This document shows positions 1-64,000 of a stretch of DNA of 64,000 bases, piece by piece. Positions within the stretch are counted from its first letter, which is position 1, and each line of letters opens with the position of its first letter. The stretch lies in NCBI RefSeq assembly GCF_049075655.1, contig NZ_CP157522.1:1-64000 (forward strand). The letters are read 5' to 3'. Position numbers and translations under genes: made by a program. The stretch is from Methanothermococcus sp. Ax23 (GTDB lineage: Archaea; AGJL01; Methanococci; Methanococcales; Methanococcaceae). The notes beneath the pieces were generated by a model. The model did no database searches and was not told the origin of the DNA. It worked only from the letters and a program-made list of their open reading frames with translations.

Positions 1-819
1 ATGATAAAAGTGGCCATTACAGGAGCTCTCGGAAGAATGGGAAGTAATATAATAAAAACACTGTGTGAAAATCCAGAGGAGTTTAAGGTAGTTGCAGCAA
101 TAGATGTGCCAAACCATCCAAAAAAAGGAATGGATATTGGAGAGTTAATAGGGCTAGGGAATATAGACGTTCCTTTGGAAACATCCGATAATTTGGACAG
201 TGTCTTAAAGGAAACAAAACCCGATGTTTTGATTGATTTTACTGCTCCTGCACCATGTGTAAATACTGTTAAAATAGCTTCATCAAATGGTATTAACTTA
301 GTAATTGGAACCACAGGATTTACAGAAGAACAAAGAAAAGAAATGGAAGAAGCTATTAATGAGAATAAGGTTGCAGCAGTAATCTCCCAAAATTACGCAA
401 TAGGTGTAAATATATTCTTCAAAACATTGGAATTTTTGGCAAAAAAACTTGGAGATTACGACATTGAAATTGTTGAAATGCACCATAGATTTAAAAAGGA
501 TGCTCCAAGTGGAACTGCACTGAGAGCCGCAGAGGTTATTCAAAACAACCTAAACAGAGATTCAAAATTAATATACGGTAGAGAAGGACTTGTTGGAGAA
601 AGAACCAAAGAAGAGATATGTATTCACGCACTTAGAGGTGGAGATGTAGTTGGAGACCATACTGTAATATTTGCAGGTGATGGAGAAAGATTAGAGCTCA
701 CCCATAAAGCAAGTAGCAGACAAGCATTTGTGCATGGAGTAGTTTTGGCAGCTAAATTCATTTCGCAGAAAAAAGAAGGAATATATAATACATTTGATGT
801 TTTAGGTCTCAATGAATAA
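1..819 (+). CDS. dapB: 4-hydroxy-tetrahydrodipicolinate reductase
   Basis: GALGRMG NAD(P) motif, [21 protein letters not shown] catalytic motif. Confidence 0.97.
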
Positions 820-889
820 GGATTCATTATTTAACATGTTTAACATGTTATTTCACTATTATTTTTTTATACGCATATATGGTGAAAAT

Positions 890-1519
890 TTGAGAGAATT
901 CATATTAAAAGCAAATAAGGCAATAACCTCAGGAGATGTTAATTTAAAAGACCTCCCGGGAAGTTGCGGTAGGTTAGATTTAGTATGCAGATGTGTTAGC
1001 AGTGCATTTTTTCTTTCCCATGATTTAAGAAGGGATACTGTGTTTTACTCAGTTCATTATGGGAATCCAAGTCCGCCAGTAGCATTAAAATTTATGGGCT
1101 CTGAATTAAAAAGAGTTAGTCCTGATGAAAGAGGTATTGCCATTTTTATAAAAAAGGCACTAGAAAAAGAACACCTAAGTATTTGGAAAGAAAGTACACC
1201 CGGGATTTATCACGCTAAAAAAGAATTTAGAGATATCATATTGGAAAGAAATAAAGAAGGAAAAAAAATTTTTTATCTCCATAAAGATGGGAAGCCTATT
1301 GAAGAATTGTTTAACCCTGCCCAATATAAAAAAGACGTTGTTTTTGTGTTAGGAGACCATATGGGCATTGGAGAAGAGGATGAGAACTTTTTAGATGAGA
1401 TTGGAGCAGAAAGGGTTTCAATCTCCCCATTAGAATTGCATGCAAACCATTGCATTGTCATTGTCCACAATATTATGGACAAAATTGAATGTTTACATGT
1501 TTCCAATAATATTAATTAG
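890..1519 (+). CDS. trmY: tRNA (pseudouridine54-N1)-methyltransferase, SPOUT family
   Basis: [33 protein letters not shown]; likely TTG start at 890 after GGTGA RBS (track start 812 is probably too long). Confidence 0.9.
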
Positions 1520-1632
1520 ATTTATTTCCATAATAATTATTATAATTTTTAAAAAAATTTCTTAACGATAACATTGTGCTTAAATTTAATAGGTTAATAA
1601 CCTATGCTAATGTCAGTTTTGAGGTGATATGT

Positions 1633-2082
1633 ATGAATGATGTGCCAAAAGTTGTTGTTTTTAAACTCTCTTCAAATGAGTATGGATTAAAAGTGGATGA
1701 AGTTAGAGAAGTTTTAAAACTTCAAGATATTACTGCGTTACCCAACAGTCCTGATTATGTTGTTGGTGTTACAAATATTAGGGGTGAAATCACTCCAATT
1801 ATCGATTTGAGAAAAAAGTTAAATATATATGGCAATTTCGAAGAAAATGATGCCAATAATAAAGAAATGTTGGTCATGGTGATAGAGATTGAGGGAGTCC
1901 CTGTGGGTATTTTAGTAGATGCGGTCAATGACGTCCTGCAAATATCCAACGATCAAATTGAAAATTTGGGGGAAATAGGGAGAAACATGAGTGGAGAGTA
2001 CATTGAAGGGATAGCAAAAATAGAAAATAGATTGATAATATTACTAAATATCAATAATCTTATAAACCCACAGGAATTATAA
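1633..2082 (+). CDS. cheW: chemotaxis coupling protein CheW
   Basis: GVTNIRGEITPIIDL, GILVDAV; ATG 1633 after GAGGTGA. Confidence 0.95.
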   Translation: MNDVPKVVVFKLSSNEYGLKVDEVREVLKLQDITALPNSPDYVVGVTNIRGEITPIIDLRKKLNIYGNFEENDANNKEMLVMVIEIEGVPVGILVDAVNDVLQISNDQIENLGEIGRNMSGEYIEGIAKIENRLIILLNINNLINPQEL

Positions 2083-2120
2083 CATATATAACATATTTGT
2101 AAAGCCAAAGGAGGGATATT

Positions 2121-3236
2121 ATGAAAAAGATAAAAGTATTGGTGGTAGATGACTCTGCATTCATGAGAAAAATGGTTTCAGATATATTAAGTTCCGATAA
2201 TGATATTGAGGTAGTAGGGAATGCAAAAGATGGTGTGGAGGCTGTCGAGCTCACTCAAAAATTGAGCCCAGATGTAATTACAATGGACGTGGAAATGCCC
2301 AGAATGAATGGACTTGAAGCTGTTAAAAAAATAATGGAAATAAAACCTACTCCAATATTGATGCTATCTGCATTAACGAAAAAGGGAGCTGTGGAGACCC
2401 TTGAAGCCCTAGAATATGGTGCAGTTGATTTTATTCAAAAACCCTCAGGAACTATTTCATTAGATATTAGGAAAATAGGGGAGGAGTTAATAAACAAGGT
2501 AAAATCGGCTTCAAGGGCATATGTTAGAAGAAGGGTAGCCACACCTCAAAGACGTGAAAGAATTGGAGGAATTAGAGGAACACATGATGTTGAGGAAACT
2601 CATGAAAAACCTATATCAGGAGTTAATGTTGAAATACCAACTGAGAAACTTAAAAATTCGGCGGTCATAATAGGTTCATCAACAGGTGGTCCACCAATAG
2701 TTTCAGAAATCATATCTAAACTCCCAAAAAACATGCCTCCTATATTTGTAGTTCAACACATGCCAAAAGGATTTACAAAAATGTTTGCAAGCAGATTAGA
2801 TGCAGGGTCAGTGCTAACTGTAAAAGAAGCTCAGGATGGGGAGTTGGTAAAACCAGGACATGTCTATGTAGCACCGGGCGATTGTCAGATGCTACTGAGA
2901 AAAAGAGGGAATGACACATATATAAAATTGGACAGTCAGATGCCAAAGGTTCATGGAACAAAACCTTCGGTGGATGTTACTGCTGAATATGTATCAAAAA
3001 TATATGGTAAAAACACAGTAGGTGTAATTTTAACCGGAATTGGTCGAGACGGAGCATATGGGCTGAGTCTAATAAAGAAAAAAGGTGGGAAAATAATAGC
3101 CCAAAATGAAGAGACCTGTGTAGTTTTTGGTATGCCAAAAGCTGTTATTGAAATGAACATTGCAGACGCAATATTGCCCACATCAAAAATACCTGAAGCT
3201 ATTGTAAAATTTGTTAAAGATATAGTAGGGGGATGA
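2121..3236 (+). CDS. cheB: chemotaxis response regulator protein-glutamate methylesterase
   Basis: receiver domain VLVVDDSAFMR plus methylesterase motifs GSSTGGP, VQHMP, LTGIGRDG. Confidence 0.96.
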   Translation: MKKIKVLVVDDSAFMRKMVSDILSSDNDIEVVGNAKDGVEAVELTQKLSPDVITMDVEMPRMNGLEAVKKIMEIKPTPILMLSALTKKGAVETLEALEYGAVDFIQKPSGTISLDIRKIGEELINKVKSASRAYVRRRVATPQRRERIGGIRGTHDVEETHEKPISGVNVEIPTEKLKNSAVIIGSSTGGPPIVSEIISKLPKNMPPIFVVQHMPKGFTKMFASRLDAGSVLTVKEAQDGELVKPGHVYVAPGDCQMLLRKRGNDTYIKLDSQMPKVHGTKPSVDVTAEYVSKIYGKNTVGVILTGIGRDGAYGLSLIKKKGGKIIAQNEETCVVFGMPKAVIEMNIADAILPTSKIPEAIVKFVKDIVGG

Positions 3237-6145
3237 AAATGGATGATATGGAACAATATAAGGAATTATTCATGGCTGAAGCTACGGAACATCTCGAGTC
3301 CTTGAATCAAAACATGGTTGAACTTGAAAAAAATCCAGAAAATAAAGATATTATAAATTTAATATTCAGGTCTGCACATACATTGAAGGGTTCAGCAAGA
3401 ACTCTTGGGTTTGAGGATATATCCTCCCTTACCCATCATATGGAAGATATATTGGATTATGTTAGGGATGACAAGATTCCCGTAACTTCTGAGATTATGG
3501 ATTTGTTATTTGACTGTCTTGATGCTCTTGAAACTATGGTCAATGAAATTGAGGAGGATGTTGATACCACATCTGTTGATGTTGATAGCATAATTAATGA
3601 AATAAAAAGATTAAAAGATAAATATCTTGGTGGAGGAGGAGCTCCCGCGGCAGATGCGCCACAAAGTAGTAGTAGTTCAGATGAAAAACAGGGTGAAGAA
3701 AAAGAAGAAACGGTTGAGTCCAGCGTTACTAAAAGTACTAAATCTATTGTAAGTGTCATATTAAAAGAACCAGAAACTACGGTAAAAATCAAAAAAACAG
3801 CTGTAAATGAAGGAGAAAATTTAGACGAAAAAAATTATGAGGAAATAAAAAAACCAAAAAATCTTAATGAAATCCTTGAACAAATGAGTAAATCTGTCGA
3901 AGTTCTTAAAATAGTTGCTGATGCTCTTAGCTATGATGATTTGAAAGAAACCTTGGCAAAGATAAATGATTTAGTTAATCATGTCATGGCTGAAGATATT
4001 GTATTTAATAAATCAGTTATGGAAGCATTAAAGTATTCACTAGATGCAATGGAAAAAATTGCAAAATCAGTTGAAGAAAATGGAAGTATTGATGAATTGG
4101 ATATAGATTTATCTGAATTAAATGAAAAAATAGATAATGCAATAACTATTAAAGAGGAACAGCGGAGCTCACCTGAAATTACTGAGGAAGAATATGAGGT
4201 TGTTTTAGACCATTCCAAGTTTGATTTAAATAAACATGCCGACCACTTAAAGGAAATGATAGATAAAGGTTATAAGTTATACCATTTAAAATCCAAAACC
4301 TCAGAAGATTGTGATTTAAAATCTGTTAGGTTATCTATGTTAGTATCCAATATAAAAAAAATCGGGGAAGTTTTAATTTCAACCCCTAGTGAAGAAGAAA
4401 TTAAGGAAAAAAGCTACGATGAACTTGAAATTATTTTTCTGTCCGATAAACAGTTAGACGAGATAATGAAAATTCTCGACACAGTATGTGAAATGGAATA
4501 TATTGCAATATCCCCAGTGGACATAGAGTTTAAAATTGAAGAAATAGAGGAAGAAGTAAAAACAGATGACAAGACCAGCGACGATGGTGGTGGTGATGAT
4601 AATGAAGCAAGTGATGATAGACTAAAAGACGCGTATAAATTAAAAATAATAATTGATAATGAATGTATTTTGAAATCTGTTCGAGCATATATGGCCATAA
4701 AAGAACTTGAAAATATGGGAGAAATAATTAAAACAGAGCCCCCTTATGAGAAACTTCGAGATGGTGAATTTGAAGATAACGAGATTATAGTATATATAAT
4801 ATCAAATAATGAAGGGGATGATTTAAAAGAAGCAGTATTTAATATCCCAGAAATAAAAGAAGTCATTGTAGAAGCCCCTGAATATTTAAAGGAACAATCA
4901 AGTGAGAAAAAAACATCTGAATCACGTGGAAAAAATATTGCTTCCACCAAATCAAAAACCTCAAAGAAGAAGCCTTCTGAAAAATCAGGAGAAAAGAAGA
5001 CATCAACTCAAACTGTAAGAATAAATATTGAAAAATTAGACAAACTTATGAATTTAGTTGGTGAATTAGTTATAAATAGGGCAAATTTTACCCAGATTGC
5101 AAACAACTATAATATTAAAGAACTACACAATGCTGTGAATAGACTTAATATGCTTGCTACTGAGCTCCAAGAAGAAGTTATGGCTATGAGAATGATACCA
5201 GTATCTTTTATATTTAACAGGTTTCCTAGAACTGTGAGGGATACTGCAAAAGCACTTAATAAAGAGGTTGAATTAATAATCGAAGGTTCAGATATTGAAC
5301 TTGATAGGACCGTATTGGATGAGCTCGCGGAACCCTTGACACATATTATTAGAAACTCATTAGACCACGGTATCGAAACTCCAGAAGAGAGGGAGAAGAA
5401 AGGAAAACCTAGAAAGGGAACTCTAAAATTAATAGCTACAAGAGAAAGAAATCATGTGCTTATCACAATTGAAGATGATGGTAAAGGAATAGACCCTGAA
5501 ATTATAAGGAGGAAAGCTGTGGAAAAAGGAGTTGTATCAGAAGATGAAGTCAATAAATTATCTGATCATGAAGTCATTAATCTTGTATTTTTGCCAGGAT
5601 TTAGTACTGCTGAAAAAGTTTCAGATGTTTCTGGAAGGGGAGTTGGAATGGATGTTGTAAAATCTAAAATAGAGTCTCTTGGAGGTAGTGTATCATTATA
5701 CTCCGAAAAAGAAAAAGGCACAAAGATAATACTTCAATTACCTTTAACAATGGCAATTATTCTCGTATTATTAATTAAATTAAGGGACCAAGTTTATGCA
5801 ATACCATTAACAAGTGTTTTAGATGTCACCCATGTTAGAAAAGACGATATAACAAATTTAGAAGGTCAGGATGCTATCATATACAGGGACCATATACTGC
5901 CAGTAGTTTGGTTAAAGGATATACTCAATGACTATTCCTACGGGGAGCCTGAAGAAGAAGTTTATGTGGTAGTCATAGAACGAAACAAAGGAAAATTGGG
6001 CGTGGTAGTTGACGATGTACTTGGAAGGGAAGAAATTGTTGTTAAACCACTTACTGGCATTTTGAAAAATATTCATGGTCTTGCAGGAGCCACAATATTG
6101 GGTGATGGAAGGGTAGCACTCATACTGGATTTAAACAATGCATAG
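3233..6145 (+). CDS. cheA: chemotaxis histidine kinase CheA (long form)
   Basis: Hpt FRSAHTLKG, RNSLDHG, DDGKG, GFSTA..SGRGVGMDVV, C-terminal CheW domain. Confidence 0.97.
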   Translation: MKMDDMEQYKELFMAEATEHLESLNQNMVELEKNPENKDIINLIFRSAHTLKGSARTLGFEDISSLTHHMEDILDYVRDDKIPVTSEIMDLLFDCLDALETMVNEIEEDVDTTSVDVDSIINEIKRLKDKYLGGGGAPAADAPQSSSSSDEKQGEEKEETVESSVTKSTKSIVSVILKEPETTVKIKKTAVNEGENLDEKNYEEIKKPKNLNEILEQMSKSVEVLKIVADALSYDDLKETLAKINDLVNHVMAEDIVFNKSVMEALKYSLDAMEKIAKSVEENGSIDELDIDLSELNEKIDNAITIKEEQRSSPEITEEEYEVVLDHSKFDLNKHADHLKEMIDKGYKLYHLKSKTSEDCDLKSVRLSMLVSNIKKIGEVLISTPSEEEIKEKSYDELEIIFLSDKQLDEIMKILDTVCEMEYIAISPVDIEFKIEEIEEEVKTDDKTSDDGGGDDNEASDDRLKDAYKLKIIIDNECILKSVRAYMAIKELENMGEIIKTEPPYEKLRDGEFEDNEIIVYIISNNEGDDLKEAVFNIPEIKEVIVEAPEYLKEQSSEKKTSESRGKNIASTKSKTSKKKPSEKSGEKKTSTQTVRINIEKLDKLMNLVGELVINRANFTQIANNYNIKELHNAVNRLNMLATELQEEVMAMRMIPVSFIFNRFPRTVRDTAKALNKEVELIIEGSDIELDRTVLDELAEPLTHIIRNSLDHGIETPEEREKKGKPRKGTLKLIATRERNHVLITIEDDGKGIDPEIIRRKAVEKGVVSEDEVNKLSDHEVINLVFLPGFSTAEKVSDVSGRGVGMDVVKSKIESLGGSVSLYSEKEKGTKIILQLPLTMAIILVLLIKLRDQVYAIPLTSVLDVTHVRKDDITNLEGQDAIIYRDHILPVVWLKDILNDYSYGEPEEEVYVVVIERNKGKLGVVVDDVLGREEIVVKPLTGILKNIHGLAGATILGDGRVALILDLNNA

Positions 6146-6154
6146 GTTGGTAGT

Positions 6155-6619
6155 ATGGTAATAAAAGTTAAAATGGGTGGTTTTGAGGTTTCAAAAAGTC
6201 CTGAGGTTCTTGAAACATTGTTAGGTTCTTGTGTGGCTATAATGCTCTATGATATGGGTAAGAGGGTTGGAGGAATGGCACATATAATGCTTCCAGAAAC
6301 AAGGGATATGAACACTAGAATGCCTGGAAAATACGCCAATACTGCTGTTCCAGCACTAATAACCAGCATGGTAGTTCTTGGAGCAAGACCTAATAAGCTT
6401 AGAGCAAAGTTAGCTGGTGGTGCAGCAATGTTCAAATCCAAGTCTAAGGCTATTGATGTAGGGGCAAAAAACGTGGAAGCAGCCAGACAGAACTTAAAAA
6501 AGCATGGAATAAGAGTAATAGGCGAGGATGTAGGGGGCACATCCGGTAGGACGGTTAAATTCTTCCTCAAAGATGGAAAAGTGATTAGTATACATAAGGG
6601 TCGTGAAAAAATTATTTAA
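6155..6619 (+). CDS. cheD: chemoreceptor glutamine deamidase CheD
   Basis: [32 protein letters not shown]. Confidence 0.95.
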
Positions 6620-8067
6620 TGGTGAAATACATGGTATTCAGCCTATCAATAGGGAGTTTAATATCAAAATCAGATAAGAACAATTTGATTGAAAAAATAT
6701 GTGAGATTGTAAGTATAGATGCCAACATAGTAAAGAATAATCCTGAAGAATTAATTAAAAGAATTGAAAATTTGTGCGAAAATGAAAAACGTTTTGAAGA
6801 GTATAAAAAAGAAACCTTAAAAGTATTTAAGGAACTTAATGAACTTGCAGAGAAGTTGGAAAAAGGAGATCTAACCGTTAGAGCTAATGAAGAGGGTAAA
6901 TGGAATAAATTCCAAAAATCCTTAAATCGGGCGTTAGATGGTATTTCAAATTCGATTGAAAGTCTAAAGGCACAAATAAATACCCTAAATAATGAACTCG
7001 AAAGTATAAAAGATGGAATCGAAAGAGCAAAGGAAACCTCAGACCAGGTGGCAGATGCAGCTTCACAGGTTGCTACAGCAGCAACTGACCAATCTACAAA
7101 ATTACAGGATGTTTCACAGGATTTAGAAAGCACAGGAGAAGTTGCTGATAATGTTTACAATGCAGCAGTGGAAGCTGTGGAAGCAGCAAATGAAATTGAA
7201 AATAATTCAGAAACTGGAGTTAAGAAGGTAGAAAATGCAATAGACACCATGCAGAGAATAGCAAACGTAATAGACGACTTGGGAAGAGCCATCCAAGGAC
7301 TTGGAGATGAGAGTAAGAAAATCAACGAAGTTACTGTATTGATTAAGGATATTGCTGAACAGACTGGATTATTAGCACTAAACGCTTCTATTGAAGCTGC
7401 AAGAGCTGGAGAAGCTGGAAAAGGATTTGCAGTTGTTGCAAGTGAAATTAAATCACTTGCAGAAGAGATTGGAAAATCTGTTGATGATATAAACAAAACA
7501 ATCACTGGAATACAGGGTCAGGTTGAAAAGACCATTGATTTGGGATTAACCGGTAAGGATGAAGTTGATAAAGGAGTTGTAGCAATAGATGAGGTAAATA
7601 ATGCATTTATGAAAATTAAAGAAAGTGTAGATAAGGCAGCTGAAAAGATAAATGCAATGAAAGAAGGTGCTAAACAGGCATCCGAGAACGTGCAGCAGGC
7701 TTTAAGAAATGTTCAGGATATCGCTTCAATATCCGAAGAGTTTGCTGCAACAGCTGAAGAATTAACAGCAAGTGCGGAAGAACAAAATAGAGCGATTGAA
7801 GATATAGACACATCTATTGAGGAGTTTGATGAGATTTCACGAACGATTTCAAAAAATATTGATGTATTTAGGTCTAATCCAAATGAATGTGTGAATTTAC
7901 CTAAATGTCCATATATTCATAACCCAAATCTTGACCCAAAAATTGCGGAGGAGTTGAAAAACAAATATTGTAAAGGGGATTATACTCTTTGTGAAAGATA
8001 TAAATTAAAATCTTCTGGAAAACCAGTCCCTGAGGATTTATCCCCTGACGGAAAAACATACATATAA
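6619..8067 (+). CDS. cytoplasmic methyl-accepting chemotaxis protein with C-terminal 4-Cys domain
   Basis: MCP hairpin tip [30 protein letters not shown]; no clear TM helix; Cys-rich tail after the signalling domain. Confidence 0.9.
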
Positions 8068-8394
8068 TACACACAATTTTAAATCATAAGTTTCATATAG
8101 TCTTATTTTTTAATTATTTTTTATTCTAATATATTCAAACGATATAGTTTTATCAAACAAAAAATATATAAAAATGTTATTGGAGAAAATAATACCCCTT
8201 AATTTTCATCTTAAATTCCCTTTTCTTTTTTTATATTTGAAAATATAAAAAAACTATCTTTACAACATATATTTCCTCTTTTTCGTCGTTAATTTTTCCT
8301 AATATCTAATTAGAAGTGCAATTGCACAACTACATACATAAAAATATTATATAGTTGATATTTGTAAAATATATATGTGGTATTTTACGATAAA

Positions 8395-8586
8395 CCGCCG
8401 AGAAAGCCAACGATTTTAATCGTTGGATGATAGGCGGACATCATATTTTTTATATACTCCATTTCTACATAATATATGAGTGTAATTAGAATAATAGCAT
8501 ATATAAATTTGGTGAATTCCATGCAAGTAACCAGAGTGCTGACAATAAACCTAACCAGAAGTTTAAAATATAAGTGCATGACTTAA
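8395..8586 (+). mobile_element. probable degenerate IS200/IS605-type remnant (end hairpin plus truncated ORF start)
   Basis: CCGCC..CCAACGATT-TT-AATCGTTGG..GGCGG nested hairpin (8395-8437); GGTGA RBS then mini-ORF MQVTRVLTINLTRSLKYKCMT* (8521-8586). Confidence 0.45.
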
Positions 8587-8636
8587 CATCCAAATAGATT
8601 ACATTATTGCTTAAAATATATGTGGAGAGGGTAAAT

Positions 8637-10469
8637 ATGCTTAAAAAAATATCTGTAAAGACCAAAATTTTATCCTCCATAGCAATTTTGGTCCTTATTA
8701 TTATTGGGATGTCTTCAACAGTAATAATGGTTCATAAAAGTATGAAAGACGACGGACATGTGATTAACCTTGCAGGAAAACAGAGAATGTTAGTCCAAAA
8801 GATGACAAAAGAGGCATTTATGATAAATGCCGGAAATGAAAATAGTAGAAAAGACTTAAAAGAAACTTCCGAACTATTCGATAAAACTCTAAATGGTTTG
8901 ATATCAGGTAATGAAGAAATGGGTCTTCCACCTGCTCCCGATGAAGTTAAACCGCAGCTTCTTAAAGTAAAGCAATTGTGGGACCCATTCTATGAGAAAA
9001 TAAAAATAATATATACAAAAAATCCTGATGATCCAGAGTTTAAAGAGGCATTAAACTACCTAAATGAACACAATATGGAATTATTAGCTGAGATGAATAA
9101 GGCAGTTATGCTGTACAGTGACTTGTATAATAAAAAAGTTGAATTTGCAAATAATATGTCAATAGCAGCTACTGTATTGGCGCTGTTGCTCGGTATTGTC
9201 TCAATAATCATTGTAAAGGAAACAGTTTTAAAACATCTCGATGAGCTTAGAAGGATATTGGGTGAATTGGCAAATCATAATTATGATGTAAAACCTGAAA
9301 TAGAGTTTAATGGAGATGAGATTGGAGAATTATTCAACAATGTCAACCGAATAATCAAAAACTTAAATGAAGATATGAAAAAACAGAAAGAGGATAAAAA
9401 AGCACTATCGCAAACATTTAAAGAAATCACAGATGTAATGACAAAAGTGGCAAATGGAGATTTAACTGCAAGAATGGACGAAAATAGGGAGCATAATAAA
9501 CTTCAAAAAATCATAAATACTGCAATAAGTAATGTACAAACCCTGACAAAAGAACTAAAATCTCAAATAATCAACTTAAACAGGGAAATAGAATCATTAA
9601 AAGATGGAATCGAAAGAGCAAAGGAAACTTCAGACCAGGTGGCAGATGCAGCTTCACAGGTTGCTACAGCAGCAACTGACCAATCTACAAAATTACAGGA
9701 TGTTTCACAAGACTTGGAAAACACAGGAGAAGTTGCTGATAATGTTTACAATGCAGCTGTGGAAGCTGTGGAATCAGCGAATGAAATTGAGGAGAATTCA
9801 GAAACTGGAGTTAAGAAAGTAGAAAATGCAATAGACACCATGCAGAGAATAGCAAACGTAATAGACAACTTAGGAAGAGCCATCCAAGGGCTCGGAGATG
9901 AGAGCAAGAAAATCAACGAAGTTACGGTACTCATCAAGGATATTGCTGAACAAACTGGATTATTGGCTTTAAACGCTTCTATTGAAGCGGCAAGAGCAGG
10001 AGAGGCTGGAAAAGGATTTGCAGTTGTTGCAAGTGAAATTAAATCACTTGCAGAAGAGATTGGAAAATCTGTTGATGATATAAACAAAACAATCACTGGA
10101 ATACAGGGTCAGGTTGAAAAGACCATTGATTTGGGATTAACTGGTAAAGATGAAGTTGATAAAGGAGTTGTAGCAATAGATGAGGTAAATAATGCATTTA
10201 TGAAAATTAAAGAAAGTGTAGATAAAACAGCTGAAAAGATAATTGCAATGAAAGAAGGTGCGAAACAGGCGTCAGATAATGTACAGCAGGCTTTAAGAAA
10301 CGTTCAGGATATCGCTTCAATATCCGAAGAGTTTGCTGCAACAGCTGAAGAATTAACAGCAAGTGCAGAAGAACAAAATAGAATCATGGATGAAATAAGC
10401 AATGCAACTGAAAAAATAGCAGATGTTTCAGAGAACGTATCTGAATCAGTCAATAAATTTAAAGTTTAA
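8637..10469 (+). CDS. methyl-accepting chemotaxis protein with PilJ/NarX-like extracellular sensor, HAMP and MCP signalling domain
   Basis: two TM helices flanking [14 protein letters not shown] (NarX P-box-like); MCP tip motif. Confidence 0.92.
9516..10469 (+). repeat. signalling-domain duplication, copy 1 (appears identical to 12085-13038)
   Basis: direct comparison at offset 2569 shows no difference through the stop codon; alternative-frame ORFs in the track are also identical. Confidence 0.93.
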
Positions 10470-10827
10470 TCGGAGTGAGTGAAGCAAGCGAAGAGTGTAA
10501 AATTGCTTCGCAATTTTAATTTTTCCTTCGCTTACGCTCGAAATTGCACAAATTCTAATTCTTTTTTCTTTTTTTAGGTTTAAAAATAGTAATTTAAGAA
10601 AAACCTGTCTTTACAGGCGCATACTATTATGAAACTTATGATGTAGTTTGAATGGGTCCTGAGGTACCTACCGCATCTATTTTTTCATCACTAATTTTCC
10701 CAATATCTAAATTTAAAGGGGAGTGCAATTACATAATCACATGCATAAAAATTATTATATATGCCTTTCAATAAAAATAAAATTACTGTTTTCTCATTTG
10801 TGAAATAGAAATAATTTTAACGAAAAT

Positions 10828-13038
10828 ATGAGGGATGAGCTCATGAAATTCAATATAAAATCCATAGGGAAAAAGATTACACTACTGTGTGTATTTACGG
10901 CTGTTGTTTCGCTATTAATTTGTAGCACAGCCACAATACATGAAACGTCACAATTTGGAGATAATTTGCTATTAGATAATCTAAATGAAAACATGCAAAT
11001 TATGGAGCATGTAATTTCCGGAAAATTAGATAGATTGAGCGATATTGGTTCAAATAAAGCAAAAATAATAGCAGATATTGGAATAAATGATACAGAAAGT
11101 TTGAAATATCAAGCTAAATTGGCTAAAAATGCCGCAGGAGCTGATTTTGCAATAATTACCGATAAAAATGGAAATGTAATTGCCGATTCAAATGGCAAAA
11201 GTGTAGGTTCGAAAGTTTGTTATCCAATAGCATCTAAGGCCATATCAGGTAAAATTATAAAAGGTTTTGAAATAATAGACGCAGAAAGCATGGAAAAAGA
11301 AGGACTTTCAAATCTTCAAGTTGGAGGGGAAAAAAGAGGGCTGGCATTAGTTTATGCTCAACCATTGAAAGACAGCAATGGCAATACTGTTGGGTCATTA
11401 TTGTTAGCTGATGTTCTAAATAATGATTATAATATTGTAGATACTGTAAGTTCAGACAATTCAGTTGCTACCATATTCTTAGACAACCTAAGGGTTTCCA
11501 CAAGTGTTGTAAAAGATGGAAAAAGAGCCATAGGAACTGTTGCATCTGATGCGGTATATGATGTCGTTAAGGATGGAGAAGAATATGTTGGAGATGCCGA
11601 TGTGGTTGGCATACCTATGAAAACACTTTATAAACCTATAAAAGATGATGATGGCAAAGTTATTGGAATGATTTTCATAGGAACTCCCAAAAGTGCTTTA
11701 ATTAATAGTTTAAACAACATCAAACTCATGACAGCAGGTATTGTGATTTTAGCCATAATAATAAGTATTGTCATTTCCACAATGGTTGGTAGAACCATCA
11801 CAAGACCTATTAGGGAACTTATGGAAATCGCAGGAGAGGTTGCAAAAGGAAACTACGATGTTAGTGTAAATATAAAAAGTGAAGATGAAATTGGAGAATT
11901 GGCCAAATCATTCAATAAAATGATTAAAGATATAAAAAATCATATTGAAACACAAAAACAGAATAATAAAACTATGAACCTATTGTTCAAAGAAATCACA
12001 GATACAATGACCAAAGTGGCAAATGGAGATTTAACTGTAAGAATGGACGAAAATGGGGAGTACGCCAAACTTCAAAAAACCATCAATACTGCAATAAGTA
12101 ATGTACAAACCCTGACAAAAGAACTAAAATCTCAAATAATCAACTTAAACAGGGAAATAGAATCATTAAAAGATGGAATCGAAAGAGCAAAGGAAACTTC
12201 AGACCAGGTGGCAGATGCAGCTTCACAGGTTGCTACAGCAGCAACTGACCAATCTACAAAATTACAGGATGTTTCACAAGACTTGGAAAACACAGGAGAA
12301 GTTGCTGATAATGTTTACAATGCAGCTGTGGAAGCTGTGGAATCAGCGAATGAAATTGAGGAGAATTCAGAAACTGGAGTTAAGAAAGTAGAAAATGCAA
12401 TAGACACCATGCAGAGAATAGCAAACGTAATAGACAACTTAGGAAGAGCCATCCAAGGGCTCGGAGATGAGAGCAAGAAAATCAACGAAGTTACGGTACT
12501 CATCAAGGATATTGCTGAACAAACTGGATTATTGGCTTTAAACGCTTCTATTGAAGCGGCAAGAGCAGGAGAGGCTGGAAAAGGATTTGCAGTTGTTGCA
12601 AGTGAAATTAAATCACTTGCAGAAGAGATTGGAAAATCTGTTGATGATATAAACAAAACAATCACTGGAATACAGGGTCAGGTTGAAAAGACCATTGATT
12701 TGGGATTAACTGGTAAAGATGAAGTTGATAAAGGAGTTGTAGCAATAGATGAGGTAAATAATGCATTTATGAAAATTAAAGAAAGTGTAGATAAAACAGC
12801 TGAAAAGATAATTGCAATGAAAGAAGGTGCGAAACAGGCGTCAGATAATGTACAGCAGGCTTTAAGAAACGTTCAGGATATCGCTTCAATATCCGAAGAG
12901 TTTGCTGCAACAGCTGAAGAATTAACAGCAAGTGCAGAAGAACAAAATAGAATCATGGATGAAATAAGCAATGCAACTGAAAAAATAGCAGATGTTTCAG
13001 AGAACGTATCTGAATCAGTCAATAAATTTAAAGTTTAA
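10828..13038 (+). CDS. methyl-accepting chemotaxis protein with Cache-type extracellular sensor, HAMP and MCP signalling domain
   Basis: two TM helices, [32 protein letters not shown] Cache-like motifs, [17 protein letters not shown]; start may be 10843. Confidence 0.92.
12085..13038 (+). repeat. signalling-domain duplication, copy 2
   Basis: matches 9516-10469; a more diverged third copy lies at about 7007-7790. Confidence 0.93.
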
Positions 13039-13074
13039 ATATATATTTTTTCTAATATTTATTTTGGTGATACT

Positions 13075-13896
13075 ATGGATAATAATGATATATATTTCAA
13101 TAAAATAATGAGAGAAATTAAACTAAAATTAAAAATCAATATAGAACAATATAAAGAAGCATATATTAAAAGAAGAATTGCAGTCAGAATGAGAGCATGT
13201 AAATGTAAAACATATAGAGAATATTATGAATATCTGATTAAAAACAATCCTGACGAATATAAAAAATTAGAAAATACATTAACTGTAAATGTTACAGAAT
13301 TTTGGAGAGATAGAACGGTTTATAAAGAGATAACCAACATACTTGAAAACATGATTTCCGATAAAACTACAAGGTCCATACGTATATGGAGTGCAGGATG
13401 TTCATCAGGGGAAGAACCCTATGGTATTGCAATAATAATAGACAAACTCCTTGAAAAATATAATAGAAGATTTATGAGAGTTTCAATTACTGGAACTGAC
13501 ATAGATAAAAAAATACTAGAAAGAGCTAAAAAAGGTATATATATTAATAAACAGCTAAAAAATATGGATTCAGCAACAATATCAAAATATTTTCATAAGT
13601 TAAATGAGCAAGAATATCAAATTAAAGAACAGGTAAAAAAATATGTTCAATTTAAACAGCATGATTTAATAAAGCAGCCTCCTTTAAAACATATGGATAT
13701 GATTCTTTGTAGAAATGTTATAATATATTTTGATAAACAACTTCAAGAAAAGCTATTTTTAAAATTCTACGAAGGTCTTAATAAAGAGGGGTATTTGATT
13801 CTCGGAAAAACGGAAATATTGCACGGGGAAGCTAGAGACCTTTTCAAACCCGTAAACCACAGAGAAAGAATTTACCAAAAAAAACATAAATCCTAA
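13075..13896 (+). CDS. cheR: chemotaxis protein-glutamate O-methyltransferase
   Basis: VNVTEFWRD, IWSAGCSSGEEPY, GTDID, ILCRNVIIYF. Confidence 0.96.
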   Translation: MDNNDIYFNKIMREIKLKLKINIEQYKEAYIKRRIAVRMRACKCKTYREYYEYLIKNNPDEYKKLENTLTVNVTEFWRDRTVYKEITNILENMISDKTTRSIRIWSAGCSSGEEPYGIAIIIDKLLEKYNRRFMRVSITGTDIDKKILERAKKGIYINKQLKNMDSATISKYFHKLNEQEYQIKEQVKKYVQFKQHDLIKQPPLKHMDMILCRNVIIYFDKQLQEKLFLKFYEGLNKEGYLILGKTEILHGEARDLFKPVNHRERIYQKKHKS

Positions 13897-13937
13897 AAAA
13901 TAATATATTAATAATTTTTTTATTTGATAAACAAAAC

Positions 13938-14543
13938 TTATAGTTTATCAAGGTTTTCAATAGTGTCTGCACTAATTAAAACCAAAATATTGCAATTTAT
14001 AGGGAATTTTCCCACAATATCTATTTTATTATCAAATACAAGAGAAATATCCAAATCCTCTTCCATTTCAACAATTAATGATTCAACTACTGAAAATCCA
14101 CTATCTTTAATAAATTCAGGGGTTGTAATATTTATTTCATCATTTAAAGCATTTGCAAAAACATTTAAAAACGCAGCTACCACGATATTTGCCACCTCAT
14201 TCACTAGGGAAACCTCCATTTCAGAATAATCTGGTAAATCTGATCTATTTACCAAACTGTCCCAGAGAATATCAAGGAGGAGGAGTTTCTCCAATCTCAC
14301 GGCGTCTTCTTCTGGCAACATCATTAAAGTCCTACCTGAAAGCACTCCATTAAAATCGATACGAACAATTTTACAGGTCTCATCTCCAAACTGTTCGGGT
14401 AAATGCTCCACAGGTACAAATCGTGTCCCTAAAAACTGAACTTCAGCATTTTCCCCAGTTAATTCACTAAACGTCTTAGCAATATTCGCTGATGCATCTC
14501 GTCCTATATTTGTTATTTTTCTCATCGATTCTAAAATACTCAT
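13938..14543 (-). CDS. cheC: CheC-family chemotaxis phosphatase
   Basis: EVANIVVAAFLNVFAN CheC motif; located in che cluster. Confidence 0.85.
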   Translation of the reverse strand: MSILESMRKITNIGRDASANIAKTFSELTGENAEVQFLGTRFVPVEHLPEQFGDETCKIVRIDFNGVLSGRTLMMLPEEDAVRLEKLLLLDILWDSLVNRSDLPDYSEMEVSLVNEVANIVVAAFLNVFANALNDEINITTPEFIKDSGFSVVESLIVEMEEDLDISLVFDNKIDIVGKFPINCNILVLISADTIENLDKL

Positions 14544-14602
14544 TAATAACCCCCCTGACTTTAATTTATTTAATTTTACAGGTTGTTTATTAGATTATTA
14601 GA

Positions 14603-15319
14603 TTATAATTTTTGAAATAACACATTTATTGAATCTGAAGGCATCACAATCAATACTTCAAACCCAGAACCAATTCCATGGGAAAAGAGCTCAGACTTGA
14701 ATGTCAATACTATATCGTTATCACCCACCTTACAACTTTTAAATACTTTTTCAATTATCTCCTTTTCGGAGCCCTTGATAAAGTATGGTGGGGTCATACT
14801 TAACGAGGTATTTATAAAATTAGCGAGGGTATCCACATAAGCAGATATAAGTAAATTGCAAGTCTCATTAATAGCAGAAATCTTCATTTCATTAAAATCA
14901 TCTTCATCATCATCCATGCCCATTTCTGCAAGCATGGATTTTGACAATTTTAACGCAGACTCTTCTGAAAATATTAAAACACCTATTCCAGTTATATCTC
15001 CACTAAATTTAATACCTGTAAATATCTTATAATCATCTTTAATTTCTTCTTTAATTTCGGAAGGGGTAGTAAGTACGACATTAACTACTCCAACCTCCAC
15101 AGGATTTCCAGTCATATCGGTTATAAAGCCAGCAGCTTTTTCAGCAGCAGACTTTCCAATTTCTTCAATCCTACTTAATTCATTTACACGAAAGTTTTTT
15201 ATAAAATTAGACTTTTCAGATGACATTTTTTCATCCATTGCTTTCATCTCTTCGTTGATTATGCTCTGCATTATAGTATTCCATGAATTAGGCGATATAC
15301 ATACATTGCCAATTTTCAT
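14603..15319 (-). CDS. cheC: CheC-family chemotaxis phosphatase
   Basis: SAINETCNLLISAY motif, FSGDITG; adjacent to cheY. Confidence 0.87.
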   Translation of the reverse strand: MKIGNVCISPNSWNTIMQSIINEEMKAMDEKMSSEKSNFIKNFRVNELSRIEEIGKSAAEKAAGFITDMTGNPVEVGVVNVVLTTPSEIKEEIKDDYKIFTGIKFSGDITGIGVLIFSEESALKLSKSMLAEMGMDDDEDDFNEMKISAINETCNLLISAYVDTLANFINTSLSMTPPYFIKGSEKEIIEKVFKSCKVGDNDIVLTFKSELFSHGIGSGFEVLIVMPSDSINVLFQKL

Positions 15320-15358
15320 AATAACCCTTTTAAAATTTATAATTAAAATATATAAATA

Positions 15359-15730
15359 TTATGAGAATAATTTATTAAGTTGTTCGAGGATTTTTGGGGC
15401 TTGAAAAGGCTTAACTATATATCCATCTGCACCCGCATCTATGGCTTCAATCATCTTTTTCTCCTGGTCAACTGATGTACACATTACTATCTTTATATCT
15501 GGAAACTCCTTTTTTATTTCTCTAGTAGCCTCTATCCCAGTGAGCTCCGGCATTACAATATCCATGGTAATTAAATTAGGTTTTAATTCTCTTGCTTTTT
15601 CGATGGCTTCCTTACCATTTGATGCTTCCCCTACCACAACATATTTGTTTGTTGTAGATAGAATCTTTTTTAAGATATTTCTCATAAATGCAGAGTCATC
15701 AACTACTAGTGTTCTTACAATATCAGACAT
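15359..15730 (-). CDS. cheY: chemotaxis response regulator CheY
   Basis: single receiver domain VVDDSAFMR, MDIVMP, IVKPF; ATG 15730 after GGGTGA. Confidence 0.95.
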   Translation of the reverse strand: MSDIVRTLVVDDSAFMRNILKKILSTTNKYVVVGEASNGKEAIEKARELKPNLITMDIVMPELTGIEATREIKKEFPDIKIVMCTSVDQEKKMIEAIDAGADGYIVKPFQAPKILEQLNKLFS

Positions 15731-15837
15731 TGTTTCACCCAAATTTAGTTTTTACATCATTACTATCGTCCATATAATATATATTATTTTGTAATATATA
15801 TTTTTATGTAGTATCATGTATTTATATCTATGTTTCC

Positions 15838-16893
15838 TTAGAAGTTCGATATGATATAATTGGTAATTGCCCTACCTTTTTCAGTTAATTCTGTTTCTTT
15901 TCTTATCCTTATTAAATCAAGAAATCCCTTATCAATTAATTTTTCCAATACTTTCTCAACTTCATCCACATCTAATCCCATCATAGAGGGTAATTCAAGA
16001 GATGATATCCCCGTGTATAATGCAGCCAATATTTCTTGCTCTTCTGGATCTAACTGTTCGACTTCGCTTTTTATCCTATCCCCGCTCCAACTTTCAGACG
16101 CCAATTGTGATTTCAATTCATCTTCTGTTTTTGGTAATAATTTCTTAACTGAATTGGCATATCTTGTTAGGGTTGCGATATACCTTAAAACAAATAGACG
16201 TTCTTTTTGCGGAATATATATGTATGAAGTCATAGTTTCTCCGCCCTTTATCTGTTTTATTTCAAGAACTTCCAGTTCTTTATCACCATCAATAGTTTTA
16301 TTTTCTATATCCACAGACTCTATGTTATTAAACAAATTATAAACTTTTGGCTTTCCTCCTGTTGTTACAGCCACTGCTAGAACTTGTTCATTAACTACTG
16401 AGACTCCTTTTTTTACAGGTTTTTGTGCAAACACCAAGAATCCATCTTCCCACGTTACTGAGGTATCAACAGAACCTCCCTTAATAATACCATATTGCAC
16501 TTTTACTTCTTTTTTATTTAGCAATACATAAAAAAGCTTTTTTAAAAATGTATTTACCAGCGTTTTTCCATATAATGATGTCTCCGGTGCAAATCCAATT
16601 ATATCCTTATCACTATCTGGAAGTCTTATTGTAATTGAAGAATAATGAGATATATCTTCCAAGGAAGCCTTTGCAATCTCTATGGCTCTCCTAGGTAGTT
16701 CAGCCCCCAAATCCTCTATATATTCAATGTTAGCTTCAATTTTCTTATTGCCGAAATTAAATTCAATTTTATCAGTAAATAAAGTTATTTGAATCTTATT
16801 CCATTTTGTAAATGGATCTCTTAATGTATATGGATTAACAATAATACCCTTACCCTCAAATCTAGCAATCTCTTTAGATTTGGATTTTGCCAT
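15838..16893 (-). CDS. cheF: archaeal chemotaxis adaptor CheF (DUF439) with C-terminal HTH-like region
   Basis: size, position next to cheY, IKGG motif and ILAALYTGISSLELP..EKLIDKG..ELTEKGR tail typical of CheF. Confidence 0.85.
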   Translation of the reverse strand: MAKSKSKEIARFEGKGIIVNPYTLRDPFTKWNKIQITLFTDKIEFNFGNKKIEANIEYIEDLGAELPRRAIEIAKASLEDISHYSSITIRLPDSDKDIIGFAPETSLYGKTLVNTFLKKLFYVLLNKKEVKVQYGIIKGGSVDTSVTWEDGFLVFAQKPVKKGVSVVNEQVLAVAVTTGGKPKVYNLFNNIESVDIENKTIDGDKELEVLEIKQIKGGETMTSYIYIPQKERLFVLRYIATLTRYANSVKKLLPKTEDELKSQLASESWSGDRIKSEVEQLDPEEQEILAALYTGISSLELPSMMGLDVDEVEKVLEKLIDKGFLDLIRIRKETELTEKGRAITNYIISNF

Positions 16894-17164
16894 AAAAATC
16901 ACTCTCTTTTTCTTTTAATTACATATGGAGTTTTAATTTCGTAAAACCGCGCGCTTTTAAATTTTGCACTTACATTGCAAAACGGTTTATATCATAAATA
17001 CCTCTGGATGTATGATTTAAATAAAGTTTTATCTATATCTGCCATTATTAGATTGAATTTTTTATACCATCATGTTTATCACATAGGTTATTATCATATA
17101 ATTAATTTAAATATTATGCATAAATTATATTTATAAATTTCCACCATATACTATTGGTGATTAT

Positions 17165-17662
17165 ATGTTATCAATAGCCACAGCAGAGTGCTTTACACAT
17201 GGGAAAATAGGAACCATAATACATAAAATTGCCTCTGGATATGATGAAGTTAAAGAACATCCATATTATAATTACATCAATGGAAATGTATATGTAATGG
17301 CTTCAATGTTTATTCCATTGAGATACAGTGCCGAGAAACTTTTAAATATCAACCTACCTGACCCAGATTATAAATACAAGTATGCAAAGGCATACTCTGA
17401 AAAGAATGACTTAAAAGTGGCATATTTAATGGCGAAAGGTATTAAAGACATTTTAAATTGTGACATGGCAATAGGGACCACAGCAGGCGTTGGAAGGGGA
17501 GGGATATGTATTTTAACAGATAAAAATGAATACCTATTTACAACAGATGTTTATGGAGACCTTATAAATAGAAAGAACATAATTGAGAGACAAAAAAATG
17601 GCGTTGAAAAAACACTTGATAAGTTTATTGAAATTTTAAAAAAGGAATATGGAATTATGTAG
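17165..17662 (+). CDS. hcgF: FeGP cofactor biosynthesis protein HcgF (UPF0254)
   Basis: IATAECFTHGKIG N-terminus, GTTAGVGRGGI. Confidence 0.85.
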   Translation: MLSIATAECFTHGKIGTIIHKIASGYDEVKEHPYYNYINGNVYVMASMFIPLRYSAEKLLNINLPDPDYKYKYAKAYSEKNDLKVAYLMAKGIKDILNCDMAIGTTAGVGRGGICILTDKNEYLFTTDVYGDLINRKNIIERQKNGVEKTLDKFIEILKKEYGIM

Positions 17663-17746
17663 CAGGAATGCCAATATATAATAAATATTATTAACCATAT
17701 TATATCATAATTAATATAGTTATATAACCACATCGGGTGAAAAAAG

Positions 17747-19162
17747 ATGAAATCCATTATATTGGCAGGGGGAGTAGGTAGTAGATTATGGCCCCTAAGC
17801 AGGGAACATTATCCAAAACAATTTATAAAATTTAAATCATTTAACAAATCGCTTTTTCAGACAACTTTTGAAAGATGCTTAAAACTAAGCAATAATATAG
17901 ACGATATTTATATAATTACAAATGAGATGCATAAATTTTTAGTCTTGGGGCAAATTGAAGAGCTCGGCTATGCTGAGTTTAATGAGGATAATATATTGGT
18001 TGAACCATTTGGAAAAAATACACTTCCAGCAGTATATTATGGAATAAAAGCGATTAAAAATAGAAATAAAAACAATGAAAAGGATGAGAGTAATAAAAAT
18101 AACAATATTGTTGGGATATTCCCATCTGACCATTTAATCGATAAAAATGATGAAGAATTATTCGTAAATACAATAATGAAAGGAAAAAGGATTGCAAAAA
18201 ATTATTTAATAACTTTTGGAATAAGTCCAAATAAGCCACATACTGGATATGGATATATAAAACCGTCAAAGGAATTAGAAGTCGGATACACCGTTGATGA
18301 ATTTAAGGAAAAGCCTGATTTAGAAACCGCAGAGAACTATATTAATAGCGGGTATTTATGGAATAGTGGAATGTTTTTATTTGATGCTGATTTATTCGAA
18401 GAAGAGGTAAAAAAACATAGTCCGGATGTTTATGAAGCATTTAAATTTGATGACATAAGGGAAATATATACCAAGGTTCCGGATATTTCAATAGATTATG
18501 GTATTATGGAAAAATCAGATAATGTTGCAGTTATTCCTTTAAATATAAAATGGAATGATTTAGGAAGTTTTGATGCTTTTTATGATGAATTTAAAAAGGA
18601 TAAAAATGGGAATGTTATTTACGGAGAAAATCTGCTTATTAATTCAAAAAATAATCTGATAAACACATACGATAATAAATTTACTTCATTAATTGATGTA
18701 AATGATTTAATAGTTATTGATACAAAAGACGCATTGATGATTTGTAAAAAAGAGAGCTCTCAAAAAATTAAGGAAGTATTCAATACCTTAAAAACAAAAA
18801 ATGATGAAAGAGTTTTATTCCATAAAACTGTTTATAGACCTTGGGGTTCATATACCATATTAGATGAAGGCAGATTTTATAAAATAAAACGAATTACCGT
18901 TCTTCCGGGAAAAAAGTTAAGCTATCAACTTCACCACCATAGAAGCGAACACTGGATAGTTGTTAAAGGCATGGCTAAGGTTGTTGTCGATGGTAAGGAA
19001 TATTTTGTTAGAAATGGGGAAAGCACATTTGTTAAAAGTGGATTAAAGCATAGATTGGAAAATCCTGGAAAAATACCTCTGGAAGTTATTGAAGCTCAAA
19101 TTGGGGAGTATCTTGAAGAAGATGACATTATTAGATTTAACGATGATTGGGGACGAGAATAG
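17747..19162 (+). CDS. manC: mannose-1-phosphate guanylyltransferase / mannose-6-phosphate isomerase
   Basis: ILAGGVGSRLWPLSR..PKQF, WNSGMF, RPWG, HHHRSEHW cupin. Confidence 0.95.
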   Translation: MKSIILAGGVGSRLWPLSREHYPKQFIKFKSFNKSLFQTTFERCLKLSNNIDDIYIITNEMHKFLVLGQIEELGYAEFNEDNILVEPFGKNTLPAVYYGIKAIKNRNKNNEKDESNKNNNIVGIFPSDHLIDKNDEELFVNTIMKGKRIAKNYLITFGISPNKPHTGYGYIKPSKELEVGYTVDEFKEKPDLETAENYINSGYLWNSGMFLFDADLFEEEVKKHSPDVYEAFKFDDIREIYTKVPDISIDYGIMEKSDNVAVIPLNIKWNDLGSFDAFYDEFKKDKNGNVIYGENLLINSKNNLINTYDNKFTSLIDVNDLIVIDTKDALMICKKESSQKIKEVFNTLKTKNDERVLFHKTVYRPWGSYTILDEGRFYKIKRITVLPGKKLSYQLHHHRSEHWIVVKGMAKVVVDGKEYFVRNGESTFVKSGLKHRLENPGKIPLEVIEAQIGEYLEEDDIIRFNDDWGRE

Positions 19163-19170
19163 GTGAATGA

Positions 19171-19716
19171 ATGAATTTTAAAGATTATTATAACAAATAC
19201 AAGAAAACATTGGAAAAGATATTAACAATTATATTACTAATCCTATTAATCGCTTCAATAGGTTTAACAATATACTTAATTAATGCTCCAAAGATAGGGG
19301 AGAGATTTACAGAATTTTATATATTAAATAAGGATTTGAAGGCTTATGACTATCCTACACAGTTATATAAAAATGAATCTGGTGTGGTAATAATTGGAGT
19401 TAGAAACCTTGAATATACTCCTATGAATTATACAGTATGGGTGTTTTTATCCAACGACACTTATGATTACAATTATTCAATAAATATAACTCCAAAAGAT
19501 AGATGGAATGGGACGCTATCTTATAACTATGCCCTTTCAAAGGAAGTTCATTTGATACATAATGAAACGGCATTGATACCCTTAAATTTTTCGATAGATA
19601 AAATAGGGAAACATAAGGTAGAATATATACTCTCAGTTGGAAATGAAAAAAAGGTTTATAGGGAACTTCATCTTTGGGTAAATGTGTCAGAACCTCGTGA
19701 AAAAAGCCTGATTTAA
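19171..19716 (+). CDS. DUF1616-like membrane-anchored protein
   Basis: one TM then ERFTEFYIL..AYDYP..IGVRNLE..YRELHLWVNV. Confidence 0.75.
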   Translation: MNFKDYYNKYKKTLEKILTIILLILLIASIGLTIYLINAPKIGERFTEFYILNKDLKAYDYPTQLYKNESGVVIIGVRNLEYTPMNYTVWVFLSNDTYDYNYSINITPKDRWNGTLSYNYALSKEVHLIHNETALIPLNFSIDKIGKHKVEYILSVGNEKKVYRELHLWVNVSEPREKSLI

Positions 19717-19778
19717 TATTTAACATTTATTTATTATTTATTGGTTTTATATTCAATGCTTATTTTGGAGGAATTTAC

Positions 19779-20630
19779 ATGATGAATGATAATTTAATCA
19801 AAACTAAGAAACTTGGGAAAAAACCAAAAGATTTTCTCCCTTCGCTTCGTCAGGCGTTATTAAATCTACCAAACACTAAAAAAATTATTGCCGTTGTTGT
19901 TATTATTTTAGGATTAGGATTTTTAAGTTATGGGTATTTTAATAATATAATTCATTTCATAAATTTGGGAATAGGATTGATATTAATTGGATGGGTTGTA
20001 TTGGCATTTTCATATGAAAAATATTTAAAATATGATATAAGTTCTAGTGTTTTTAATGATTATATGGATTTAATTGGAAAATTGATAAAGAGTTTAGATA
20101 TAAAAACCAGTGGAGTAGTTATTCCTCCAAGAGAAAATCTAAAAAATGGCTGTATATTCCTCCCGCTGAATGAAAATTTTAAGATAAACTTTGGCCTACT
20201 CGATGACAGAGTTTTATTCGTAAATTCAGACAATAAAAACGAAATGGGAATAATGTTCTCACCATTGGGGAAGGGTTTTATTAATATACTGAAAAAATAT
20301 GGGGATGGTGAATATATAGACGAAGTAAGAGCTCAGGACAATATCGAGGAATATTTAAATTATTCATTGAATCTTTTTCAGATTGGGGATGATGTTAATG
20401 TAAATTTTGAGGACGACACTGGCAATATCACAATATCCTACAAAATAAACGATAACAATGTATGTAAAAGATTCCAGAAGGAAAATTTGTGCAAAAAATG
20501 CCCGTGTCCAGTATGTGGTTTTATAATATTAAGCCTCGCAAAATCATTGAATAGTATATTAAAAATAGAGGAAATAACCGAAGATAATAAAAATATAATT
20601 ATTAAATTGACGGTGATGGATAATTCATAA
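19779..20630 (+). CDS. hypothetical membrane protein with C-terminal Cys cluster
   Basis: two N-terminal TM helices; C..CKKCPCPVC near C-terminus; palindromic element in the N-terminal coding region. Confidence 0.7.
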   Translation: MMNDNLIKTKKLGKKPKDFLPSLRQALLNLPNTKKIIAVVVIILGLGFLSYGYFNNIIHFINLGIGLILIGWVVLAFSYEKYLKYDISSSVFNDYMDLIGKLIKSLDIKTSGVVIPPRENLKNGCIFLPLNENFKINFGLLDDRVLFVNSDNKNEMGIMFSPLGKGFINILKKYGDGEYIDEVRAQDNIEEYLNYSLNLFQIGDDVNVNFEDDTGNITISYKINDNNVCKRFQKENLCKKCPCPVCGFIILSLAKSLNSILKIEEITEDNKNIIIKLTVMDNS

Positions 20631-20672
20631 TAATCAGTTTAGAGCTCACCTTCATTTCATTCAGGTGATTAA

Positions 20673-20915
20673 ATGAAATATAAGTTAATATTCTTAATTA
20701 TACTTGTATCATATATAACATTTATATCCATTTTTGTAAATGATGTTAAATTGTTCCTTACTTTGTTGCTTATAGGTTTTTTGATACTCTATGAGTTATT
20801 TAGATATTATTTTAAGAAGAGAATTCAGGATAATCTAGATATTATGGCCTATGTAGGTATTGGGATATTTATTATAATAGTATTTCAGAAAATCTTGGAA
20901 ATCCTTAATCGCTAA
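20673..20915 (+). CDS. small hypothetical membrane protein
   Basis: 80 aa, about three hydrophobic segments, AGGTGA RBS. Confidence 0.65.
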   Translation: MKYKLIFLIILVSYITFISIFVNDVKLFLTLLLIGFLILYELFRYYFKKRIQDNLDIMAYVGIGIFIIIVFQKILEILNR

Positions 20916-21514
20916 TGTTTAATTTTATATGCCAGTAAAAATATACCTGTAAATCCTATGATAAGAGATATTTGGGATTTTGGATTGGATATTAAATCTG
21001 GATAAAATACATACAGCATATATATAATAGATATAGGGATGACAACCATTGAAATGGTTTTTAATATTAAAATTTTATTTATTTTATCCAATTCATCCTG
21101 GAAATTTAGATATAATGCATAAATTAAAAATATCACATATACTGCGGTTATCACCAAATTACTAAATTCAAAACCTATTATATTCATTATATAATACAAT
21201 CCCAGTGGAATAATGAAAATTACAGTTTTGGCATCTACACCAATATCTTTTTTTAGGATGGATTCTAAACCTAGTAATGAAGGAATTATTGAATATATCA
21301 GTGCATATATAAAATCTAGCGAAAAAATGTTTTTAACGAATAATTCATTAGATAACCATATTAATACTGCTAAATAAATAATAAACCCTAGAAATTTTTT
21401 AAAATATGTCAGCAATATCGACAGTATGATGCCCATCAATAGGTATTCTTTATAAGGAATATTTAGAAAAATTATCCCTTCCAACAGCAATAAAATTCTA
21501 TACATAATAAACAC
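20912..21514 (-). CDS. hypothetical multi-pass membrane protein
   Basis: strongly hydrophobic; last gene of MoxR/DUF58 run. Confidence 0.7.
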   Translation of the reverse strand: MFIMYRILLLLEGIIFLNIPYKEYLLMGIILSILLTYFKKFLGFIIYLAVLIWLSNELFVKNIFSLDFIYALIYSIIPSLLGLESILKKDIGVDAKTVIFIIPLGLYYIMNIIGFEFSNLVITAVYVIFLIYALYLNFQDELDKINKILILKTISMVVIPISIIYMLYVFYPDLISNPKSQISLIIGFTGIFLLAYKIKH

Positions 21515-21533
21515 TTTTAGATTTTTTATCTTT

Positions 21534-22913
21534 TTAAATTTTACATTTTTTTAATTTATTTATTACATTTTTTACCTTATCCTTATCTGTTAAATCAACA
21601 ACCATAACACCTTTTTTTCTCAGCATTTTAATAATTCTCTGCCTATACAAATAATGATTATAAATTTCCCGTAATGTTTCTTCATTGGATAAATCATCTT
21701 TATTAATATTGAAAGATGGGCTGTATAATGCATATATTATTACCTTAAATCCTTTTTTAGTGAGCATATTAATACTTTTTAAAAGGGGCACAATATTTGA
21801 ATCCAAATCAGTGAATATCATCACCACCCCAGTTTTCATTTTCATTAAATACCTTGCACATTCAAATATACCTGAGCTCCCTTTTTTCTTTCTTGATAAA
21901 TATGAGTGAATAATATTATTTTCATACCTTCGGTTTTCGTAATTTAAATTTTTATAATATTCAATATCGCTCACAGTTGGGATATATTTATCTACCAGAA
22001 TAGGCTTAATATTTAAAAGTTCTTTCTCAATATGTTGTTGAAAAATGGTATTTTTAGAAAACCTAATGTTTTTAATTTTCTTTTTATTTATTGGACTTGA
22101 TTTTACGATTTTGTAATCATCATATAAAAAAAGATAGGTATCATTTTCATTACTGCTTTTTATGAAATTTAATAATATGCTTGTTGCATAATTGATTTTA
22201 TTTTTATTTTCATCGATGGATTTTCTCATACTATGTCCAATATCTAAAAAATAATATATACTCTGGTCTTCCATACGCAGTAGTTTCCTAACGATTATTG
22301 AATCCCCACTACTAGATTTTTTCCAATCTATTTTCTTGAAATCATCGCCAAGTTCGTAAATTTTTAATTCATCAAATTCTGGTTCAACAATACTACTAAA
22401 TGTTGATTTTACATACCCCTCCTGCTCAATACTATGCTTTAACCCTTCAATGGATGGTGCAACATCAAATTTAAATGACTTTAAATAATCAATAAAATTT
22501 AGTGTTCGTTTATCAAATATTTTGCCTATTAAATCAACAGTAAATTCTCCTTTTTTATATGGTAGGATATTTACCAAATACTTAATAACCTTATTATTGT
22601 AAGATTCAAGGGAACTCTCATTAAGGATATTTGATGAAATTATACCATGTTTTGATATGAATTTTAAATGTGGTTTTGCATTGGTTTTATAAATATTAAC
22701 TATCATGTTTGCAGGAGTATATTCTTTTAGATTTGCATTCTTATCCATATTTAAATTTATCTCAAAATCCACTATTTTTTCTGTAAAATACAGATATATA
22801 AAGATAAAAACCCCCATAAATACGGCATACAAATTATTTAATAAATATCCATTTGCATAACAAATTATTCCAAATATGGATAATATCTTTGAATACAGTG
22901 TTTTATTCATCAA
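21534..22913 (-). CDS. DUF58 / vWA-like protein with N-terminal TM helices
   Basis: EFDELKIYELGDDFKKIDWK, FLDIGHSM, IFTDL; follows MoxR. Confidence 0.85.
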   Translation of the reverse strand: MMNKTLYSKILSIFGIICYANGYLLNNLYAVFMGVFIFIYLYFTEKIVDFEINLNMDKNANLKEYTPANMIVNIYKTNAKPHLKFISKHGIISSNILNESSLESYNNKVIKYLVNILPYKKGEFTVDLIGKIFDKRTLNFIDYLKSFKFDVAPSIEGLKHSIEQEGYVKSTFSSIVEPEFDELKIYELGDDFKKIDWKKSSSGDSIIVRKLLRMEDQSIYYFLDIGHSMRKSIDENKNKINYATSILLNFIKSSNENDTYLFLYDDYKIVKSSPINKKKIKNIRFSKNTIFQQHIEKELLNIKPILVDKYIPTVSDIEYYKNLNYENRRYENNIIHSYLSRKKKGSSGIFECARYLMKMKTGVVMIFTDLDSNIVPLLKSINMLTKKGFKVIIYALYSPSFNINKDDLSNEETLREIYNHYLYRQRIIKMLRKKGVMVVDLTDKDKVKNVINKLKKCKI

Positions 22914-23011
22914 ATCCCCTAGTTTAAATTATCCTGAGTATTAAAAACTTTAAACCCATAAAACCCCGAAGGTTTTATTTATATCCTGAAAGCGAACATT
23001 ATCTATATTAA

Positions 23012-23944
23012 TTATTCCCACCTGAATTCCCCTTTTGGAACCTCAATCTTATCAAGCATATCTGCCAATATTTCTTCAACAGGCGTTTCTTCTTCATAAT
23101 CGAGTATCATCCTATGAGATAGAACTTTAAAGACATTATTCTTAACATCATCAGGAATTACATAAGCCCTATCGTCCAGATAAGCGTTGGCCTTTGCAAC
23201 TTTCAATAATTGAATCCCTGCTCTTGTGCTTGCTCCCAATACTATCCTGCTATCTTTTCTTGTAGCAACCACTATATCTCGTATGTATTTTAATATAGGT
23301 TGCGAAACATGAATGTTTTTTACAGTATTGAATACACCCCTAAGAGTTCCTTTATCCAAAACAGTATTTATCTGTTCAATATCATTTCCACCGCTCTTTT
23401 TTAAATATAATACCTTTAATTCATCATCCTCGCCTAAATAATCCATATCTAATTTCATCATAAATCTGTCAAGCTGTGCCGCAGGCAGTGAATATGTCCC
23501 CTCAAATTCAATGGGGTTTTGAGTAGCAATTACTATGAAAGGTTTTGGTAAGGTATATGTTTTTCCACCCACAGATATACTATTTTCTTCCATGGCCTCC
23601 AATAATGCAGACTGGGTTTTTGGAGACATCCTATTTATCTCATCCACTAAAACGATATTTGCAAATAACGGTCCAGGAATATATTGAAATTCCCCCATTT
23701 GCATCTTATATATTTCACCACCAGTTATATCTGATGGGATTAAATCAGGAGTGCCCTGTACCCTTGAAAAATATAGTCCCATGCATTTTGAAAATGATTT
23801 TGCTAATGTAGTTTTTGCCAGACCCGGAACCCCTTCTAACAAAATATGTCCCTCTGAAATCAGACATATAAATAAATCTCGAATAATATCATCCATCCCA
23901 ATTATTTCTTTTTTCATCTCATCTTTGATTTTTTCAAATACCAT
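23012..23944 (-). CDS. MoxR-family AAA+ ATPase
   Basis: GHILLEGVPGLAKT, DEINRMSPKTQSALLEAMEE, ATQNPIE, AQLDRF. Confidence 0.95.
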   Translation of the reverse strand: MVFEKIKDEMKKEIIGMDDIIRDLFICLISEGHILLEGVPGLAKTTLAKSFSKCMGLYFSRVQGTPDLIPSDITGGEIYKMQMGEFQYIPGPLFANIVLVDEINRMSPKTQSALLEAMEENSISVGGKTYTLPKPFIVIATQNPIEFEGTYSLPAAQLDRFMMKLDMDYLGEDDELKVLYLKKSGGNDIEQINTVLDKGTLRGVFNTVKNIHVSQPILKYIRDIVVATRKDSRIVLGASTRAGIQLLKVAKANAYLDDRAYVIPDDVKNNVFKVLSHRMILDYEEETPVEEILADMLDKIEVPKGEFRWE

Positions 23945-23963
23945 AATACCATCCTATTTCATT

Positions 23964-24950
23964 TTATTTCATTTTATCCAATATCTTATATACAATAGTT
24001 TTATCCATATCATACTTTTTAATTATATTATCCAATATCCCCTCAAAATTAATTTTATTATTATTTTTCTCATTTAAATGTTTTAATAATTTATTATTCT
24101 TTATTTTATTCATCAATTTTATACATATGTTATTGGAGCTCTCCACAATGACAGCAATTATTAATATTATTATCGACAAATAACTCAAAAATTTAGGGGT
24201 TATATTGTTGTTATTTATAACTATTGTAGCCATATTTTGTGGATTTACGTCCGAGTGATGATACTCATCAAAATATATGTATTTATTGGTATAATTGAAG
24301 TAAGTTTTTAAAAACTCCTTATTCACTTTAAATAAACCATTGGTAAATAAATTAGGGTCAGAAATTAATATTATTTTTCCATTACCGTAATCTTTTTCCA
24401 CTATTAAAGGATATGATTTTTCATTATTTGGTTTTGGATAGCTATTGATACCACTTGAATCACTGGATGATATTATTATATTTCCATTTATATTTCCATC
24501 TATTGCCGTAGGATTTTTTAATAAAATATACCCTTGGTCATACAATGCTATTGGTTCTATTATGTCATAAAGTGGCTTATTTGAAAATCTGTTCGATATA
24601 TTTATATATCTTAAAATACTGTTTCCCCTGTTAAAATTATCTGCAATAACGAGGGTATTTCCAGAAGAAACATAATTTTTTAGGAGCTCACCCTCGTTTT
24701 TGGTAAAATCAACATCCGGGGCTATAACAAATAAAACTGAATTTTCTTTTAAATTTGTATCTAAATAGGGATATATTAAAGGTTTTACTGCATTATTCTC
24801 ATGCATTAAAGCTAAAAAATTTGAACAACCCTCCTCTTTTGTGTTAAATACACTATATGATTGAGTGGTTTTAATCGTTGGAATTAGCAAAGGCATAGAT
24901 ACAAACCCTACCAATACTATCATCAGCAAAATATAATGTTCTATTCTCAT
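23964..24950 (-). CDS. DUF4350-like surface protein
   Basis: N-terminal TM, YSVFN..GCS, GNGKIILISDPNLFTN, YFDEYH, C-terminal TM. Confidence 0.75.
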   Translation of the reverse strand: MRIEHYILLMIVLVGFVSMPLLIPTIKTTQSYSVFNTKEEGCSNFLALMHENNAVKPLIYPYLDTNLKENSVLFVIAPDVDFTKNEGELLKNYVSSGNTLVIADNFNRGNSILRYINISNRFSNKPLYDIIEPIALYDQGYILLKNPTAIDGNINGNIIISSSDSSGINSYPKPNNEKSYPLIVEKDYGNGKIILISDPNLFTNGLFKVNKEFLKTYFNYTNKYIYFDEYHHSDVNPQNMATIVINNNNITPKFLSYLSIIILIIAVIVESSNNICIKLMNKIKNNKLLKHLNEKNNNKINFEGILDNIIKKYDMDKTIVYKILDKMK

Positions 24951-25150
24951 GAGTTTTCACCATCTGAGCGAAGCATAGGGAAGCACCATAACTTCGAAGG
25001 ATTATTATTAAATTAATATATTTATTTTAATTATAAATATATTATGATTATTTGAATCGACATTTAACGAACATATATTCATTATAAATCGAAATCATTA
25101 TATAGTAGTTTGTAATGATTAATAATTATAAATCAAAGAAAGGTGGTGTT

Positions 25151-27052
25151 ATGAAATCAGGGGATAAATACATACCCCTAGAAAAATTAAATGGGATGAA
25201 AAAGGAGGCGTTAGAAAATCCCAAAAAATTTTGGGGGGAGCAAGCAAGGTGTTTGGATTGGAACAAAACATGGGACAAGGTTTTGGAATGGAAACCTCCA
25301 TACGCAAAATGGTTTGTTAATGGAAGGTTAAATGCCTGTTATAATTGTGTAGATAGGCATATATTGGACAATAAAAGAAATAAAGCTGCCATAATATGGG
25401 AAGGGGAAAACGGGGAAAGTAGAATAATGACCTATTACGAACTTTATAGGGAAGTAAATAAATTTGCAAATGTTTTGCAGAATTTGGGCGTAGAAACTGG
25501 GGACCGAGTGGCAATATATATGCCCATGATACCAGAAGCTGCAATAGCCATGCTTGCATGCGCAAGGATTGGGGCAATACATACTGTGGTGTTCTCGGGG
25601 TTCTCAGCTGATGCACTTGCAGAACGAATAAATGATGCACAGGCAAAGGTTTTGATAACCTCTGATATACTCTATAGAAGGGGTAAAAAGATAGATTTAA
25701 AAAGCATAGTTGATAAGGCACTTTTAAACTGCCATACTATAAACCATACTGTATATGTAAAAAGAAACAACGACTTAAAGTTAATAGAGGGAAGGGATTA
25801 TTGTTGGGATGAACTTATGAAGGGGGCAAAAAACTATGTAGAACCTGTGTCTGTGGAATCAAATCATCCATTGTTCATATTATACACAAGCGGAACTACT
25901 GGAAAACCAAAAGGAGTTGTGCATTCAACGGGAGGTTATATGGTCTATACGACAAAAACAATGGAATGGACTTGGGGTCTTAATGATATGGATGTATTCT
26001 GGTGTACAGCAGATATTGGATGGATAACAGGGCATAGCTATGTGGTCTATGCACCATTGGCATTGGGAACAACCATTGTAATGTACGAGGGGGCCATAGA
26101 TCATCCAAACCCTGGAAGAATCTGGGAAATCATAGAAAACCATGGCGTTACTATATTATACACTGCACCAACTGCAATAAGAATGTTAATGATGTATGGG
26201 GAAGTATGGGTAAAAAACTATGATTTATCGACAATTAGAATGCTGGGAAGTGTTGGGGAGCCGATAAATCCAAGGGCATGGAAATGGTATTACGAGGTTG
26301 TGGGTCAAGGACGATGTCCAATATGTGATTGTTATTGGCAGACAGAGACCGGAGGGCATATGATATACCCTCCAGCAGGCATTCAAGATATCCCGTTAAA
26401 ACCCGGTTCAGCCACATTTCCTGGCATAGGTATAGATGCAGATATTGTAGATGAAGATGGAAACTCACTTCCCGCAAATAAAAGGGGATTATTGGTTATT
26501 AAAAACCCATGGCCTGGAATGTTAATTGGATTATGGAAAAATAATGCAAGATATGAAGCAGCATATTGGAAAAGAATACCAAACTGCTATTGTCCATCAG
26601 ATTATGCAATTAGGGATGAAGATGGCTATTTCTGGATACTTGGTAGGGCGGATGAAGTTTTAAATGTAGCGGGGCATAGAATAGGAACCGCAGAACTTGA
26701 ACATGTTCTTGTTTCCCATCCAGCAGTTGCAGAAGCTGCTGTTATAGGAAGACCAGATGATATCAAGGGGGAAGTTCCGGTAGCATTTATTATATTAAAT
26801 AATAACTACCCTAATAAAAAAGAATTAAAGGAAGAGCTTATAAAATATGTAAAAGAAACCATGGGGCCTATTGCCACACCATCTATGATTTTCTTCGTTA
26901 ATAAACTTCCAAAAACAAGAAGTGGAAAGATTATGAGGCGAGTCCTTAAAAAATTAATAATGGGCGAAGAATTAGGGGATTTATCTACAATAGAAGATAA
27001 TGCAAGTATAGATGAAGTTAAAAAAGAATTAAAGGATTTTGAATATATATAA
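25151..27052 (+). CDS. acs: acetyl-CoA synthetase (AMP-forming)
   Basis: [30 protein letters not shown]; ATG 25151 after AGGTGG. Confidence 0.95.
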
Positions 27053-27080
27053 TAGTTTTATTTTACTTTTTTATATTCTT

Positions 27081-28211
27081 TTATTTTTTCATTCTTCTAC
27101 ATACATGTACATATCTAGTCAAACTCTTATGGACATATAATTCATATATTTCTTTTAATTCTAAATTTTCCAAATTTATCTTTTTTGAAGATGCAAAGAC
27201 AATATATCCATTATTTTTTAAGACATTTTCCAAATTATTTAAAATGCCCTCAATATCTCCTTTTGCAGACGTTGAAATACCATAAGGGGGGTCAGTTATT
27301 ATTGCATCTACTTCTTTTATTTTTAGTGTATTTAAGTAGTTTTTAATATCTTTTGCATCCCATTTCTTCACAGATAATACTTTATCCATTAAATTATAGG
27401 ATTTGAGATTTAATATAGTCCCTTCAACCATTCTATCGTCGATATCACTACCGATTAATTTGCATCCGATAAATCCTCCTTCAATTAAAAATCCGCCAGT
27501 TCCGCAAAATGGGTCAAGTAATATATCCCCTTCTTTTAACCTTGCCAAATTTACCATGCATCTTGCAAGTTTTGGAAGTATGCATCCAGGATGAAAGTAT
27601 GCCCTTAAATGAGGTCTGTTTTTTTGGAAGTATTCTTTATCTCTTTTTTCAACCAATAGTGCCAAATAAATCCTATCTTTTAATAATACTACCTTTATAA
27701 CTTTTGATGGATGTTTAAGATTTACCTTTGCACCAGTTTTTTCCTTTATTATTCTTCCCACTTCTCTTTCAACAGCCATTGAATCTATTTTTTTTACATT
27801 TTTTTCTTTTTCTTTTTTACCTTTTTCTTCCTGTTTAATTTCCTTTGGAATTTTAAGAGCTCGGACTGCAAAGGTATCTTTTGATACATTTATATCTAAT
27901 ATATCATCCAGAGGTAAATCCATCAACTTTTTATAAAATACGCTGAGGGCTTCGTTTAGGAGCTCCCCTATATATTCCATTTCAAAGACTATTAAATGAC
28001 CTTCATTTATATAGGCACTTCTTTTTGTTATGTTTTTTATATTTTTTATATATTCTACTTTTGATTCATCGTTATTGTTTAATCCATCCAATACTGCATA
28101 ATTGTCGAACATAGTTAAATTTTTATTAATATTGTATATTTCTAAAAGTGCGTTTAATTCTGAATGTGGAAGTGTTTCATGCTCTTTTCCAAGTAAAAAT
28201 CCCATTTTCAT
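27081..28211 (-). CDS. trm11: tRNA (guanine10-N2)-methyltransferase, THUMP plus MTase (Trm11/TrmG10 family)
   Basis: HPGCILPKLARCMVNL, LDPFCGTGG, TDPPYG, VHKSLTR. Confidence 0.88.
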   Translation of the reverse strand: MKMGFLLGKEHETLPHSELNALLEIYNINKNLTMFDNYAVLDGLNNNDESKVEYIKNIKNITKRSAYINEGHLIVFEMEYIGELLNEALSVFYKKLMDLPLDDILDINVSKDTFAVRALKIPKEIKQEEKGKKEKEKNVKKIDSMAVEREVGRIIKEKTGAKVNLKHPSKVIKVVLLKDRIYLALLVEKRDKEYFQKNRPHLRAYFHPGCILPKLARCMVNLARLKEGDILLDPFCGTGGFLIEGGFIGCKLIGSDIDDRMVEGTILNLKSYNLMDKVLSVKKWDAKDIKNYLNTLKIKEVDAIITDPPYGISTSAKGDIEGILNNLENVLKNNGYIVFASSKKINLENLELKEIYELYVHKSLTRYVHVCRRMKK

Positions 28212-28408
28212 AGTATCAACAACTTTAAATTTATTTTTTATATAGGTATTATGCAAAGGAGTATAAAAAAATATTTATATCGTCCAAACTTAAATTATAT
28301 TAAATTAAATAAACAATGGTATTCTTGAATTATTTAGGGTATTATTTAGGTGCCACTTATGGAAGCACCACCGTTTATATTTAAATAGTATGATGGTGAT
28401 TAATAATT

Positions 28409-28927
28409 ATGAAATTATATATATACCACACAAACCAGTGTGACCCGAAAAAATGCACTGCATTGAAAATGGGCAGACTTGAAATGGCAAAAATTATAAA
28501 AAACCATTATAAAATACCAAGGAACAGTATATTATTAAATCCCTTTGCAGAAACTGCGGTTTCTGTTGAAGATAGACCAATAATTGAAAAATACGGTATA
28601 ATGGCGTTGGATTGTTCTTGGAAACAGGCGGAGAAAGTATTTAAAATAACAAACTCCAAAAACCAGCGAAGTCTCCCATTTTTAGTGGCAGCGAATCCAG
28701 TAAATTATGGAAAACCTTGCAAACTTTCAACCTTGGAAGCATTCATTGCGACACTTTATATCGCAAACTATAAAAAGGATGCCCTCTCTTTATTAAATGG
28801 TTTCAAATGGGCAAAAACTTTTATAGATATTAATAAAGAATTGCTTGAAAGTTATTGTGGTAAGACTTCCAAGGAAATTATCCAAATTCAAAACGAGTTT
28901 TTACAAAAACATTGTAAAAATAGATGA
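28409..28927 (+). CDS. tsr3: SSU rRNA aminocarboxypropyltransferase Tsr3 (DUF367)
   Basis: QCDPKKCT, LDCSW, RSLPFLVAANPVNYGKP. Confidence 0.93.
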   Translation: MKLYIYHTNQCDPKKCTALKMGRLEMAKIIKNHYKIPRNSILLNPFAETAVSVEDRPIIEKYGIMALDCSWKQAEKVFKITNSKNQRSLPFLVAANPVNYGKPCKLSTLEAFIATLYIANYKKDALSLLNGFKWAKTFIDINKELLESYCGKTSKEIIQIQNEFLQKHCKNR

Positions 28928-29026
28928 AAACTTAAATTGGTTTTCTAAACACTTCAACCCTGAAAGAGTAAATAATATATATTGGAAAAAATATTCAAAA
29001 TTATTAATAATATCAAGGTGAGAAAC

Positions 29027-29170
29027 ATGGCATTTGAAGAAGCAATGAATAGAGTATTCAAGAAAAAAATCTGTATGAGATGCAACGCAAGAAACCCATG
29101 GAAAGCTACAAAATGTAGAAAATGCGGATACTCAAAATTAAGACCTAAGGCAAAGGAAGCTAGAGGATAA
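29027..29170 (+). CDS. rpl40e: 50S ribosomal protein L40e
   Basis: [26 protein letters not shown]; AAGGTGA RBS. Confidence 0.96.
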
Positions 29171-29239
29171 ACGAGTTGCTTTTATATTTAGATTTAGATT
29201 TGGATATTTTTTATTTTTTAATATTATTTATTTTATTTT

Positions 29240-29926
29240 CTAATTGGTTAATTCTTTAACAATTTCCACACATTCAGAAATGGCTTTTTTTAAAATCTTT
29301 TCACCGAGCTCCCTGTCGATTTTTACACCATATTTTTCAACAATTTCTGCCTCTTTATCGATATATATATTATTCTCTCGTGCTTCTTTTAGCCCCACCA
29401 TGCCTATTTCAGGATATTTATTGAAATCATGCTCTTTTAATCGATTTTCATCATCATCTGCTATCCCAATTACACAACCTATGGAGAGCTCCTCCGTTGC
29501 AGCATGGGTGAATGTTATATTTTTCAATATTATTTTTACATTATATTGGTTTTCCAAATCATTTAATAGGTTGGATATAATTGTATTTCCCCCATGGCAG
29601 TTTATTATTAAAAATTTTTTGATGCCAAGTTTTTTTCCTTCTTTTACGATGTATTTTATATATTCTACAACTTCCTCAGGTTTGTTGTGTATTCCGTGTT
29701 TCACATAATCATACTCAGTAGATGGCAGAACCACCCCTAAAAATTTTGCACCGGTTAAAATTGAAACATTTAACGAGATATATGAAGCGATTTTTGCATC
29801 AGTATCTATTGGTAAAACTGAACCATGATTTTCCAAAAAAGAACCTAATGCTATTATTCCAATCTCATGAACATTTTTATTTAATATTTTTCCAGAATTT
29901 AACCTCAATTCCACAATAACACCCAT
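29240..29926 (-). CDS. arfB: FAPy deformylase ArfB (creatininase family; riboflavin/F420 pathway)
   Basis: [25 protein letters not shown]. Confidence 0.85.
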
Positions 29927-30049
29927 ATATTTTAGTTAAAGATAAATGATATATAGTTATTGAATAAATATAATAAAATATATTATTTTAGTATAATATT
30001 AATTTATCTACAAAATTATTTATTTAAGCACATTAAAGCGGTGAAAAGA

Positions 30050-30814
30050 ATGAATAATAAGGAATTAACTGATAAATTAACCAATTTTGTAAAAAACATG
30101 GTTAAAAATGCCAATGCAAAGGGAGTAGTAGTTGGTCTAAGCGGGGGCATAGATAGCTCATTAGTGGCTACATTGTGTGTAAAGGCACTTGGAAAAGATA
30201 GAGTTTTAGGAGTAATAATGCCCGAGAAGAATTCAAATCCAATGGATAAAGAGCATGCCGAATTAATTGCAAAAAAACTCGGCATAAAATATATAGTTTC
30301 AGATATAACAGATATTTTAAAGGCATTTGGAGCAGGGGGATATGTTCCAACAAGGGAATTTGATAAGGTGGCAGATGGAAATCTTAAACCAAGAATAAGG
30401 ATGTGCATATTGTATTACTTTGCAAATAAAAACAATTTGCTTGTTGCAGGAACTTCAAACAAATCAGAAATATACATGGGCTATGGAACAAAATACGGAG
30501 ATTTAGGAAGTGATTTTTTATTAATAGGAAACCTCTTTAAAACAGAAGTTAGAGAGCTCGCAAAATATTTGGGTGTTCCTGATGAAATAATAAACAAGGC
30601 ACCATCAGCAGGACTTTGGGAAGGTCAAACTGATGAGGCGGAGCTCGGAATAACTTATGAACTTCTTGATAAAATTTTAATGAGAATTGAAAATAATATG
30701 GATAAGGAATCAATTTCAAAGGAATTAAATGTTTCTATTTCGAAAATAGATGATATTTTAAAAAGAATAGAATTAAACAGACATAAATCAGAGCCATTGC
30801 CTATACCAAAATGA
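30050..30814 (+). CDS. nadE: NH3-dependent NAD+ synthetase
   Basis: GLSGGIDS, GYGTKYGD, KAPSAGLWEGQTDE. Confidence 0.96.
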   Translation: MNNKELTDKLTNFVKNMVKNANAKGVVVGLSGGIDSSLVATLCVKALGKDRVLGVIMPEKNSNPMDKEHAELIAKKLGIKYIVSDITDILKAFGAGGYVPTREFDKVADGNLKPRIRMCILYYFANKNNLLVAGTSNKSEIYMGYGTKYGDLGSDFLLIGNLFKTEVRELAKYLGVPDEIINKAPSAGLWEGQTDEAELGITYELLDKILMRIENNMDKESISKELNVSISKIDDILKRIELNRHKSEPLPIPK

Positions 30815-30939
30815 TTTAGATGATATTATATTTTTGAATAATATATTTATATTCATATCTATTTTCATCTTTAATTTTTTAATATATTGCATTTTACATT
30901 TTATATTTGCAAGATTTTCAGCCATTTTATTGTGATAAT

Positions 30940-31344
30940 ATGAAAAGAGAGGAATATTTTTTAAAACTCATTGAAACCATTGATGAACTTAAATATGAGA
31001 GTAAAAGTGGTATTCCCATACTTGTTGAGGGAAAAAAGGATATTGCATCGTTAAAGAAATTGGGCATCGATGGGAATTTTATAACTGTTTCATGCATGCC
31101 CTTTTTTGAAATTGCAGATGAGCTCGTAAAACAGGGTGTCAAAGAAGTTATTTTATTAACCGACTTTGACCGGGCTGGAAAACAGCATGCTAGGGAAATC
31201 ATAACAGAGCTCGAAAGAAAAAGAATTAAAGTAAATAAAAACATTAGAAGAGACATAATAAAATATGGTCATGGAGATTTAAAGGATATTGAAAGCTTGT
31301 ATCGCTATATTGTTAGAAAATGTGGAGATTTGGAGCATCTATAA
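30940..31344 (+). CDS. small TOPRIM-domain protein (UPF0292-like)
   Basis: ILVEGKKD, ILLTDFDRAG. Confidence 0.85.
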   Translation: MKREEYFLKLIETIDELKYESKSGIPILVEGKKDIASLKKLGIDGNFITVSCMPFFEIADELVKQGVKEVILLTDFDRAGKQHAREIITELERKRIKVNKNIRRDIIKYGHGDLKDIESLYRYIVRKCGDLEHL

Positions 31345-31383
31345 AGGTATATGTAATTATACCTATGATAATAATATGCGTAA

Positions 31384-32097
<714 letters not shown>

Positions 32098-32250
32098 AAT
32101 CACTTTGTGCTTTCAAAATTCAATGGTAATTTTATTGCTCACATGCTTTAAGTGAGATGAATATTATCATAAAAATTTATATAAATCATCTTCATATTCT
32201 AATTATATGTTATTATTTTCAAGATATAAAAAAATAAAATGCAATTATAA

Positions 32251-32268
32251 CCGAAAAGTTTAAATAGT
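32251..32268 (+). promoter_or_regulatory. BRE plus TATA box upstream of histone gene
   Basis: CCGAAAAGTTTAAATAGT matches the archaeal BRE/TATA pattern. Confidence 0.6.
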
Positions 32269-32347
32269 GGTAAAATACCAATTTAAATTGTATTTAAAAT
32301 ATATAACATACTTAAAACCAACTCTTAAATAAAAATAGGTGATATAT

Positions 32348-32548
32348 ATGGCAGAACTTCCAGTAGCTCCAATGGAAAGAATATTGAAAAAAGCAGGTGC
32401 TGAAAGAGTAAGCAGAGAAGCAGCAGTTCTCCTTGCTGAAGCATTAGAAGAAATAGCAATGGATATTGCTCAAACCTCCGTAGAATTAGCAAAACATGCT
32501 GGTAGAAAAACAGTAAAAGCTGATGATGTAAAAATGGCATTAAAATAA
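32348..32548 (+). CDS. archaeal histone (HMf family)
   Basis: [35 protein letters not shown]. Confidence 0.96.
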
Positions 32549-32625
32549 TTAATCTATTTTAGATTTTCTATTTTTATGTCTTTAATTTGACTAAATCCCC
32601 CTGTGTGTGGGGATAAACCAGTCGA

Positions 32626-33633
32626 TTATTTGTTAATAGATGATGGTGCTCTAGTTTTGCTTATTAGATAATCAAATAATTCGAATGCGTCATCCATTTT
32701 TTCTAGTTCCCTTATATTGATAGTTTTTACACGCCCTATGTCTTTTGCCCCTTTTTCTAAGATTAATAATGAATGGCTATTTAATATTGATGATAGCTGA
32801 TTTACAATTAATGCCTTTTTTCTAGTTTCTTCGGTTTCCATCTCTTCAATATTTGTTAATAACAATGTATTTATATGATATTCTTCATATTCATAAATAT
32901 CATGTTTTTCAGCAACTGCATCAAATGGTGCTTTTTTTGTCTCAATCATGTTGAATCCTAATTCATTAAGTAAATTCATCACATGTAGTTTAAATTCCTC
33001 ATCGTATCTATTAACATATTTATTGTTATCATCACAGGTTTCAGTGTTGAAAGTTTCATCTTCGTTTATTTCTAATTCCAAAGGTATTCCTTTAACTAAT
33101 GGAACATCCAAATACTGCTCTATTTTTAAAGCAACTTCAATGGAAGGATTTGCTTTATTTTGTTCATATTTATATATTGTTTTTCTTGAAACATTTGAAA
33201 ATTCTGCGAGCTCCCCCACTGAAATATTTAATTTTTCCCTAGTTTCTCTTAAAACATTCCCGTCAATATTCACAAAGAATCCACCTCTGCCAGCATAAAT
33301 AACAGGAGGGCTTCCTTCTAAATACAATTTAAATGTTTCAAATGTTATCGCCTTTATATTGTGTCGTTCATACACAACATCATCTTCCATTGGAACATTT
33401 CGAGTTCTAACTCCAATTAATAATGGAATGGCATTTAATATTCGGGATATTTTTATAAGTTCCATAGATTGTTCATTGCTTAAACTATCTATGTTTTTTA
33501 GTACTTTTATTAAATATTTTACATCATTCTTTCTAGCCAGTATATCAAAGCACGACCTGCTGAATGATTGTGAAACTACAAAATTATATCTATTCAATAA
33601 ATTCATGCACTCTGAAATTATAATCTCTCTCAT
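32626..33633 (-). CDS. archaeal HTH-XRE putative transcriptional regulator (MJ1164-like)
   Basis: SCFDILAR, IKVLKNIDS, YAGRGGFFV, HTH SVGELAEFSNVSRKTIYKYE. Confidence 0.85.
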   Translation of the reverse strand: MREIIISECMNLLNRYNFVVSQSFSRSCFDILARKNDVKYLIKVLKNIDSLSNEQSMELIKISRILNAIPLLIGVRTRNVPMEDDVVYERHNIKAITFETFKLYLEGSPPVIYAGRGGFFVNIDGNVLRETREKLNISVGELAEFSNVSRKTIYKYEQNKANPSIEVALKIEQYLDVPLVKGIPLELEINEDETFNTETCDDNNKYVNRYDEEFKLHVMNLLNELGFNMIETKKAPFDAVAEKHDIYEYEEYHINTLLLTNIEEMETEETRKKALIVNQLSSILNSHSLLILEKGAKDIGRVKTINIRELEKMDDAFELFDYLISKTRAPSSINK

Positions 33634-33805
33634 AATCCCACCTATCACTATTTTATATATATTCAAATACACCAATAATATCTAATTCTAAACTATCCAA
33701 TATATATTATTTACGGAAATATAATATAAATATATTTCTTTATATGATAGGTATAAATTATATCATACCTATTATTCCATAGATACACATGGTGAAAATG
33801 ATAAT

Positions 33806-34183
33806 ATGATAGAGTTAAGGGGAAAATCTGCAAAGGAACTTATTAAAAAGGTTGGCGACATAGATTTTGGAGATGAAAAAGAAATATATATAAACACGGA
33901 ATTATCCAAAAATTTGGTTATTGAGATATTGGAAAACTCGAATATTGAGACAATATACCTGCCAGAATCAAAATATAGGCGAACGAACAAAAAACTTATT
34001 GAAGCATTAGAAGGTATTGGTTTAGAAGTTAAGCCCGTAAAGGCAAAAACAGGAAGGCCTTCAAAAAATGAGGAAATTATATCCAAATATCTAGATAAAC
34101 ATCCAAAAGAGATTTCAAAACTAACAGGAATAAATTTGAAAACTGTTGAATATCACTACTATAAACTTAAATCAAAAGAATAG
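33806..34183 (+). CDS. DUF1699-like protein with C-terminal HTH-like segment
   Basis: IYLPESKYRRT; C-terminal PKEISKLTGINLKTVEYH. Confidence 0.6.
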   Translation: MIELRGKSAKELIKKVGDIDFGDEKEIYINTELSKNLVIEILENSNIETIYLPESKYRRTNKKLIEALEGIGLEVKPVKAKTGRPSKNEEIISKYLDKHPKEISKLTGINLKTVEYHYYKLKSKE

Positions 34184-34234
34184 GATAATTTATAATTTAC
34201 TTTTTATTATTTATTATAAAATTGGTGAGCTCCT

Positions 34235-35281
34235 ATGGTGATTTGTTGTAAGGTTAATATTAAAGAAGGGGAAAAAATAAGAAGATTTCTTTTAGACAAT
34301 AAACTGTTGAATAAGGATTACAAATTAAAAAAGGAAGATGGTTATTTATATGTTCCACTAATAAATTTGAATAATGATATAAAAAAAGATATAAACAAAA
34401 TAATAAATGATAAAGTTGAATTTGTTGAAGTAGATGATGAATGTTTAAAAAAGGCACATAAAAAACAGATGAATTTTAGAGAGTATCTAATTAAAAACTT
34501 TAAAAAAGAAATAGAAGATGGTCTTATAGCACTATCCTACGATGTAGTTGGTGATATCGTAATAATCCAAATATCCGATGAAATAAACGAAGACATTAGA
34601 AAAAAGATAGGAGAAACTGCATTAAAATTGATTCCATCCATTAAGACAGTGTTTAGGAGAAAAAGCGACATAAAAGGAGAATTTAGAATCAGAGAGTTGG
34701 AGCTCCTCGCAGGAGACTATAAAACATTGACACTTTATAAAGAAAATGGTTATAGGTTATGGGTTGATGTTGAAAAGGTCTATTTTTCACCAAGATTGGG
34801 GTGGGAGCGAAAAAGAATTATGGAGAAAGTGAAATTTGATGATATTGTTGTAGATATGTTTTGCGGAGTTGGACCGTTCTCCATAGCATGCAAAAATGCA
34901 AAGAAGATTTATGCCATTGACATAAATCCCGATGCAATAGAACTGCTTAAAAAAAATATAGAATTAAATAAGCTTCAAAATAAAATAATTCCAATTCTCG
35001 AAGATGTAAGAAAAGTAAATGTGAAGGGAAACCGAATAATAATGAACCTTCCAAAATATGCCCATTTATTTGTGGATAAAGCTCTGGATATCGTCGAAGA
35101 AAATGGCATAATACATTACTACACCATAGGTAAGGATTTCAACGATGCTATTGAATTATTTAAGTCCAAATGTGATTGTGAGATTTTGGAAAAAAGAGTT
35201 GTAAAGTCCTATTCTCCGCGGGAGTATGTTTTAGTATTGGATATAAAAGTCAAACATAAAAATAAAATAAGTAAAACATAA
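34235..35281 (+). CDS. trm5: tRNA (guanine37-N1)-methyltransferase Trm5
   Basis: SYDVVGDI, VYFSPRL, DMFCGVGPF, IMNLP. Confidence 0.92.
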   Translation: MVICCKVNIKEGEKIRRFLLDNKLLNKDYKLKKEDGYLYVPLINLNNDIKKDINKIINDKVEFVEVDDECLKKAHKKQMNFREYLIKNFKKEIEDGLIALSYDVVGDIVIIQISDEINEDIRKKIGETALKLIPSIKTVFRRKSDIKGEFRIRELELLAGDYKTLTLYKENGYRLWVDVEKVYFSPRLGWERKRIMEKVKFDDIVVDMFCGVGPFSIACKNAKKIYAIDINPDAIELLKKNIELNKLQNKIIPILEDVRKVNVKGNRIIMNLPKYAHLFVDKALDIVEENGIIHYYTIGKDFNDAIELFKSKCDCEILEKRVVKSYSPREYVLVLDIKVKHKNKISKT

Positions 35282-35308
35282 AATAAAATAGAAAATATAA
35301 AAAATTTA

Positions 35309-36832
35309 TTAAAAAAACGCTTCCAAAGTTATTTGTTTTGATTTCTCTTTGTCTTTATCTGTTTTTTTATCTTTCTTTTTGGGAGCTCCGGATGATTTAG
35401 TAGTTCCATCATTTGTTTCATTTATCTCATTTTCATTTTTAATATCTTTGATAACTTCTTCAATACTAATATTTTTTAGGTCTTTAATTTCTTTTTCTAC
35501 CTTTTTATCTTTCTTTTTAGTTTTCTTCTTTTCTGCTTTCTTTTCATCTGTTTCAGCGGTTTTTGCTTTTGATTCTGCTTTTTTTTCTGATTTTTCCTTT
35601 ATTATTTTAAATATTTTTTTAGCCGTGGTCTTATTTGTTAAATATTCCAATTCATCATTAGTAAATTCATAAAATTCTACGAGCTCAGCCCCAAATTCTG
35701 GATTGGATTTAAGGATAACCTGCAAATATAGTATATCTTCCCTGGCTCTTTTAGTGGATACATGAGTTTTTAAACTTATTTTATTAAGTATTTTATTCAT
35801 AATATTTCGTTTTGCCTTTGTTTTAGTGAGTTTCGTAAATACCGTTGGTCTAACATAGGAAAAGAATCCTCTATATTTTTCATCCTTTGCAAGTGCCACT
35901 CCCGCAGTCATAAGTGCAGAAGCATACCTCCAAAGTCCATAATATTGTCTTTTATGAACTCTCCCCAAAAATATGTCTGCCTTTGAAAGATAGTCATAGG
36001 CACGAACTATATCCTCTTTCTTTTTGTATTCCCTCGGTATGTTCTCAGCAATCCATTCTTCAATAGTTCCAATGTCCTCTTTTACATCATATACCGAAGA
36101 TACTGCAATATCGTAGTGGGTTGTTTTTAATATAATTCTTATGGCATCGAAAATGCTTTTTTCAACATCCCTATCTGGGAGCTCCTTAACCTCTTCTAAA
36201 TTTAAATCATTTCCAATGGCAAGAGATTCTAAATCATTAATTGCCGCCCTAACATCACCGCCTGCATGTTTTGCTATTATTTTAAGAATCTTATCATCTA
36301 CATTAAAACCTTCTTTTAGTGCTATTCTTCTCAATACAGGCACTATGGAGTTTGTATGAACAGACCCTATCTTTACAATTTTACAGGCATTCCTTAAAGA
36401 CATTAATGATGGTTTGTAAATGTCATTTGCAGTTAATATTAATGGATTTTTTGCTGTTTTTATTATTTTTAATATCTCGCTCACTCCCCCCCGGTCGCTG
36501 TTTCCGGAGATTCCATCAACCTCATCCAAAATAATTAGTGCCCTTTTTCCAGACAACGACTTTGACATCGATGCACTTCCAACTACCTGCTTAATTACAT
36601 CCTTGTTTCTCTTGTCACTTGCATTTAATTCAATTACTTCAAAACCATAGTCATTTGCAAGAGCATTTGCAAGTGTTGTTTTACCGCATCCCGGAGGACC
36701 AACAAGAAGAATCGGTTTTACAGGATTGCCATGTAAATAATCTTCAATCCATTTTTTTAATTCTTCTTTAATTTTTGTATTTCCAACAACCTCCGCCATG
36801 GTTTTTGGTCTGTATTTTTCAACCCAGTTCAT
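35309..36832 (-). CDS. rfcL: replication factor C large subunit
   Basis: WVEKYRP, GPPGCGKTT, ELNASD, C-terminal PIP box KQITLEAFF. Confidence 0.96.
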   Translation of the reverse strand: MNWVEKYRPKTMAEVVGNTKIKEELKKWIEDYLHGNPVKPILLVGPPGCGKTTLANALANDYGFEVIELNASDKRNKDVIKQVVGSASMSKSLSGKRALIILDEVDGISGNSDRGGVSEILKIIKTAKNPLILTANDIYKPSLMSLRNACKIVKIGSVHTNSIVPVLRRIALKEGFNVDDKILKIIAKHAGGDVRAAINDLESLAIGNDLNLEEVKELPDRDVEKSIFDAIRIILKTTHYDIAVSSVYDVKEDIGTIEEWIAENIPREYKKKEDIVRAYDYLSKADIFLGRVHKRQYYGLWRYASALMTAGVALAKDEKYRGFFSYVRPTVFTKLTKTKAKRNIMNKILNKISLKTHVSTKRAREDILYLQVILKSNPEFGAELVEFYEFTNDELEYLTNKTTAKKIFKIIKEKSEKKAESKAKTAETDEKKAEKKKTKKKDKKVEKEIKDLKNISIEEVIKDIKNENEINETNDGTTKSSGAPKKKDKKTDKDKEKSKQITLEAFF

Positions 36833-37092
36833 AAAATCACCAAAATGATAGATAATAATGACAATAATATATGGATTATAAATTATAAAGATTTTAAGAT
36901 AAAGATGAGATTAAGATAAAGAATATAATAACGATATATTATAAAAATAAATAATAAATGCCATTTATATATACATCCTGTAAAGATTGATGTTAGTTAA
37001 TAGGTTATTTATTTATAATTAATATTAAATATATATTAAATATATTAAATAGCAATGTATTATAGATTAACTAAATACTCTGTGATAGATAT

Positions 37093-37482
37093 ATGCTACC
37101 CGAAAGATTAGATTTTAAGAATTATGGAAAAGATTTAGATTTTTGGACATTCTTAGAGCAAGCCTACGAGAAAGATTTAAAATTGGATTTAGGTCATTTT
37201 ATAATATTATGTATATTGCTATATGTTAATGAAACATACGCTAAACTCATAGAAGAGTTTGGAAAAAAAAAGGCTAGAAAGATATTGGAAGAAAAAGAAA
37301 TATTTTCAAAAAATTCTGACTATATATCGGGAGAGTATTTAAAGAAGTATATCAAAAGAGATAGTCGTGGAGCTGTTCATTCAAGGATTAAAGACTTAAA
37401 AAGTTTGGGATTTGAGATACACACTAAACCGGGTTTTTTAGGGGGCTATAAGTTATTAAAAACTCCTGAATGGTTTAAATAA
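37093..37482 (+). CDS. hypothetical protein, possible winged-helix
   Basis: ISGEYLKKYIKRDSRGAVHSRIKDLKSLGFEI..GGYKL resembles a BirA-type wHTH. Confidence 0.55.
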   Translation: MLPERLDFKNYGKDLDFWTFLEQAYEKDLKLDLGHFIILCILLYVNETYAKLIEEFGKKKARKILEEKEIFSKNSDYISGEYLKKYIKRDSRGAVHSRIKDLKSLGFEIHTKPGFLGGYKLLKTPEWFK

Positions 37483-37526
37483 TTTTACAATAATATAATA
37501 ATACTTTAATTATTTTTATCTTTATT

Positions 37527-37829
37527 TTAGTCGAAAATCTTTTTAATATATGGCTCAAATGGAACAATTTCATCCCTTTTCCTTGGACTTATTGTGGCGA
37601 TTTTTAATATCTTTTTTTCAGGAGATAGCCCAATGGTCAATGTTCCAGGTGTCAAGGTAATACTGCATGCTAAAAGAACCTGACCTATCAAACTATTAAT
37701 ATCAGTTTCTATTTCGATGATTTGCGGGTTTATACTTCCATTTATACTCCGCCTTACAACATCGAGCCATGCCTCGCTTAAAGCCTTCAATAAAACAAAT
37801 ATGTATCCTACAACACCAAAAACACTCAT
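37527..37829 (-). CDS. MnhE-family subunit (Na+/H+ antiporter subunit E / EhbA-like)
   Basis: [15 protein letters not shown] signature. Confidence 0.8.
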
Positions 37830-38001
37830 TATATGACACCTTATAAATATTTATATAATATATAAACATATACAACCATAATTAGAATCTATAATTATTA
37901 ATAATTACAAATAGATATATATAGTTTGTGATTTATAAATTACAAAAAATGTAAAAAAGGAATCTAAAAAGTATAAAATAAAGCATTATTAGGGTGAAAA
38001 A

Positions 38002-38436
38002 ATGAACGAAGAAATACAAAAACAATTTTATGAATTAGAATTATACAACCAGCAGGTTAAAAAACTCCAAGAAGAGCTCGGAAAGATAGAGATTATGAAA
38101 ATGGAGTTAATGAAATCAATAGAATCCATGGAAGGATTGAAAGAATCAAAAGAACTTTTAATCCCATTAGGCGGCGGAGCATTTGTAAAAGCAGAAGTTA
38201 TTGACAGCGAAAAAGTTATAGTTGGAGCAGGTGCAGACGTTTTCCTTGAAAAAAACATAGACGAAGTTATCGAAGACTTCAAAAAATCCTCAGAAGAACT
38301 AACCAATGCAGAAACGATGGTTAAAGAACAGATAGAAAAAACTGTTAAATTCATGGATAAAATGCAGCAAGATTTGGAGAAAAAAGTTAGATTAATGGAA
38401 GGCCAGCAGCAACCTCCTGCATCAACTTCTCAATAA
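38002..38436 (+). CDS. pfdA: prefoldin alpha subunit
   Basis: coiled coils around [26 protein letters not shown]. Confidence 0.93.
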
Positions 38437-38472
38437 TAAACTATATATACGATGGGGTTTAACTATAGTATG

Positions 38473-38715
38473 TTTTTAGTTAAATTTAGTTAAATTAAAA
38501 TTAGACGAAAACTTTCGGTTTTCGTTGTCCACTTACTTCGTAAGTGAGGGCATAACTTTTTTAATTTTTTAAAAGTTTTTTAATTTTTTTAGTAATTTAA
38601 CTAAAAATGTGTGCTTCCACATTCGGCACTGTTGGATATCCAAGCATCGTGGAAGCACTGTGCTTCCACATATTGTGGTGCCCGAATCATCCAAAAGAGA
38701 AACAATTTTGGATGT
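38473..38715. repeat. cluster of nested palindromes (REP/MITE-like)
   Basis: 14-bp IR 38473-38486/38594-38607; hairpins ACGAAAAC..GTTTTCGT, CACTTAC-TTC-GTAAGTG, GTGGAAGCAC-T-GTGCTTCCAC, CATCCAAAA..TTTTGGATG. Confidence 0.7.
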
Positions 38716-38921
38716 ATATTACAAGGAACATTATATAGCATATATTATTTACGAATGCTATATATAGTAAATGCTGTGGGAGCTCACATTTATAATAAAA
38801 ATTGGGGGAGATTCCAAACTTGCTTCTAACTATTTAACCATAATATTAGGAGTAGTTATGAAATTCGAAGATTTTGTTTTTGGACGCCCCCCCTGTGATA
38901 AAATTAAAATAGGTTGATTAT

Positions 38922-40517
38922 ATGACTATGACGGAATTTAAAGAATTAGGATTATCTGAAAATATGATAAATGCATTAGAAAAAAAAGGATTCACAAACC
39001 CAACACCAATCCAAAAGAAAGCAATACCTATCCTATTAGAAGGAAACTTGGATATTATAGGACAGGCACAAACTGGAACTGGAAAAACTGCGGCATTTGG
39101 AATTCCAATGGTTGAAACACTTAATGAAGGTTCAAAGGATGTTCAGGCACTTATACTCGCACCAACAAGAGAGCTCGCCATACAGGTTTCAGATGAGATA
39201 AACTCATTAAAAGGAAATAAAAATTTAAAGGTAATTCCAGTCTATGGGGGGCAGTCCATAACTGAACAGATAAGGAAATTAAAGAAAGGAGTAGATATTG
39301 TTGTAGGAACTCCGGGGAGAGTTTTAGACCACTTAAAAAGAGGAAATCTAAAATTGCACAATGTTTCCTATGTTGTTCTAGATGAAGCTGATGAAATGCT
39401 CGACATGGGATTCATAGACGATGTTGAGGAAATTTTAAGATATACAAATCCAGACAAAAAAATGCTTCTATTCTCAGCTACATTGCCTAGGAAAATTATG
39501 GGATTGGCTAAAAAATACATGAGAAAATATGAAGTAATAAGTGTTAAAAAGGAACAATTAACTACAAATACAGTGGAACAGATTTACTATGAAGTTAGGA
39601 GCTCCGATAAGTTCGAGGCATTGTGTAGAACAATAGATATGAACAATGACTTTTACGGATTGGTATTCTGTAAAACTAGGGCAGATGTAAATGATGTGGC
39701 AAATAAACTTGCAAATAGAGGATATAAAGCAGAAGGTATCCATGGAGATATCGTCCAAAATCAGAGAGAAAGGATATTATCCAGATTTAAAAACAAAAGG
39801 TCAAATATCCTTGTAGCAACAGATGTTGCAGCAAGAGGTATCGATATTAATAACCTCACCCATGTTATAAATTACTCGCTCCCACAGAATCCCGAATCCT
39901 ATGTTCATAGAATCGGAAGAACTGGAAGAGCTGGAAGAAGGGGAACTGCCATTACATTTGTTCAACCAGATGAGTTCAGAAAATTAAAATACATAAAAAA
40001 GATAGCAAAAACAGACATTGAAAAAAGAGAGCTCCCAACTGTGGAAGATATCATCAGTGCAAAGAAGTCATCAGTTATAGATAATATTTTAAAAATTGTG
40101 AGCTCCGAGGAATACAGCGAAGAATATCTTGATATTGCTAAGAAATTGTTGGAAGAAAATGATGCTGAAAAAGTTATAGCGTCCCTTTTAAAATACACAT
40201 TTCAAGATGAATTGAACGAAAAAAGATACGGTAAAATCAAACCTACCAGAAGTGTTAAAGAAGTTAAAGAAGGTCAGTCAAGATTGTTTGTAGCTCTTGG
40301 GAAAAAGGATGGAATAAATCCAAGAAAACTTGTTGAATACCTTGAAGATAAGACGAATGTAAGGGGAAGATATATAGATGATGTTGCAGTATTTGAAAAC
40401 TTCTCATACATCACAGTTTCTTCAAGAGATGCTGAAAAAATTATAAAAACCCTTGGTAGAGTTAGAAGAAATGGAAAATCCATTGTAGAACATGCTAAGA
40501 AAAGGAAAAACTATTAA
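38922..40517 (+). CDS. deaD: DEAD-box RNA helicase with C-terminal DbpA-type RNA-binding domain
   Basis: AQTGTGKT, PTRELA, DEAD, SAT, HRIGRTGRAG. Confidence 0.93.
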   Translation: MTMTEFKELGLSENMINALEKKGFTNPTPIQKKAIPILLEGNLDIIGQAQTGTGKTAAFGIPMVETLNEGSKDVQALILAPTRELAIQVSDEINSLKGNKNLKVIPVYGGQSITEQIRKLKKGVDIVVGTPGRVLDHLKRGNLKLHNVSYVVLDEADEMLDMGFIDDVEEILRYTNPDKKMLLFSATLPRKIMGLAKKYMRKYEVISVKKEQLTTNTVEQIYYEVRSSDKFEALCRTIDMNNDFYGLVFCKTRADVNDVANKLANRGYKAEGIHGDIVQNQRERILSRFKNKRSNILVATDVAARGIDINNLTHVINYSLPQNPESYVHRIGRTGRAGRRGTAITFVQPDEFRKLKYIKKIAKTDIEKRELPTVEDIISAKKSSVIDNILKIVSSEEYSEEYLDIAKKLLEENDAEKVIASLLKYTFQDELNEKRYGKIKPTRSVKEVKEGQSRLFVALGKKDGINPRKLVEYLEDKTNVRGRYIDDVAVFENFSYITVSSRDAEKIIKTLGRVRRNGKSIVEHAKKRKNY

Positions 40518-40670
40518 ATAATTTATTAATTTTTTATTTTTTTATTTAATTAGATTTATATATGTATATTAATAGATATATATTTCCAAAATAAAAATAG
40601 TAAAACTTAGAACCTAAAATTTAACCATATATTCTAATTAATAAATATAGTTGCCTAAAATAAAAAATAG

Positions 40671-40744
40671 TGGGCCCAGCCGGATTCGAACCGGCGACCC
40701 TCGCCTTGTAAGGGCGATGTCATAGCCAACTAGACCATGGGCCC
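40671..40744 (-). tRNA. tRNA-Val (TAC)
   Basis: reverse complement GGGCCCATGGTCTAGTTGGCTATGACATCGCCCTTACAAGGCGAGGGTCGCCGGTTCGAATCCGGCTGGGCCCA folds as a cloverleaf; CCA not encoded. Confidence 0.97.
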
Positions 40745-40829
40745 AATGTGCTTTTGATATTTCTTTTTTTAAGATTTCATGGGTTTTTCTTTCCCGCAAT
40801 CTTTCGACAAAATAACCAATGCAATCATA

Positions 40830-40847
40830 ATATATAAAGATTTCGGT
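40830..40847 (-). promoter_or_regulatory. BRE plus TATA for tRNA-Val
   Basis: minus strand ACCGAAATCTTTATATAT upstream of the tRNA. Confidence 0.65.
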
Positions 40848-40935
40848 TTAGTGATTATTTCTACACTACCATTAAAGATACTAATTAATAATATAAAATC
40901 ATAAAATATACTGCAATAGAATAAATGGTGTAATT

Positions 40936-42012
40936 ATGGAGAGCTCACATTTAAAAAATTTTTTAAGAGATAGGGATGAAATAATAAAGTGCTCAAAAGA
41001 AAGGGATAATAACAGCATAAATGAATTTAAAAAAATTATTGATAAAATTAAATCAAAAAAGGAGGCAGAGGGAGAACCAACCAATATTGTTGCAGATTTC
41101 ACAGAATACAATCCATTGCACAATGGACATAAGTATTGTTTAAATGAAGGTAAAAAATACGGTATCTTCATAAGCATACTTCCAGCACCACTTGAAAGAA
41201 GCGGGCGAGGTATTCCATATCTTGTTGATAGACATATTCGTTCTGAAATGGCCATAAAAGCCGGTGCAGATATTGTTGTTGAAGGTCCCCCTATGGGAAT
41301 AATGGGCTCTGGTCAATACATGCAGTGCCTTATAAAGATGTTTTACACTCTCGGCACCGAGATTATACCGAGAGGATATATTAAGGAGAGTTCTATGGAA
41401 AAGGTCATAAACTGCATAAACAATGGGCATCATATTAAGGTAAAACCATATAAGATATCATGTGTTGAAACTGGTGAGCTCCTTTGTGAAAAACTTGAAA
41501 TAGATAACTATGTCATAGCTTCCATGTCAAGCACTATTTATAAAGTTAATAAAAACTGCAACATTAACTTTAAACCAAAATTTGTTTTTGTAGAAAGAAT
41601 AGGGGGCATAAGTGGAACGAAAATTAGAGAGGGGATATTTAGCGGGAAATTTGATGAAATAAAAAACATGCTTCCAGAAACTACTTTGAATATTTTAAAG
41701 AAGTATTATGATAAAGGAGAACTGGATAATATTATTTTAAAAAGGTTTGAAGACAGGATATTGGAAACTGCAAATGAATATGAATTAAAAAATTACATTC
41801 CCGACTATGTAGCAAATATTTTAGAAAAAAACAGACCATTTAACAGTATTGATGAGATTAGACAGGCAATTCCCTATGGATTTTCAAGGCATTACAAAGA
41901 ACGAATCTTGTCAAAGCTCGAAGCTCGAATAGAAAACGAGGTTATTTCAGAGTATATAAAAAACTATCCTTCAAAGATAAAAATACTTGCAGTAAATGAT
42001 GTTATTAATTAA
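40936..42012 (+). CDS. HIGH-family nucleotidyltransferase, TmcAL/UPF0348-like
   Basis: [31 protein letters not shown]. Confidence 0.8.
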
Positions 42013-42028
42013 ATAAAACGGTGATATT

Positions 42029-42706
42029 TTGCAAAAACAAAGATTTTGTTTAGACACTACGGCAATTACAGATAGTGAGGTTAGGAAATCACTTAGGGCA
42101 AATACGATTTCTGAATCTGCTGAGATGATACTTGATTTAATAGCAGAATCCAGGGTTCATTTGGATATTTCATGCCACATCCCATATCCCAGCGTATATG
42201 ATGAGCTCGTTGGATTTTTAAAAAGGGAAGGATGCCCAGAAGAGGTTTTAATTAAAGTGGATACATGGCTTGTAAAGAAAACACCAAATAGATATGAAAT
42301 AAAGCTTCCAGCAGAGATACTTTATGAATATATAAGGGATTTAAGGGAGAGAATAAACAAAGGCATGAGAATAAGCGAAAATGCAATGTATGAAACAGCA
42401 TCAGAGGCTTATGTGCTTTCACAGGATGAAGAATCAAAAGATAAAAAGGCATTAATAGATGATGTTTTATCGAAAACTGTAAATTCATTTAGGAATAAAT
42501 ACAGAAGTGCTTTGAGAACTGGGACTCTTGACAGTGCCCCAGATTTAGATGTGTTATTACTTGCAAAGGAGCTCGACGCCGCAGTGGTTGCAAGTGATGA
42601 AGGTATTGAAAAATGGGCTCAGCGTCTTGGGTTGAGATTTGTTAAAGCAAGAGATTTTCCATTTATACTTAAAGAATATCTAAATATCTACGGGAAAAAG
42701 ATTTAA
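42029..42706 (+). CDS. RNA-free RNase P, HARP (UPF0278 PIN-like nuclease)
   Basis: RFCLDT, RINKGMR, KYRSALRTGTLDSAPDLDVLLLAKEL, DEGI; TTG start after GGTGA. Confidence 0.9.
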   Translation: MQKQRFCLDTTAITDSEVRKSLRANTISESAEMILDLIAESRVHLDISCHIPYPSVYDELVGFLKREGCPEEVLIKVDTWLVKKTPNRYEIKLPAEILYEYIRDLRERINKGMRISENAMYETASEAYVLSQDEESKDKKALIDDVLSKTVNSFRNKYRSALRTGTLDSAPDLDVLLLAKELDAAVVASDEGIEKWAQRLGLRFVKARDFPFILKEYLNIYGKKI

Positions 42707-42971
42707 TTAATTATTTATTGATTATATATTAAAACAGAAAAACGGATGAATTAACAGACATAATTTTTAAACAGGTATTGACCTATATTAAGATTAACCT
42801 TAACTGCATAATACTAAAATAATGAATAACCAATATTGGATAAATCAATTAACTTTATAAATTAAAAACATTTAAAAAAGATAAGACATAATTTACAAAA
42901 ATATAAAAGATTTTATCTCGATACTAAATGAGAAAAGATAAAAGAAACAGAAGAAACACGGTGAAAAAGCT

Positions 42972-43454
42972 ATGGTATTACTACTTATCAGGGGCGATAA
43001 TTACGAAAAGATTAAAAATGCACTGGCAGATATCCACAGACATGCAAAATTAACAATAATTGGAAAACCAAAAATCATGGTTCCCGAAGCTGCGGATGAG
43101 CTCCTAAAATACATACTTGGAAATATTAAAAAACCATGTAAAAAAGCATGCCTAGTTAAAATCGAAGAAAACGCTCCAAGAGCAATAGATAAAATAAGAA
43201 AAATCCACCCCCCTGCACATATTGTGGTGATAAGTGAAAGACATGAACCATACCCTTACCTTATTGAAGATTTTCCGAAAATGCCTCCATTGAAAGGATA
43301 TTATAAAAGTAAGGGTGGCGATGAAGAAGAGGATGAAAAAGAAAAGAATGGCAAACCTCCAAAAAAACAGAAAGTTTCCAAATCTTCTTCTGTTCAGGGC
43401 AAATCTAAATTCAAACATAAAAAACCAAAAACAACAACAAAGAATAAAAAATAA
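42972..43454 (+). CDS. DUF356-like protein with Lys-rich tail
   Basis: LIRGD..ALADIHRHAKLTIIGKP..KIHPPAHIVV. Confidence 0.75.
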   Translation: MVLLLIRGDNYEKIKNALADIHRHAKLTIIGKPKIMVPEAADELLKYILGNIKKPCKKACLVKIEENAPRAIDKIRKIHPPAHIVVISERHEPYPYLIEDFPKMPPLKGYYKSKGGDEEEDEKEKNGKPPKKQKVSKSSSVQGKSKFKHKKPKTTTKNKK

Positions 43455-43465
43455 AGGGTGAAGGT

Positions 43466-46400
43466 ATGAAAGAGGTTAAAGGAACAGTTAATTTTAGAGA
43501 AATGGATAAAGAAATAAAAAAATTTTGGGAAGATAATGAAATATACCAAAAGGTAAAAAAACTAAACGAACACTATCCAGAATATTATTTTGTAGATGGT
43601 CCTCCATACTGTTCTGGTGCGATACATTTGGGAACTGCATGGAATAAAACAATAAAAGACACAGTATTGAGATTTAAGAGAATGCAAAATTATAATGTTC
43701 TCGATAAAGCGGGCTGGGATATGCACGGGCTTCCTATTGAAGTAAAGGTTGAAAATGAATTCAACATAAAATCAAAAAAGGACATTGAAACAAAAATTGG
43801 AACAACAGAATTTATTGAAAAATGTAAGGAATTTGCACTGAGAAATAAGGAAGTAATGGAGAATCAGTTTAAAAATTTAGGAATATGGCTTGACTGGGAA
43901 AATGCATACATGCCTATAAAAAACGACTATATAGAGTCAGGATGGTGGAGTTTAAAAAAGGCACATGAAAAAAATCTTCTTTCAAAAGATTTAAGGGTTG
44001 GATATTGGTGTCCAAGATGTGAAACTTCACTTGCAGAACATGAGGTAAGAGGAGAATATAAAGAAGTTCTCGACCCATCAGTTTATGTTAAATTTAAACT
44101 AATGGATGAAAAAGAAAAAGATACCTACCTTGTAATTTGGACAACAACACCATGGACTTTAATGTCAAATCTTCTTGTTTCAGTTCATCCAGATTTCGAT
44201 TATGCCTATGTTGAAGTTGTTTTAGAAAGAGATGGAGAAGAGATAAAAGAAACATGGATAATAGCTGAGGCATTAGTTGAGGAAGTGATGAAAAAGGCAG
44301 GTAAAAGCAACAATATAAAATCTTACAACATAATAAAGACAGTAAAAGGAGCGGATTTAGAAGGGATAAAATATATACATCCACTGCTGGAAGAAAACGA
44401 AAGACAGAAAGAATTTGCAGAAATCGAAAATGCCCATACTGTGGTATTGGGCGAGCATGTTAGTTTAGATGGTGGAACAGGTTTAGTTCATACTGCACCA
44501 GGGTTTGGTGAAGAGGACTTTGAAGTTGGTAAAAAATACGATGTTCCGATATATTCCCCAATAGATGACGAAGGAAGATATATAGAAGGAAAATGGAAAG
44601 GAACCTTTGTAAAAGATGCTGATGACGATGTAATAGAAACATTAAAAAATAAAAATCTCTTAGTTTCAGCTGGAAAGATAAAGCACACGTATCCGCACTG
44701 TTGGAGATGTAAAACACCACTTTTATTTAGAGCTACGGAGCAATGGTTCTTAACTATATCAAAGATAAAGGATGACATAATAGAGCATGCAAAAACCGTT
44801 GATTGGGTGCCAAACTGGGTAGAAACAAGGTATATAAATGGAGTTAAGTTCGTTGGAGACTGGAATATATCAAGGCAGAGATACTGGGGAATACCACTTC
44901 CAATATGGGTATGTGAAGAATGCGGAAAATATGAAGTTATAGGAAGTGTTGAAGAATTAAAGGAAAAAATGATAAACGACATTCCATTGGATGATTTGCA
45001 TAAACCAACAGTTGATAAGATTATTTTAAAATGTAGCTGTGGAAAGGAAATGAAGAGGGTGCCTGATGTTCTCGATGTCTGGTATGATTCAGGACTTGCT
45101 CCTTATGCTTCAATAAATGCCAAAGAACTTAAAAAAGCTGATTTCATCGTTGAAGGAAATGACCAAGTTACAAAATGGTTCTATTCCCAGCATGCATTAA
45201 GTGCAATTGTATTTAACGATATACCATACAAAAAATGTATGATGCACGGATTTGCACTTGATGAAAACGGAAACAAAATGAGTAAAAGTTTAGGAAATGT
45301 TGTAAATCCTGATGAAGTAGTGGAAGAGTATGGTGCGGATTTACTGAGGTATTATTTACTTAGTGCAAACAAGGCATGGGAAGATATAAGATTCTCATAC
45401 AATGAGCTCGGCGAGGTAAAAAGTTTATTCAATACACTTTGGAACTCATACACATTTGCAGTTAATTATATGGTGCTTGATAACTTTGTTCCAAATGAGG
45501 AATATATGAATTATTTAAGGGATGAAGATAAATGGATAATAAGCAAAATAAACAGCTTAACAAAGGAAATAATTGAGGATTTAGAAATTCCGCATCTCCA
45601 TTCATACACATGGAAATTAAGGGAATTCATACTTAATGATTTAAGCAGATGGTATATTAAACTCATAAGAAGCAGAACATGGATGGAGAAGGACGACCCT
45701 GACAAGCTTTCAGCATACCAAACATTATACTATGTTTTAATGAAATTGATTACAATCCTATCGCCAGTTGCACCGCACATAAGCGAAAAGATATATCAAA
45801 ACATGAAAACAGAGGATATGCCAGAAAGTGTATTCATGAATAAAATAACTATTGATGAGGAACTCATAGACAGAACACTTGAAGAAGATATTGAGGTTGT
45901 AAGGGAAATTGTAGATGCCATATTGAGAGGAAGGGACAAGGTAAAACACACACTGAGGTATCCAATATCAAAAATAATACTTCCAAAGAGCATTGAAAAT
46001 GTAGTGGAAAAATACGGATATATCATAAAAGAACAAGGCAATGTTAAAGAAATAGATGTTGAAGAGTTCAAAGGAAACATGACTGTTAAGCCAAATTATA
46101 GAGAGCTCGGAAAGGTATTCAAAAGTGAAGTTCCAAATGTTGTAAAAATCATTAACTCCATGAATCCAAATGAGCTCAGTGAAAAATTGAAAGAAGAAGG
46201 AAAAATAACAATTGATGGATATGAGATAAAACCTGAATATGTTGAGTTTAAAATAGAAATTCCAGAAAACATTGTTGGTATGGAGTTTTCAAAAGGAAAT
46301 GTTTATATAAACATTGAACTAACTGAGGATATTATAAAAGAAGGGCTTATGAGGGAGGTAATTAGAAGAATCCAGTCAATGAGAAAAGATATGGATTTGG

Positions 46401-46588
46401 ATATTGAAGAGAAGATAAAGGTAAAAATGGAAGGCATTGAATTCAGTGAAGATACATTAAAATCCATTGAGAAAGAGGTTAGAGGAACATTCTTTGATGA
46501 AATAAAACCAGATTATGAACAGGAATGGGAAATAAAGACACCAAATAAGGAAGTTTATAGGATAAAAATAGGGGTAGAAAAATTATAA
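43466..46588 (+). CDS. ileS: isoleucyl-tRNA synthetase (archaeal type)
   Basis: DGPPY..HLGT, GWDMHGLP, WTTTPWT, ISRQRYWG, KMSKS. Confidence 0.98.
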   Translation: MKEVKGTVNFREMDKEIKKFWEDNEIYQKVKKLNEHYPEYYFVDGPPYCSGAIHLGTAWNKTIKDTVLRFKRMQNYNVLDKAGWDMHGLPIEVKVENEFNIKSKKDIETKIGTTEFIEKCKEFALRNKEVMENQFKNLGIWLDWENAYMPIKNDYIESGWWSLKKAHEKNLLSKDLRVGYWCPRCETSLAEHEVRGEYKEVLDPSVYVKFKLMDEKEKDTYLVIWTTTPWTLMSNLLVSVHPDFDYAYVEVVLERDGEEIKETWIIAEALVEEVMKKAGKSNNIKSYNIIKTVKGADLEGIKYIHPLLEENERQKEFAEIENAHTVVLGEHVSLDGGTGLVHTAPGFGEEDFEVGKKYDVPIYSPIDDEGRYIEGKWKGTFVKDADDDVIETLKNKNLLVSAGKIKHTYPHCWRCKTPLLFRATEQWFLTISKIKDDIIEHAKTVDWVPNWVETRYINGVKFVGDWNISRQRYWGIPLPIWVCEECGKYEVIGSVEELKEKMINDIPLDDLHKPTVDKIILKCSCGKEMKRVPDVLDVWYDSGLAPYASINAKELKKADFIVEGNDQVTKWFYSQHALSAIVFNDIPYKKCMMHGFALDENGNKMSKSLGNVVNPDEVVEEYGADLLRYYLLSANKAWEDIRFSYNELGEVKSLFNTLWNSYTFAVNYMVLDNFVPNEEYMNYLRDEDKWIISKINSLTKEIIEDLEIPHLHSYTWKLREFILNDLSRWYIKLIRSRTWMEKDDPDKLSAYQTLYYVLMKLITILSPVAPHISEKIYQNMKTEDMPESVFMNKITIDEELIDRTLEEDIEVVREIVDAILRGRDKVKHTLRYPISKIILPKSIENVVEKYGYIIKEQGNVKEIDVEEFKGNMTVKPNYRELGKVFKSEVPNVVKIINSMNPNELSEKLKEEGKITIDGYEIKPEYVEFKIEIPENIVGMEFSKGNVYINIELTEDIIKEGLMREVIRRIQSMRKDMDLDIEEKIKVKMEGIEFSEDTLKSIEKEVRGTFFDEIKPDYEQEWEIKTPNKEVYRIKIGVEKL

Positions 46589-46711
46589 GGTTCCAGCCGA
46601 AGCGATAGCGAGGCTGGAATTTTGGATGCACACTTTTTTAAAGGGTGCATAAAAACGCCTTCCGAAACTGTTATATATTAGATGGGTGTTAGTTATTATT
46701 GGTGAGTAAAT

Positions 46712-47341
46712 GTGAGTTTAGAAAGAGTATATACGATGAAGGAAGCTTGTGAATTGTTGGGAGTTCATATAAAAACACTACAAAAATGGGATAGGGAGGG
46801 AAAAATTAAATGTGTTAGAACCATAGGAGGAAAGAGAAGAGTTCCAGAGAGTGAGATAAAACAAATCTTAGGAATTAAAGACAAAGAACAAAGAAAAATT
46901 ATCGGATATGTAAGAGTATCATCAAATACACAAAAGGATGATTTAGAAAGACAAATGGACATGATAAAATCATACGCAAGAGATTTAAATTGGAATGTGG
47001 AAATATTAAAAGATATTGGTAGTGGATTAAATGAAAAGAGGAAAAACTACAAAAAACTTTTAAAAATGGTTATAAACCGAGAAGTTGAGAAAGTAATAAT
47101 TACTTACCCAGATAGATTGACGAGATTTGGTTTTGAAACATTAAAAGAATTCTTCAAATCTTATGGAACAGAGATAATTGTTATTAATAAAAAATATAAG
47201 ACACCACGAGAAGAGTTAGTAGAGGACTTAATAACTATCGTCTCCCATTTCGCAGGAAAATTATACGGAATGCGTTCCCATAAGTATAAAAAACTTACAA
47301 AAACCATTCAAGAAATTGTAAGTGATAATAATGCCAAATAA
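46712..47341 (+). CDS. tnpA: IS607 serine recombinase TnpA (MerR-HTH plus resolvase)
   Basis: N-terminal [35 protein letters not shown]. Confidence 0.95.
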
Positions 47342-48638
47342 AAACAAAATCCCAACCGAAATCATCCTAACATACAAAGTTAAACACAATTACGATTTAA
47401 AAAACCTACCAGAAGAATTTCTAAAAATCTCAAATGAAGCCATTAATATTATTTGGAAAAATATAAATTGGAAAGAAAAGACAATTAAACATCGATACAA
47501 AGTAGGAAAGAAATACAAATACTACAAAACTACTCGACTAATCCCAGAAATTCCAAAGGATAATGATTTCAAAAGAGAGTTAAGAAATCACTCATTAAAA
47601 GGTTGGGAGTTTGCATCTCATTATATCGATGGAGCTATTAAAACCGCCTACTCTACAATAAACAGTTGGAAATCAAATTATTTAAACGGTAACAGGGAAA
47701 TAAACAAACCAACATTCAAAAGACCTTTTGTTAGAGTTAAAAACACCCTAATAAGACATGATAAAGAAAATGGAAATATAAGAATTACCATAAAACCGAG
47801 AAAGGAGTATTTGGTTTTAAATATTAAGGATGCGTGGTTCTACGAAAAAATTAAGAACTTTAATGTTGGAGAGGTTATTTTAAAGGATAATGAGGCATTA
47901 ATAACCTTCAAAAGACAGTTGGATTTATCTGATAAGGAAGTAATTATTGGAATTGATAGTAATTTAAAGTCATTGGACTTATATCACTCAGAAAAAGGTT
48001 GGATTAGAGTTGATTTGTCTGAATTGCATAGGATTAAGGGGATTTATGATGTAATAATCGATAGGTTAAAATCAATCTATAAAAAAGCCCCTAAGAGGAT
48101 TAGCAAACTACTTAGAAAATACTGGAATAGGAGAAAAAATCGAGTTAATGATTTTATTAACAAACTCACTTCCCAACTATCTAAACTCTTTCCTAATGCA
48201 ATTTTAGTATTTGAAGATTTAGATAAGTTTAACATGTATGGTAAAAACTCTAAATTCAATAGGGATTTAGATAGAAGTAATTGGAGAAGAATAGCTGGGA
48301 AATTAGAGTATAAGAGTGTTGTTGTTTATGTTAATCCCCACTACACTTCAAAAACCTGTCCCGTATGCGGGAGTAGAATGGAGTCCCAAGAGGGGGAGGT
48401 TGTTAAATGCAATAATTGTGGGGATTTTAATAGGCAATTTGTTGGTTGTTTTAATGTATTTAAAAGAGGAATTAAATTAGTTGAAAAATTATTAGGCGGA
48501 GTTGGGGTTCCCGTGACTGGGGTGAAGGTCGATGATTTACTCTCCGATGAACCCAGAGGAGAGTTGAGATTGATGCCACCCAATCCCGATGTGAGTTATA
48601 TTGTAGATTTAAATGGTAGAGCTCTTTTACAAGTATAA
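47331..48638 (+). CDS. tnpB: TnpB RNA-guided nuclease family protein
   Basis: RuvC-I IGIDSN, Ruv[22 protein letters not shown] zinc finger; RuvC-III position reads NRQ rather than xRD. Confidence 0.9.
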
Positions 48639-48682
48639 AAACTCACCAATACTCACATTGGGAAGACCCCTAGTAAGGAAGT
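48490..48682 (+). ncRNA. putative TnpB omegaRNA scaffold plus flanking guide
   Basis: GC-rich stretch overlapping the tnpB 3' end up to the right end; position inferred from known TnpB loci, boundaries approximate. Confidence 0.45.
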
Positions 48683-48728
48683 TTATAAGATAAAAATAAT
48701 GCTTGAAAGAACAAATAATAAAAATTAA
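48663..48728 (+). pseudogene. displaced second copy of the ileS 3' end
   Basis: encodes KTPSKEVYKIKIMLERTNNKN* versus ileS KTPNKEVYRIKIGVEKL*; 32/36 nt identical to 46535-46570. Confidence 0.8.
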
Positions 48729-48812
48729 TTTATTTTATTTAAAATCTTTTAGAAACACTTAAATACTATTTTATCATATATGCATGATAAATTCTCAAAT
48801 CTCGGTGAAATT

Positions 48813-49979
48813 GTGGATATATATTTAATGTTTTTTATAATAATTACATCCATATTTATAATGCCCATTATATTAAAAAGGTTTAATATTCCAGGTATTA
48901 CATCAGTAATGCTGGCGGGTATTCTTATTGGACCTTATGGGCTTGGGTTAATAGACATGAACGAAGCATTAACTATATTTTCAGAATTTGGAGCAATTTT
49001 CCTAATGTTTTTAGCTGGAATGGAGGTTGATAACGAAACATTGAGAGAAGAATTTAAAAATTCAACAGTTGTAAGCCTGTTCTCTCTGGTAATACCTGCT
49101 ATTGGGGGATATATCATAGGAAAATTGTTTGGGCTTGATTTTATTGGTGCTTTGCTTTATGCGGCAATATTTTCATCACATTCCGTTGGTATAGTATATA
49201 GCTTAATGAACGAATTAAACTTAACAAAATCAAGATTTGGAACAACTGCACTGAGTGCCACAATAGTTGTTGATTTAGTAAGTTTAATTGTATTATCTGT
49301 AATAATAAAGATGAGCACGAATATCCAGAATTCTGATATATTCTATTTTATACTGATGGTATTGCTGTATATCTCAGGACTCCTTCTGACGATACCCTAC
49401 ATTTCAAAAATAATATTCAAAAGATGTGCGCATCTCCACATTAAAAAAATACATTTTGTATTATTCATAATACTTGTTTCAATACTTGCTGGGGAGCTTA
49501 TAGGACTCCACCCAATCATTGGAGCATTTATTACTGGAGTGGCAGTTTCAGAGGCTCTTACAAAAGAGGAACATGACGAACTATTGAATAAAAATTTAAA
49601 TGCAATAGGATATGGTTTTTTTATACCTATATTTTTCCTCACATTGGGTATGACTACGGACATTAGAGTATTAACTGATTTGAAGAACATCTGGTTGGTA
49701 TTGGCAACCATAGTTGGAGCCTCAATTCTAAAAGTGACTTCCGGATACTTCTCCTTTAAGCTTATTGGGTACGATAAAATAAAAAGCTTCTGCGGCGGGT
49801 TGCTAACTATACCAAAAATATCCGCTTCATTAGTAGCCGCATCAGTCGGTCTTGAACTCGGAATTATTTCAAGAGAATTTTTTGTCGCAATAGTAGTTCT
49901 GTCTCTGGTGAGCTCTATGATAACACCAATATTTGTTAAAAACCTTGTTGTCAAATATAATCGGGCATTTGTTGAATAA
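48813..49979 (+). CDS. cation:proton antiporter (CPA2/NapA-like)
   Basis: LAGILIGP, FLMFLAGME, IIGAFITG, FFIPIFF; many TM helices; GTG start after GGTGA. Confidence 0.88.
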   Translation: MDIYLMFFIIITSIFIMPIILKRFNIPGITSVMLAGILIGPYGLGLIDMNEALTIFSEFGAIFLMFLAGMEVDNETLREEFKNSTVVSLFSLVIPAIGGYIIGKLFGLDFIGALLYAAIFSSHSVGIVYSLMNELNLTKSRFGTTALSATIVVDLVSLIVLSVIIKMSTNIQNSDIFYFILMVLLYISGLLLTIPYISKIIFKRCAHLHIKKIHFVLFIILVSILAGELIGLHPIIGAFITGVAVSEALTKEEHDELLNKNLNAIGYGFFIPIFFLTLGMTTDIRVLTDLKNIWLVLATIVGASILKVTSGYFSFKLIGYDKIKSFCGGLLTIPKISASLVAASVGLELGIISREFFVAIVVLSLVSSMITPIFVKNLVVKYNRAFVE

Positions 49980-49989
49980 AAATAAAAAA

Positions 49990-50961
49990 TTAAAAAAATT
50001 CAAATCCAAATTCTTTTCGCATAAATCTTTTTCCTTTATTTAACTTGTATGTTAATTCCTTTTCAAATACATTATCAACCAAAAGTTTTGACAATGACGG
50101 GCTTATTTCCAAACCTGCTATGGATGTTGTTATTCTTGGATTTATTTCAAGTATGTATATATCATCACCATTTACAAGAACATCAACACCAACATAGCCG
50201 TTCAATCCATTTATTCTTTTTAATGCCTTCTCTGATTCTTCAATTATTTTATCTTTTAATGGATGAGATACGTTTATTTCACCGCCGCAGTATTTTTCAT
50301 CAATATATTGCTTATTTAAGCATAATGGATATATTTTTCTGTTAGAACCTCTATTTTGAACTATAAAACTTACGGAATATGATTCTCCTTCCACAAACTC
50401 TTGAATAATATGATTTTCATCTATTACTTGGTGAGCTCCCCCACATCCATCAACTTCTTTTGCGATATACTTTTTTAATGAAAATGTTTTTGGTGTTTTT
50501 ACATAATCTTTAATTTTATTATATGTTAAATATTTATTTCCCGCTATTTTAATGCCTTTTGAAGAGGAGCCTAAATTTATAACATTTTGTTCTTCAACAA
50601 TTTTAGTTAAATCGTATAGTATGTTATCACATTCTGGTGCAATTATTAACACCATATCTATATCTCTATTAGCCAGTAATTCATTCAATTTTGATTTATA
50701 ATCTTTTCCAGGCGTATATACTTCTAAATTAGGTATATTTTTTAATAAATTGAATGAAAACCTTCGGTTTTCATAGCTCTTCGCTTCGCTCCGATTGTAA
50801 TAATCTCTACTAGTTTTATCATCAACAATGGAAACAACAGAAAAACCATCATTTAAAAAGCTGTTAAGTAATTTATCAAACATTAATTTTCCTTCTTCAA
50901 AGATATTATTTTCTACGATTTCACCGCTACCTACGGCATATTCAAAAAGCAATATCTTCAT
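49990..50961 (-). CDS. mfnD: ATP-grasp tyramine-L-glutamate ligase (methanofuran biosynthesis)
   Basis: MKILLFEYA, IIAPE, DGCGG, GYVGVD, EINPRITTS; carries an in-frame palindromic insert. Confidence 0.8.
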   Translation of the reverse strand: MKILLFEYAVGSGEIVENNIFEEGKLMFDKLLNSFLNDGFSVVSIVDDKTSRDYYNRSEAKSYENRRFSFNLLKNIPNLEVYTPGKDYKSKLNELLANRDIDMVLIIAPECDNILYDLTKIVEEQNVINLGSSSKGIKIAGNKYLTYNKIKDYVKTPKTFSLKKYIAKEVDGCGGAHQVIDENHIIQEFVEGESYSVSFIVQNRGSNRKIYPLCLNKQYIDEKYCGGEINVSHPLKDKIIEESEKALKRINGLNGYVGVDVLVNGDDIYILEINPRITTSIAGLEISPSLSKLLVDNVFEKELTYKLNKGKRFMRKEFGFEFF

Positions 50962-51013
50962 AAAATCACCGAAAATAGCATTAAATTTAAAATTAAAAAA
51001 TAATATTTTTATA

Positions 51014-51370
51014 TTAATGATACCTTTTTATCTCATCAATAATGTATTCCATAGCCAAAAATGCCTCTTTTCTATGCCTTGCAAATACGTAATATGATGA
51101 AACAATTTCCCCAACGCCAAGAGTTCCTTTGTTGTGATATATGATTACATCTAAAAGATTAAATTTTTCAATTGCATCTTTTCTAATATCCACCAATTTA
51201 TCAAGAATATCAGGAATTTCCATCTTATCAGCAGGGACTTTTTCCCCTTCCTTAATCTCATAATTTCTTACAAATCCTGTAAATGAAGTATAACATCCCA
51301 TTTCTCCCTTATTATTTTCTATCAACTCATCGACTTTTTCTTTAAACTTTTCATAATCGCCAAATATCAT
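51014..51370 (-). CDS. moaE: molybdopterin synthase catalytic subunit MoaE-like
   Basis: FTGFVR, IYHNKGTLGVGE, ARHRKEAF. Confidence 0.82.
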   Translation of the reverse strand: MIFGDYEKFKEKVDELIENNKGEMGCYTSFTGFVRNYEIKEGEKVPADKMEIPDILDKLVDIRKDAIEKFNLLDVIIYHNKGTLGVGEIVSSYYVFARHRKEAFLAMEYIIDEIKRYH

Positions 51371-51382
51371 TTTTTCACCAAG

Positions 51383-52219
51383 TTATTTAAATGAATTACA
51401 AATCGCCTTTTTCATAACATCAATATTTGGTTTAACGCCCGTCCATATCTCAAAAGAGATTGCCCCCTGATACACCAACATCCCGAGCCCATTGATTGTT
51501 TTTGCTCCCTGTTTTTTTGCCTCTCTTAAAAGGACGGTTTCTTCTGGATTATATATTAAATCCATTACAACCATATTTTCTTCAATTTTATTGGTATCTA
51601 TTATAGGTTGCACATTAACATTTGGATACATACCTATCGGTGTGGTGTGAATAATTATATCGAAATCACCAATATCTATATTTAAATTATTGTAATATAT
51701 ATGTTTATTTAATTTTTCAGATATTTCTTTTGCAAGGAGCTCCGCTTTTTCAACAGTCCTATTTATAATTGTCAAGTGATTGTTTTTTGCAAGTTCAAAT
51801 GCCACGGCTCTTGCAGCCCCGCCTGCACCAATTATCAATATATTTTTATTCTCTACCTTCCCGATTTCTTCTTCAAGGGACATTCTTGCCCCTAACCCAT
51901 CGGTGTTATATCCTATCGCTCTATCCTTTTCTATCTTTACAGTATTTACTGCACCTATGAGCTCAGCCTCTTTATCTATTTCATCAAGGTATTTCATTAT
52001 TTCCACTTTATGTGGAATGGTTATATTAAATCCACCTACTGTCCCAAGAGATTTTACTCCATCAACAACATATTTCAAATTTTCGGGAAGAACATCAAAT
52101 GCGAGATAAACATAATTTAGATTTTTATCCCTTAATGCCTCATTATGCATTATTGGAGATAAGGAATGTTCAACAGGATGACCTATAAGTCCCAAAAGTT
52201 TAGTTTTTGAATCTATCAT
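51383..52219 (-). CDS. aroE: shikimate dehydrogenase
   Basis: HSLSPIMHN, NITIPHK, GAVNT, NTDG, GAGGAARA. Confidence 0.96.
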   Translation of the reverse strand: MIDSKTKLLGLIGHPVEHSLSPIMHNEALRDKNLNYVYLAFDVLPENLKYVVDGVKSLGTVGGFNITIPHKVEIMKYLDEIDKEAELIGAVNTVKIEKDRAIGYNTDGLGARMSLEEEIGKVENKNILIIGAGGAARAVAFELAKNNHLTIINRTVEKAELLAKEISEKLNKHIYYNNLNIDIGDFDIIIHTTPIGMYPNVNVQPIIDTNKIEENMVVMDLIYNPEETVLLREAKKQGAKTINGLGMLVYQGAISFEIWTGVKPNIDVMKKAICNSFK

Positions 52220-52385
52220 ATTATCACTTTTTTCTTTTCTTTTTTCTTTCTTTTTTTATTATTTTTTTATATATTAATAATATATAAAAAGTTAAATTTA
52301 ATATAATTAATAATATGCAATATAAATTGTATAAATTATGTTAATATTGTAAATAAAAATATAAATAATGGATGGGATTTAAAAA

Positions 52386-53390
52386 ATGGAAGCGCTAGAA
52401 CGGATAAAATTAGGAATTGGAATAATAGGAACGATTATATTATTGGCAACCATCGGACTCATGTATTTTGAGGGTTGGGATTTTTTTACAGCGTTATATG
52501 TCGCAATAATCACAATATCCACCGTAGGATATGGTGACATAATTCCCACTACATTTGAAGGAAGAGTTTTAACATTGGTATATATTATATGCGGTGCTGG
52601 GGCAATGGCATACACATTTGCATCCATTGCAGGATTTTTTATAGAAGGGCAGTTTAAAAAAATTATAAGGTTGAAAAAAATGCAAACCAAATTAAAAATG
52701 ATAAATGGACATTACATTATATGTGGATTTGGAAAGATTGGAAAATTTGTGGCAAAAAAATTTGATGATGCAGGAGTTCCTTTTGTTGTAATTGACATGG
52801 ATGAAAAAAAGATTTTAGATGGGCTCGACAATTATAAAAATATGATATACATTGTTGGTGATGCAACATCAGATGATATATTAAATAGGGCTGGTGTAAA
52901 AAGAGCCAAGGGGTTGGTTGCAACTGTCAACTCAGATGCTGAAAATTTATTCATCACCCTATCAGCGAAGGAGCTCAACCCCAATATCTATGTTGTTGCC
53001 AAGGCAGAGAATAATGCCACTATTGACAAACTTTTGAAAGCAGGTGCAGATAGGGTAGTATCACCATATAGTATTGGAGGTTTAAGAATGGCAGAAATGG
53101 CTTTAAGACCTGAGATTTTAGATTTTGTAACTACTTTAATGGACACCACTCGTGATATGGAAATAGGAAGATTTACAATCTCGCCACAATCTGAGATTGT
53201 GGGGAAAACTCTTTATGACTCTAAAATACGGCAAAAAACAGGTGCAACAATCCTTGCCATAAAAAAGAAAAACGATAACGTGATTGTTAACCCAAGTCCC
53301 GATATTGTTTTAGATGAACGGGATGTTATATATGCATTTGGAACCAAAAAACATCTTGAAGAGCTCAAAAAAATATTGAAAGATATTTAA
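52386..53390 (+). CDS. 2-TM potassium channel with RCK (TrkA-N/TrkA-C) domains
   Basis: TVGYGD selectivity filter, ICGFGKIG, GDAT. Confidence 0.92.
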   Translation: MEALERIKLGIGIIGTIILLATIGLMYFEGWDFFTALYVAIITISTVGYGDIIPTTFEGRVLTLVYIICGAGAMAYTFASIAGFFIEGQFKKIIRLKKMQTKLKMINGHYIICGFGKIGKFVAKKFDDAGVPFVVIDMDEKKILDGLDNYKNMIYIVGDATSDDILNRAGVKRAKGLVATVNSDAENLFITLSAKELNPNIYVVAKAENNATIDKLLKAGADRVVSPYSIGGLRMAEMALRPEILDFVTTLMDTTRDMEIGRFTISPQSEIVGKTLYDSKIRQKTGATILAIKKKNDNVIVNPSPDIVLDERDVIYAFGTKKHLEELKKILKDI

Positions 53391-53391
53391 A

Positions 53392-54108
53392 TTATTTCTT
53401 ATGGAACAATACGAATTTTGCAACCTCCTTCATAACATCCAATATCTTTTTTGTTGTAATGTAGGATGTTGCATCAGGGTGATATTCAATTTCAATATAT
53501 TCTTCAACAATTTTAGCATTCTTTTTTGCCAATTGAAGGGCCATTAAATGCTCCACACTATATCCTTCACCGAAATATACATTATTTAAAAAATCGCTTT
53601 TAATAATTCTAAATCCGCTCTGTATATCTTTGAAAAAGTAAATTTTTTTAGAATATATGGAAACTACCAAAGACATGAAAATACTTGCCATAAAATTTGA
53701 TATTTGCCTATGGAATGGAATATGATTATATTTCCTAATACCAAAAACAGCGTCTGCATTTGTTTCCTTTAATTTTTTAAACATTTTTGGGATATCACTT
53801 GGTTTGTGCTGATAATCTCCATCCATATATACAATATATTCGTATCCTTGTTTTAACGCCAATTTAGTTCCATCCTCCAATGCTTTTGATTTTCCTTCAT
53901 TTTTGTTTTTAAATATTGGATATATCTTATTTTTAGTTGTATTGTTTTTGATATAATTTTCAATAACAGATTTTGTCCCATCCAAACTTCCATCATCTAT
54001 AACTATTGAATCAATGCTAAGATTATCCAAATCATTTAAAACTTTTAAGATATTTTTTTCTTCATTATATGCAGGTATCACTACAACTAATTTATCCATG
54101 TTATCCAC
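53392..54108 (-). CDS. glycosyltransferase family 2 (Dpm1-like)
   Basis: VIPAYNEE, IDDGS, MDGDYQH, DIQSGFR. Confidence 0.9.
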   Translation of the reverse strand: MDNMDKLVVVIPAYNEEKNILKVLNDLDNLSIDSIVIDDGSLDGTKSVIENYIKNNTTKNKIYPIFKNKNEGKSKALEDGTKLALKQGYEYIVYMDGDYQHKPSDIPKMFKKLKETNADAVFGIRKYNHIPFHRQISNFMASIFMSLVVSIYSKKIYFFKDIQSGFRIIKSDFLNNVYFGEGYSVEHLMALQLAKKNAKIVEEYIEIEYHPDATSYITTKKILDVMKEVAKFVLFHKK

Positions 54109-54160
54109 TTTGAAACTTAAACACTAATAACATAAAATATGGAATATAAAAATAGTGGGT

Positions 54161-54850
54161 TTATATGTCATAAATATATAATACTACCACAGCAATAATA
54201 GCACCAAATATTAAACCAAGTATGCCATAAAATATATAATTCAACTGATTTTCATTTGAGGATTTACTTTCAACTGCACTAGAATTTATAGGTTCTACTG
54301 AATCTATTTCAGTTGTTTTTTCTTTTGGTTCATTTTCATTTTTCGGCGTTATATTTATTGTGTAATTGTCATTATCAATGCTTTTGTTATCGGCTGATTT
54401 ATTCAATGATATATTCGTCGTGTTTGATATATTATTCAATTCATGATATTTTGGTTTTGTTTTATTTATTATTAGTTCAGAGTTATTGACCCTATAAACA
54501 TGAAAATGTTTTATATAGCTTATTAACGAGTCGTTTAATATGTATTTAACTGATACAATAATATCATAATCGTTTATGGTTTTGTTTATAATTCTACCAC
54601 TAAAATTTTTACATATTCCTTTGTATTCTTCGATATATGACATATTTATTGAATTATTTTTAAACTCTATGCTATCCGAACCTAAATTCAAAGTAAAATT
54701 GTATATCGGAAGTGAATTATTTAATTTATACACAATATAGATATTATCCGTGTTATTATCTACTAATTTTGGAATTATAGTTGTAGCCTCATGACCATAG
54801 TTTATGGTTGTTAATATTAAAAGAGATATTATTAAAAATAACTTTTTCAT
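54161..54850 (-). CDS. secreted Asn-rich protein with C-terminal membrane anchor
   Basis: signal-like N-terminus, many N-x-S/T sites, C-terminal TM helix. Confidence 0.7.
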   Translation of the reverse strand: MKKLFLIISLLILTTINYGHEATTIIPKLVDNNTDNIYIVYKLNNSLPIYNFTLNLGSDSIEFKNNSINMSYIEEYKGICKNFSGRIINKTINDYDIIVSVKYILNDSLISYIKHFHVYRVNNSELIINKTKPKYHELNNISNTTNISLNKSADNKSIDNDNYTINITPKNENEPKEKTTEIDSVEPINSSAVESKSSNENQLNYIFYGILGLIFGAIIAVVVLYIYDI

Positions 54851-54959
54851 ATTATCACAGCATGTGTATTTTTAATAATTTTAAAATAACAAAATAAATA
54901 ATTTTATAGAGGGTAAATCCTTTGGATTCGCTACTTACAAATCCTTTGGTTTTTCAAAA

Positions 54960-55139
54960 TTATAATGTTTTAATTCTCTTTAATCTCTCATTTAACTTTT
55001 CCACCTCTTCCCGAGTGAGTCTTGTAGATTGTTTAACATTGTCCAATTCTTTTTTCAATTGCATAAGTTTAATAAATAAGATAATATTTATCAATAAGCT
55101 AACAACAACTATTGTAAGGACTACTGATGTATCTATCAT
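54960..55139 (-). CDS. small membrane-anchored coiled-coil protein downstream of minD (not in ORF track)
   Basis: MIDTSVVLTIVVVSLLINIILFIKLMQLKKELDNVKQSTRLTREEVEKLNERLKRIKTL*, ATGA overlap with the minD stop, GGAGG RBS. Confidence 0.75.
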   Translation of the reverse strand: MIDTSVVLTIVVVSLLINIILFIKLMQLKKELDNVKQSTRLTREEVEKLNERLKRIKTL

Positions 55140-55512
55140 TTTCTCCCTCCAAATAACCCTTTGATAAACTTTTTAATAAATGATTTTTCCTCAGTTTGTT
55201 TAGGAATATATTCTCTTCCAGTTAATCTTGCCGCAATTTGCATTATAGCCTGTGAAGCAGGAGAATTAGGATATCTTATTACAATGGGTTCTCCAAATGC
55301 CGCACATCTTCTTACATTTGGGTCCTCAGGAATTACTCCGAGTATGGGAACTTCGAGTATTGTTTCAATAGCCTTCGAGCTCAGTTCAGAATCCTCCATG
55401 GTGGTTCTATTAATTATTGTCCCCAATATATTAGTTTCAAATCTTCTTGCAATAGCCACAACCTTTAAAGCGTCAGAAATGGATGATATTTCAGGATTTA
55501 CTATTAATATTA

Positions 55513-56667
55513 CTGACAGTGTGATTATGATATTCCTTTCTTTATTAGTTCTTTACCACACTTTTTAACGATTTCATAAAACGATAATCCATAGTTGTAG
55601 CTTAAGTATTCGATGCAGTTTGATACTACCGCCATAAATCTAATGAATCCAATATTACTCTTTTCAGAAGTTATGTAATTCCCTTCAACTTCTAAAATCG
55701 ATTTATCCCTTTTATGTTTTTCTTCTATCTTTGGTCTCTTCATATACTCGATTATAATGTTCTCTGCCTTCTTTTTATAGTTTGTAGAGACTAAATACTT
55801 AGGTTTTTTCTGATTTTCCATTTGCACAGCAACGATTTTAACCTTGCCAACATTTGGAATATTCACAATCCTATCGGATAATTTGAACTCTATTCCATTA
55901 ATCGTCCTTAATTTGAACTTTCTTTTTTGAAAATCCTTTTCGAACAATTCTTCCACTTTAACCTTCTTACTGAAAAACTCGATTATAATGTTTTTCCTAA
56001 GTTTGCCAATGTATTCGATTCCCAATCCCTTACATCCCTTTAGAATTTTCTTTGTTGTGATAAAACTGTCCCCTATAACCGTCCTGATGTTAGTTTGAGA
56101 TAAAAATTCAATGATTTCAATAAATATGTTTGTGGATTTTTTGTCGAGTGGTTTTATCGTAGTGTGAATAGTATAAAGCCCTTTTTTTTGTGATAGATAC
56201 AGCAGTTTATTTGCTCTTGATATAGTTTGCTATGATTTTCGATGTAATTGTATCTAATACTACAACCATAAATATTTTCACTCCATCTTCTTAATAATGT
56301 TGAATCGATTATTGCAGCGTATTTAAATCTATTGTCATTCAAAATGTCGGGAAGGTTTAATAATTGAGCGTATAAGTAAAACTCTTCTTCGAAGAGTTTT
56401 TGCAAGTTTTTAACGATAGTTGTTCTGTGGATTTTTGAAATACTTTCTGAAAATGCTTTAATAGTTTTTATCGGCGTTAACGTTCTAACCAATGCAAACT
56501 TAGATAATTCTTCCGAACAGTTAAATCCTAAACTATTTATAGAATTAGTGAGCATATTACTTAATGTCTTTAGCATGCTGAATTCACCGTTTTTTAATGA
56601 GATATTTAACTACTACCTATTTCTATTTTTTGATTTTAAAGATGGTATTGTTAATTCACACTGTCAG
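55513..56667 (-). mobile_element. 1155-bp DDE insertion sequence (IS4/IS701/ISH3-like)
   Basis: TIR CTGACAGTGTGA at both ends; 8-bp TSD TAATATTA at 55505-55512 and 56668-56675. Confidence 0.93.
55525..56576 (-). CDS. DDE transposase split by a -1 frameshift at A8G
   Basis: ORF1 IIDST; -1 frame gives VIGDS and the Y(2)R(3)E(6)K motif YMKRPKIEEKHKRDK. Confidence 0.85.
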
Positions 56668-57099
56668 TAATATTAAATGTTCAGCAGTTGATATTGCAGT
56701 CAGTGCTTCCTTTCCAATACCTGCTGGGCAATCTATTATTATAATATCCCCCAATTCATGCAACTTTGATAATACCTCCAATAATTTCTCAGGTTTAGCC
56801 TTTTTAAAACCATCCAATGATACACCAGCAGGAACTACCTTTACACCACCGGGTCCTTCATAAATAGCCTGCTCTACACTTGCACTACCTGCAAGAACAT
56901 CATTTAAGGTTATTGGCTTCCCATCCAAACCCATTACAAGTTCCAAATTCGCCATAGCGATATCTGCATCAAGCACAATAACGTCTTTCCCAAATTTTGA
57001 AAGTGCCACTGATAAATTGGCCGAAATTGTAGTTTTACCAGTGCCTCCCTTGCCAGAAGCTATTGCAATAGTTATTGCCATCTTTTCACCTAAGGTGTT

Positions 57100-58422
57100 T
57101 TATTTAGTATTATCAATTAGAATATTTTCTAATTTTTCAACTGCAACAATAATATCTTCATTTTTAACACCAATTGCTGCATTCATAACAATGTAACTAT
57201 ATGGATAATTGCTCAAATAACAATTACCAAATTTATCTGATACCCTTACACCTCTTGGACCAGTAATCCTTAGATTGTATAATTTTCCTGCAATTTCCAC
57301 AGGGTCTGAATCTACGGTAATGCATAAGGATATTGGGTTTTTAATATTTAAAACTTTATTATTTGTCTTTTCTGCTAATTCCATTGAAAGATTACCCAAA
57401 AGTTTTCTACTTTCCCTTTGCTGTTTCATAAGCTCCAAATATTTATTTAACCCTAATGACAACATTGAAACCAATATATTTACAATTGGTGTTGCACATG
57501 CTCTGCCTGGATAACAGAGAGAAATCTCATTTAAAAATTCTTTGTCTTTTGAATATATTATACCGCCCCCTATTGGAGTCAGTAAATTTTTATCAGAGGA
57601 GCTCACCACTGCATCCACTCTATATTTAAATGCTTTGTTTAATTTATTGATGTAAAATTTATTTTGAATGGCATAGGCACCATTTATAATATGCGGAATA
57701 TCATACTCATCACAAATTTTTGCTATCTCTTCGATATCATCCCCCTCTCTTGGCGGGAAAAATGTGAGGGTGCTTAAAACGCATGGATTGTTGTTGGATT
57801 TTATTTCCTTTTTTATGGCATCTTCTATGTCCCCAACATCAACTTTTACAGCATCTTCGTATAATTTAGTTTCAACTAGTCGCATTCTAAGTCCTGCAAA
57901 AGATACAGCCTTTATTGGACTTTTATGTGCTGCATAAGGATATACAACCACATTTGAATTGTATTTTTTCCTTGCCGCACTTAAACACAGTGCTATTGAC
58001 ATCCCAGTTGCTACTGGCGTGGCTATTGAATAAACATTTAATCCCAAATTTTTTAAAAAACTTTTTAAAATGCTGTTTGTTAATCCATACATCACACTTG
58101 CTCCGGGAGCCTTTGGCTGAGGGTCGGTTAAATTTCCACTTCTCCCAACACCATGGCAAAAGCCAGAAACCAACTCTTCCTGAATCTTTGATGATAATCG
58201 TCCTTCTCTCTCCCCTATTCTTATAGATTTAGGGTCTTTATCTGTATCCATAAGAGAAAGTAATTTTAAAAATAGTTTTATTTTTTCATCATCTAATCCA
58301 TTTTTTGGTATGGCCCTATGATTTAAGATTTCTTCAATCTCTTTTAAATTGTCCTTTAATACCAGCATGCCCCTATTTTCCATATTTTTAGGAAGCATTC
58401 CACTTATATTTAAATTAAACAT
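57100..58422 (-). CDS. spcS: O-phosphoseryl-tRNA(Sec) selenium transferase (SepSecS)
   Basis: GEREGR, HGVGRSGNL..QPKAPG, ATGMS, SSDKN, YPGRA. Confidence 0.93.
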   Translation of the reverse strand: MFNLNISGMLPKNMENRGMLVLKDNLKEIEEILNHRAIPKNGLDDEKIKLFLKLLSLMDTDKDPKSIRIGEREGRLSSKIQEELVSGFCHGVGRSGNLTDPQPKAPGASVMYGLTNSILKSFLKNLGLNVYSIATPVATGMSIALCLSAARKKYNSNVVVYPYAAHKSPIKAVSFAGLRMRLVETKLYEDAVKVDVGDIEDAIKKEIKSNNNPCVLSTLTFFPPREGDDIEEIAKICDEYDIPHIINGAYAIQNKFYINKLNKAFKYRVDAVVSSSDKNLLTPIGGGIIYSKDKEFLNEISLCYPGRACATPIVNILVSMLSLGLNKYLELMKQQRESRKLLGNLSMELAEKTNNKVLNIKNPISLCITVDSDPVEIAGKLYNLRITGPRGVRVSDKFGNCYLSNYPYSYIVMNAAIGVKNEDIIVAVEKLENILIDNTK

Positions 58423-58593
58423 AATATCACTTTGACATTTAAATATTTATATATTATCTAATAATAAAACAGTTATTATATATTATTGATAACTAATATT
58501 AAAATATATTTTATATTTCATATATTATTTATTAAGTATGATATTAATATATTATAAAATTATTATTTAGAAAATTACTATTTAGGCGAGATT

Positions 58594-59382
58594 ATGAAGA
58601 TAGCAATTACTGGAAAAGGTGGAGTAGGAAAAACATTTATATCATCCACATTGGCACGACTATTTGAAAAAAATGGATATAAGGTTATAGCTGTTGATGC
58701 AGACCCTGATATGAATCTTGCATGTGCATTAGGGATTGATGAGGAAATAACGCCCCTATCCAAAATGGACGACCTAATAGAGGAGCGAACCGGTGCAAAG
58801 GTCGGGGAATACGGGAGTGTTTTTAAAATCAATCCTAAGGTAGATGACATTGTTGAAAACTACTCTTACAGGGCGGGAAATGGGAACATACATTTGCTTG
58901 TTATGGGAACTATTGAACAGGGAGGGGGAGGATGCGTATGCCCTGCTTCAGTTTTACTGAGGCGACTTTTAAGGCATTTGATATTAAAAAGAAATGAAGT
59001 CGTTATAATGGACATGGAAGCAGGTATAGAGCATCTTGGAAGAAAAACTACTGAAAATGTCGATTTAATGATTGTTGTAATAGAACCTTCTAAAAAATCC
59101 TTGCTAACTGCAAAAAGAATAAAAAAACTTGCAAATGACATAAACATATCAAATCTATATGCCGTGGTGAATAAAATAAAAAACGATGAAGAAAAAGAAA
59201 CATTTGGAAAAATATTTGAAAAAGAGGTGAATATACCGATAATTGGTTATATTCCATACAGCGACGAAGTCTCTTCATCCGATTTATTAGGAAAACCTAT
59301 TGATTTAAATTCTGATGTTGGAAAAGAAGTTGAAAGATTATTCAATGAAATAATAAATATAAAAAATAAAAACAACAAATAA
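58594..59382 (+). CDS. cooC: CooC-type nickel-insertion ATPase
   Basis: GKGGVGKT, DADP, GGGCVCP, DMEAGIEHLGR. Confidence 0.9.
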   Translation: MKIAITGKGGVGKTFISSTLARLFEKNGYKVIAVDADPDMNLACALGIDEEITPLSKMDDLIEERTGAKVGEYGSVFKINPKVDDIVENYSYRAGNGNIHLLVMGTIEQGGGGCVCPASVLLRRLLRHLILKRNEVVIMDMEAGIEHLGRKTTENVDLMIVVIEPSKKSLLTAKRIKKLANDINISNLYAVVNKIKNDEEKETFGKIFEKEVNIPIIGYIPYSDEVSSSDLLGKPIDLNSDVGKEVERLFNEIINIKNKNNK

Positions 59383-59401
59383 AAAAGTTAAATGTGAAAA
59401 T

Positions 59402-60436
59402 ATGCAATTTTTCATAATATTATGCGTCTGCATTTTAAGCATGTTTAATTTAGTGGCTTTAACGAAAATCATCTCTTCTTTTTTTGCAGTGTTGATATAT
59501 TTAATTAATTTGGTGGAGTCTTTAAATAATAATAAAAAATTTAAAGATACAATTATAAAATTAATAGTAGCATTTAATGTATTAATGGCAGTATTTTCAT
59601 TCTATTTAGATATAAAGCCTATATATGCAGGTATCTTTTTAACAACATCGCTATTATCTACGATTTTATTAATTAATAAAAATATTTTCAATTTCTTTGT
59701 AAAAAAATTAAATATGAATATCCAGTGGGGTAAAATAACTCATAGAACCTTTTTTCCCCTATCGTTATATATATTGCTAAATCCAATAGTGTATCTCACC
59801 ACAATGGGAGCTCACCTAATGATATCATTAAGTAGTTTTTTTCAAATAATTGACCAATTGGGCTTTCAAATATTGTTGTTTGCATACTCTTTTATAGGGG
59901 TTGGATTTGGAACAAGAAGGGGATTAAAAGACTGCATAAACCGATTAAGTATAGGTATTCCGAATATAAAGTATGCTATTGTTGGATTTGTGGGAATATA
60001 CTTAATTGACTATATTATTTGGAATGTCCCCTTATTCATTGATAATTTAATATCATTGATAGTCCCAAATCTTGGGAGCGACATTGCTACAAAAATGGCA
60101 GTAGAGTCATCAAATGTGGAACAGGTTGTCCAATCTATAAAACATGTTGTTCCCACCCTTACTGAAATAGCATTTTTATCCATTGTTGTAGGTATAAGTG
60201 AGGAACTCCTATTCAGAGGGGCACTGCAACCAAGATTTGGAAATTTATATACGAGCTTATTATTTACTGTCCTGCATTTTCAGTATTTTTCAATTGTGGC
60301 TTTATTGGATATATTTTTAATTAGCTATATGCTTGGAATGATTAGGAACAAAACCAACACATCAACAACGGCATTGATACATACAATATATGATTTTATA
60401 TCCCTTGGGGGTTTAGTATTTTTATTTAATGTTTAA
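59402..60436 (+). CDS. CPBP (CAAX protease-like) intramembrane metalloprotease
   Basis: GISEELLFRG, FTVLH, ALIHTIYD. Confidence 0.88.
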   Translation: MQFFIILCVCILSMFNLVALTKIISSFFAVLIYLINLVESLNNNKKFKDTIIKLIVAFNVLMAVFSFYLDIKPIYAGIFLTTSLLSTILLINKNIFNFFVKKLNMNIQWGKITHRTFFPLSLYILLNPIVYLTTMGAHLMISLSSFFQIIDQLGFQILLFAYSFIGVGFGTRRGLKDCINRLSIGIPNIKYAIVGFVGIYLIDYIIWNVPLFIDNLISLIVPNLGSDIATKMAVESSNVEQVVQSIKHVVPTLTEIAFLSIVVGISEELLFRGALQPRFGNLYTSLLFTVLHFQYFSIVALLDIFLISYMLGMIRNKTNTSTTALIHTIYDFISLGGLVFLFNV

Positions 60437-60550
60437 ATCTAAAAAATATTTAAATAATCATGCATAATGGATTTTGACTAAAAAAATAAGATAATAAAAA
60501 AATAAGTAGCATCAAATAAGAATTGTTAATAACCGTGAAAAGGTGATATT

Positions 60551-61396
60551 GTGTATTTTGAAGATTTTTCTAAATATATATGTGCCTACTCTGATTTTGA
60601 AGATGCTGATTTTGTAATGTTCGGAATTCCATACGATGCCACAACTTCCTACAAACCAGGAACAAGATTTGGACCAGATGAAATAAGAAAGGCATCATGG
60701 GGGTTGGAAACATTCAGCCCAGTATTGAAAAAGGATTTAATTGATGTGAATGTATGTGATTTATACAATATCATCATTGAAGGAACCCAAATGGACATTA
60801 TTGAAAGGTCATACAACGCATCCAAAAATATTATGGAAAAAGGCAAAATACCAATAATGATGGGCGGAGAGCATTCCATTACCTATCCCGTAGTAAAGGC
60901 TGTAAAGGATGTATATAATGATTTTGTTTTAATACAGTTTGATGCCCATTGTGATTTAAGAGAAGAGTATTTAGGCAATGAATATTCCCATGCAAGTGTA
61001 ATAAGAAGATGTTTTGATTTAACAAAGGATATTTATCAGTTTGGAATAAGAAGCGGAGATAAAGAAGAATGGGAATTTGGATGGGAAAATACAAATATAT
61101 CCATGGATTTACCTACAAAGGAAGATATAAAAGAAATTAAATCATTGGATAAACCCGTATATATTACAATAGATATTGATGTTTTAGACCCTGCCTATGC
61201 CCCTGGGACTGGAACCCCTGAGCCATGCGGATTTTCCACAAAAGAACTGATAAATTCACTGTATTTATTTAAGGAATTGAAAGATAACATAATAGGTTTT
61301 GATGTTGTTGAGATATCACCGCATTACGATATTGGAAACATCACATCTATTGCAGCGGCAAAAATAATAAGGGAGCTCATGCTAACAATAAAATAA
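60551..61396 (+). CDS. speB: agmatinase
   Basis: GGEHSIT, FDAHCD, DIDVLDP..PGTGTP; GTG start after AGGTGA. Confidence 0.93.
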
Positions 61397-61495
61397 AATA
61401 ATAAATTGGATAATAAATTAGATAATAAATTAAAAAAATCCACTTAATTTGCTGTTCGCCTACTACGTCGGCGAAATGCAGGAAAAGGAGATATA

Positions 61496-62662
61496 ATGAA
61501 TATAGGAACAGTTATTCACGGACCTGAAATAATCGACACTGGCTATGCAAAAAAGATTTTGGATATTTTAGAGGAATTTTCCAAAGAATATGGCATAAAT
61601 ATTAATATAAAGGCAAAACTCGGCGGAACTATGGGACGAGTAGCTGTAATAGATAATGGTTTGGAGGATGTAATTGATATTTCGGAAAAACTCGTCCCAT
61701 CCATGAGTTTGAAAAAATTAGGGAATAATGATATTTTAATTTTAATGAATTACGGAAAATCAAAGGAAACAGGGCACACATTTGGAAGAATCGTTGTAGG
61801 AAGAGCCGGAGTGCATAAACCAATAATACAGATAGAAAGACCAGGGGAAAAGGACGGAACAATTTTAATATGGAATAAAAATAAACATAATAATATTAAT
61901 AACGATATTGACAAAAATTTAAACCTTTTAATAGAATATCTCTCAAAAAAACTAAACTTGAATATTGAAGAATGCATAAGCAATGGGTTGGATGTTTGGG
62001 AAGAGGGAAACAAAGTATTTAGGAAACTACATGGTGTTGATGATGGAGAATCCATAATGATAAATGGCATAGTGGTGGGCAGAGCTCGGGGAGCTCCGGT
62101 AATTTTAGTATCCGAAAATAACAAATTAATAGATATAATCAACGGCGAGGTAAAATGGCATGGCGTTGAAAAACTGGGCGAGATTGATTTAAAAAGTGTT
62201 ATTATAAAGACAGGCATTCTAAGGAGGCATCCATCCAATATCAACAAGAATAAAAAAAATAAAACAATGGAAAAGAATAATTCGTCCAATGAATGCAATG
62301 AAGGGGAAATTGTCATTGTAAATCACGCAGGAGAGGATGTTTTAGAGGAAATAAAAAATAAAAATGTTTCTGCGGTAATCACTATTGGGGACGACACAAC
62401 AACCATTTGCGGAGACATTTTAGCAAGATTTGATATTAAGATAATAGGCATTACAGATGGGGACAGGGATGAGCTCTTAAAAAATCCAATAATCACAGAA
62501 GGCTCAAATATATTTTTAATAAAAAACTGCAAGGATGACGATGTAGGGAAGATGTTGGAAGGAAAATTAAAGAACAAAAAAATGACATATACTGATACCT
62601 TAAATTATATAAAAGAACTTCTAAATAAAAATAAAATTGATTATTGTATTGATGAATATTGA
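61496..62662 (+). CDS. DUF2117-like methanogen protein
   Basis: VIHGPEIID, LGGTMGRVAVID, TIGDDTT, IIGITDGD. Confidence 0.75.
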   Translation: MNIGTVIHGPEIIDTGYAKKILDILEEFSKEYGININIKAKLGGTMGRVAVIDNGLEDVIDISEKLVPSMSLKKLGNNDILILMNYGKSKETGHTFGRIVVGRAGVHKPIIQIERPGEKDGTILIWNKNKHNNINNDIDKNLNLLIEYLSKKLNLNIEECISNGLDVWEEGNKVFRKLHGVDDGESIMINGIVVGRARGAPVILVSENNKLIDIINGEVKWHGVEKLGEIDLKSVIIKTGILRRHPSNINKNKKNKTMEKNNSSNECNEGEIVIVNHAGEDVLEEIKNKNVSAVITIGDDTTTICGDILARFDIKIIGITDGDRDELLKNPIITEGSNIFLIKNCKDDDVGKMLEGKLKNKKMTYTDTLNYIKELLNKNKIDYCIDEY

Positions 62663-62686
62663 TTATAGTATAAAAAGGGGTAGATT

Positions 62687-63568
62687 ATGGATTTAGAAAA
62701 TTCATTTTTAAATGCAATTTCAGAAAGTTTTAAAGCATATGATAAATACGGAGCTCGAAGCAATAAAAAATTGATACCAATTCATAAATGGTTTGCGAAA
62801 GTTATTGAGAATAAATTAGGAGATAGATATTATACAAAATGTTTAGGCAATGGTGGAGAATATAAATTAAATGGTAAATACTACCCAAAAAATTTGGATA
62901 TATCCATATTCAATAAAGAAACTGATAAATTGGTAGCAACAATAAGTTTTAAATTCGTGACTTCTAACTATAAACAAAATGCTAATAATTATTTTGAAAA
63001 TTTATTGGGAGAAACGGCAAATATTAGACGAGTAAATGTAGGATTTGCACACTTTTTAGTATTACGGGGACATACGCCATATTACACAAAAAATAAAGGC
63101 AACTTAAGGGGAGAACTTAAAAAAATAGAATTAATTTCTGAAAAAGATTTAATGAAGTATATTAAATTATATAATGATTTAGATTTTCCACATAAACCAA
63201 ATGTTTTAGGAATTGCTTTAATAGATTTTGATGACAGTGAAAATGCGTATTTTGTAGATTTAGATAGCATGAAAATTTCAGAAGAGGATATTGGTAAGAT
63301 AAATAAAATATTAGAAAAAGCAGGATTTTCAAATGAAAAAATCAATGAAATAAATAAAAAGCTAAAAGAAGTAGGATTTTCAGAAGCAGATATTGAAGAA
63401 ATAGAGAAAGAGTTAAAAAAAGCAAAAATACCAAAAAAAGATATTAAAGAAATAAATAAATTTTTAAACAATATTGGATTTTCAGAAAAAGGTATTAAAG
63501 CATTAAATGAAATGTCGTTAAACAAATTTATAAAACGAGTTGTTGGATTATGTCAGCTGATGGATTGA
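62687..63568 (+). CDS. putative type II restriction endonuclease with 17-aa tandem repeat insert
   Basis: overlaps a DNA MTase gene; possible PD-(D/E)xK-like core KNLDISI..ISFKF; family assignment is mainly from context. Confidence 0.55.
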   Translation: MDLENSFLNAISESFKAYDKYGARSNKKLIPIHKWFAKVIENKLGDRYYTKCLGNGGEYKLNGKYYPKNLDISIFNKETDKLVATISFKFVTSNYKQNANNYFENLLGETANIRRVNVGFAHFLVLRGHTPYYTKNKGNLRGELKKIELISEKDLMKYIKLYNDLDFPHKPNVLGIALIDFDDSENAYFVDLDSMKISEEDIGKINKILEKAGFSNEKINEINKKLKEVGFSEADIEEIEKELKKAKIPKKDIKEINKFLNNIGFSEKGIKALNEMSLNKFIKRVVGLCQLMD

Positions 63569-64000
63569 GCTCTAAAAAAATAGATAAAAATAAATTAAAC
63601 GGTGTGGTATATACCCCTAAATGGATAGTTGAAACAATTTTGGACAATTTAGGATATACTGTAAATAACAACATATATTATAAAAAAATAATTGACCCGT
63701 CTTGCGGGGATGGTGCTTTTTTAAAAGAAGTTGTTGAAAGGTTTATTACTGATGCCTTAAACTCAAATAAATCAATTTCCGAAATAAAAAATCTTTTAGA
63801 ACAGAATGTTTATGGAATAGATATTGATAAAAATGCTATTGAATTATGCAGAATTAATTTAACCAATATTGCTAAAAAATACGGCATCCATGATGTTAAT
63901 TGGAATTTGATAAATAATGATAGCACAGATAAAGCATGGATTTCAAAACTATTTAAAAAATTTGATTATGTTGTTGGAAACCCACCATATATTAGAATCC
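63550..64000 (+). CDS. amino (N6-adenine) DNA methyltransferase, gamma class, truncated by window end (not in ORF track)
   Basis: MSADGL..GVVYTP, IDPSCGDGAF, YGIDID, FDYVVGNPPY. Confidence 0.9.
   Translation, partial: MSADGLSSKKIDKNKLNGVVYTPKWIVETILDNLGYTVNNNIYYKKIIDPSCGDGAFLKEVVERFITDALNSNKSISEIKNLLEQNVYGIDIDKNAIELCRINLTNIAKKYGIHDVNWNLINNDSTDKAWISKLFKKFDYVVGNPPYIRI

Follow-up and report, generated by a model that had tools for sequence, protein, structure and literature searches.

The window, by which we mean the whole stretch of 64,000 nucleotides of Methanothermococcus sp. Ax23 DNA that was analysed, contains 63 copies of the palindrome GAGCTC, located by exact search between positions 23 and 63572 (first 23-28, last 63567-63572); the features below are unstranded unless a strand is given. 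Three sites had been described as lying between genes, and all three do sit between open reading frames (ORFs) of at least 200 aa. The site at 20642-20647 separates ORFs 19779-20630(+) and 20912-21514(-), the site at 34227-34232 is 3 bases upstream of a Trm5-like gene (ATG at 34235), and the site at 38780-38785 is upstream of a DEAD-box helicase gene (38922-40517). The densest stretch, 30554-31975, carries six sites in 1.4 kb (30554, 30641, 31120, 31207, 31420, and 31970), and those at 31120 and 31207 are inside a gap (30815-31413) between ORFs of at least 200 aa. Three sites (45404-46177, + strand) are found in the isoleucyl-tRNA synthetase gene (43466-46588), and a pair 9 bases apart (62082 and 62091) occupies 62082-62096; GAGCTC spacings below 20 bp are rare genome-wide.

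Abundance of GAGCTC

The original prediction had counted about 63 copies in 64 kb, and the exact search returned the same 63 positions. Dinucleotide-preserving shuffles of the window gave a mean of 4.20 copies (sd 2.04, max 11), close to the 4-5 predicted earlier from base composition, and 63 was reached in 0 of 100 shuffles. GC content in 8-kb windows ranges from 0.287 to 0.344, so the earlier estimate of about 31% was right.

Genome-wide (source genome coded G000, relatives coded G003, G005, G010, G012, G013, etc.), we found 2089 copies as compared to 106 expected under a dinucleotide model (19.7x). This amounts to about 1.25 per kb, or ~1250 per Mb, in a genome of 1.67 Mb, and GAGCTC is the most enriched among all 4096 hexamers, in agreement with its earlier description as HIP-like. 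The small second contig (7.7 kb) is also enriched, with 4 copies against 0.23 expected. None of the 18 one-mismatch variants exceeds 239 copies, against 2085 of GAGCTC, and none is enriched, the pooled observed/expected ratio (O/E) being 0.71 in G000 and 0.77 in G012. The hexamer counts also reveal strong avoidance of many other palindromes in G000. The excess of GAGCTC in Methanothermococcus sp. Ax23 is confirmed as real, and our literature search found no description of GAGCTC iteration, as the original prediction had supposed.

Reading frames, codons and non-coding DNA

Coding sites were compared with synonymous-codon shuffles within each gene (30 shuffles), which preserve dipeptides and per-gene codon usage. 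Genome-wide, 1893 coding sites were observed as compared to 184.5 +/- 13.1 after shuffling (max 212). All three frames are used, as had been claimed: under the ORF model, GAG CTC (E-L) accounts for 1069 sites against 80 after the synonymous shuffle, while xGA GCT Cxx (G/R-A-x) and xxG AGC TCx (x-S-S) account for 605 and 219 sites against 80 and 25 expected, respectively (7.6x and 9x). Among the 3836 E-L pairs in the genome, 1069 are written GAG-CTC, 56 GAA-CTC, and 53 GAG-CTT. Non-coding DNA holds 193 copies genome-wide, 28x the 6.8 expected. The excess thus neither vanishes in the shuffle nor is confined to Glu-Leu, the two outcomes that the original prediction had set against itself.

One could suspect that codon usage, dipeptide composition, the avoidance of other words, or a dispersed repeat family produces the excess artefactually, since the E-L dipeptide is common and holds 1069 of the 1893 coding sites, and since numerous other palindromes are avoided in this genome. 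However, the synonymous shuffle, the frame counts, and the non-coding excess refute this reading; the weak bias of the flanks and the presence of just one site-bearing local repeat, in 2 copies, also speak against it, and its probability is negligible. The results support GAGCTC excess as a feature of the DNA itself and not a codon artefact.

Distribution and flanks

The sites are scattered almost at random along the chromosome. Genes with zero sites number 553 as compared to 533 expected from a Poisson distribution, the variance/mean of site counts is 0.88-1.21 at scales of 1-50 kb, and site density shows no correlation with GC (r = 0.02). A periodogram covering 3-200 kb, a less elaborate method than the one used by Xu et al., revealed no periodicity above random placement (p = 0.37). 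Such scatter indicates a density-type rather than a positional process, and the spacing lends no support to the chromosome-organising signal that had also been suggested.

The flanks show a weak symmetric preference for T at -5 and G at -1, which does not differ between coding and non-coding sites and is seen in four lineages. The frequency of T at -5 is 0.43-0.49 in G012, G010, and G013, and G at -1 climbs to 0.87 in G010, where 164 of 205 sites form the octamer GGAGCTCC (308x) and GGGAGCTCCC has 42 copies. The same GGAGCTCC makes up 14-16% of sites in G000, G012, and G013. This common profile, in coding and non-coding DNA and across lineages, supports one shared recognition factor. The sites belong to no longer repeat among those sought around GAGCTC; a dispersed repeat element of the MITE or REP type was rejected on the weak flank preferences and on the two-copy repeat mentioned above.

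Related genomes and the maintenance of sites

GAGCTC is enriched in only five of 41 related genomes, with an O/E of 12-25x in the four other than G000. The sister lineage G005 has 3 copies as compared to 52 expected, and the tetramer AGCT is strongly avoided there (198 in 480 kb). The enriched genomes are not monophyletic in the tree of one gene, isoleucyl-tRNA synthetase (also used to fetch orthologues), so that, on this one-gene tree, the motif must have arisen twice or been lost twice. As to the age of the sites, G000 has more of them in common with G010 and G013 than chance predicts where E-L columns are conserved (odds ratios 3.9 and 4.6, respectively).

Among G000 sites, 316 of 400 are kept in G012, as compared to 170 of 372 control E-L hexamers. 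Intergenic sites are kept in 22 of 39 cases, against 27% of all intergenic hexamers, and none of the 39 stands at one mismatch, against 23% of all intergenic hexamers. A branch test covering 79 genes found that 11 of 84 sites changed on the G000 branch (baseline 25-33%) and 19 of 92 on the G012 branch (baseline 41-55%), which is 2-2.5 times slower than comparable hexamers, while 29 of 102 changed on the G003 branch (baseline 23-31%), that is, at the background rate. General relaxed selection was looked for in G003 and was not seen (N/S 0.29 vs 0.26), and maintenance of GAGCTC has stopped in this genome.

In the same 79 genes, the G000 branch shows 15 lineage-specific gains and 11 losses, which are in balance. 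New sites arose by clustered changes of 2-4 bases within well-conserved flanks and often altered amino acids, e.g., E-H to E-L or G-N-L to G-A-L; E-L dipeptides number 765 in G000 as compared to 637 in aligned G005 orthologues. The directional gain that had been predicted is borne out by these clustered gains and by the slower loss in G000 and G012, and the comparisons support a directional force by which sites are gained and kept. The conservation fits ongoing drive and selection on cellular function alike.

Alternative explanations

If a past process had made the sites and they now had neither function nor driver, one would understand why the close relative G003 still has about 1 site per kb although its sites decay as fast as the background, and why a causal gene was not found. 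The slow change in G000 and G012, although GC-rich hexamers change faster than average in the branch test, and the balance of gains and losses make such a fossil very unlikely. If GAGCTC were bound by a protein of the nucleoid or one that organises the chromosome, and were preserved by ordinary selection on a cellular function (the proposal of Xu, Lawrence and Durand for HIP1), this would account for site conservation beyond the synonymous and intergenic background, for the symmetric flank preference out to +/-5, which suggests a footprint of ~16 bp, and for the part of the sites common to lineages at about 75% amino-acid identity. However, GAGCTC is Poisson-like at all scales, with no 3-200 kb periodicity, unlike the periodic HIP1, and its one-off variants are not enriched, whereas those of HIP1 are conserved (both HIP1 properties from the excerpted text of PMC5861425). 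The 7.7-kb contig is enriched too and close relatives manage altogether without the motif, so we consider this explanation rather improbable.

The methylation-linked repair that had been proposed would act as a ratchet in which a methyltransferase marks GAGCTC or AGCT and repair corrects near-cognates to the full site, a model that Elhai reportedly put forward for HIP1. The exact six-base specificity is typical of type II enzymes, every enriched genome carries some DNA methyltransferase (of whatever specificity), and the AGCT avoidance in the G005 lineage indicates that enzymes recognising the AGCT core circulate in the group. In addition, G003, where site maintenance lapsed, has two broken restriction genes, and cyanobacterial HIPs co-occur with cognate methyltransferases, according to the excerpted text of PMC4390886. 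The gene searches point the other way. We found no C5 methyltransferase (PF00145) and no Vsr in G000, no MutS_V in the 23 genomes of the family, no NucS in the five enriched genomes, and no member of PF00145, PF01555, PF02086, or PF02384 common to all five. For example, no DNA methyltransferase of PF01555 or PF00145 exceeds the cut-off in G012, while the PF01555/PF00145 searches gave a single strong methyltransferase in G010 (453 aa), for which G000 has no counterpart. Searches of G012, G010, and G013 recovered neither of the two type II pairs that G000 carries. The type IIG enzyme of G000 (1069 aa) did not turn up in G010 or G003, and its specificity half is different in G012. RE_SacI was not found in five genomes, in a search run without a positive control. 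The products of central-C deamination, GAGTTC/GAACTC, are not depleted (O/E 1.21 in G000 and 1.10 in G012), and GAGCTT/AAGCTC, at O/E 0.63-0.66, are no lower than other one-offs. Unrelated methyltransferases of equal specificity may be present in the enriched genomes. Since MutS, NucS, Vsr, and a common methyltransferase were all not found, and orphan methyltransferase genes, proposed earlier among the correlates, are not co-distributed with the motif among the five enriched genomes, methylation-linked repair is not supported and appears unlikely.

A proposed transmission advantage

We favour, with a probability of roughly 0.4, a putative homologous sequence-specific protein thanks to which DNA with the site would be transmitted or converted preferentially. 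GAGCTC would be the recognition site of this one protein, presumably a dimeric DNA-binding or DNA-processing factor that would bind TnnnnGAGCTCnnnnA specifically. When DNA passes from cell to cell, fragments with the site might be taken up or recombined preferentially; alternatively, gene conversion among the copies of a genome might be biased, Methanococcales being reported as polyploid. Such a molecular drive, or else selection for a density of sites, would then act as in DNA uptake sequences and as in the natural transformation role of cyanobacterial HIP1, pushing tolerant positions to the exact hexamer and holding them there, and methyl-directed mismatch repair would not be needed. Loss of the factor would leave the sites to neutral decay, as may have happened in G003, and acquisition of an AGCT-cutting restriction system would purge them, as may have happened in the G005 group. 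No candidate protein for the factor was identified in our searches.

HIP1 raises transformation efficiency and was proposed as an uptake watermark, according to excerpts of two reports (bioRxiv 10.1101/2024.09.10.611283; PMC13756078). ComEC (PF03772) was found in none of the 41 genomes, as compared to 10 of 14 control genomes, so uptake, if involved, would use other machinery. The sites may act as the uptake signal suggested earlier, or in self-recognition. CRISPR spacers hold 1 GAGCTC in 3097 bases, which fits a host-like or a background density. Other observations also count against a transmission advantage: sharp six-base specificity with no one-off tolerance is most typical of restriction-modification, methyltransferases are indeed present in each enriched genome, the enriched set is not monophyletic in the one-gene tree, and the loss of maintenance in G003 coincides with the two broken restriction genes.

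The wider proposal, that GAGCTC is an independently evolved archaeal HIP kept via a single sequence-specific protein, with neither methylation nor known mismatch repair, is possible but doubtful. If true, the hexamer would be a self-propagating genomic watermark that rewrites codons and even amino acids, with a different fate in each of three lineages: drift into an octamer, loss of the driver (G003), and purging by AGCT-specific restriction. Lineages in which the motif is naturally on, off, or altered could then be compared to reveal the factor and a general explanation for HIP-type motifs.

Comparison with known systems

DNA uptake sequences, called DUS in Neisseriaceae and USS in Pasteurellaceae, are non-palindromic motifs of 9-12 bases that rely on a known receptor and ComEC-type machinery. 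GAGCTC resembles them in its density near one per kb, its scatter through core genes in all frames, its measurable effects on protein sequence, its lineage "dialects", and an accumulation that molecular drive alone could explain, but it is a six-base palindrome, no ComEC was found in the 41 genomes, and an uptake bias is hypothetical here. In E. coli, CCWGG is over-represented through Dcm methylation and Vsr very-short-patch repair, well under two-fold, and its deamination product is depleted. The likeness is a repair bias that creates a methyltransferase recognition site; GAGCTC differs in its 20-fold excess, in G000 having neither C5 methyltransferase nor Vsr, and in its undepleted GAGTTC/GAACTC. 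Helicobacter genomes with a CCGG restriction-modification system likewise show over-representation (a ratio of ~1.4-1.5), and not avoidance, of a type II recognition palindrome, CCGG, according to the excerpt of PMC4687349; the cognate system is present there, whereas GAGCTC is in about 20-fold excess and our searches identified no cognate system.

GAGCTC differs from cyanobacterial HIP1 (GCGATCGC) in being archaeal, a hexamer, and of another sequence. According to the excerpted text of PMC5861425, which also mentions DNA uptake sequences, one-off variants of HIP1 (HIP1*) are conserved and HIP1 is periodic at 10-90 kb, whereas one-offs of GAGCTC are not enriched and its spacing is not periodic. 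No co-distributed methyltransferase was found here among the enriched genomes, and no MutS/MutL for the ratchet of Elhai. Nevertheless, GAGCTC is the archaeal counterpart of the HIP1 palindrome, and in both cases some close relatives do not have the motif. Both are short palindromes that exceed expectation tens of times and fall within about 500-2500 copies per Mb, the range for cyanobacterial HIPs in the excerpt of PMC4390886. Both are located between genes and, within genes, in all frames, both vary between lineages and can be extended palindromically (for GAGCTC, to GGAGCTCC in G010), and both are conserved between related genomes beyond the conservation of codons.

Abundance of a single exact hexamer

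The window contains 63 copies of GAGCTC as compared to 4.20 expected (standard deviation 2.04, largest 11; none of 100 dinucleotide-preserving shuffles reached 63), and these are the same 63 sites that the original prediction had listed, with none more. The GC content of the window is 0.29–0.34 along its length. The genome of Methanothermococcus sp. Ax23 (1,670,680 bases; contig C1, which begins with the window, and the 7.7-kb contig C2) carries 2089 copies, 2085 on C1 and 4 on C2, while a dinucleotide model predicts 106. None of the other 4096 possible hexamers reaches this 19.7-fold excess; among palindromes, ATATAT comes next with an observed/expected ratio of 1.8. The 18 one-mismatch variants of GAGCTC occur in 3–239 copies each, with a pooled observed/expected ratio of 0.71; therefore, the signal is that of a single exact hexamer.

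A gene model for C1, in which 1520 non-overlapping ORFs (ATG start, 90 aa or longer) account for 83% of the contig, places about 1892–1893 sites in coding and 193 in non-coding DNA. The test on which the original prediction had been staked was a codon- and dipeptide-preserving shuffle; our 30 synonymous shuffles, which preserve the protein, the dipeptides, and the codon usage of each gene, gave 184.5 ± 13.1 sites (maximum 212) as compared to 1893 observed. The sites extend beyond the Glu-Leu frame and into intergenic DNA, as had also been proposed: the three frames hold 1069, 605, and 219 sites, respectively, with 80, 80, and 25 expected, and non-coding DNA holds 193 with 6.8 expected, GAGCTC again being the top hexamer there. 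The shuffles together with the non-coding counts rule out a codon-usage or dipeptide artefact. On C2, the four copies compare with 0.23 expected. Among the 3836 Glu-Leu pairs of Ax23, 1069 (28%) are spelled GAG-CTC, with 56 spelled GAA-CTC and 53 GAG-CTT, and 39% of all CTC codons are preceded by GAG.

Placement of sites along the genome

Full 50-kb bins of the genome hold 49–78 sites, the spacing has a coefficient of variation of 1.09, and the variance/mean ratio of site counts stays within 0.88–1.21 at scales from 1 to 50 kb. There are 553 genes without a site as compared to 533 expected under a Poisson model, and along gene length the sites are uniform except that the first tenth holds fewer. 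No favoured spacing between sites was found in Ax23, the top periodogram peak for periods of 3–200 kb is ordinary (p = 0.37), and site density bears no relation to local GC (r = 0.02).

The flanks of GAGCTC are weakly biased (G at −1, T avoided at −2, and T at −5, with the mirror image on the other side), alike in coding and fully non-coding sites. These weakly biased flanks, and the presence of one local repeat with two copies, rule out a dispersed repeat family as the source of the sites. The local repeat lies at C1:124946–125843, the sole place with 10 sites per kb (ten in 0.9 kb), where two direct copies of an element about 75 bases long, with GAGCTC at either end of each, flank ORFs of less than 90 aa; no further copy was found in the genome.

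The longest site-free stretches of the genome are low-GC gene clusters. The largest regions with almost no sites, C1:113848–124946 (11.1 kb) and C1:1342927–1355393 (12.5 kb, one site), have a GC content of 26–27%, are packed with ORFs of about 350–430 aa, and may be recently acquired gene clusters. In the window, 5.5 kb without sites (5321–10837) cover the last part of the CheA gene plus two genes for methyl-accepting chemotaxis proteins at a GC content of 34%, which is above average. CRISPR arrays with a 30-base repeat lie at C1:147788–151246 and at about C1:1162360–1183154; as a sample of invader DNA, their 84 spacers, 3097 bases only, contain one GAGCTC.

Distribution among relatives

Only five of the 41 genomes compared are enriched, namely Ax23 and its relatives G012 (2070 sites), G010 (1645), G013 (1515), and G003 (1321, counted on about 1.4 Mb at 90% completeness); the remaining 36 have 4–490 sites. 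A phylum-level pattern search drew on the same Methanococcales again (38 genomes). In the partial genomes used for closer comparison (G012, 800 kb; the non-enriched G005, 480 kb; G003, 284 kb; G010 and G013, 200 kb each), the excess is 25-fold in G012, 22.5-fold in G010, and 12-fold in G013. In G010, the octamer GGAGCTCC is present at 164 of 205 sites, 308-fold over expectation, and G at −1 has a frequency of 0.87; the same octamer accounts for 14–16% of sites in Ax23, G012, and G013. T at −5 is favoured in Ax23, G010, G012, and G013.

GAGCTC is the most avoided palindrome of G005 (3 copies in 480 kb with 52 expected), and AAGCTT stands beside it among the most avoided ones. The tetramer AGCT is rare there whatever its context, with 198 copies in G005 C1:1–480000 (0.41 per kb) as compared to about 3 per kb in enriched genomes, an indication of prolonged exposure to an AGCT-specific restriction system. 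CTGCAG has observed/expected ratios of 4.2 in G005 and 3.5 in G013, both from fetched stretches, and 0.14 in the whole Ax23 genome.

A maximum-likelihood tree of isoleucyl-tRNA synthetase alone, covering 30 of the 41 genomes (G001, G007, G011, G018, G021, G022, G030, G034, G035, G038, and G040 are left out), places G010, Ax23, G003, and G012 together (support 81/71), with a non-enriched clade of G002, G008, G004, G005, G006, and G009 as their sister. G013 is sister to a different non-enriched clade (support 100/100). The five enriched genomes do not form a clade in this one-gene tree, so that the motif either arose twice or arose once long ago and was lost twice. At shared Glu-Leu columns, the sites of Ax23 coincide with those of G010 and G013 above chance (odds ratios 3.9 and 4.6, respectively; p about 1e-4), and this sharing points to an old origin, at least for part of the sites.

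Creation and maintenance of sites

Orthologues were taken as reciprocal best hits that spanned 70% or more of the longer protein; the ORFs had to start with ATG and be at least 90 aa long, and the comparison was limited to gap-free columns. In codon alignments with G012 (85% nucleotide identity), 316 of 400 Ax23 sites are GAGCTC in both genomes, whereas 170 of 372 control Glu-Leu hexamers are identical; when the hexamers differ, 61 of 84 at sites are 2–4 bases off, and 129 of 202 controls are one base off. Of 39 intergenic sites, 22 are retained as compared to 27% for all intergenic hexamers, and none of the 39 is one mismatch off as compared to 23% for all hexamers.

For 79 genes shared by Ax23, G003, and G012, each branch was set against its own baseline of comparable hexamers. 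Sites changed in 11 of 84 cases (13%, baseline 25–33%) on the Ax23 branch, in 19 of 92 (21%, baseline 41–55%) on the G012 branch, and in 29 of 102 (28%, baseline 23–31%) on the G003 branch, where sites therefore change at the background rate. Thus, the force that holds the sites still acts in Ax23 and G012 but no longer in G003, in which 57 of 309 Ax23 sites are now one mismatch off. G003 stopped maintaining its sites with no sign of a general relaxation of selection; its replacement/silent ratio is 0.29 as compared to 0.26 for Ax23. A pseudogene scan of 284 kb of G003 flagged 7 of 212 genes as suspect, and on visual inspection none of the 7 was obviously DNA-related. By parsimony over the 79 genes, silent AT-to-GC changes outnumber GC-to-AT changes on the Ax23 (1271 vs 517) and G003 (1056 vs 544) branches, and this surplus of about 2:1 is consistent with GC having risen from 29% to 32%.

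The same 79 genes contain lineage-specific sites, 15 in Ax23, 20 in G012, and 8 in G003, although some of the G003-only sites lie in badly aligned stretches and are to be discounted. Many of them have well-conserved flanks and are 2–4 bases off both other genomes, and residue changes are frequent, for example, E-H to E-L, G-N-L to G-A-L, and K-A-L to G-A-L. Aligned orthologues hold 765 Glu-Leu pairs in Ax23 as compared to 637 in G005, about 20% more. Residue conservation with respect to G005 is 0.37 at frame-1 sites and 0.28 at frame-2 sites, as compared to 0.59 and 0.44 for matched controls, respectively.

Methyltransferases, repair, and uptake genes

The original prediction also linked GAGCTC to methylation-dependent repair, and gene content speaks against this: no methyltransferase common to the enriched genomes was found, nor were MutS and NucS in these genomes or Vsr in Ax23. 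One DNA methyltransferase of Ax23 is an SPPY enzyme of 300 aa, convergent with an ORF of 245 aa; the others comprise a type III Mod, HsdM, two large Eco57I/MmeI-like enzymes, and, at the window end, an Eco57I/TaqI-like enzyme of 567 aa that follows a 293-aa ORF. No C5 methyltransferase and no Vsr were found in this genome. Within the families searched, none of its enzymes is common to all enriched genomes. Several near-identical genomes and metagenomes are public, and the sequencing runs, all Illumina reads or contigs, carry no usable methylation signal.

The 300-aa enzyme and the 245-aa ORF, which has no Pfam family (C1:1437541–1439159), are likely a type II restriction–modification pair. Seven genomes of family f2 have pairs with 68–77% identity to it, and the G003 copy is broken. 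The pair was rejected as the cause, since it was found in G003 (broken) and in these seven f2 genomes, which are non-enriched, and not in G012, G010, or G013. The 293-aa ORF (window 62687–63568), likewise without a Pfam family, overlaps the start of the 567-aa gene (to C1:65253), and the two likely form another type II pair, in which the 567-aa protein is the N6-adenine methyltransferase. Its 293-aa gene is interrupted by several stops in G003, and the pair was rejected, being found in Ax23 and G003 only. A 1069-aa Eco57I/MmeI-like type IIG enzyme with a TaqI-like specificity domain (C1:353653–356862) shares 78% identity with a G013 gene along its entire length, and a gene on the small contig C2 of G012 matches its first half only (74%). 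Its family looks mobile, since relatives lie on small contigs (G012 C2, G030, and G031), and the enzyme was rejected as not common to all enriched genomes.

The type III Mod and MmeI-like enzymes were set aside because such enzymes recognise asymmetric sites. The motif matches at window 27081–28256 and 34235–35281 proved to be RNA rather than DNA methyltransferases, and a search with [DNS]PP[YFW] gave 20 ORFs, of which the 6 scanned added no new DNA methyltransferase beyond the type IIG enzyme. In G012, no PF01555 or PF00145 enzyme exceeded the cut-off, and the one strong PF01555/PF00145 enzyme of G010 has no counterpart in Ax23. On C2 (1–7732), no methyltransferase was found and the small ORFs have no family matches; a helicase-like protein appears to continue across the contig ends (668 aa and an open-ended 570 aa), as expected of a circular plasmid.

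MutS_V was not found in any of the 23 Ax23-family genomes, and NucS is above the cut-off in just one of them (G017) and in none of the enriched genomes; therefore, neither of the two known mismatch-repair systems is seen in most of the family. ComEC was found in none of the 41 genomes. The RE_SacI family had no match in five genomes, a result of little weight as no control genome matched either.

Discussion

In some lineages, a DNA-level, hexamer-specific force gives rise to GAGCTC sites and maintains them, whatever their position in the genome. Fossil sites whose driver is gone would account for the background rate of change in G003, but this explanation is very improbable, as sites in Ax23 and G012 change below the baseline of comparable hexamers. 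A methylation-linked ratchet that makes and keeps sites is unlikely, considering the lack of a shared methyltransferase and of MutS, NucS, and Vsr among the genes found, and the hexamers produced by deamination of the central cytosine show no depletion. We also doubt that GAGCTC is a structural binding site kept by selection, since the sites have a Poisson-like spread without periodicity.

Our preferred reading, tentative at a probability of roughly 0.4, is that one sequence-specific protein gives site-bearing DNA an advantage. This protein would be homologous among lineages, because flank preferences are common to several of them, and site-bearing DNA would be favoured in uptake, recombination, or gene conversion. 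Such a transmission advantage would be comparable to the action of uptake sequences and of HIP1, the highly iterated palindrome of cyanobacteria, which has been reported to enhance transformation (bioRxiv 10.1101/2024.09.10.611283; PMC13756078).

The close relatives provide natural contrasts, with two maintaining lineages, one lapsed lineage, one extended motif, and one sister that avoids the core, so the causal gene should be findable by comparative genomics and the effect of the motif testable by transformation or binding assays, with TnnnnGAGCTCnnnnA as the site-bearing probe set against one-mismatch controls. GAGCTC shapes both codon choice and protein sequence, which bears on codon-usage models and on gene recoding for these organisms. 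The motif also affects cloning and restriction mapping with these strains, because GAGCTC is the recognition site of SacI.

The function and origin of HIP1 have been under debate for about thirty years. Abundance of the HIP1 type has been stated to be unseen outside cyanobacteria (Xu et al., PMC5861425), the word archaea is absent from Elhai's HIP paper (PMC4390886), and a survey of recognition-site representation in prokaryotes (PMC4687349) does not mention GAGCTC abundance. Our literature search found no account of GAGCTC or GGAGCTCC abundance in Methanococcus or Methanothermococcus. Unlike HIP1, GAGCTC has no enrichment of one-mismatch variants, no periodicity, no co-distributed methyltransferase among those found, and no MutS; the archaeal case, without MutS, NucS, Vsr, or a common methyltransferase, tests which of the proposed HIP ingredients are needed. 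The label “HIP-like” of the original prediction is nevertheless apt, as density, fold excess, frame-independence, conservation, and lineage variants are all as in cyanobacterial HIPs. GAGCTC is an independent case of a hyper-abundant palindrome, in another domain of life than the cyanobacteria.

Follow-up and report, generated by a model that had tools for sequence, protein, structure and literature searches.

A second ileS tail in Methanothermococcus sp. Ax23, probably left by nested insertions of a two-hairpin repeat and an IS607-family element

Described systems and layout of the ileS locus

MITEs, REP/BIME sequences and the modular BOX-type elements are short, multi-copy, hairpin-forming repeats with a patchy distribution, and some of them are modular. 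ClvR is a synthetic cleave-and-rescue toxin-antidote drive. For IS607 and CboIStron, the portions of the source used here describe the same dinucleotide at both junctions, no target duplication, a left-flank motif equal to the target motif and, in CboIStron, a scaffold that ends at the core dinucleotide (bioRxiv 10.1101/2023.11.20.567912). Several TnpB branches have an altered RuvC-III, their activity being only inferred in the part of the source drawn on (PMC10691335). The known cases of insertion with long target duplication are, in the excerpts of the survey used here, kilobase restriction-modification units in bacteria, and no archaeal case is retained in those excerpts (Furuta et al. 2010, PMC2853133). 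Our literature search, which covered its sources in part, returned no archaeal or small-element example of this kind of insertion.

We analysed the first 64,000 nucleotides of contig NZ_CP157522.1 of Methanothermococcus sp. Ax23 (the window), in which the isoleucyl-tRNA synthetase gene is followed by a small repeat element, an insertion sequence and a second version of the gene's own 3' end. The features are as follows:

43466..46588, + strand: ileS (isoleucyl-tRNA synthetase), an intact ORF of 1040 aa with the live C-terminus ...KTPNKEVYRIKIGVEKL before the stop
46532..46570, + strand: upstream copy of a 39-nt direct repeat (tail 1, within the live ileS tail), from local alignment with the IS removed
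46589..46648, + strand: two-hairpin repeat element of 60 nt (fold z-score -5.6), member of a multi-copy family with covariation
46649..46659, + strand: opening 11 nt of dead tail 2, the downstream repeat copy; their last two letters are the CC crossover dinucleotide
46660..48670, + strand: IS607-family element, about 2013 bp with one CC core, right end ...GGGAAGACCCC
46712..47341, + strand: tnpA, serine recombinase with an N-terminal MerR-like HTH (Pfam Resolvase 2.3e-25, HTH_17, MerR)
47322..48638, + strand: tnpB, 435-438 aa (Pfam OrfB_IS605, Cas12f1-like TNB)
48470..48670, + strand: presumed omegaRNA scaffold, from the tnpB 3' end to the IS right end
48671..48690, + strand: predicted guide, the 20 nt that begin the right flank and lie inside dead tail 2, by analogy with CboIStron
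48671..48728, + strand: remainder of dead tail 2, with the repeat part at 48671-48698 and then a diverged end to the stop at 48726-48728

The ileS product contains the Pfam domains tRNA-synt_1, Anticodon_1 and DUF5915, and full-length homologues were found in all 23 family genomes searched. A first, sequence-only reading of the locus had pointed out that 36 nt at the end of the intact gene (46535-46570) recur with 32/36 identity at 48663-48698, open to the stop at 48726-48728, and that TGGG precedes both tails (46526-46529 and 48659-48662). These observations stand, and BLAST places the identity between both tail stretches at 89%. The likeness to ileS resumes to the left of the IS, at 46649-46659, a segment that also serves the IS as its left flank (the equivalent of a TAM). 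When the IS is excised in silico, tail 2 is unbroken across the insertion point, and the full repeat extends over 39 nt with 34 matches (46532-46570 versus 46649-46659 plus 48671-48698), with a period of 117 and the two copies bracketing the hairpin element. The alignment score of this repeat is 53, compared with a mean of 18.1 (sd 4.8) at 2000 random genome positions, of which 0.45% reached at least 48.

Beyond these 39 nt the likeness ends: the final 18 nt of the live tail could not be aligned convincingly with the final 30 nt of the dead one, and a clean duplication running through the stop codon is therefore not what is seen here. In the two closest relatives, G010 and G016, which are 91-93% identical to this genome in the last 200 aa of the ileS product, there is a single ileS tail and the hairpin element is absent.

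We then searched metagenome and genome collections with a 20-nt probe placed at the boundary between the hairpin element and tail 2, which retrieved five metagenome matches and one genome match. Four of the five metagenome matches bear the IS, with a recurrent left side consisting of tail 1, the hairpin element and the IS's left end, while the fifth and the single genome match are chance hits in unrelated bacteria. The right junction, formed by the IS end and tail 2, recurs in contigs of three runs. Three of the four IS-bearing metagenome contigs depart at 48670 into one common other flank, which reflects either assembly switching at a repeat or an IS-mediated rearrangement. Assemblies can thus switch at this very position, which is the one point in favour of regarding the whole arrangement as an assembly artefact or a chance similarity; with both junctions recurring in independent runs and contigs, and the repeat score far above that of random sites, we consider such an explanation extremely improbable.

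Ends of the IS607 element and its predicted guide

TnpA scores 236 bits against the NCBIfam model NF033518 (IS607 family transposase, cutoff 110), which, with the TnpB domains OrfB_IS605 and Cas12f1-like TNB, bears out the earlier assignment of the element to IS607/TnpB. As in IS607 of H. pylori and CboIStron of Clostridium botulinum, a serine-recombinase TnpA with an N-terminal HTH is followed by a downstream tnpB. The ends were set by comparing seven copies in three genomes, namely the present one, G000:C1:1510565-1512578 (97% identical to it), one in G021 and four in G022. All seven are alike over 46658..48670 and unrelated outside. On the right they agree through ...GACCCC, which corresponds to 48670, and then diverge; on the left, the flanks preceding 46658/46660 differ in every copy. 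In an RNA-library run, three short contigs end exactly at 48670, and in a 50%-identical TnpB clade the element end is likewise ...ACCCC.

The sequence-only reading had put the right end at 48662 and had itself named a different right end in other IS copies as evidence against its interpretation; a right end at 48670 is what these copies give, and 48663-48670 is therefore part of the IS and not of ileS. It had also proposed other copies as the means of fixing the left end, and had asked whether 46530-46683 moves with the IS. Given the differing left flanks, the replacement C-terminus (46530-46657) does not travel along, and it is absent from the six other IS copies.

Target duplication is absent and CC is found at both junctions. 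This agrees with IS607 and CboIStron, as does a left-flank motif equal to the target motif, to the extent that these systems are described in the portions of the source used here. The left flanks end in (Y)GCC in six of the seven copies and in TACC in the remaining one, and the left end carries GTGAGT-type subterminal repeats. Unlike CboIStron, which has GG and a TGGG-type target in those same portions, the present element has CC as the core on the tnpB strand, and its left flank shows (Y)GCC; a group I intron is also absent, and the TnpB has NRQ in RuvC-III.

The RuvC motifs of TnpB were placed by HMMER alignment to a solved TnpB-like chain. RuvC-I (GIDSN) and RuvC-II (FEDL) are present, while RuvC-III reads NRQ instead of DRD/NAD, leaving the D-E-D catalytic triad incomplete, with D and E in place and the canonical RuvC-III aspartate replaced by Gln. 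NRQ is kept in 10 out of 10 members of the TnpB clade (50-100% identity), which sets this clade apart from canonical OMEGA TnpB, and the NCBIfam guided_TnpB score (85.6 bits) lies under the cutoff of 100. Judged from these motifs, the nuclease competence of this TnpB is doubtful.

As for OMEGA TnpB in general, the flank after the right end, hence ileS-tail sequence, is expected by analogy to supply the guide, which would then correspond to the IS-free site; the 3' region is also structured, the fold of 48470..48670 having a z-score of -3.27 with 0/200 shuffles as stable. Contigs of RNA-library run X13 cover the IS at about 95% identity, and they show neither RNA ends nor strand. A genome scan with the predicted guide retrieved one perfect site, the guide-encoding flank itself, and the best near-match was the live ileS gene at 46543-46562, with 3/20 mismatches at guide positions 1, 3 and 18. 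The earlier proposal that the predicted guide is an ileS allele mismatched to the live gene holds, in modified form, as regards its ileS origin and the mismatches; its perfect target turns out to be the IS-free form of the dead tail.

These results bear on the interpretation from which the analysis started, in which IS607 entered the working ileS tail, a replacement C-terminus followed, and TnpB cuts IS-free alleles while sparing the recoded resident gene, in a cleave-and-rescue or homing-like arrangement. The predicted guide, derived from ileS and differing from the live gene at three positions, is in keeping with it, and so is the fact that, compared with G010 and G016, the live tail has three synonymous changes, at -6, -3 and +1 of the IS insertion point. 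Methanococcales are polyploid, which also counts in its favour. However, the right end lies 8 nt beyond the assumed position, the IS does not include the upstream tail, and the duplication conforms to what is seen around an unrelated hairpin element (see below). The IS thus brings no rescue with it, and what the predicted guide matches perfectly is a dead fragment; with the live tail still present in an IS-free allele, cleavage at the dead-tail site would leave the essential function in place. The RuvC-III aspartate is missing throughout the clade, two of the three putative escape states (ACA and CCA) are common in ileS of other species, and the clustering of changes near the junction has a p of about 0.05-0.1 in a hand calculation from their positions. 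We regard this interpretation as very unlikely. The resemblance to ClvR is confined to the superficial layout, a nuclease locus beside an essential gene whose resident copy is mismatched; here the rescue lies outside the element, the perfectly matching site is in non-functional DNA and the nuclease is of doubtful competence.

The two-hairpin element and its flanking repeats

The element that separates the two ileS tails consists of two hairpins, with stems at 46591-46598/46612-46619 and 46628-46633/46643-46648. It has about 25 nhmmer matches in this genome, and in a 20-copy alignment both stems covary, with compensatory changes in 13 out of 20 pairs; the observed values were reached in 0/500 shuffles. 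A covariance model detected the element in 20 out of 40 genomes of the order and in 4 out of 13 of the genus, in a patchy distribution. An Rfam scan of 46400-48900, with E up to 1, assigned no family to either the hairpin element or the IS 3' region, and our partial coverage of the literature returned nothing relevant describing the element.

Direct repeats of 21-70 nt flank the hairpin element at 14 of the 17 loci examined in this genome, using a score of at least 37 as the criterion, a value reached by 0.55% of 2000 random sites. The remaining loci are a half element (score 14), another locus (score 30) and the ileS locus with the IS still in place (score 17). Eight loci have a tRNA-type 3' end as target, seven of which are called tRNA genes located 2-42 nt upstream of the element and co-oriented with it; the target is the 3' end of a protein gene at six loci, ileS included, and a gene start at two. 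At all these targets, the body of the gene is found on the side of hairpin 1. At three further loci, the element and the repeat are present in G016 or G010 and the target is single-copy in this genome, and a fourth such locus has a degenerate half element in this genome. Some copies are modular, with extra hairpins, and a perfect array of element plus target, made of seven units of 112 nt, occurs at C1:869110-869894.

Two other identities were considered for the element and rejected. It is not the relic of an att site of a tRNA-integrating element, because the repeats reach up to 50 nt beyond the tRNA ends and protein genes are also targets. Nor is it the left end of the IS607 element, as it is absent from the other IS copies.

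The hairpin element resembles MITEs, REP/BIME and BOX-type repeats in being short, multi-copy, hairpin-forming and patchily distributed, with some modular copies. Unlike MITEs, it has two independent hairpins and lacks both terminal inverted repeats and a target duplication of short, fixed length; from small structured repeats it differs in its variable target duplications of 21-70 nt and its tandem arrays of element plus target. In insertion with long target duplication, as the excerpts of the survey used here describe it, the insert lies between direct repeats of more than 30 bp and its target is single-copy in relatives (PMC2853133). The 39-nt repeat at ileS, with a single tail in G010 and G016, and the corresponding empty sites at the three further loci match this description. 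Also shared, within the same excerpts, are an insert without transposase or integrase, targets that are often gene 3' ends or tRNA genes, and amplification through the repeats. The insert at ileS is, however, a 60-nt non-coding hairpin element and not a restriction-modification unit, and the family departs from the cases in those excerpts in being a structured non-coding repeat of 60-75 nt that occurs many times per genome and obeys a strict rule of orientation.

The element may be an undescribed non-autonomous mobile DNA of Methanococcales that inserts beside gene ends and duplicates 21-70 nt of its target, a proposal that we put forward tentatively. An intact gene copy would always be left on the hairpin-1 side, and amplification into perfect arrays would be possible. 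One conceivable route, in polyploid cells, is that the element is captured as filler between two sister chromosomes whose breaks are staggered, the join relying on microhomology brought over from the element's previous flanks. Each insertion would leave a decoy gene end.

As a separate observation, the relative G017 carries at ileS a classic restriction-modification-type case of insertion with long target duplication. The ends of this 2.5-kb insert were checked for the hairpin element, which is absent from them.

Order of events and origin of the live tail

The arrangement is probably a nested pair of insertions, not a designed one: a hairpin element with a long target duplication, followed by an IS607-family element in the dead downstream copy. 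In the first step, suggested by the pattern of the hairpin family, the 60-nt element would have arrived directly after the ileS stop along with a duplication of the gene's 3' end over some 39 nt or more. Of the two copies, the upstream one would have stayed joined to ileS as its working C-terminus, and the downstream one would have become a dead fragment. In the second step, the IS607-family element would have integrated at a CGCC site, 11 nt into the dead copy, with a crossover at the CC dinucleotide and no target duplication. The ends of the IS are established by its copies. As for the order of the two insertions, the IS splits the downstream repeat copy only, and the upstream copy continues 28 nt beyond the insertion point, which fits duplication first and IS second. 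None of the 23 family genomes, four runs and five metagenome matches contained an IS-free allele in which the element is followed by an intact second tail, and no contig of runs X3, X4, X8 and X13 joins across the IS, so that the order is read from the architecture.

Under the nested insertions, the live ileS tail is only a near-match to the guide because it is the diverged sister copy of the dead tail. The ileS decoy would have captured the IS607 element, and the TnpB guide would thereby have become a near-copy of an essential gene. In the usual model, this guide would direct TnpB back to the dead tail in its IS-free form, for homing or retention, and not to the functional ileS allele. The synonymous changes of the live tail around the junction could still represent an escape from self-targeting.

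A further alternative concerns the live tail itself. A foreign segment with an ileS 3' end and the hairpin element could have recombined in, through homology within ileS at its left side and through an illegitimate or microhomology-based junction at its right, which would make the live tail foreign and the dead tail native, with the IS arriving before or after. Over the 39 nt, the dead copy is closer than the live copy both to G010 (35/39 versus 33/39) and to G016 (34/39 versus 32/39), as this model would predict. A divergence scan along ileS for a step marking an imported 3' end showed about twice the average change in the last 200 nt, with 23 lineage-specific changes, clustered at 46387-46577, compared with a mean of about 5 per 100 nt; since other 100-nt windows contain up to 11, this divergence is not decisive for import. 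The metagenome contig L113 is G016/G010-like at 46438-46493 and, from 46495 on, identical to this genome through tail 1, the hairpin element and the IS, a mosaic that places recombination breakpoints just upstream of tail 1. Import would also account for the distal part of the dead tail (..LER....KN-stop), which resembles the C-termini of more distant relatives, and for three closely related element copies in which the approximately 10 nt before hairpin 1 are identical to the ileS end, as if a flank had been carried along.

The proximity of the dead tail to the relatives, the 3'-end changes and the mosaic patches would thus also fit, at the level of sequence comparison, an import of the live tail from another lineage. 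On the other hand, the live tail ends in ...KL-stop, as in the two closest relatives, and mosaic patches occur along the whole of ileS in the population contigs and are therefore not tail-specific. At another locus, the two repeat copies around the element have lineage-specific changes in common, which fits duplication in place. All the counts involved are small. We consider import a rather unlikely account of the locus, and retain nested insertions as the favoured one.

If so, a guide-encoding flank that resembles an essential gene is the by-product of two ordinary insertions. End calls that follow the GG rule only can miss by 8 nt, which changes every statement about seed mismatches, and a mobile IS607 TnpB clade with Gln for the RuvC-III aspartate raises the question of cutting. 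A hairpin family with long target duplications and strict orientation could be a many-copy natural system for studying how insertion with long target duplication, a rearrangement first described for restriction-modification units, comes about.

The ileS locus and the ends of the IS607 element

The ileS gene is intact and is followed by a short hairpin element, a second copy of its own 3' end (the dead tail, as opposed to the live tail of the working gene) and an IS607-family insertion:

43466–46588: ileS, intact, C-terminus ...KTPNKEVYRIKIGVEKL and stop
46589–46648: hairpin element, 60 nt, separating the ileS stop from the second tail; two hairpins, fold z-score −5.6
46712–47341: tnpA, downstream of ileS; IS607-family serine transposase
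47322–48638: tnpB, downstream of tnpA; Pfam OrfB_IS605 and Cas12f1-like TNB domain

TnpA matched the Pfam Resolvase and HTH profiles and NCBIfam NF033518 (236 bits, cutoff 110), and TnpB scored under the NCBIfam guided_TnpB cutoff (85.6 vs 100). A sequence-only reading had placed the right end of the IS at 48662, directly before a 36-nt ileS-like stretch (48663–48698). This stretch is present, with a BLAST identity of 89% between the pair, and both TGGG motifs that the reading quoted were found. The end itself is contradicted by the other IS copies. A second copy, 97% identical, lies elsewhere in the Ax23 genome (C1:1510565-1512578), and copies with 80–83% identity occur in two related genomes, G021 (one) and G022 (four full-length). 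In the 7-copy alignment, the right end ...GACCCC falls at 48670 in every copy, CC precedes TTCCGAAACTG at the left end (46658) in every copy, preceded in turn by G in six copies and A in one, and the flanks beyond both ends are unrelated. A TnpB clade of only ~50% identity likewise terminates in ...ACCCC. Position 48670 is also where three short contigs from an RNA-library run (X13) end and where three metagenome contigs depart from the window sequence. The shared ends and contig breaks thus define the element as 46660–48670 plus one CC core. It shows no target duplication and carries CC at both junctions; the end at 48662 had followed from taking GG as the core. Positions 48663–48670 (8 nt) are IS sequence that resembles ileS by coincidence. 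With two 97% identical copies in Ax23 and several in G022, the element is clearly mobile.

In another X13 contig (record 2), from another organism and locus, the IS match begins at 46650, 8 nt left of the defined end; the extra bases could reflect a target preference or a few carried-along flank bases. Metagenome contigs L110, L112 and L113 share the ileS–element–IS left side and then enter one common, different flank past an IS right end that is one base shorter; either the assemblies switched at the IS, or the IS mediated a rearrangement. Segments of ~110 nt related to the tnpB 3' end (48487–48595) occur in about nine places in Ax23 (e.g. C1:1514265-1514371 and C1:469154-469260), at 74–75% identity and, in one case, 95%. 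Each adjoins an inverted 35-nt segment similar to 48435–48469, and they may belong to other TnpB families or be solo scaffold relics.

When the IS (46660–48670) was excised in silico, 46649–46659 joined to 48671–48698 matched 46532–46570 in frame at 34 of 39 positions (score 53). For 2000 random genome positions treated in the same way, the mean score was 18.1, and 0.45% scored at least 48. Since the second tail is continuous once the IS is removed, the IS lies within a pre-existing second ileS tail, between positions 11 and 12 of the downstream 39-nt repeat copy.

A two-hairpin repeat family with long target duplications

The hairpin element belongs to a repeat family, with about 25 nhmmer matches in Ax23. 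An alignment of 20 copies showed compensatory changes in 13 of 20 stem pairs, with 88.5% of cells paired; none of 500 shuffles reached the observed values, and slid controls were 24–46% paired. A covariance model recovered the element in 20 of 40 genomes across the order (4 of 13 within the genus), with up to 34 copies per genome and 24 in Ax23. An Rfam scan of the locus matched no family to the element, and no earlier description was found in the literature searched. In the hairpin-2 loop (46628–46648, and in other copies), T6AAA reads as a T-run forward and is TATA-box-like in reverse complement. One might speculate that a T-run terminator or a TATA-like reverse strand explains the single orientation of the element relative to genes.

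Flanking direct repeats scoring at least 37 were found at 14 of the 17 element loci examined in Ax23, with lengths of 21–70 nt and periods of 85–148 nt. The remaining three are a half element (score 14), a locus scoring 30, and ileS (17 with the IS, 53 after its removal). The duplicated target is a tRNA-type 3' end at eight loci (seven being called tRNA genes, 2–42 nt upstream and co-oriented), a protein-gene 3' end at six, ileS included, and the start of an oppositely oriented gene at two. In all of these cases, hairpin 1 faces the gene body and hairpin 2 the orphan copy. Beyond the window, seven 112-nt units form a perfect array at the 3' end of a gene encoding 768 aa (C1:869110-869894); each unit pairs the element with 46 nt copied from the end of the gene, and the array finishes in a truncated element-like start.

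In the nearest relatives, G010 and G016, ileS has one tail and no element. Three other loci hold the element and repeat in G016 or G010 where Ax23 has a single-copy target; at a fourth, Ax23 retains a degenerate half element. One further locus has one unit in Ax23 and two in G010 and G016.

This layout matches the 'insertion with long target duplication' that Furuta et al. describe for bacterial restriction-modification units (PMC2853133). An independent long target duplication of the classic type affects the same gene end in G017, another species of the genus (C103:15294-21792; L048, L064). There, a 2.5-kb insert, likely a restriction-modification cassette, with ORFs of 112 aa (methylase-like), 333, 80 and 62 aa, separates an intact ileS from a dead second copy of its final ~600 nt that has an internal deletion. 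The hairpin element is absent from this insert.

Order of events at ileS

The IS interrupts only the downstream repeat copy; the upstream copy is whole and reaches 28 nt past the insertion point. In the simplest history, the hairpin element and the duplication of the ileS tail would have come first, and IS607 would then have inserted into the dead downstream copy. We infer this order, because no intermediate carrying the element and an uninterrupted second tail without the IS was found among the genomes, run contigs and metagenome contigs searched.

Alternatively, recombination with another lineage could have brought in the live tail along with the element. The relatives resemble the dead tail marginally more than the live one, lineage-specific changes are denser across the last 200 nt of ileS, L113 goes from a G016/G010-like to the Ax23 state between 46493 and 46537, and three closely related element copies carry ~10 nt identical to the ileS end just before hairpin 1. 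However, mosaic patches run all along ileS in the metagenome contigs, so those in the tail are not specific, and we regard such an import as unlikely. Compared with 45600–46588, contigs L110–L113 alternate between Ax23 and G016/G010-like states in patches of 50–200 nt (e.g. 45814–45955 in L110, 46087–46372 in L112 and 46433–46493 in L113), a pattern that points to frequent gene conversion.

The predicted guide and the TnpB nuclease site

In CboIStron, the target motif TGGG is the TAM, and the omegaRNA scaffold terminates with the core dinucleotide (bioRxiv 10.1101/2023.11.20.567912). By analogy, the TAM-equivalent of the Ax23 element would be (Y)GCC rather than TGGG, and the guide is predicted to begin at 48671. 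The 20 nt that follow the right end (48671–48690) match perfectly at a single site in the genome, their own. Their closest near-match is the live ileS tail (46543–46562), preceded by ...CACC, as against ...CGCC before the IS site. The working gene does mismatch the predicted guide, as had been claimed, but at guide positions 1, 3 and 18, which differ from those originally given. Such mismatches are a natural outcome of divergence between the two repeat copies. With G010 and G016 as reference, the live copy shows four changes (repeat positions 6, 9, 12 and 29) and the dead copy two (9 and 14); five of these six changes fall within 6 nt of the junction (hand estimate, p ~ 0.05–0.1), and two live-copy states are also common among ileS genes of other species. 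Selection against self-targeting is possible.

RuvC-I (GIDSN) and RuvC-II (FEDL) are present in TnpB. RuvC-III reads NRQ, both when the protein is aligned by HMMER with a TnpB-like chain of solved structure and in all 10 clade members examined (50–100% identity). RuvC-III in typical TnpBs is DRD or NAD; the study that describes this reports several branches with an altered RuvC-III and infers that they are active (PMC10691335). Although the element is mobile, cleavage by the NRQ TnpB cannot be taken for granted. In IS copies of G022 (L026, L034, L040) and of G016 and G021 (L016, L027, L035), short perfect hairpins are inserted towards the 3' end of tnpB, the expected place of the omegaRNA scaffold, and their GAAG-type loops are similar to hairpin 1 of the repeat element; the TnpB match ends at residue 393 in three G022 copies.

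The arrangement had been read as cleave-and-rescue of ileS. This fails because the IS carries no rescue sequence, the perfect target of the predicted guide is non-functional DNA, an IS-free allele would still have its live tail, and TnpB has a non-canonical nuclease site. The underlying observation is real, and its key coordinate was misread. Of lasting value are the hairpin element, whose target duplications are long and polar, and the NRQ TnpB clade.
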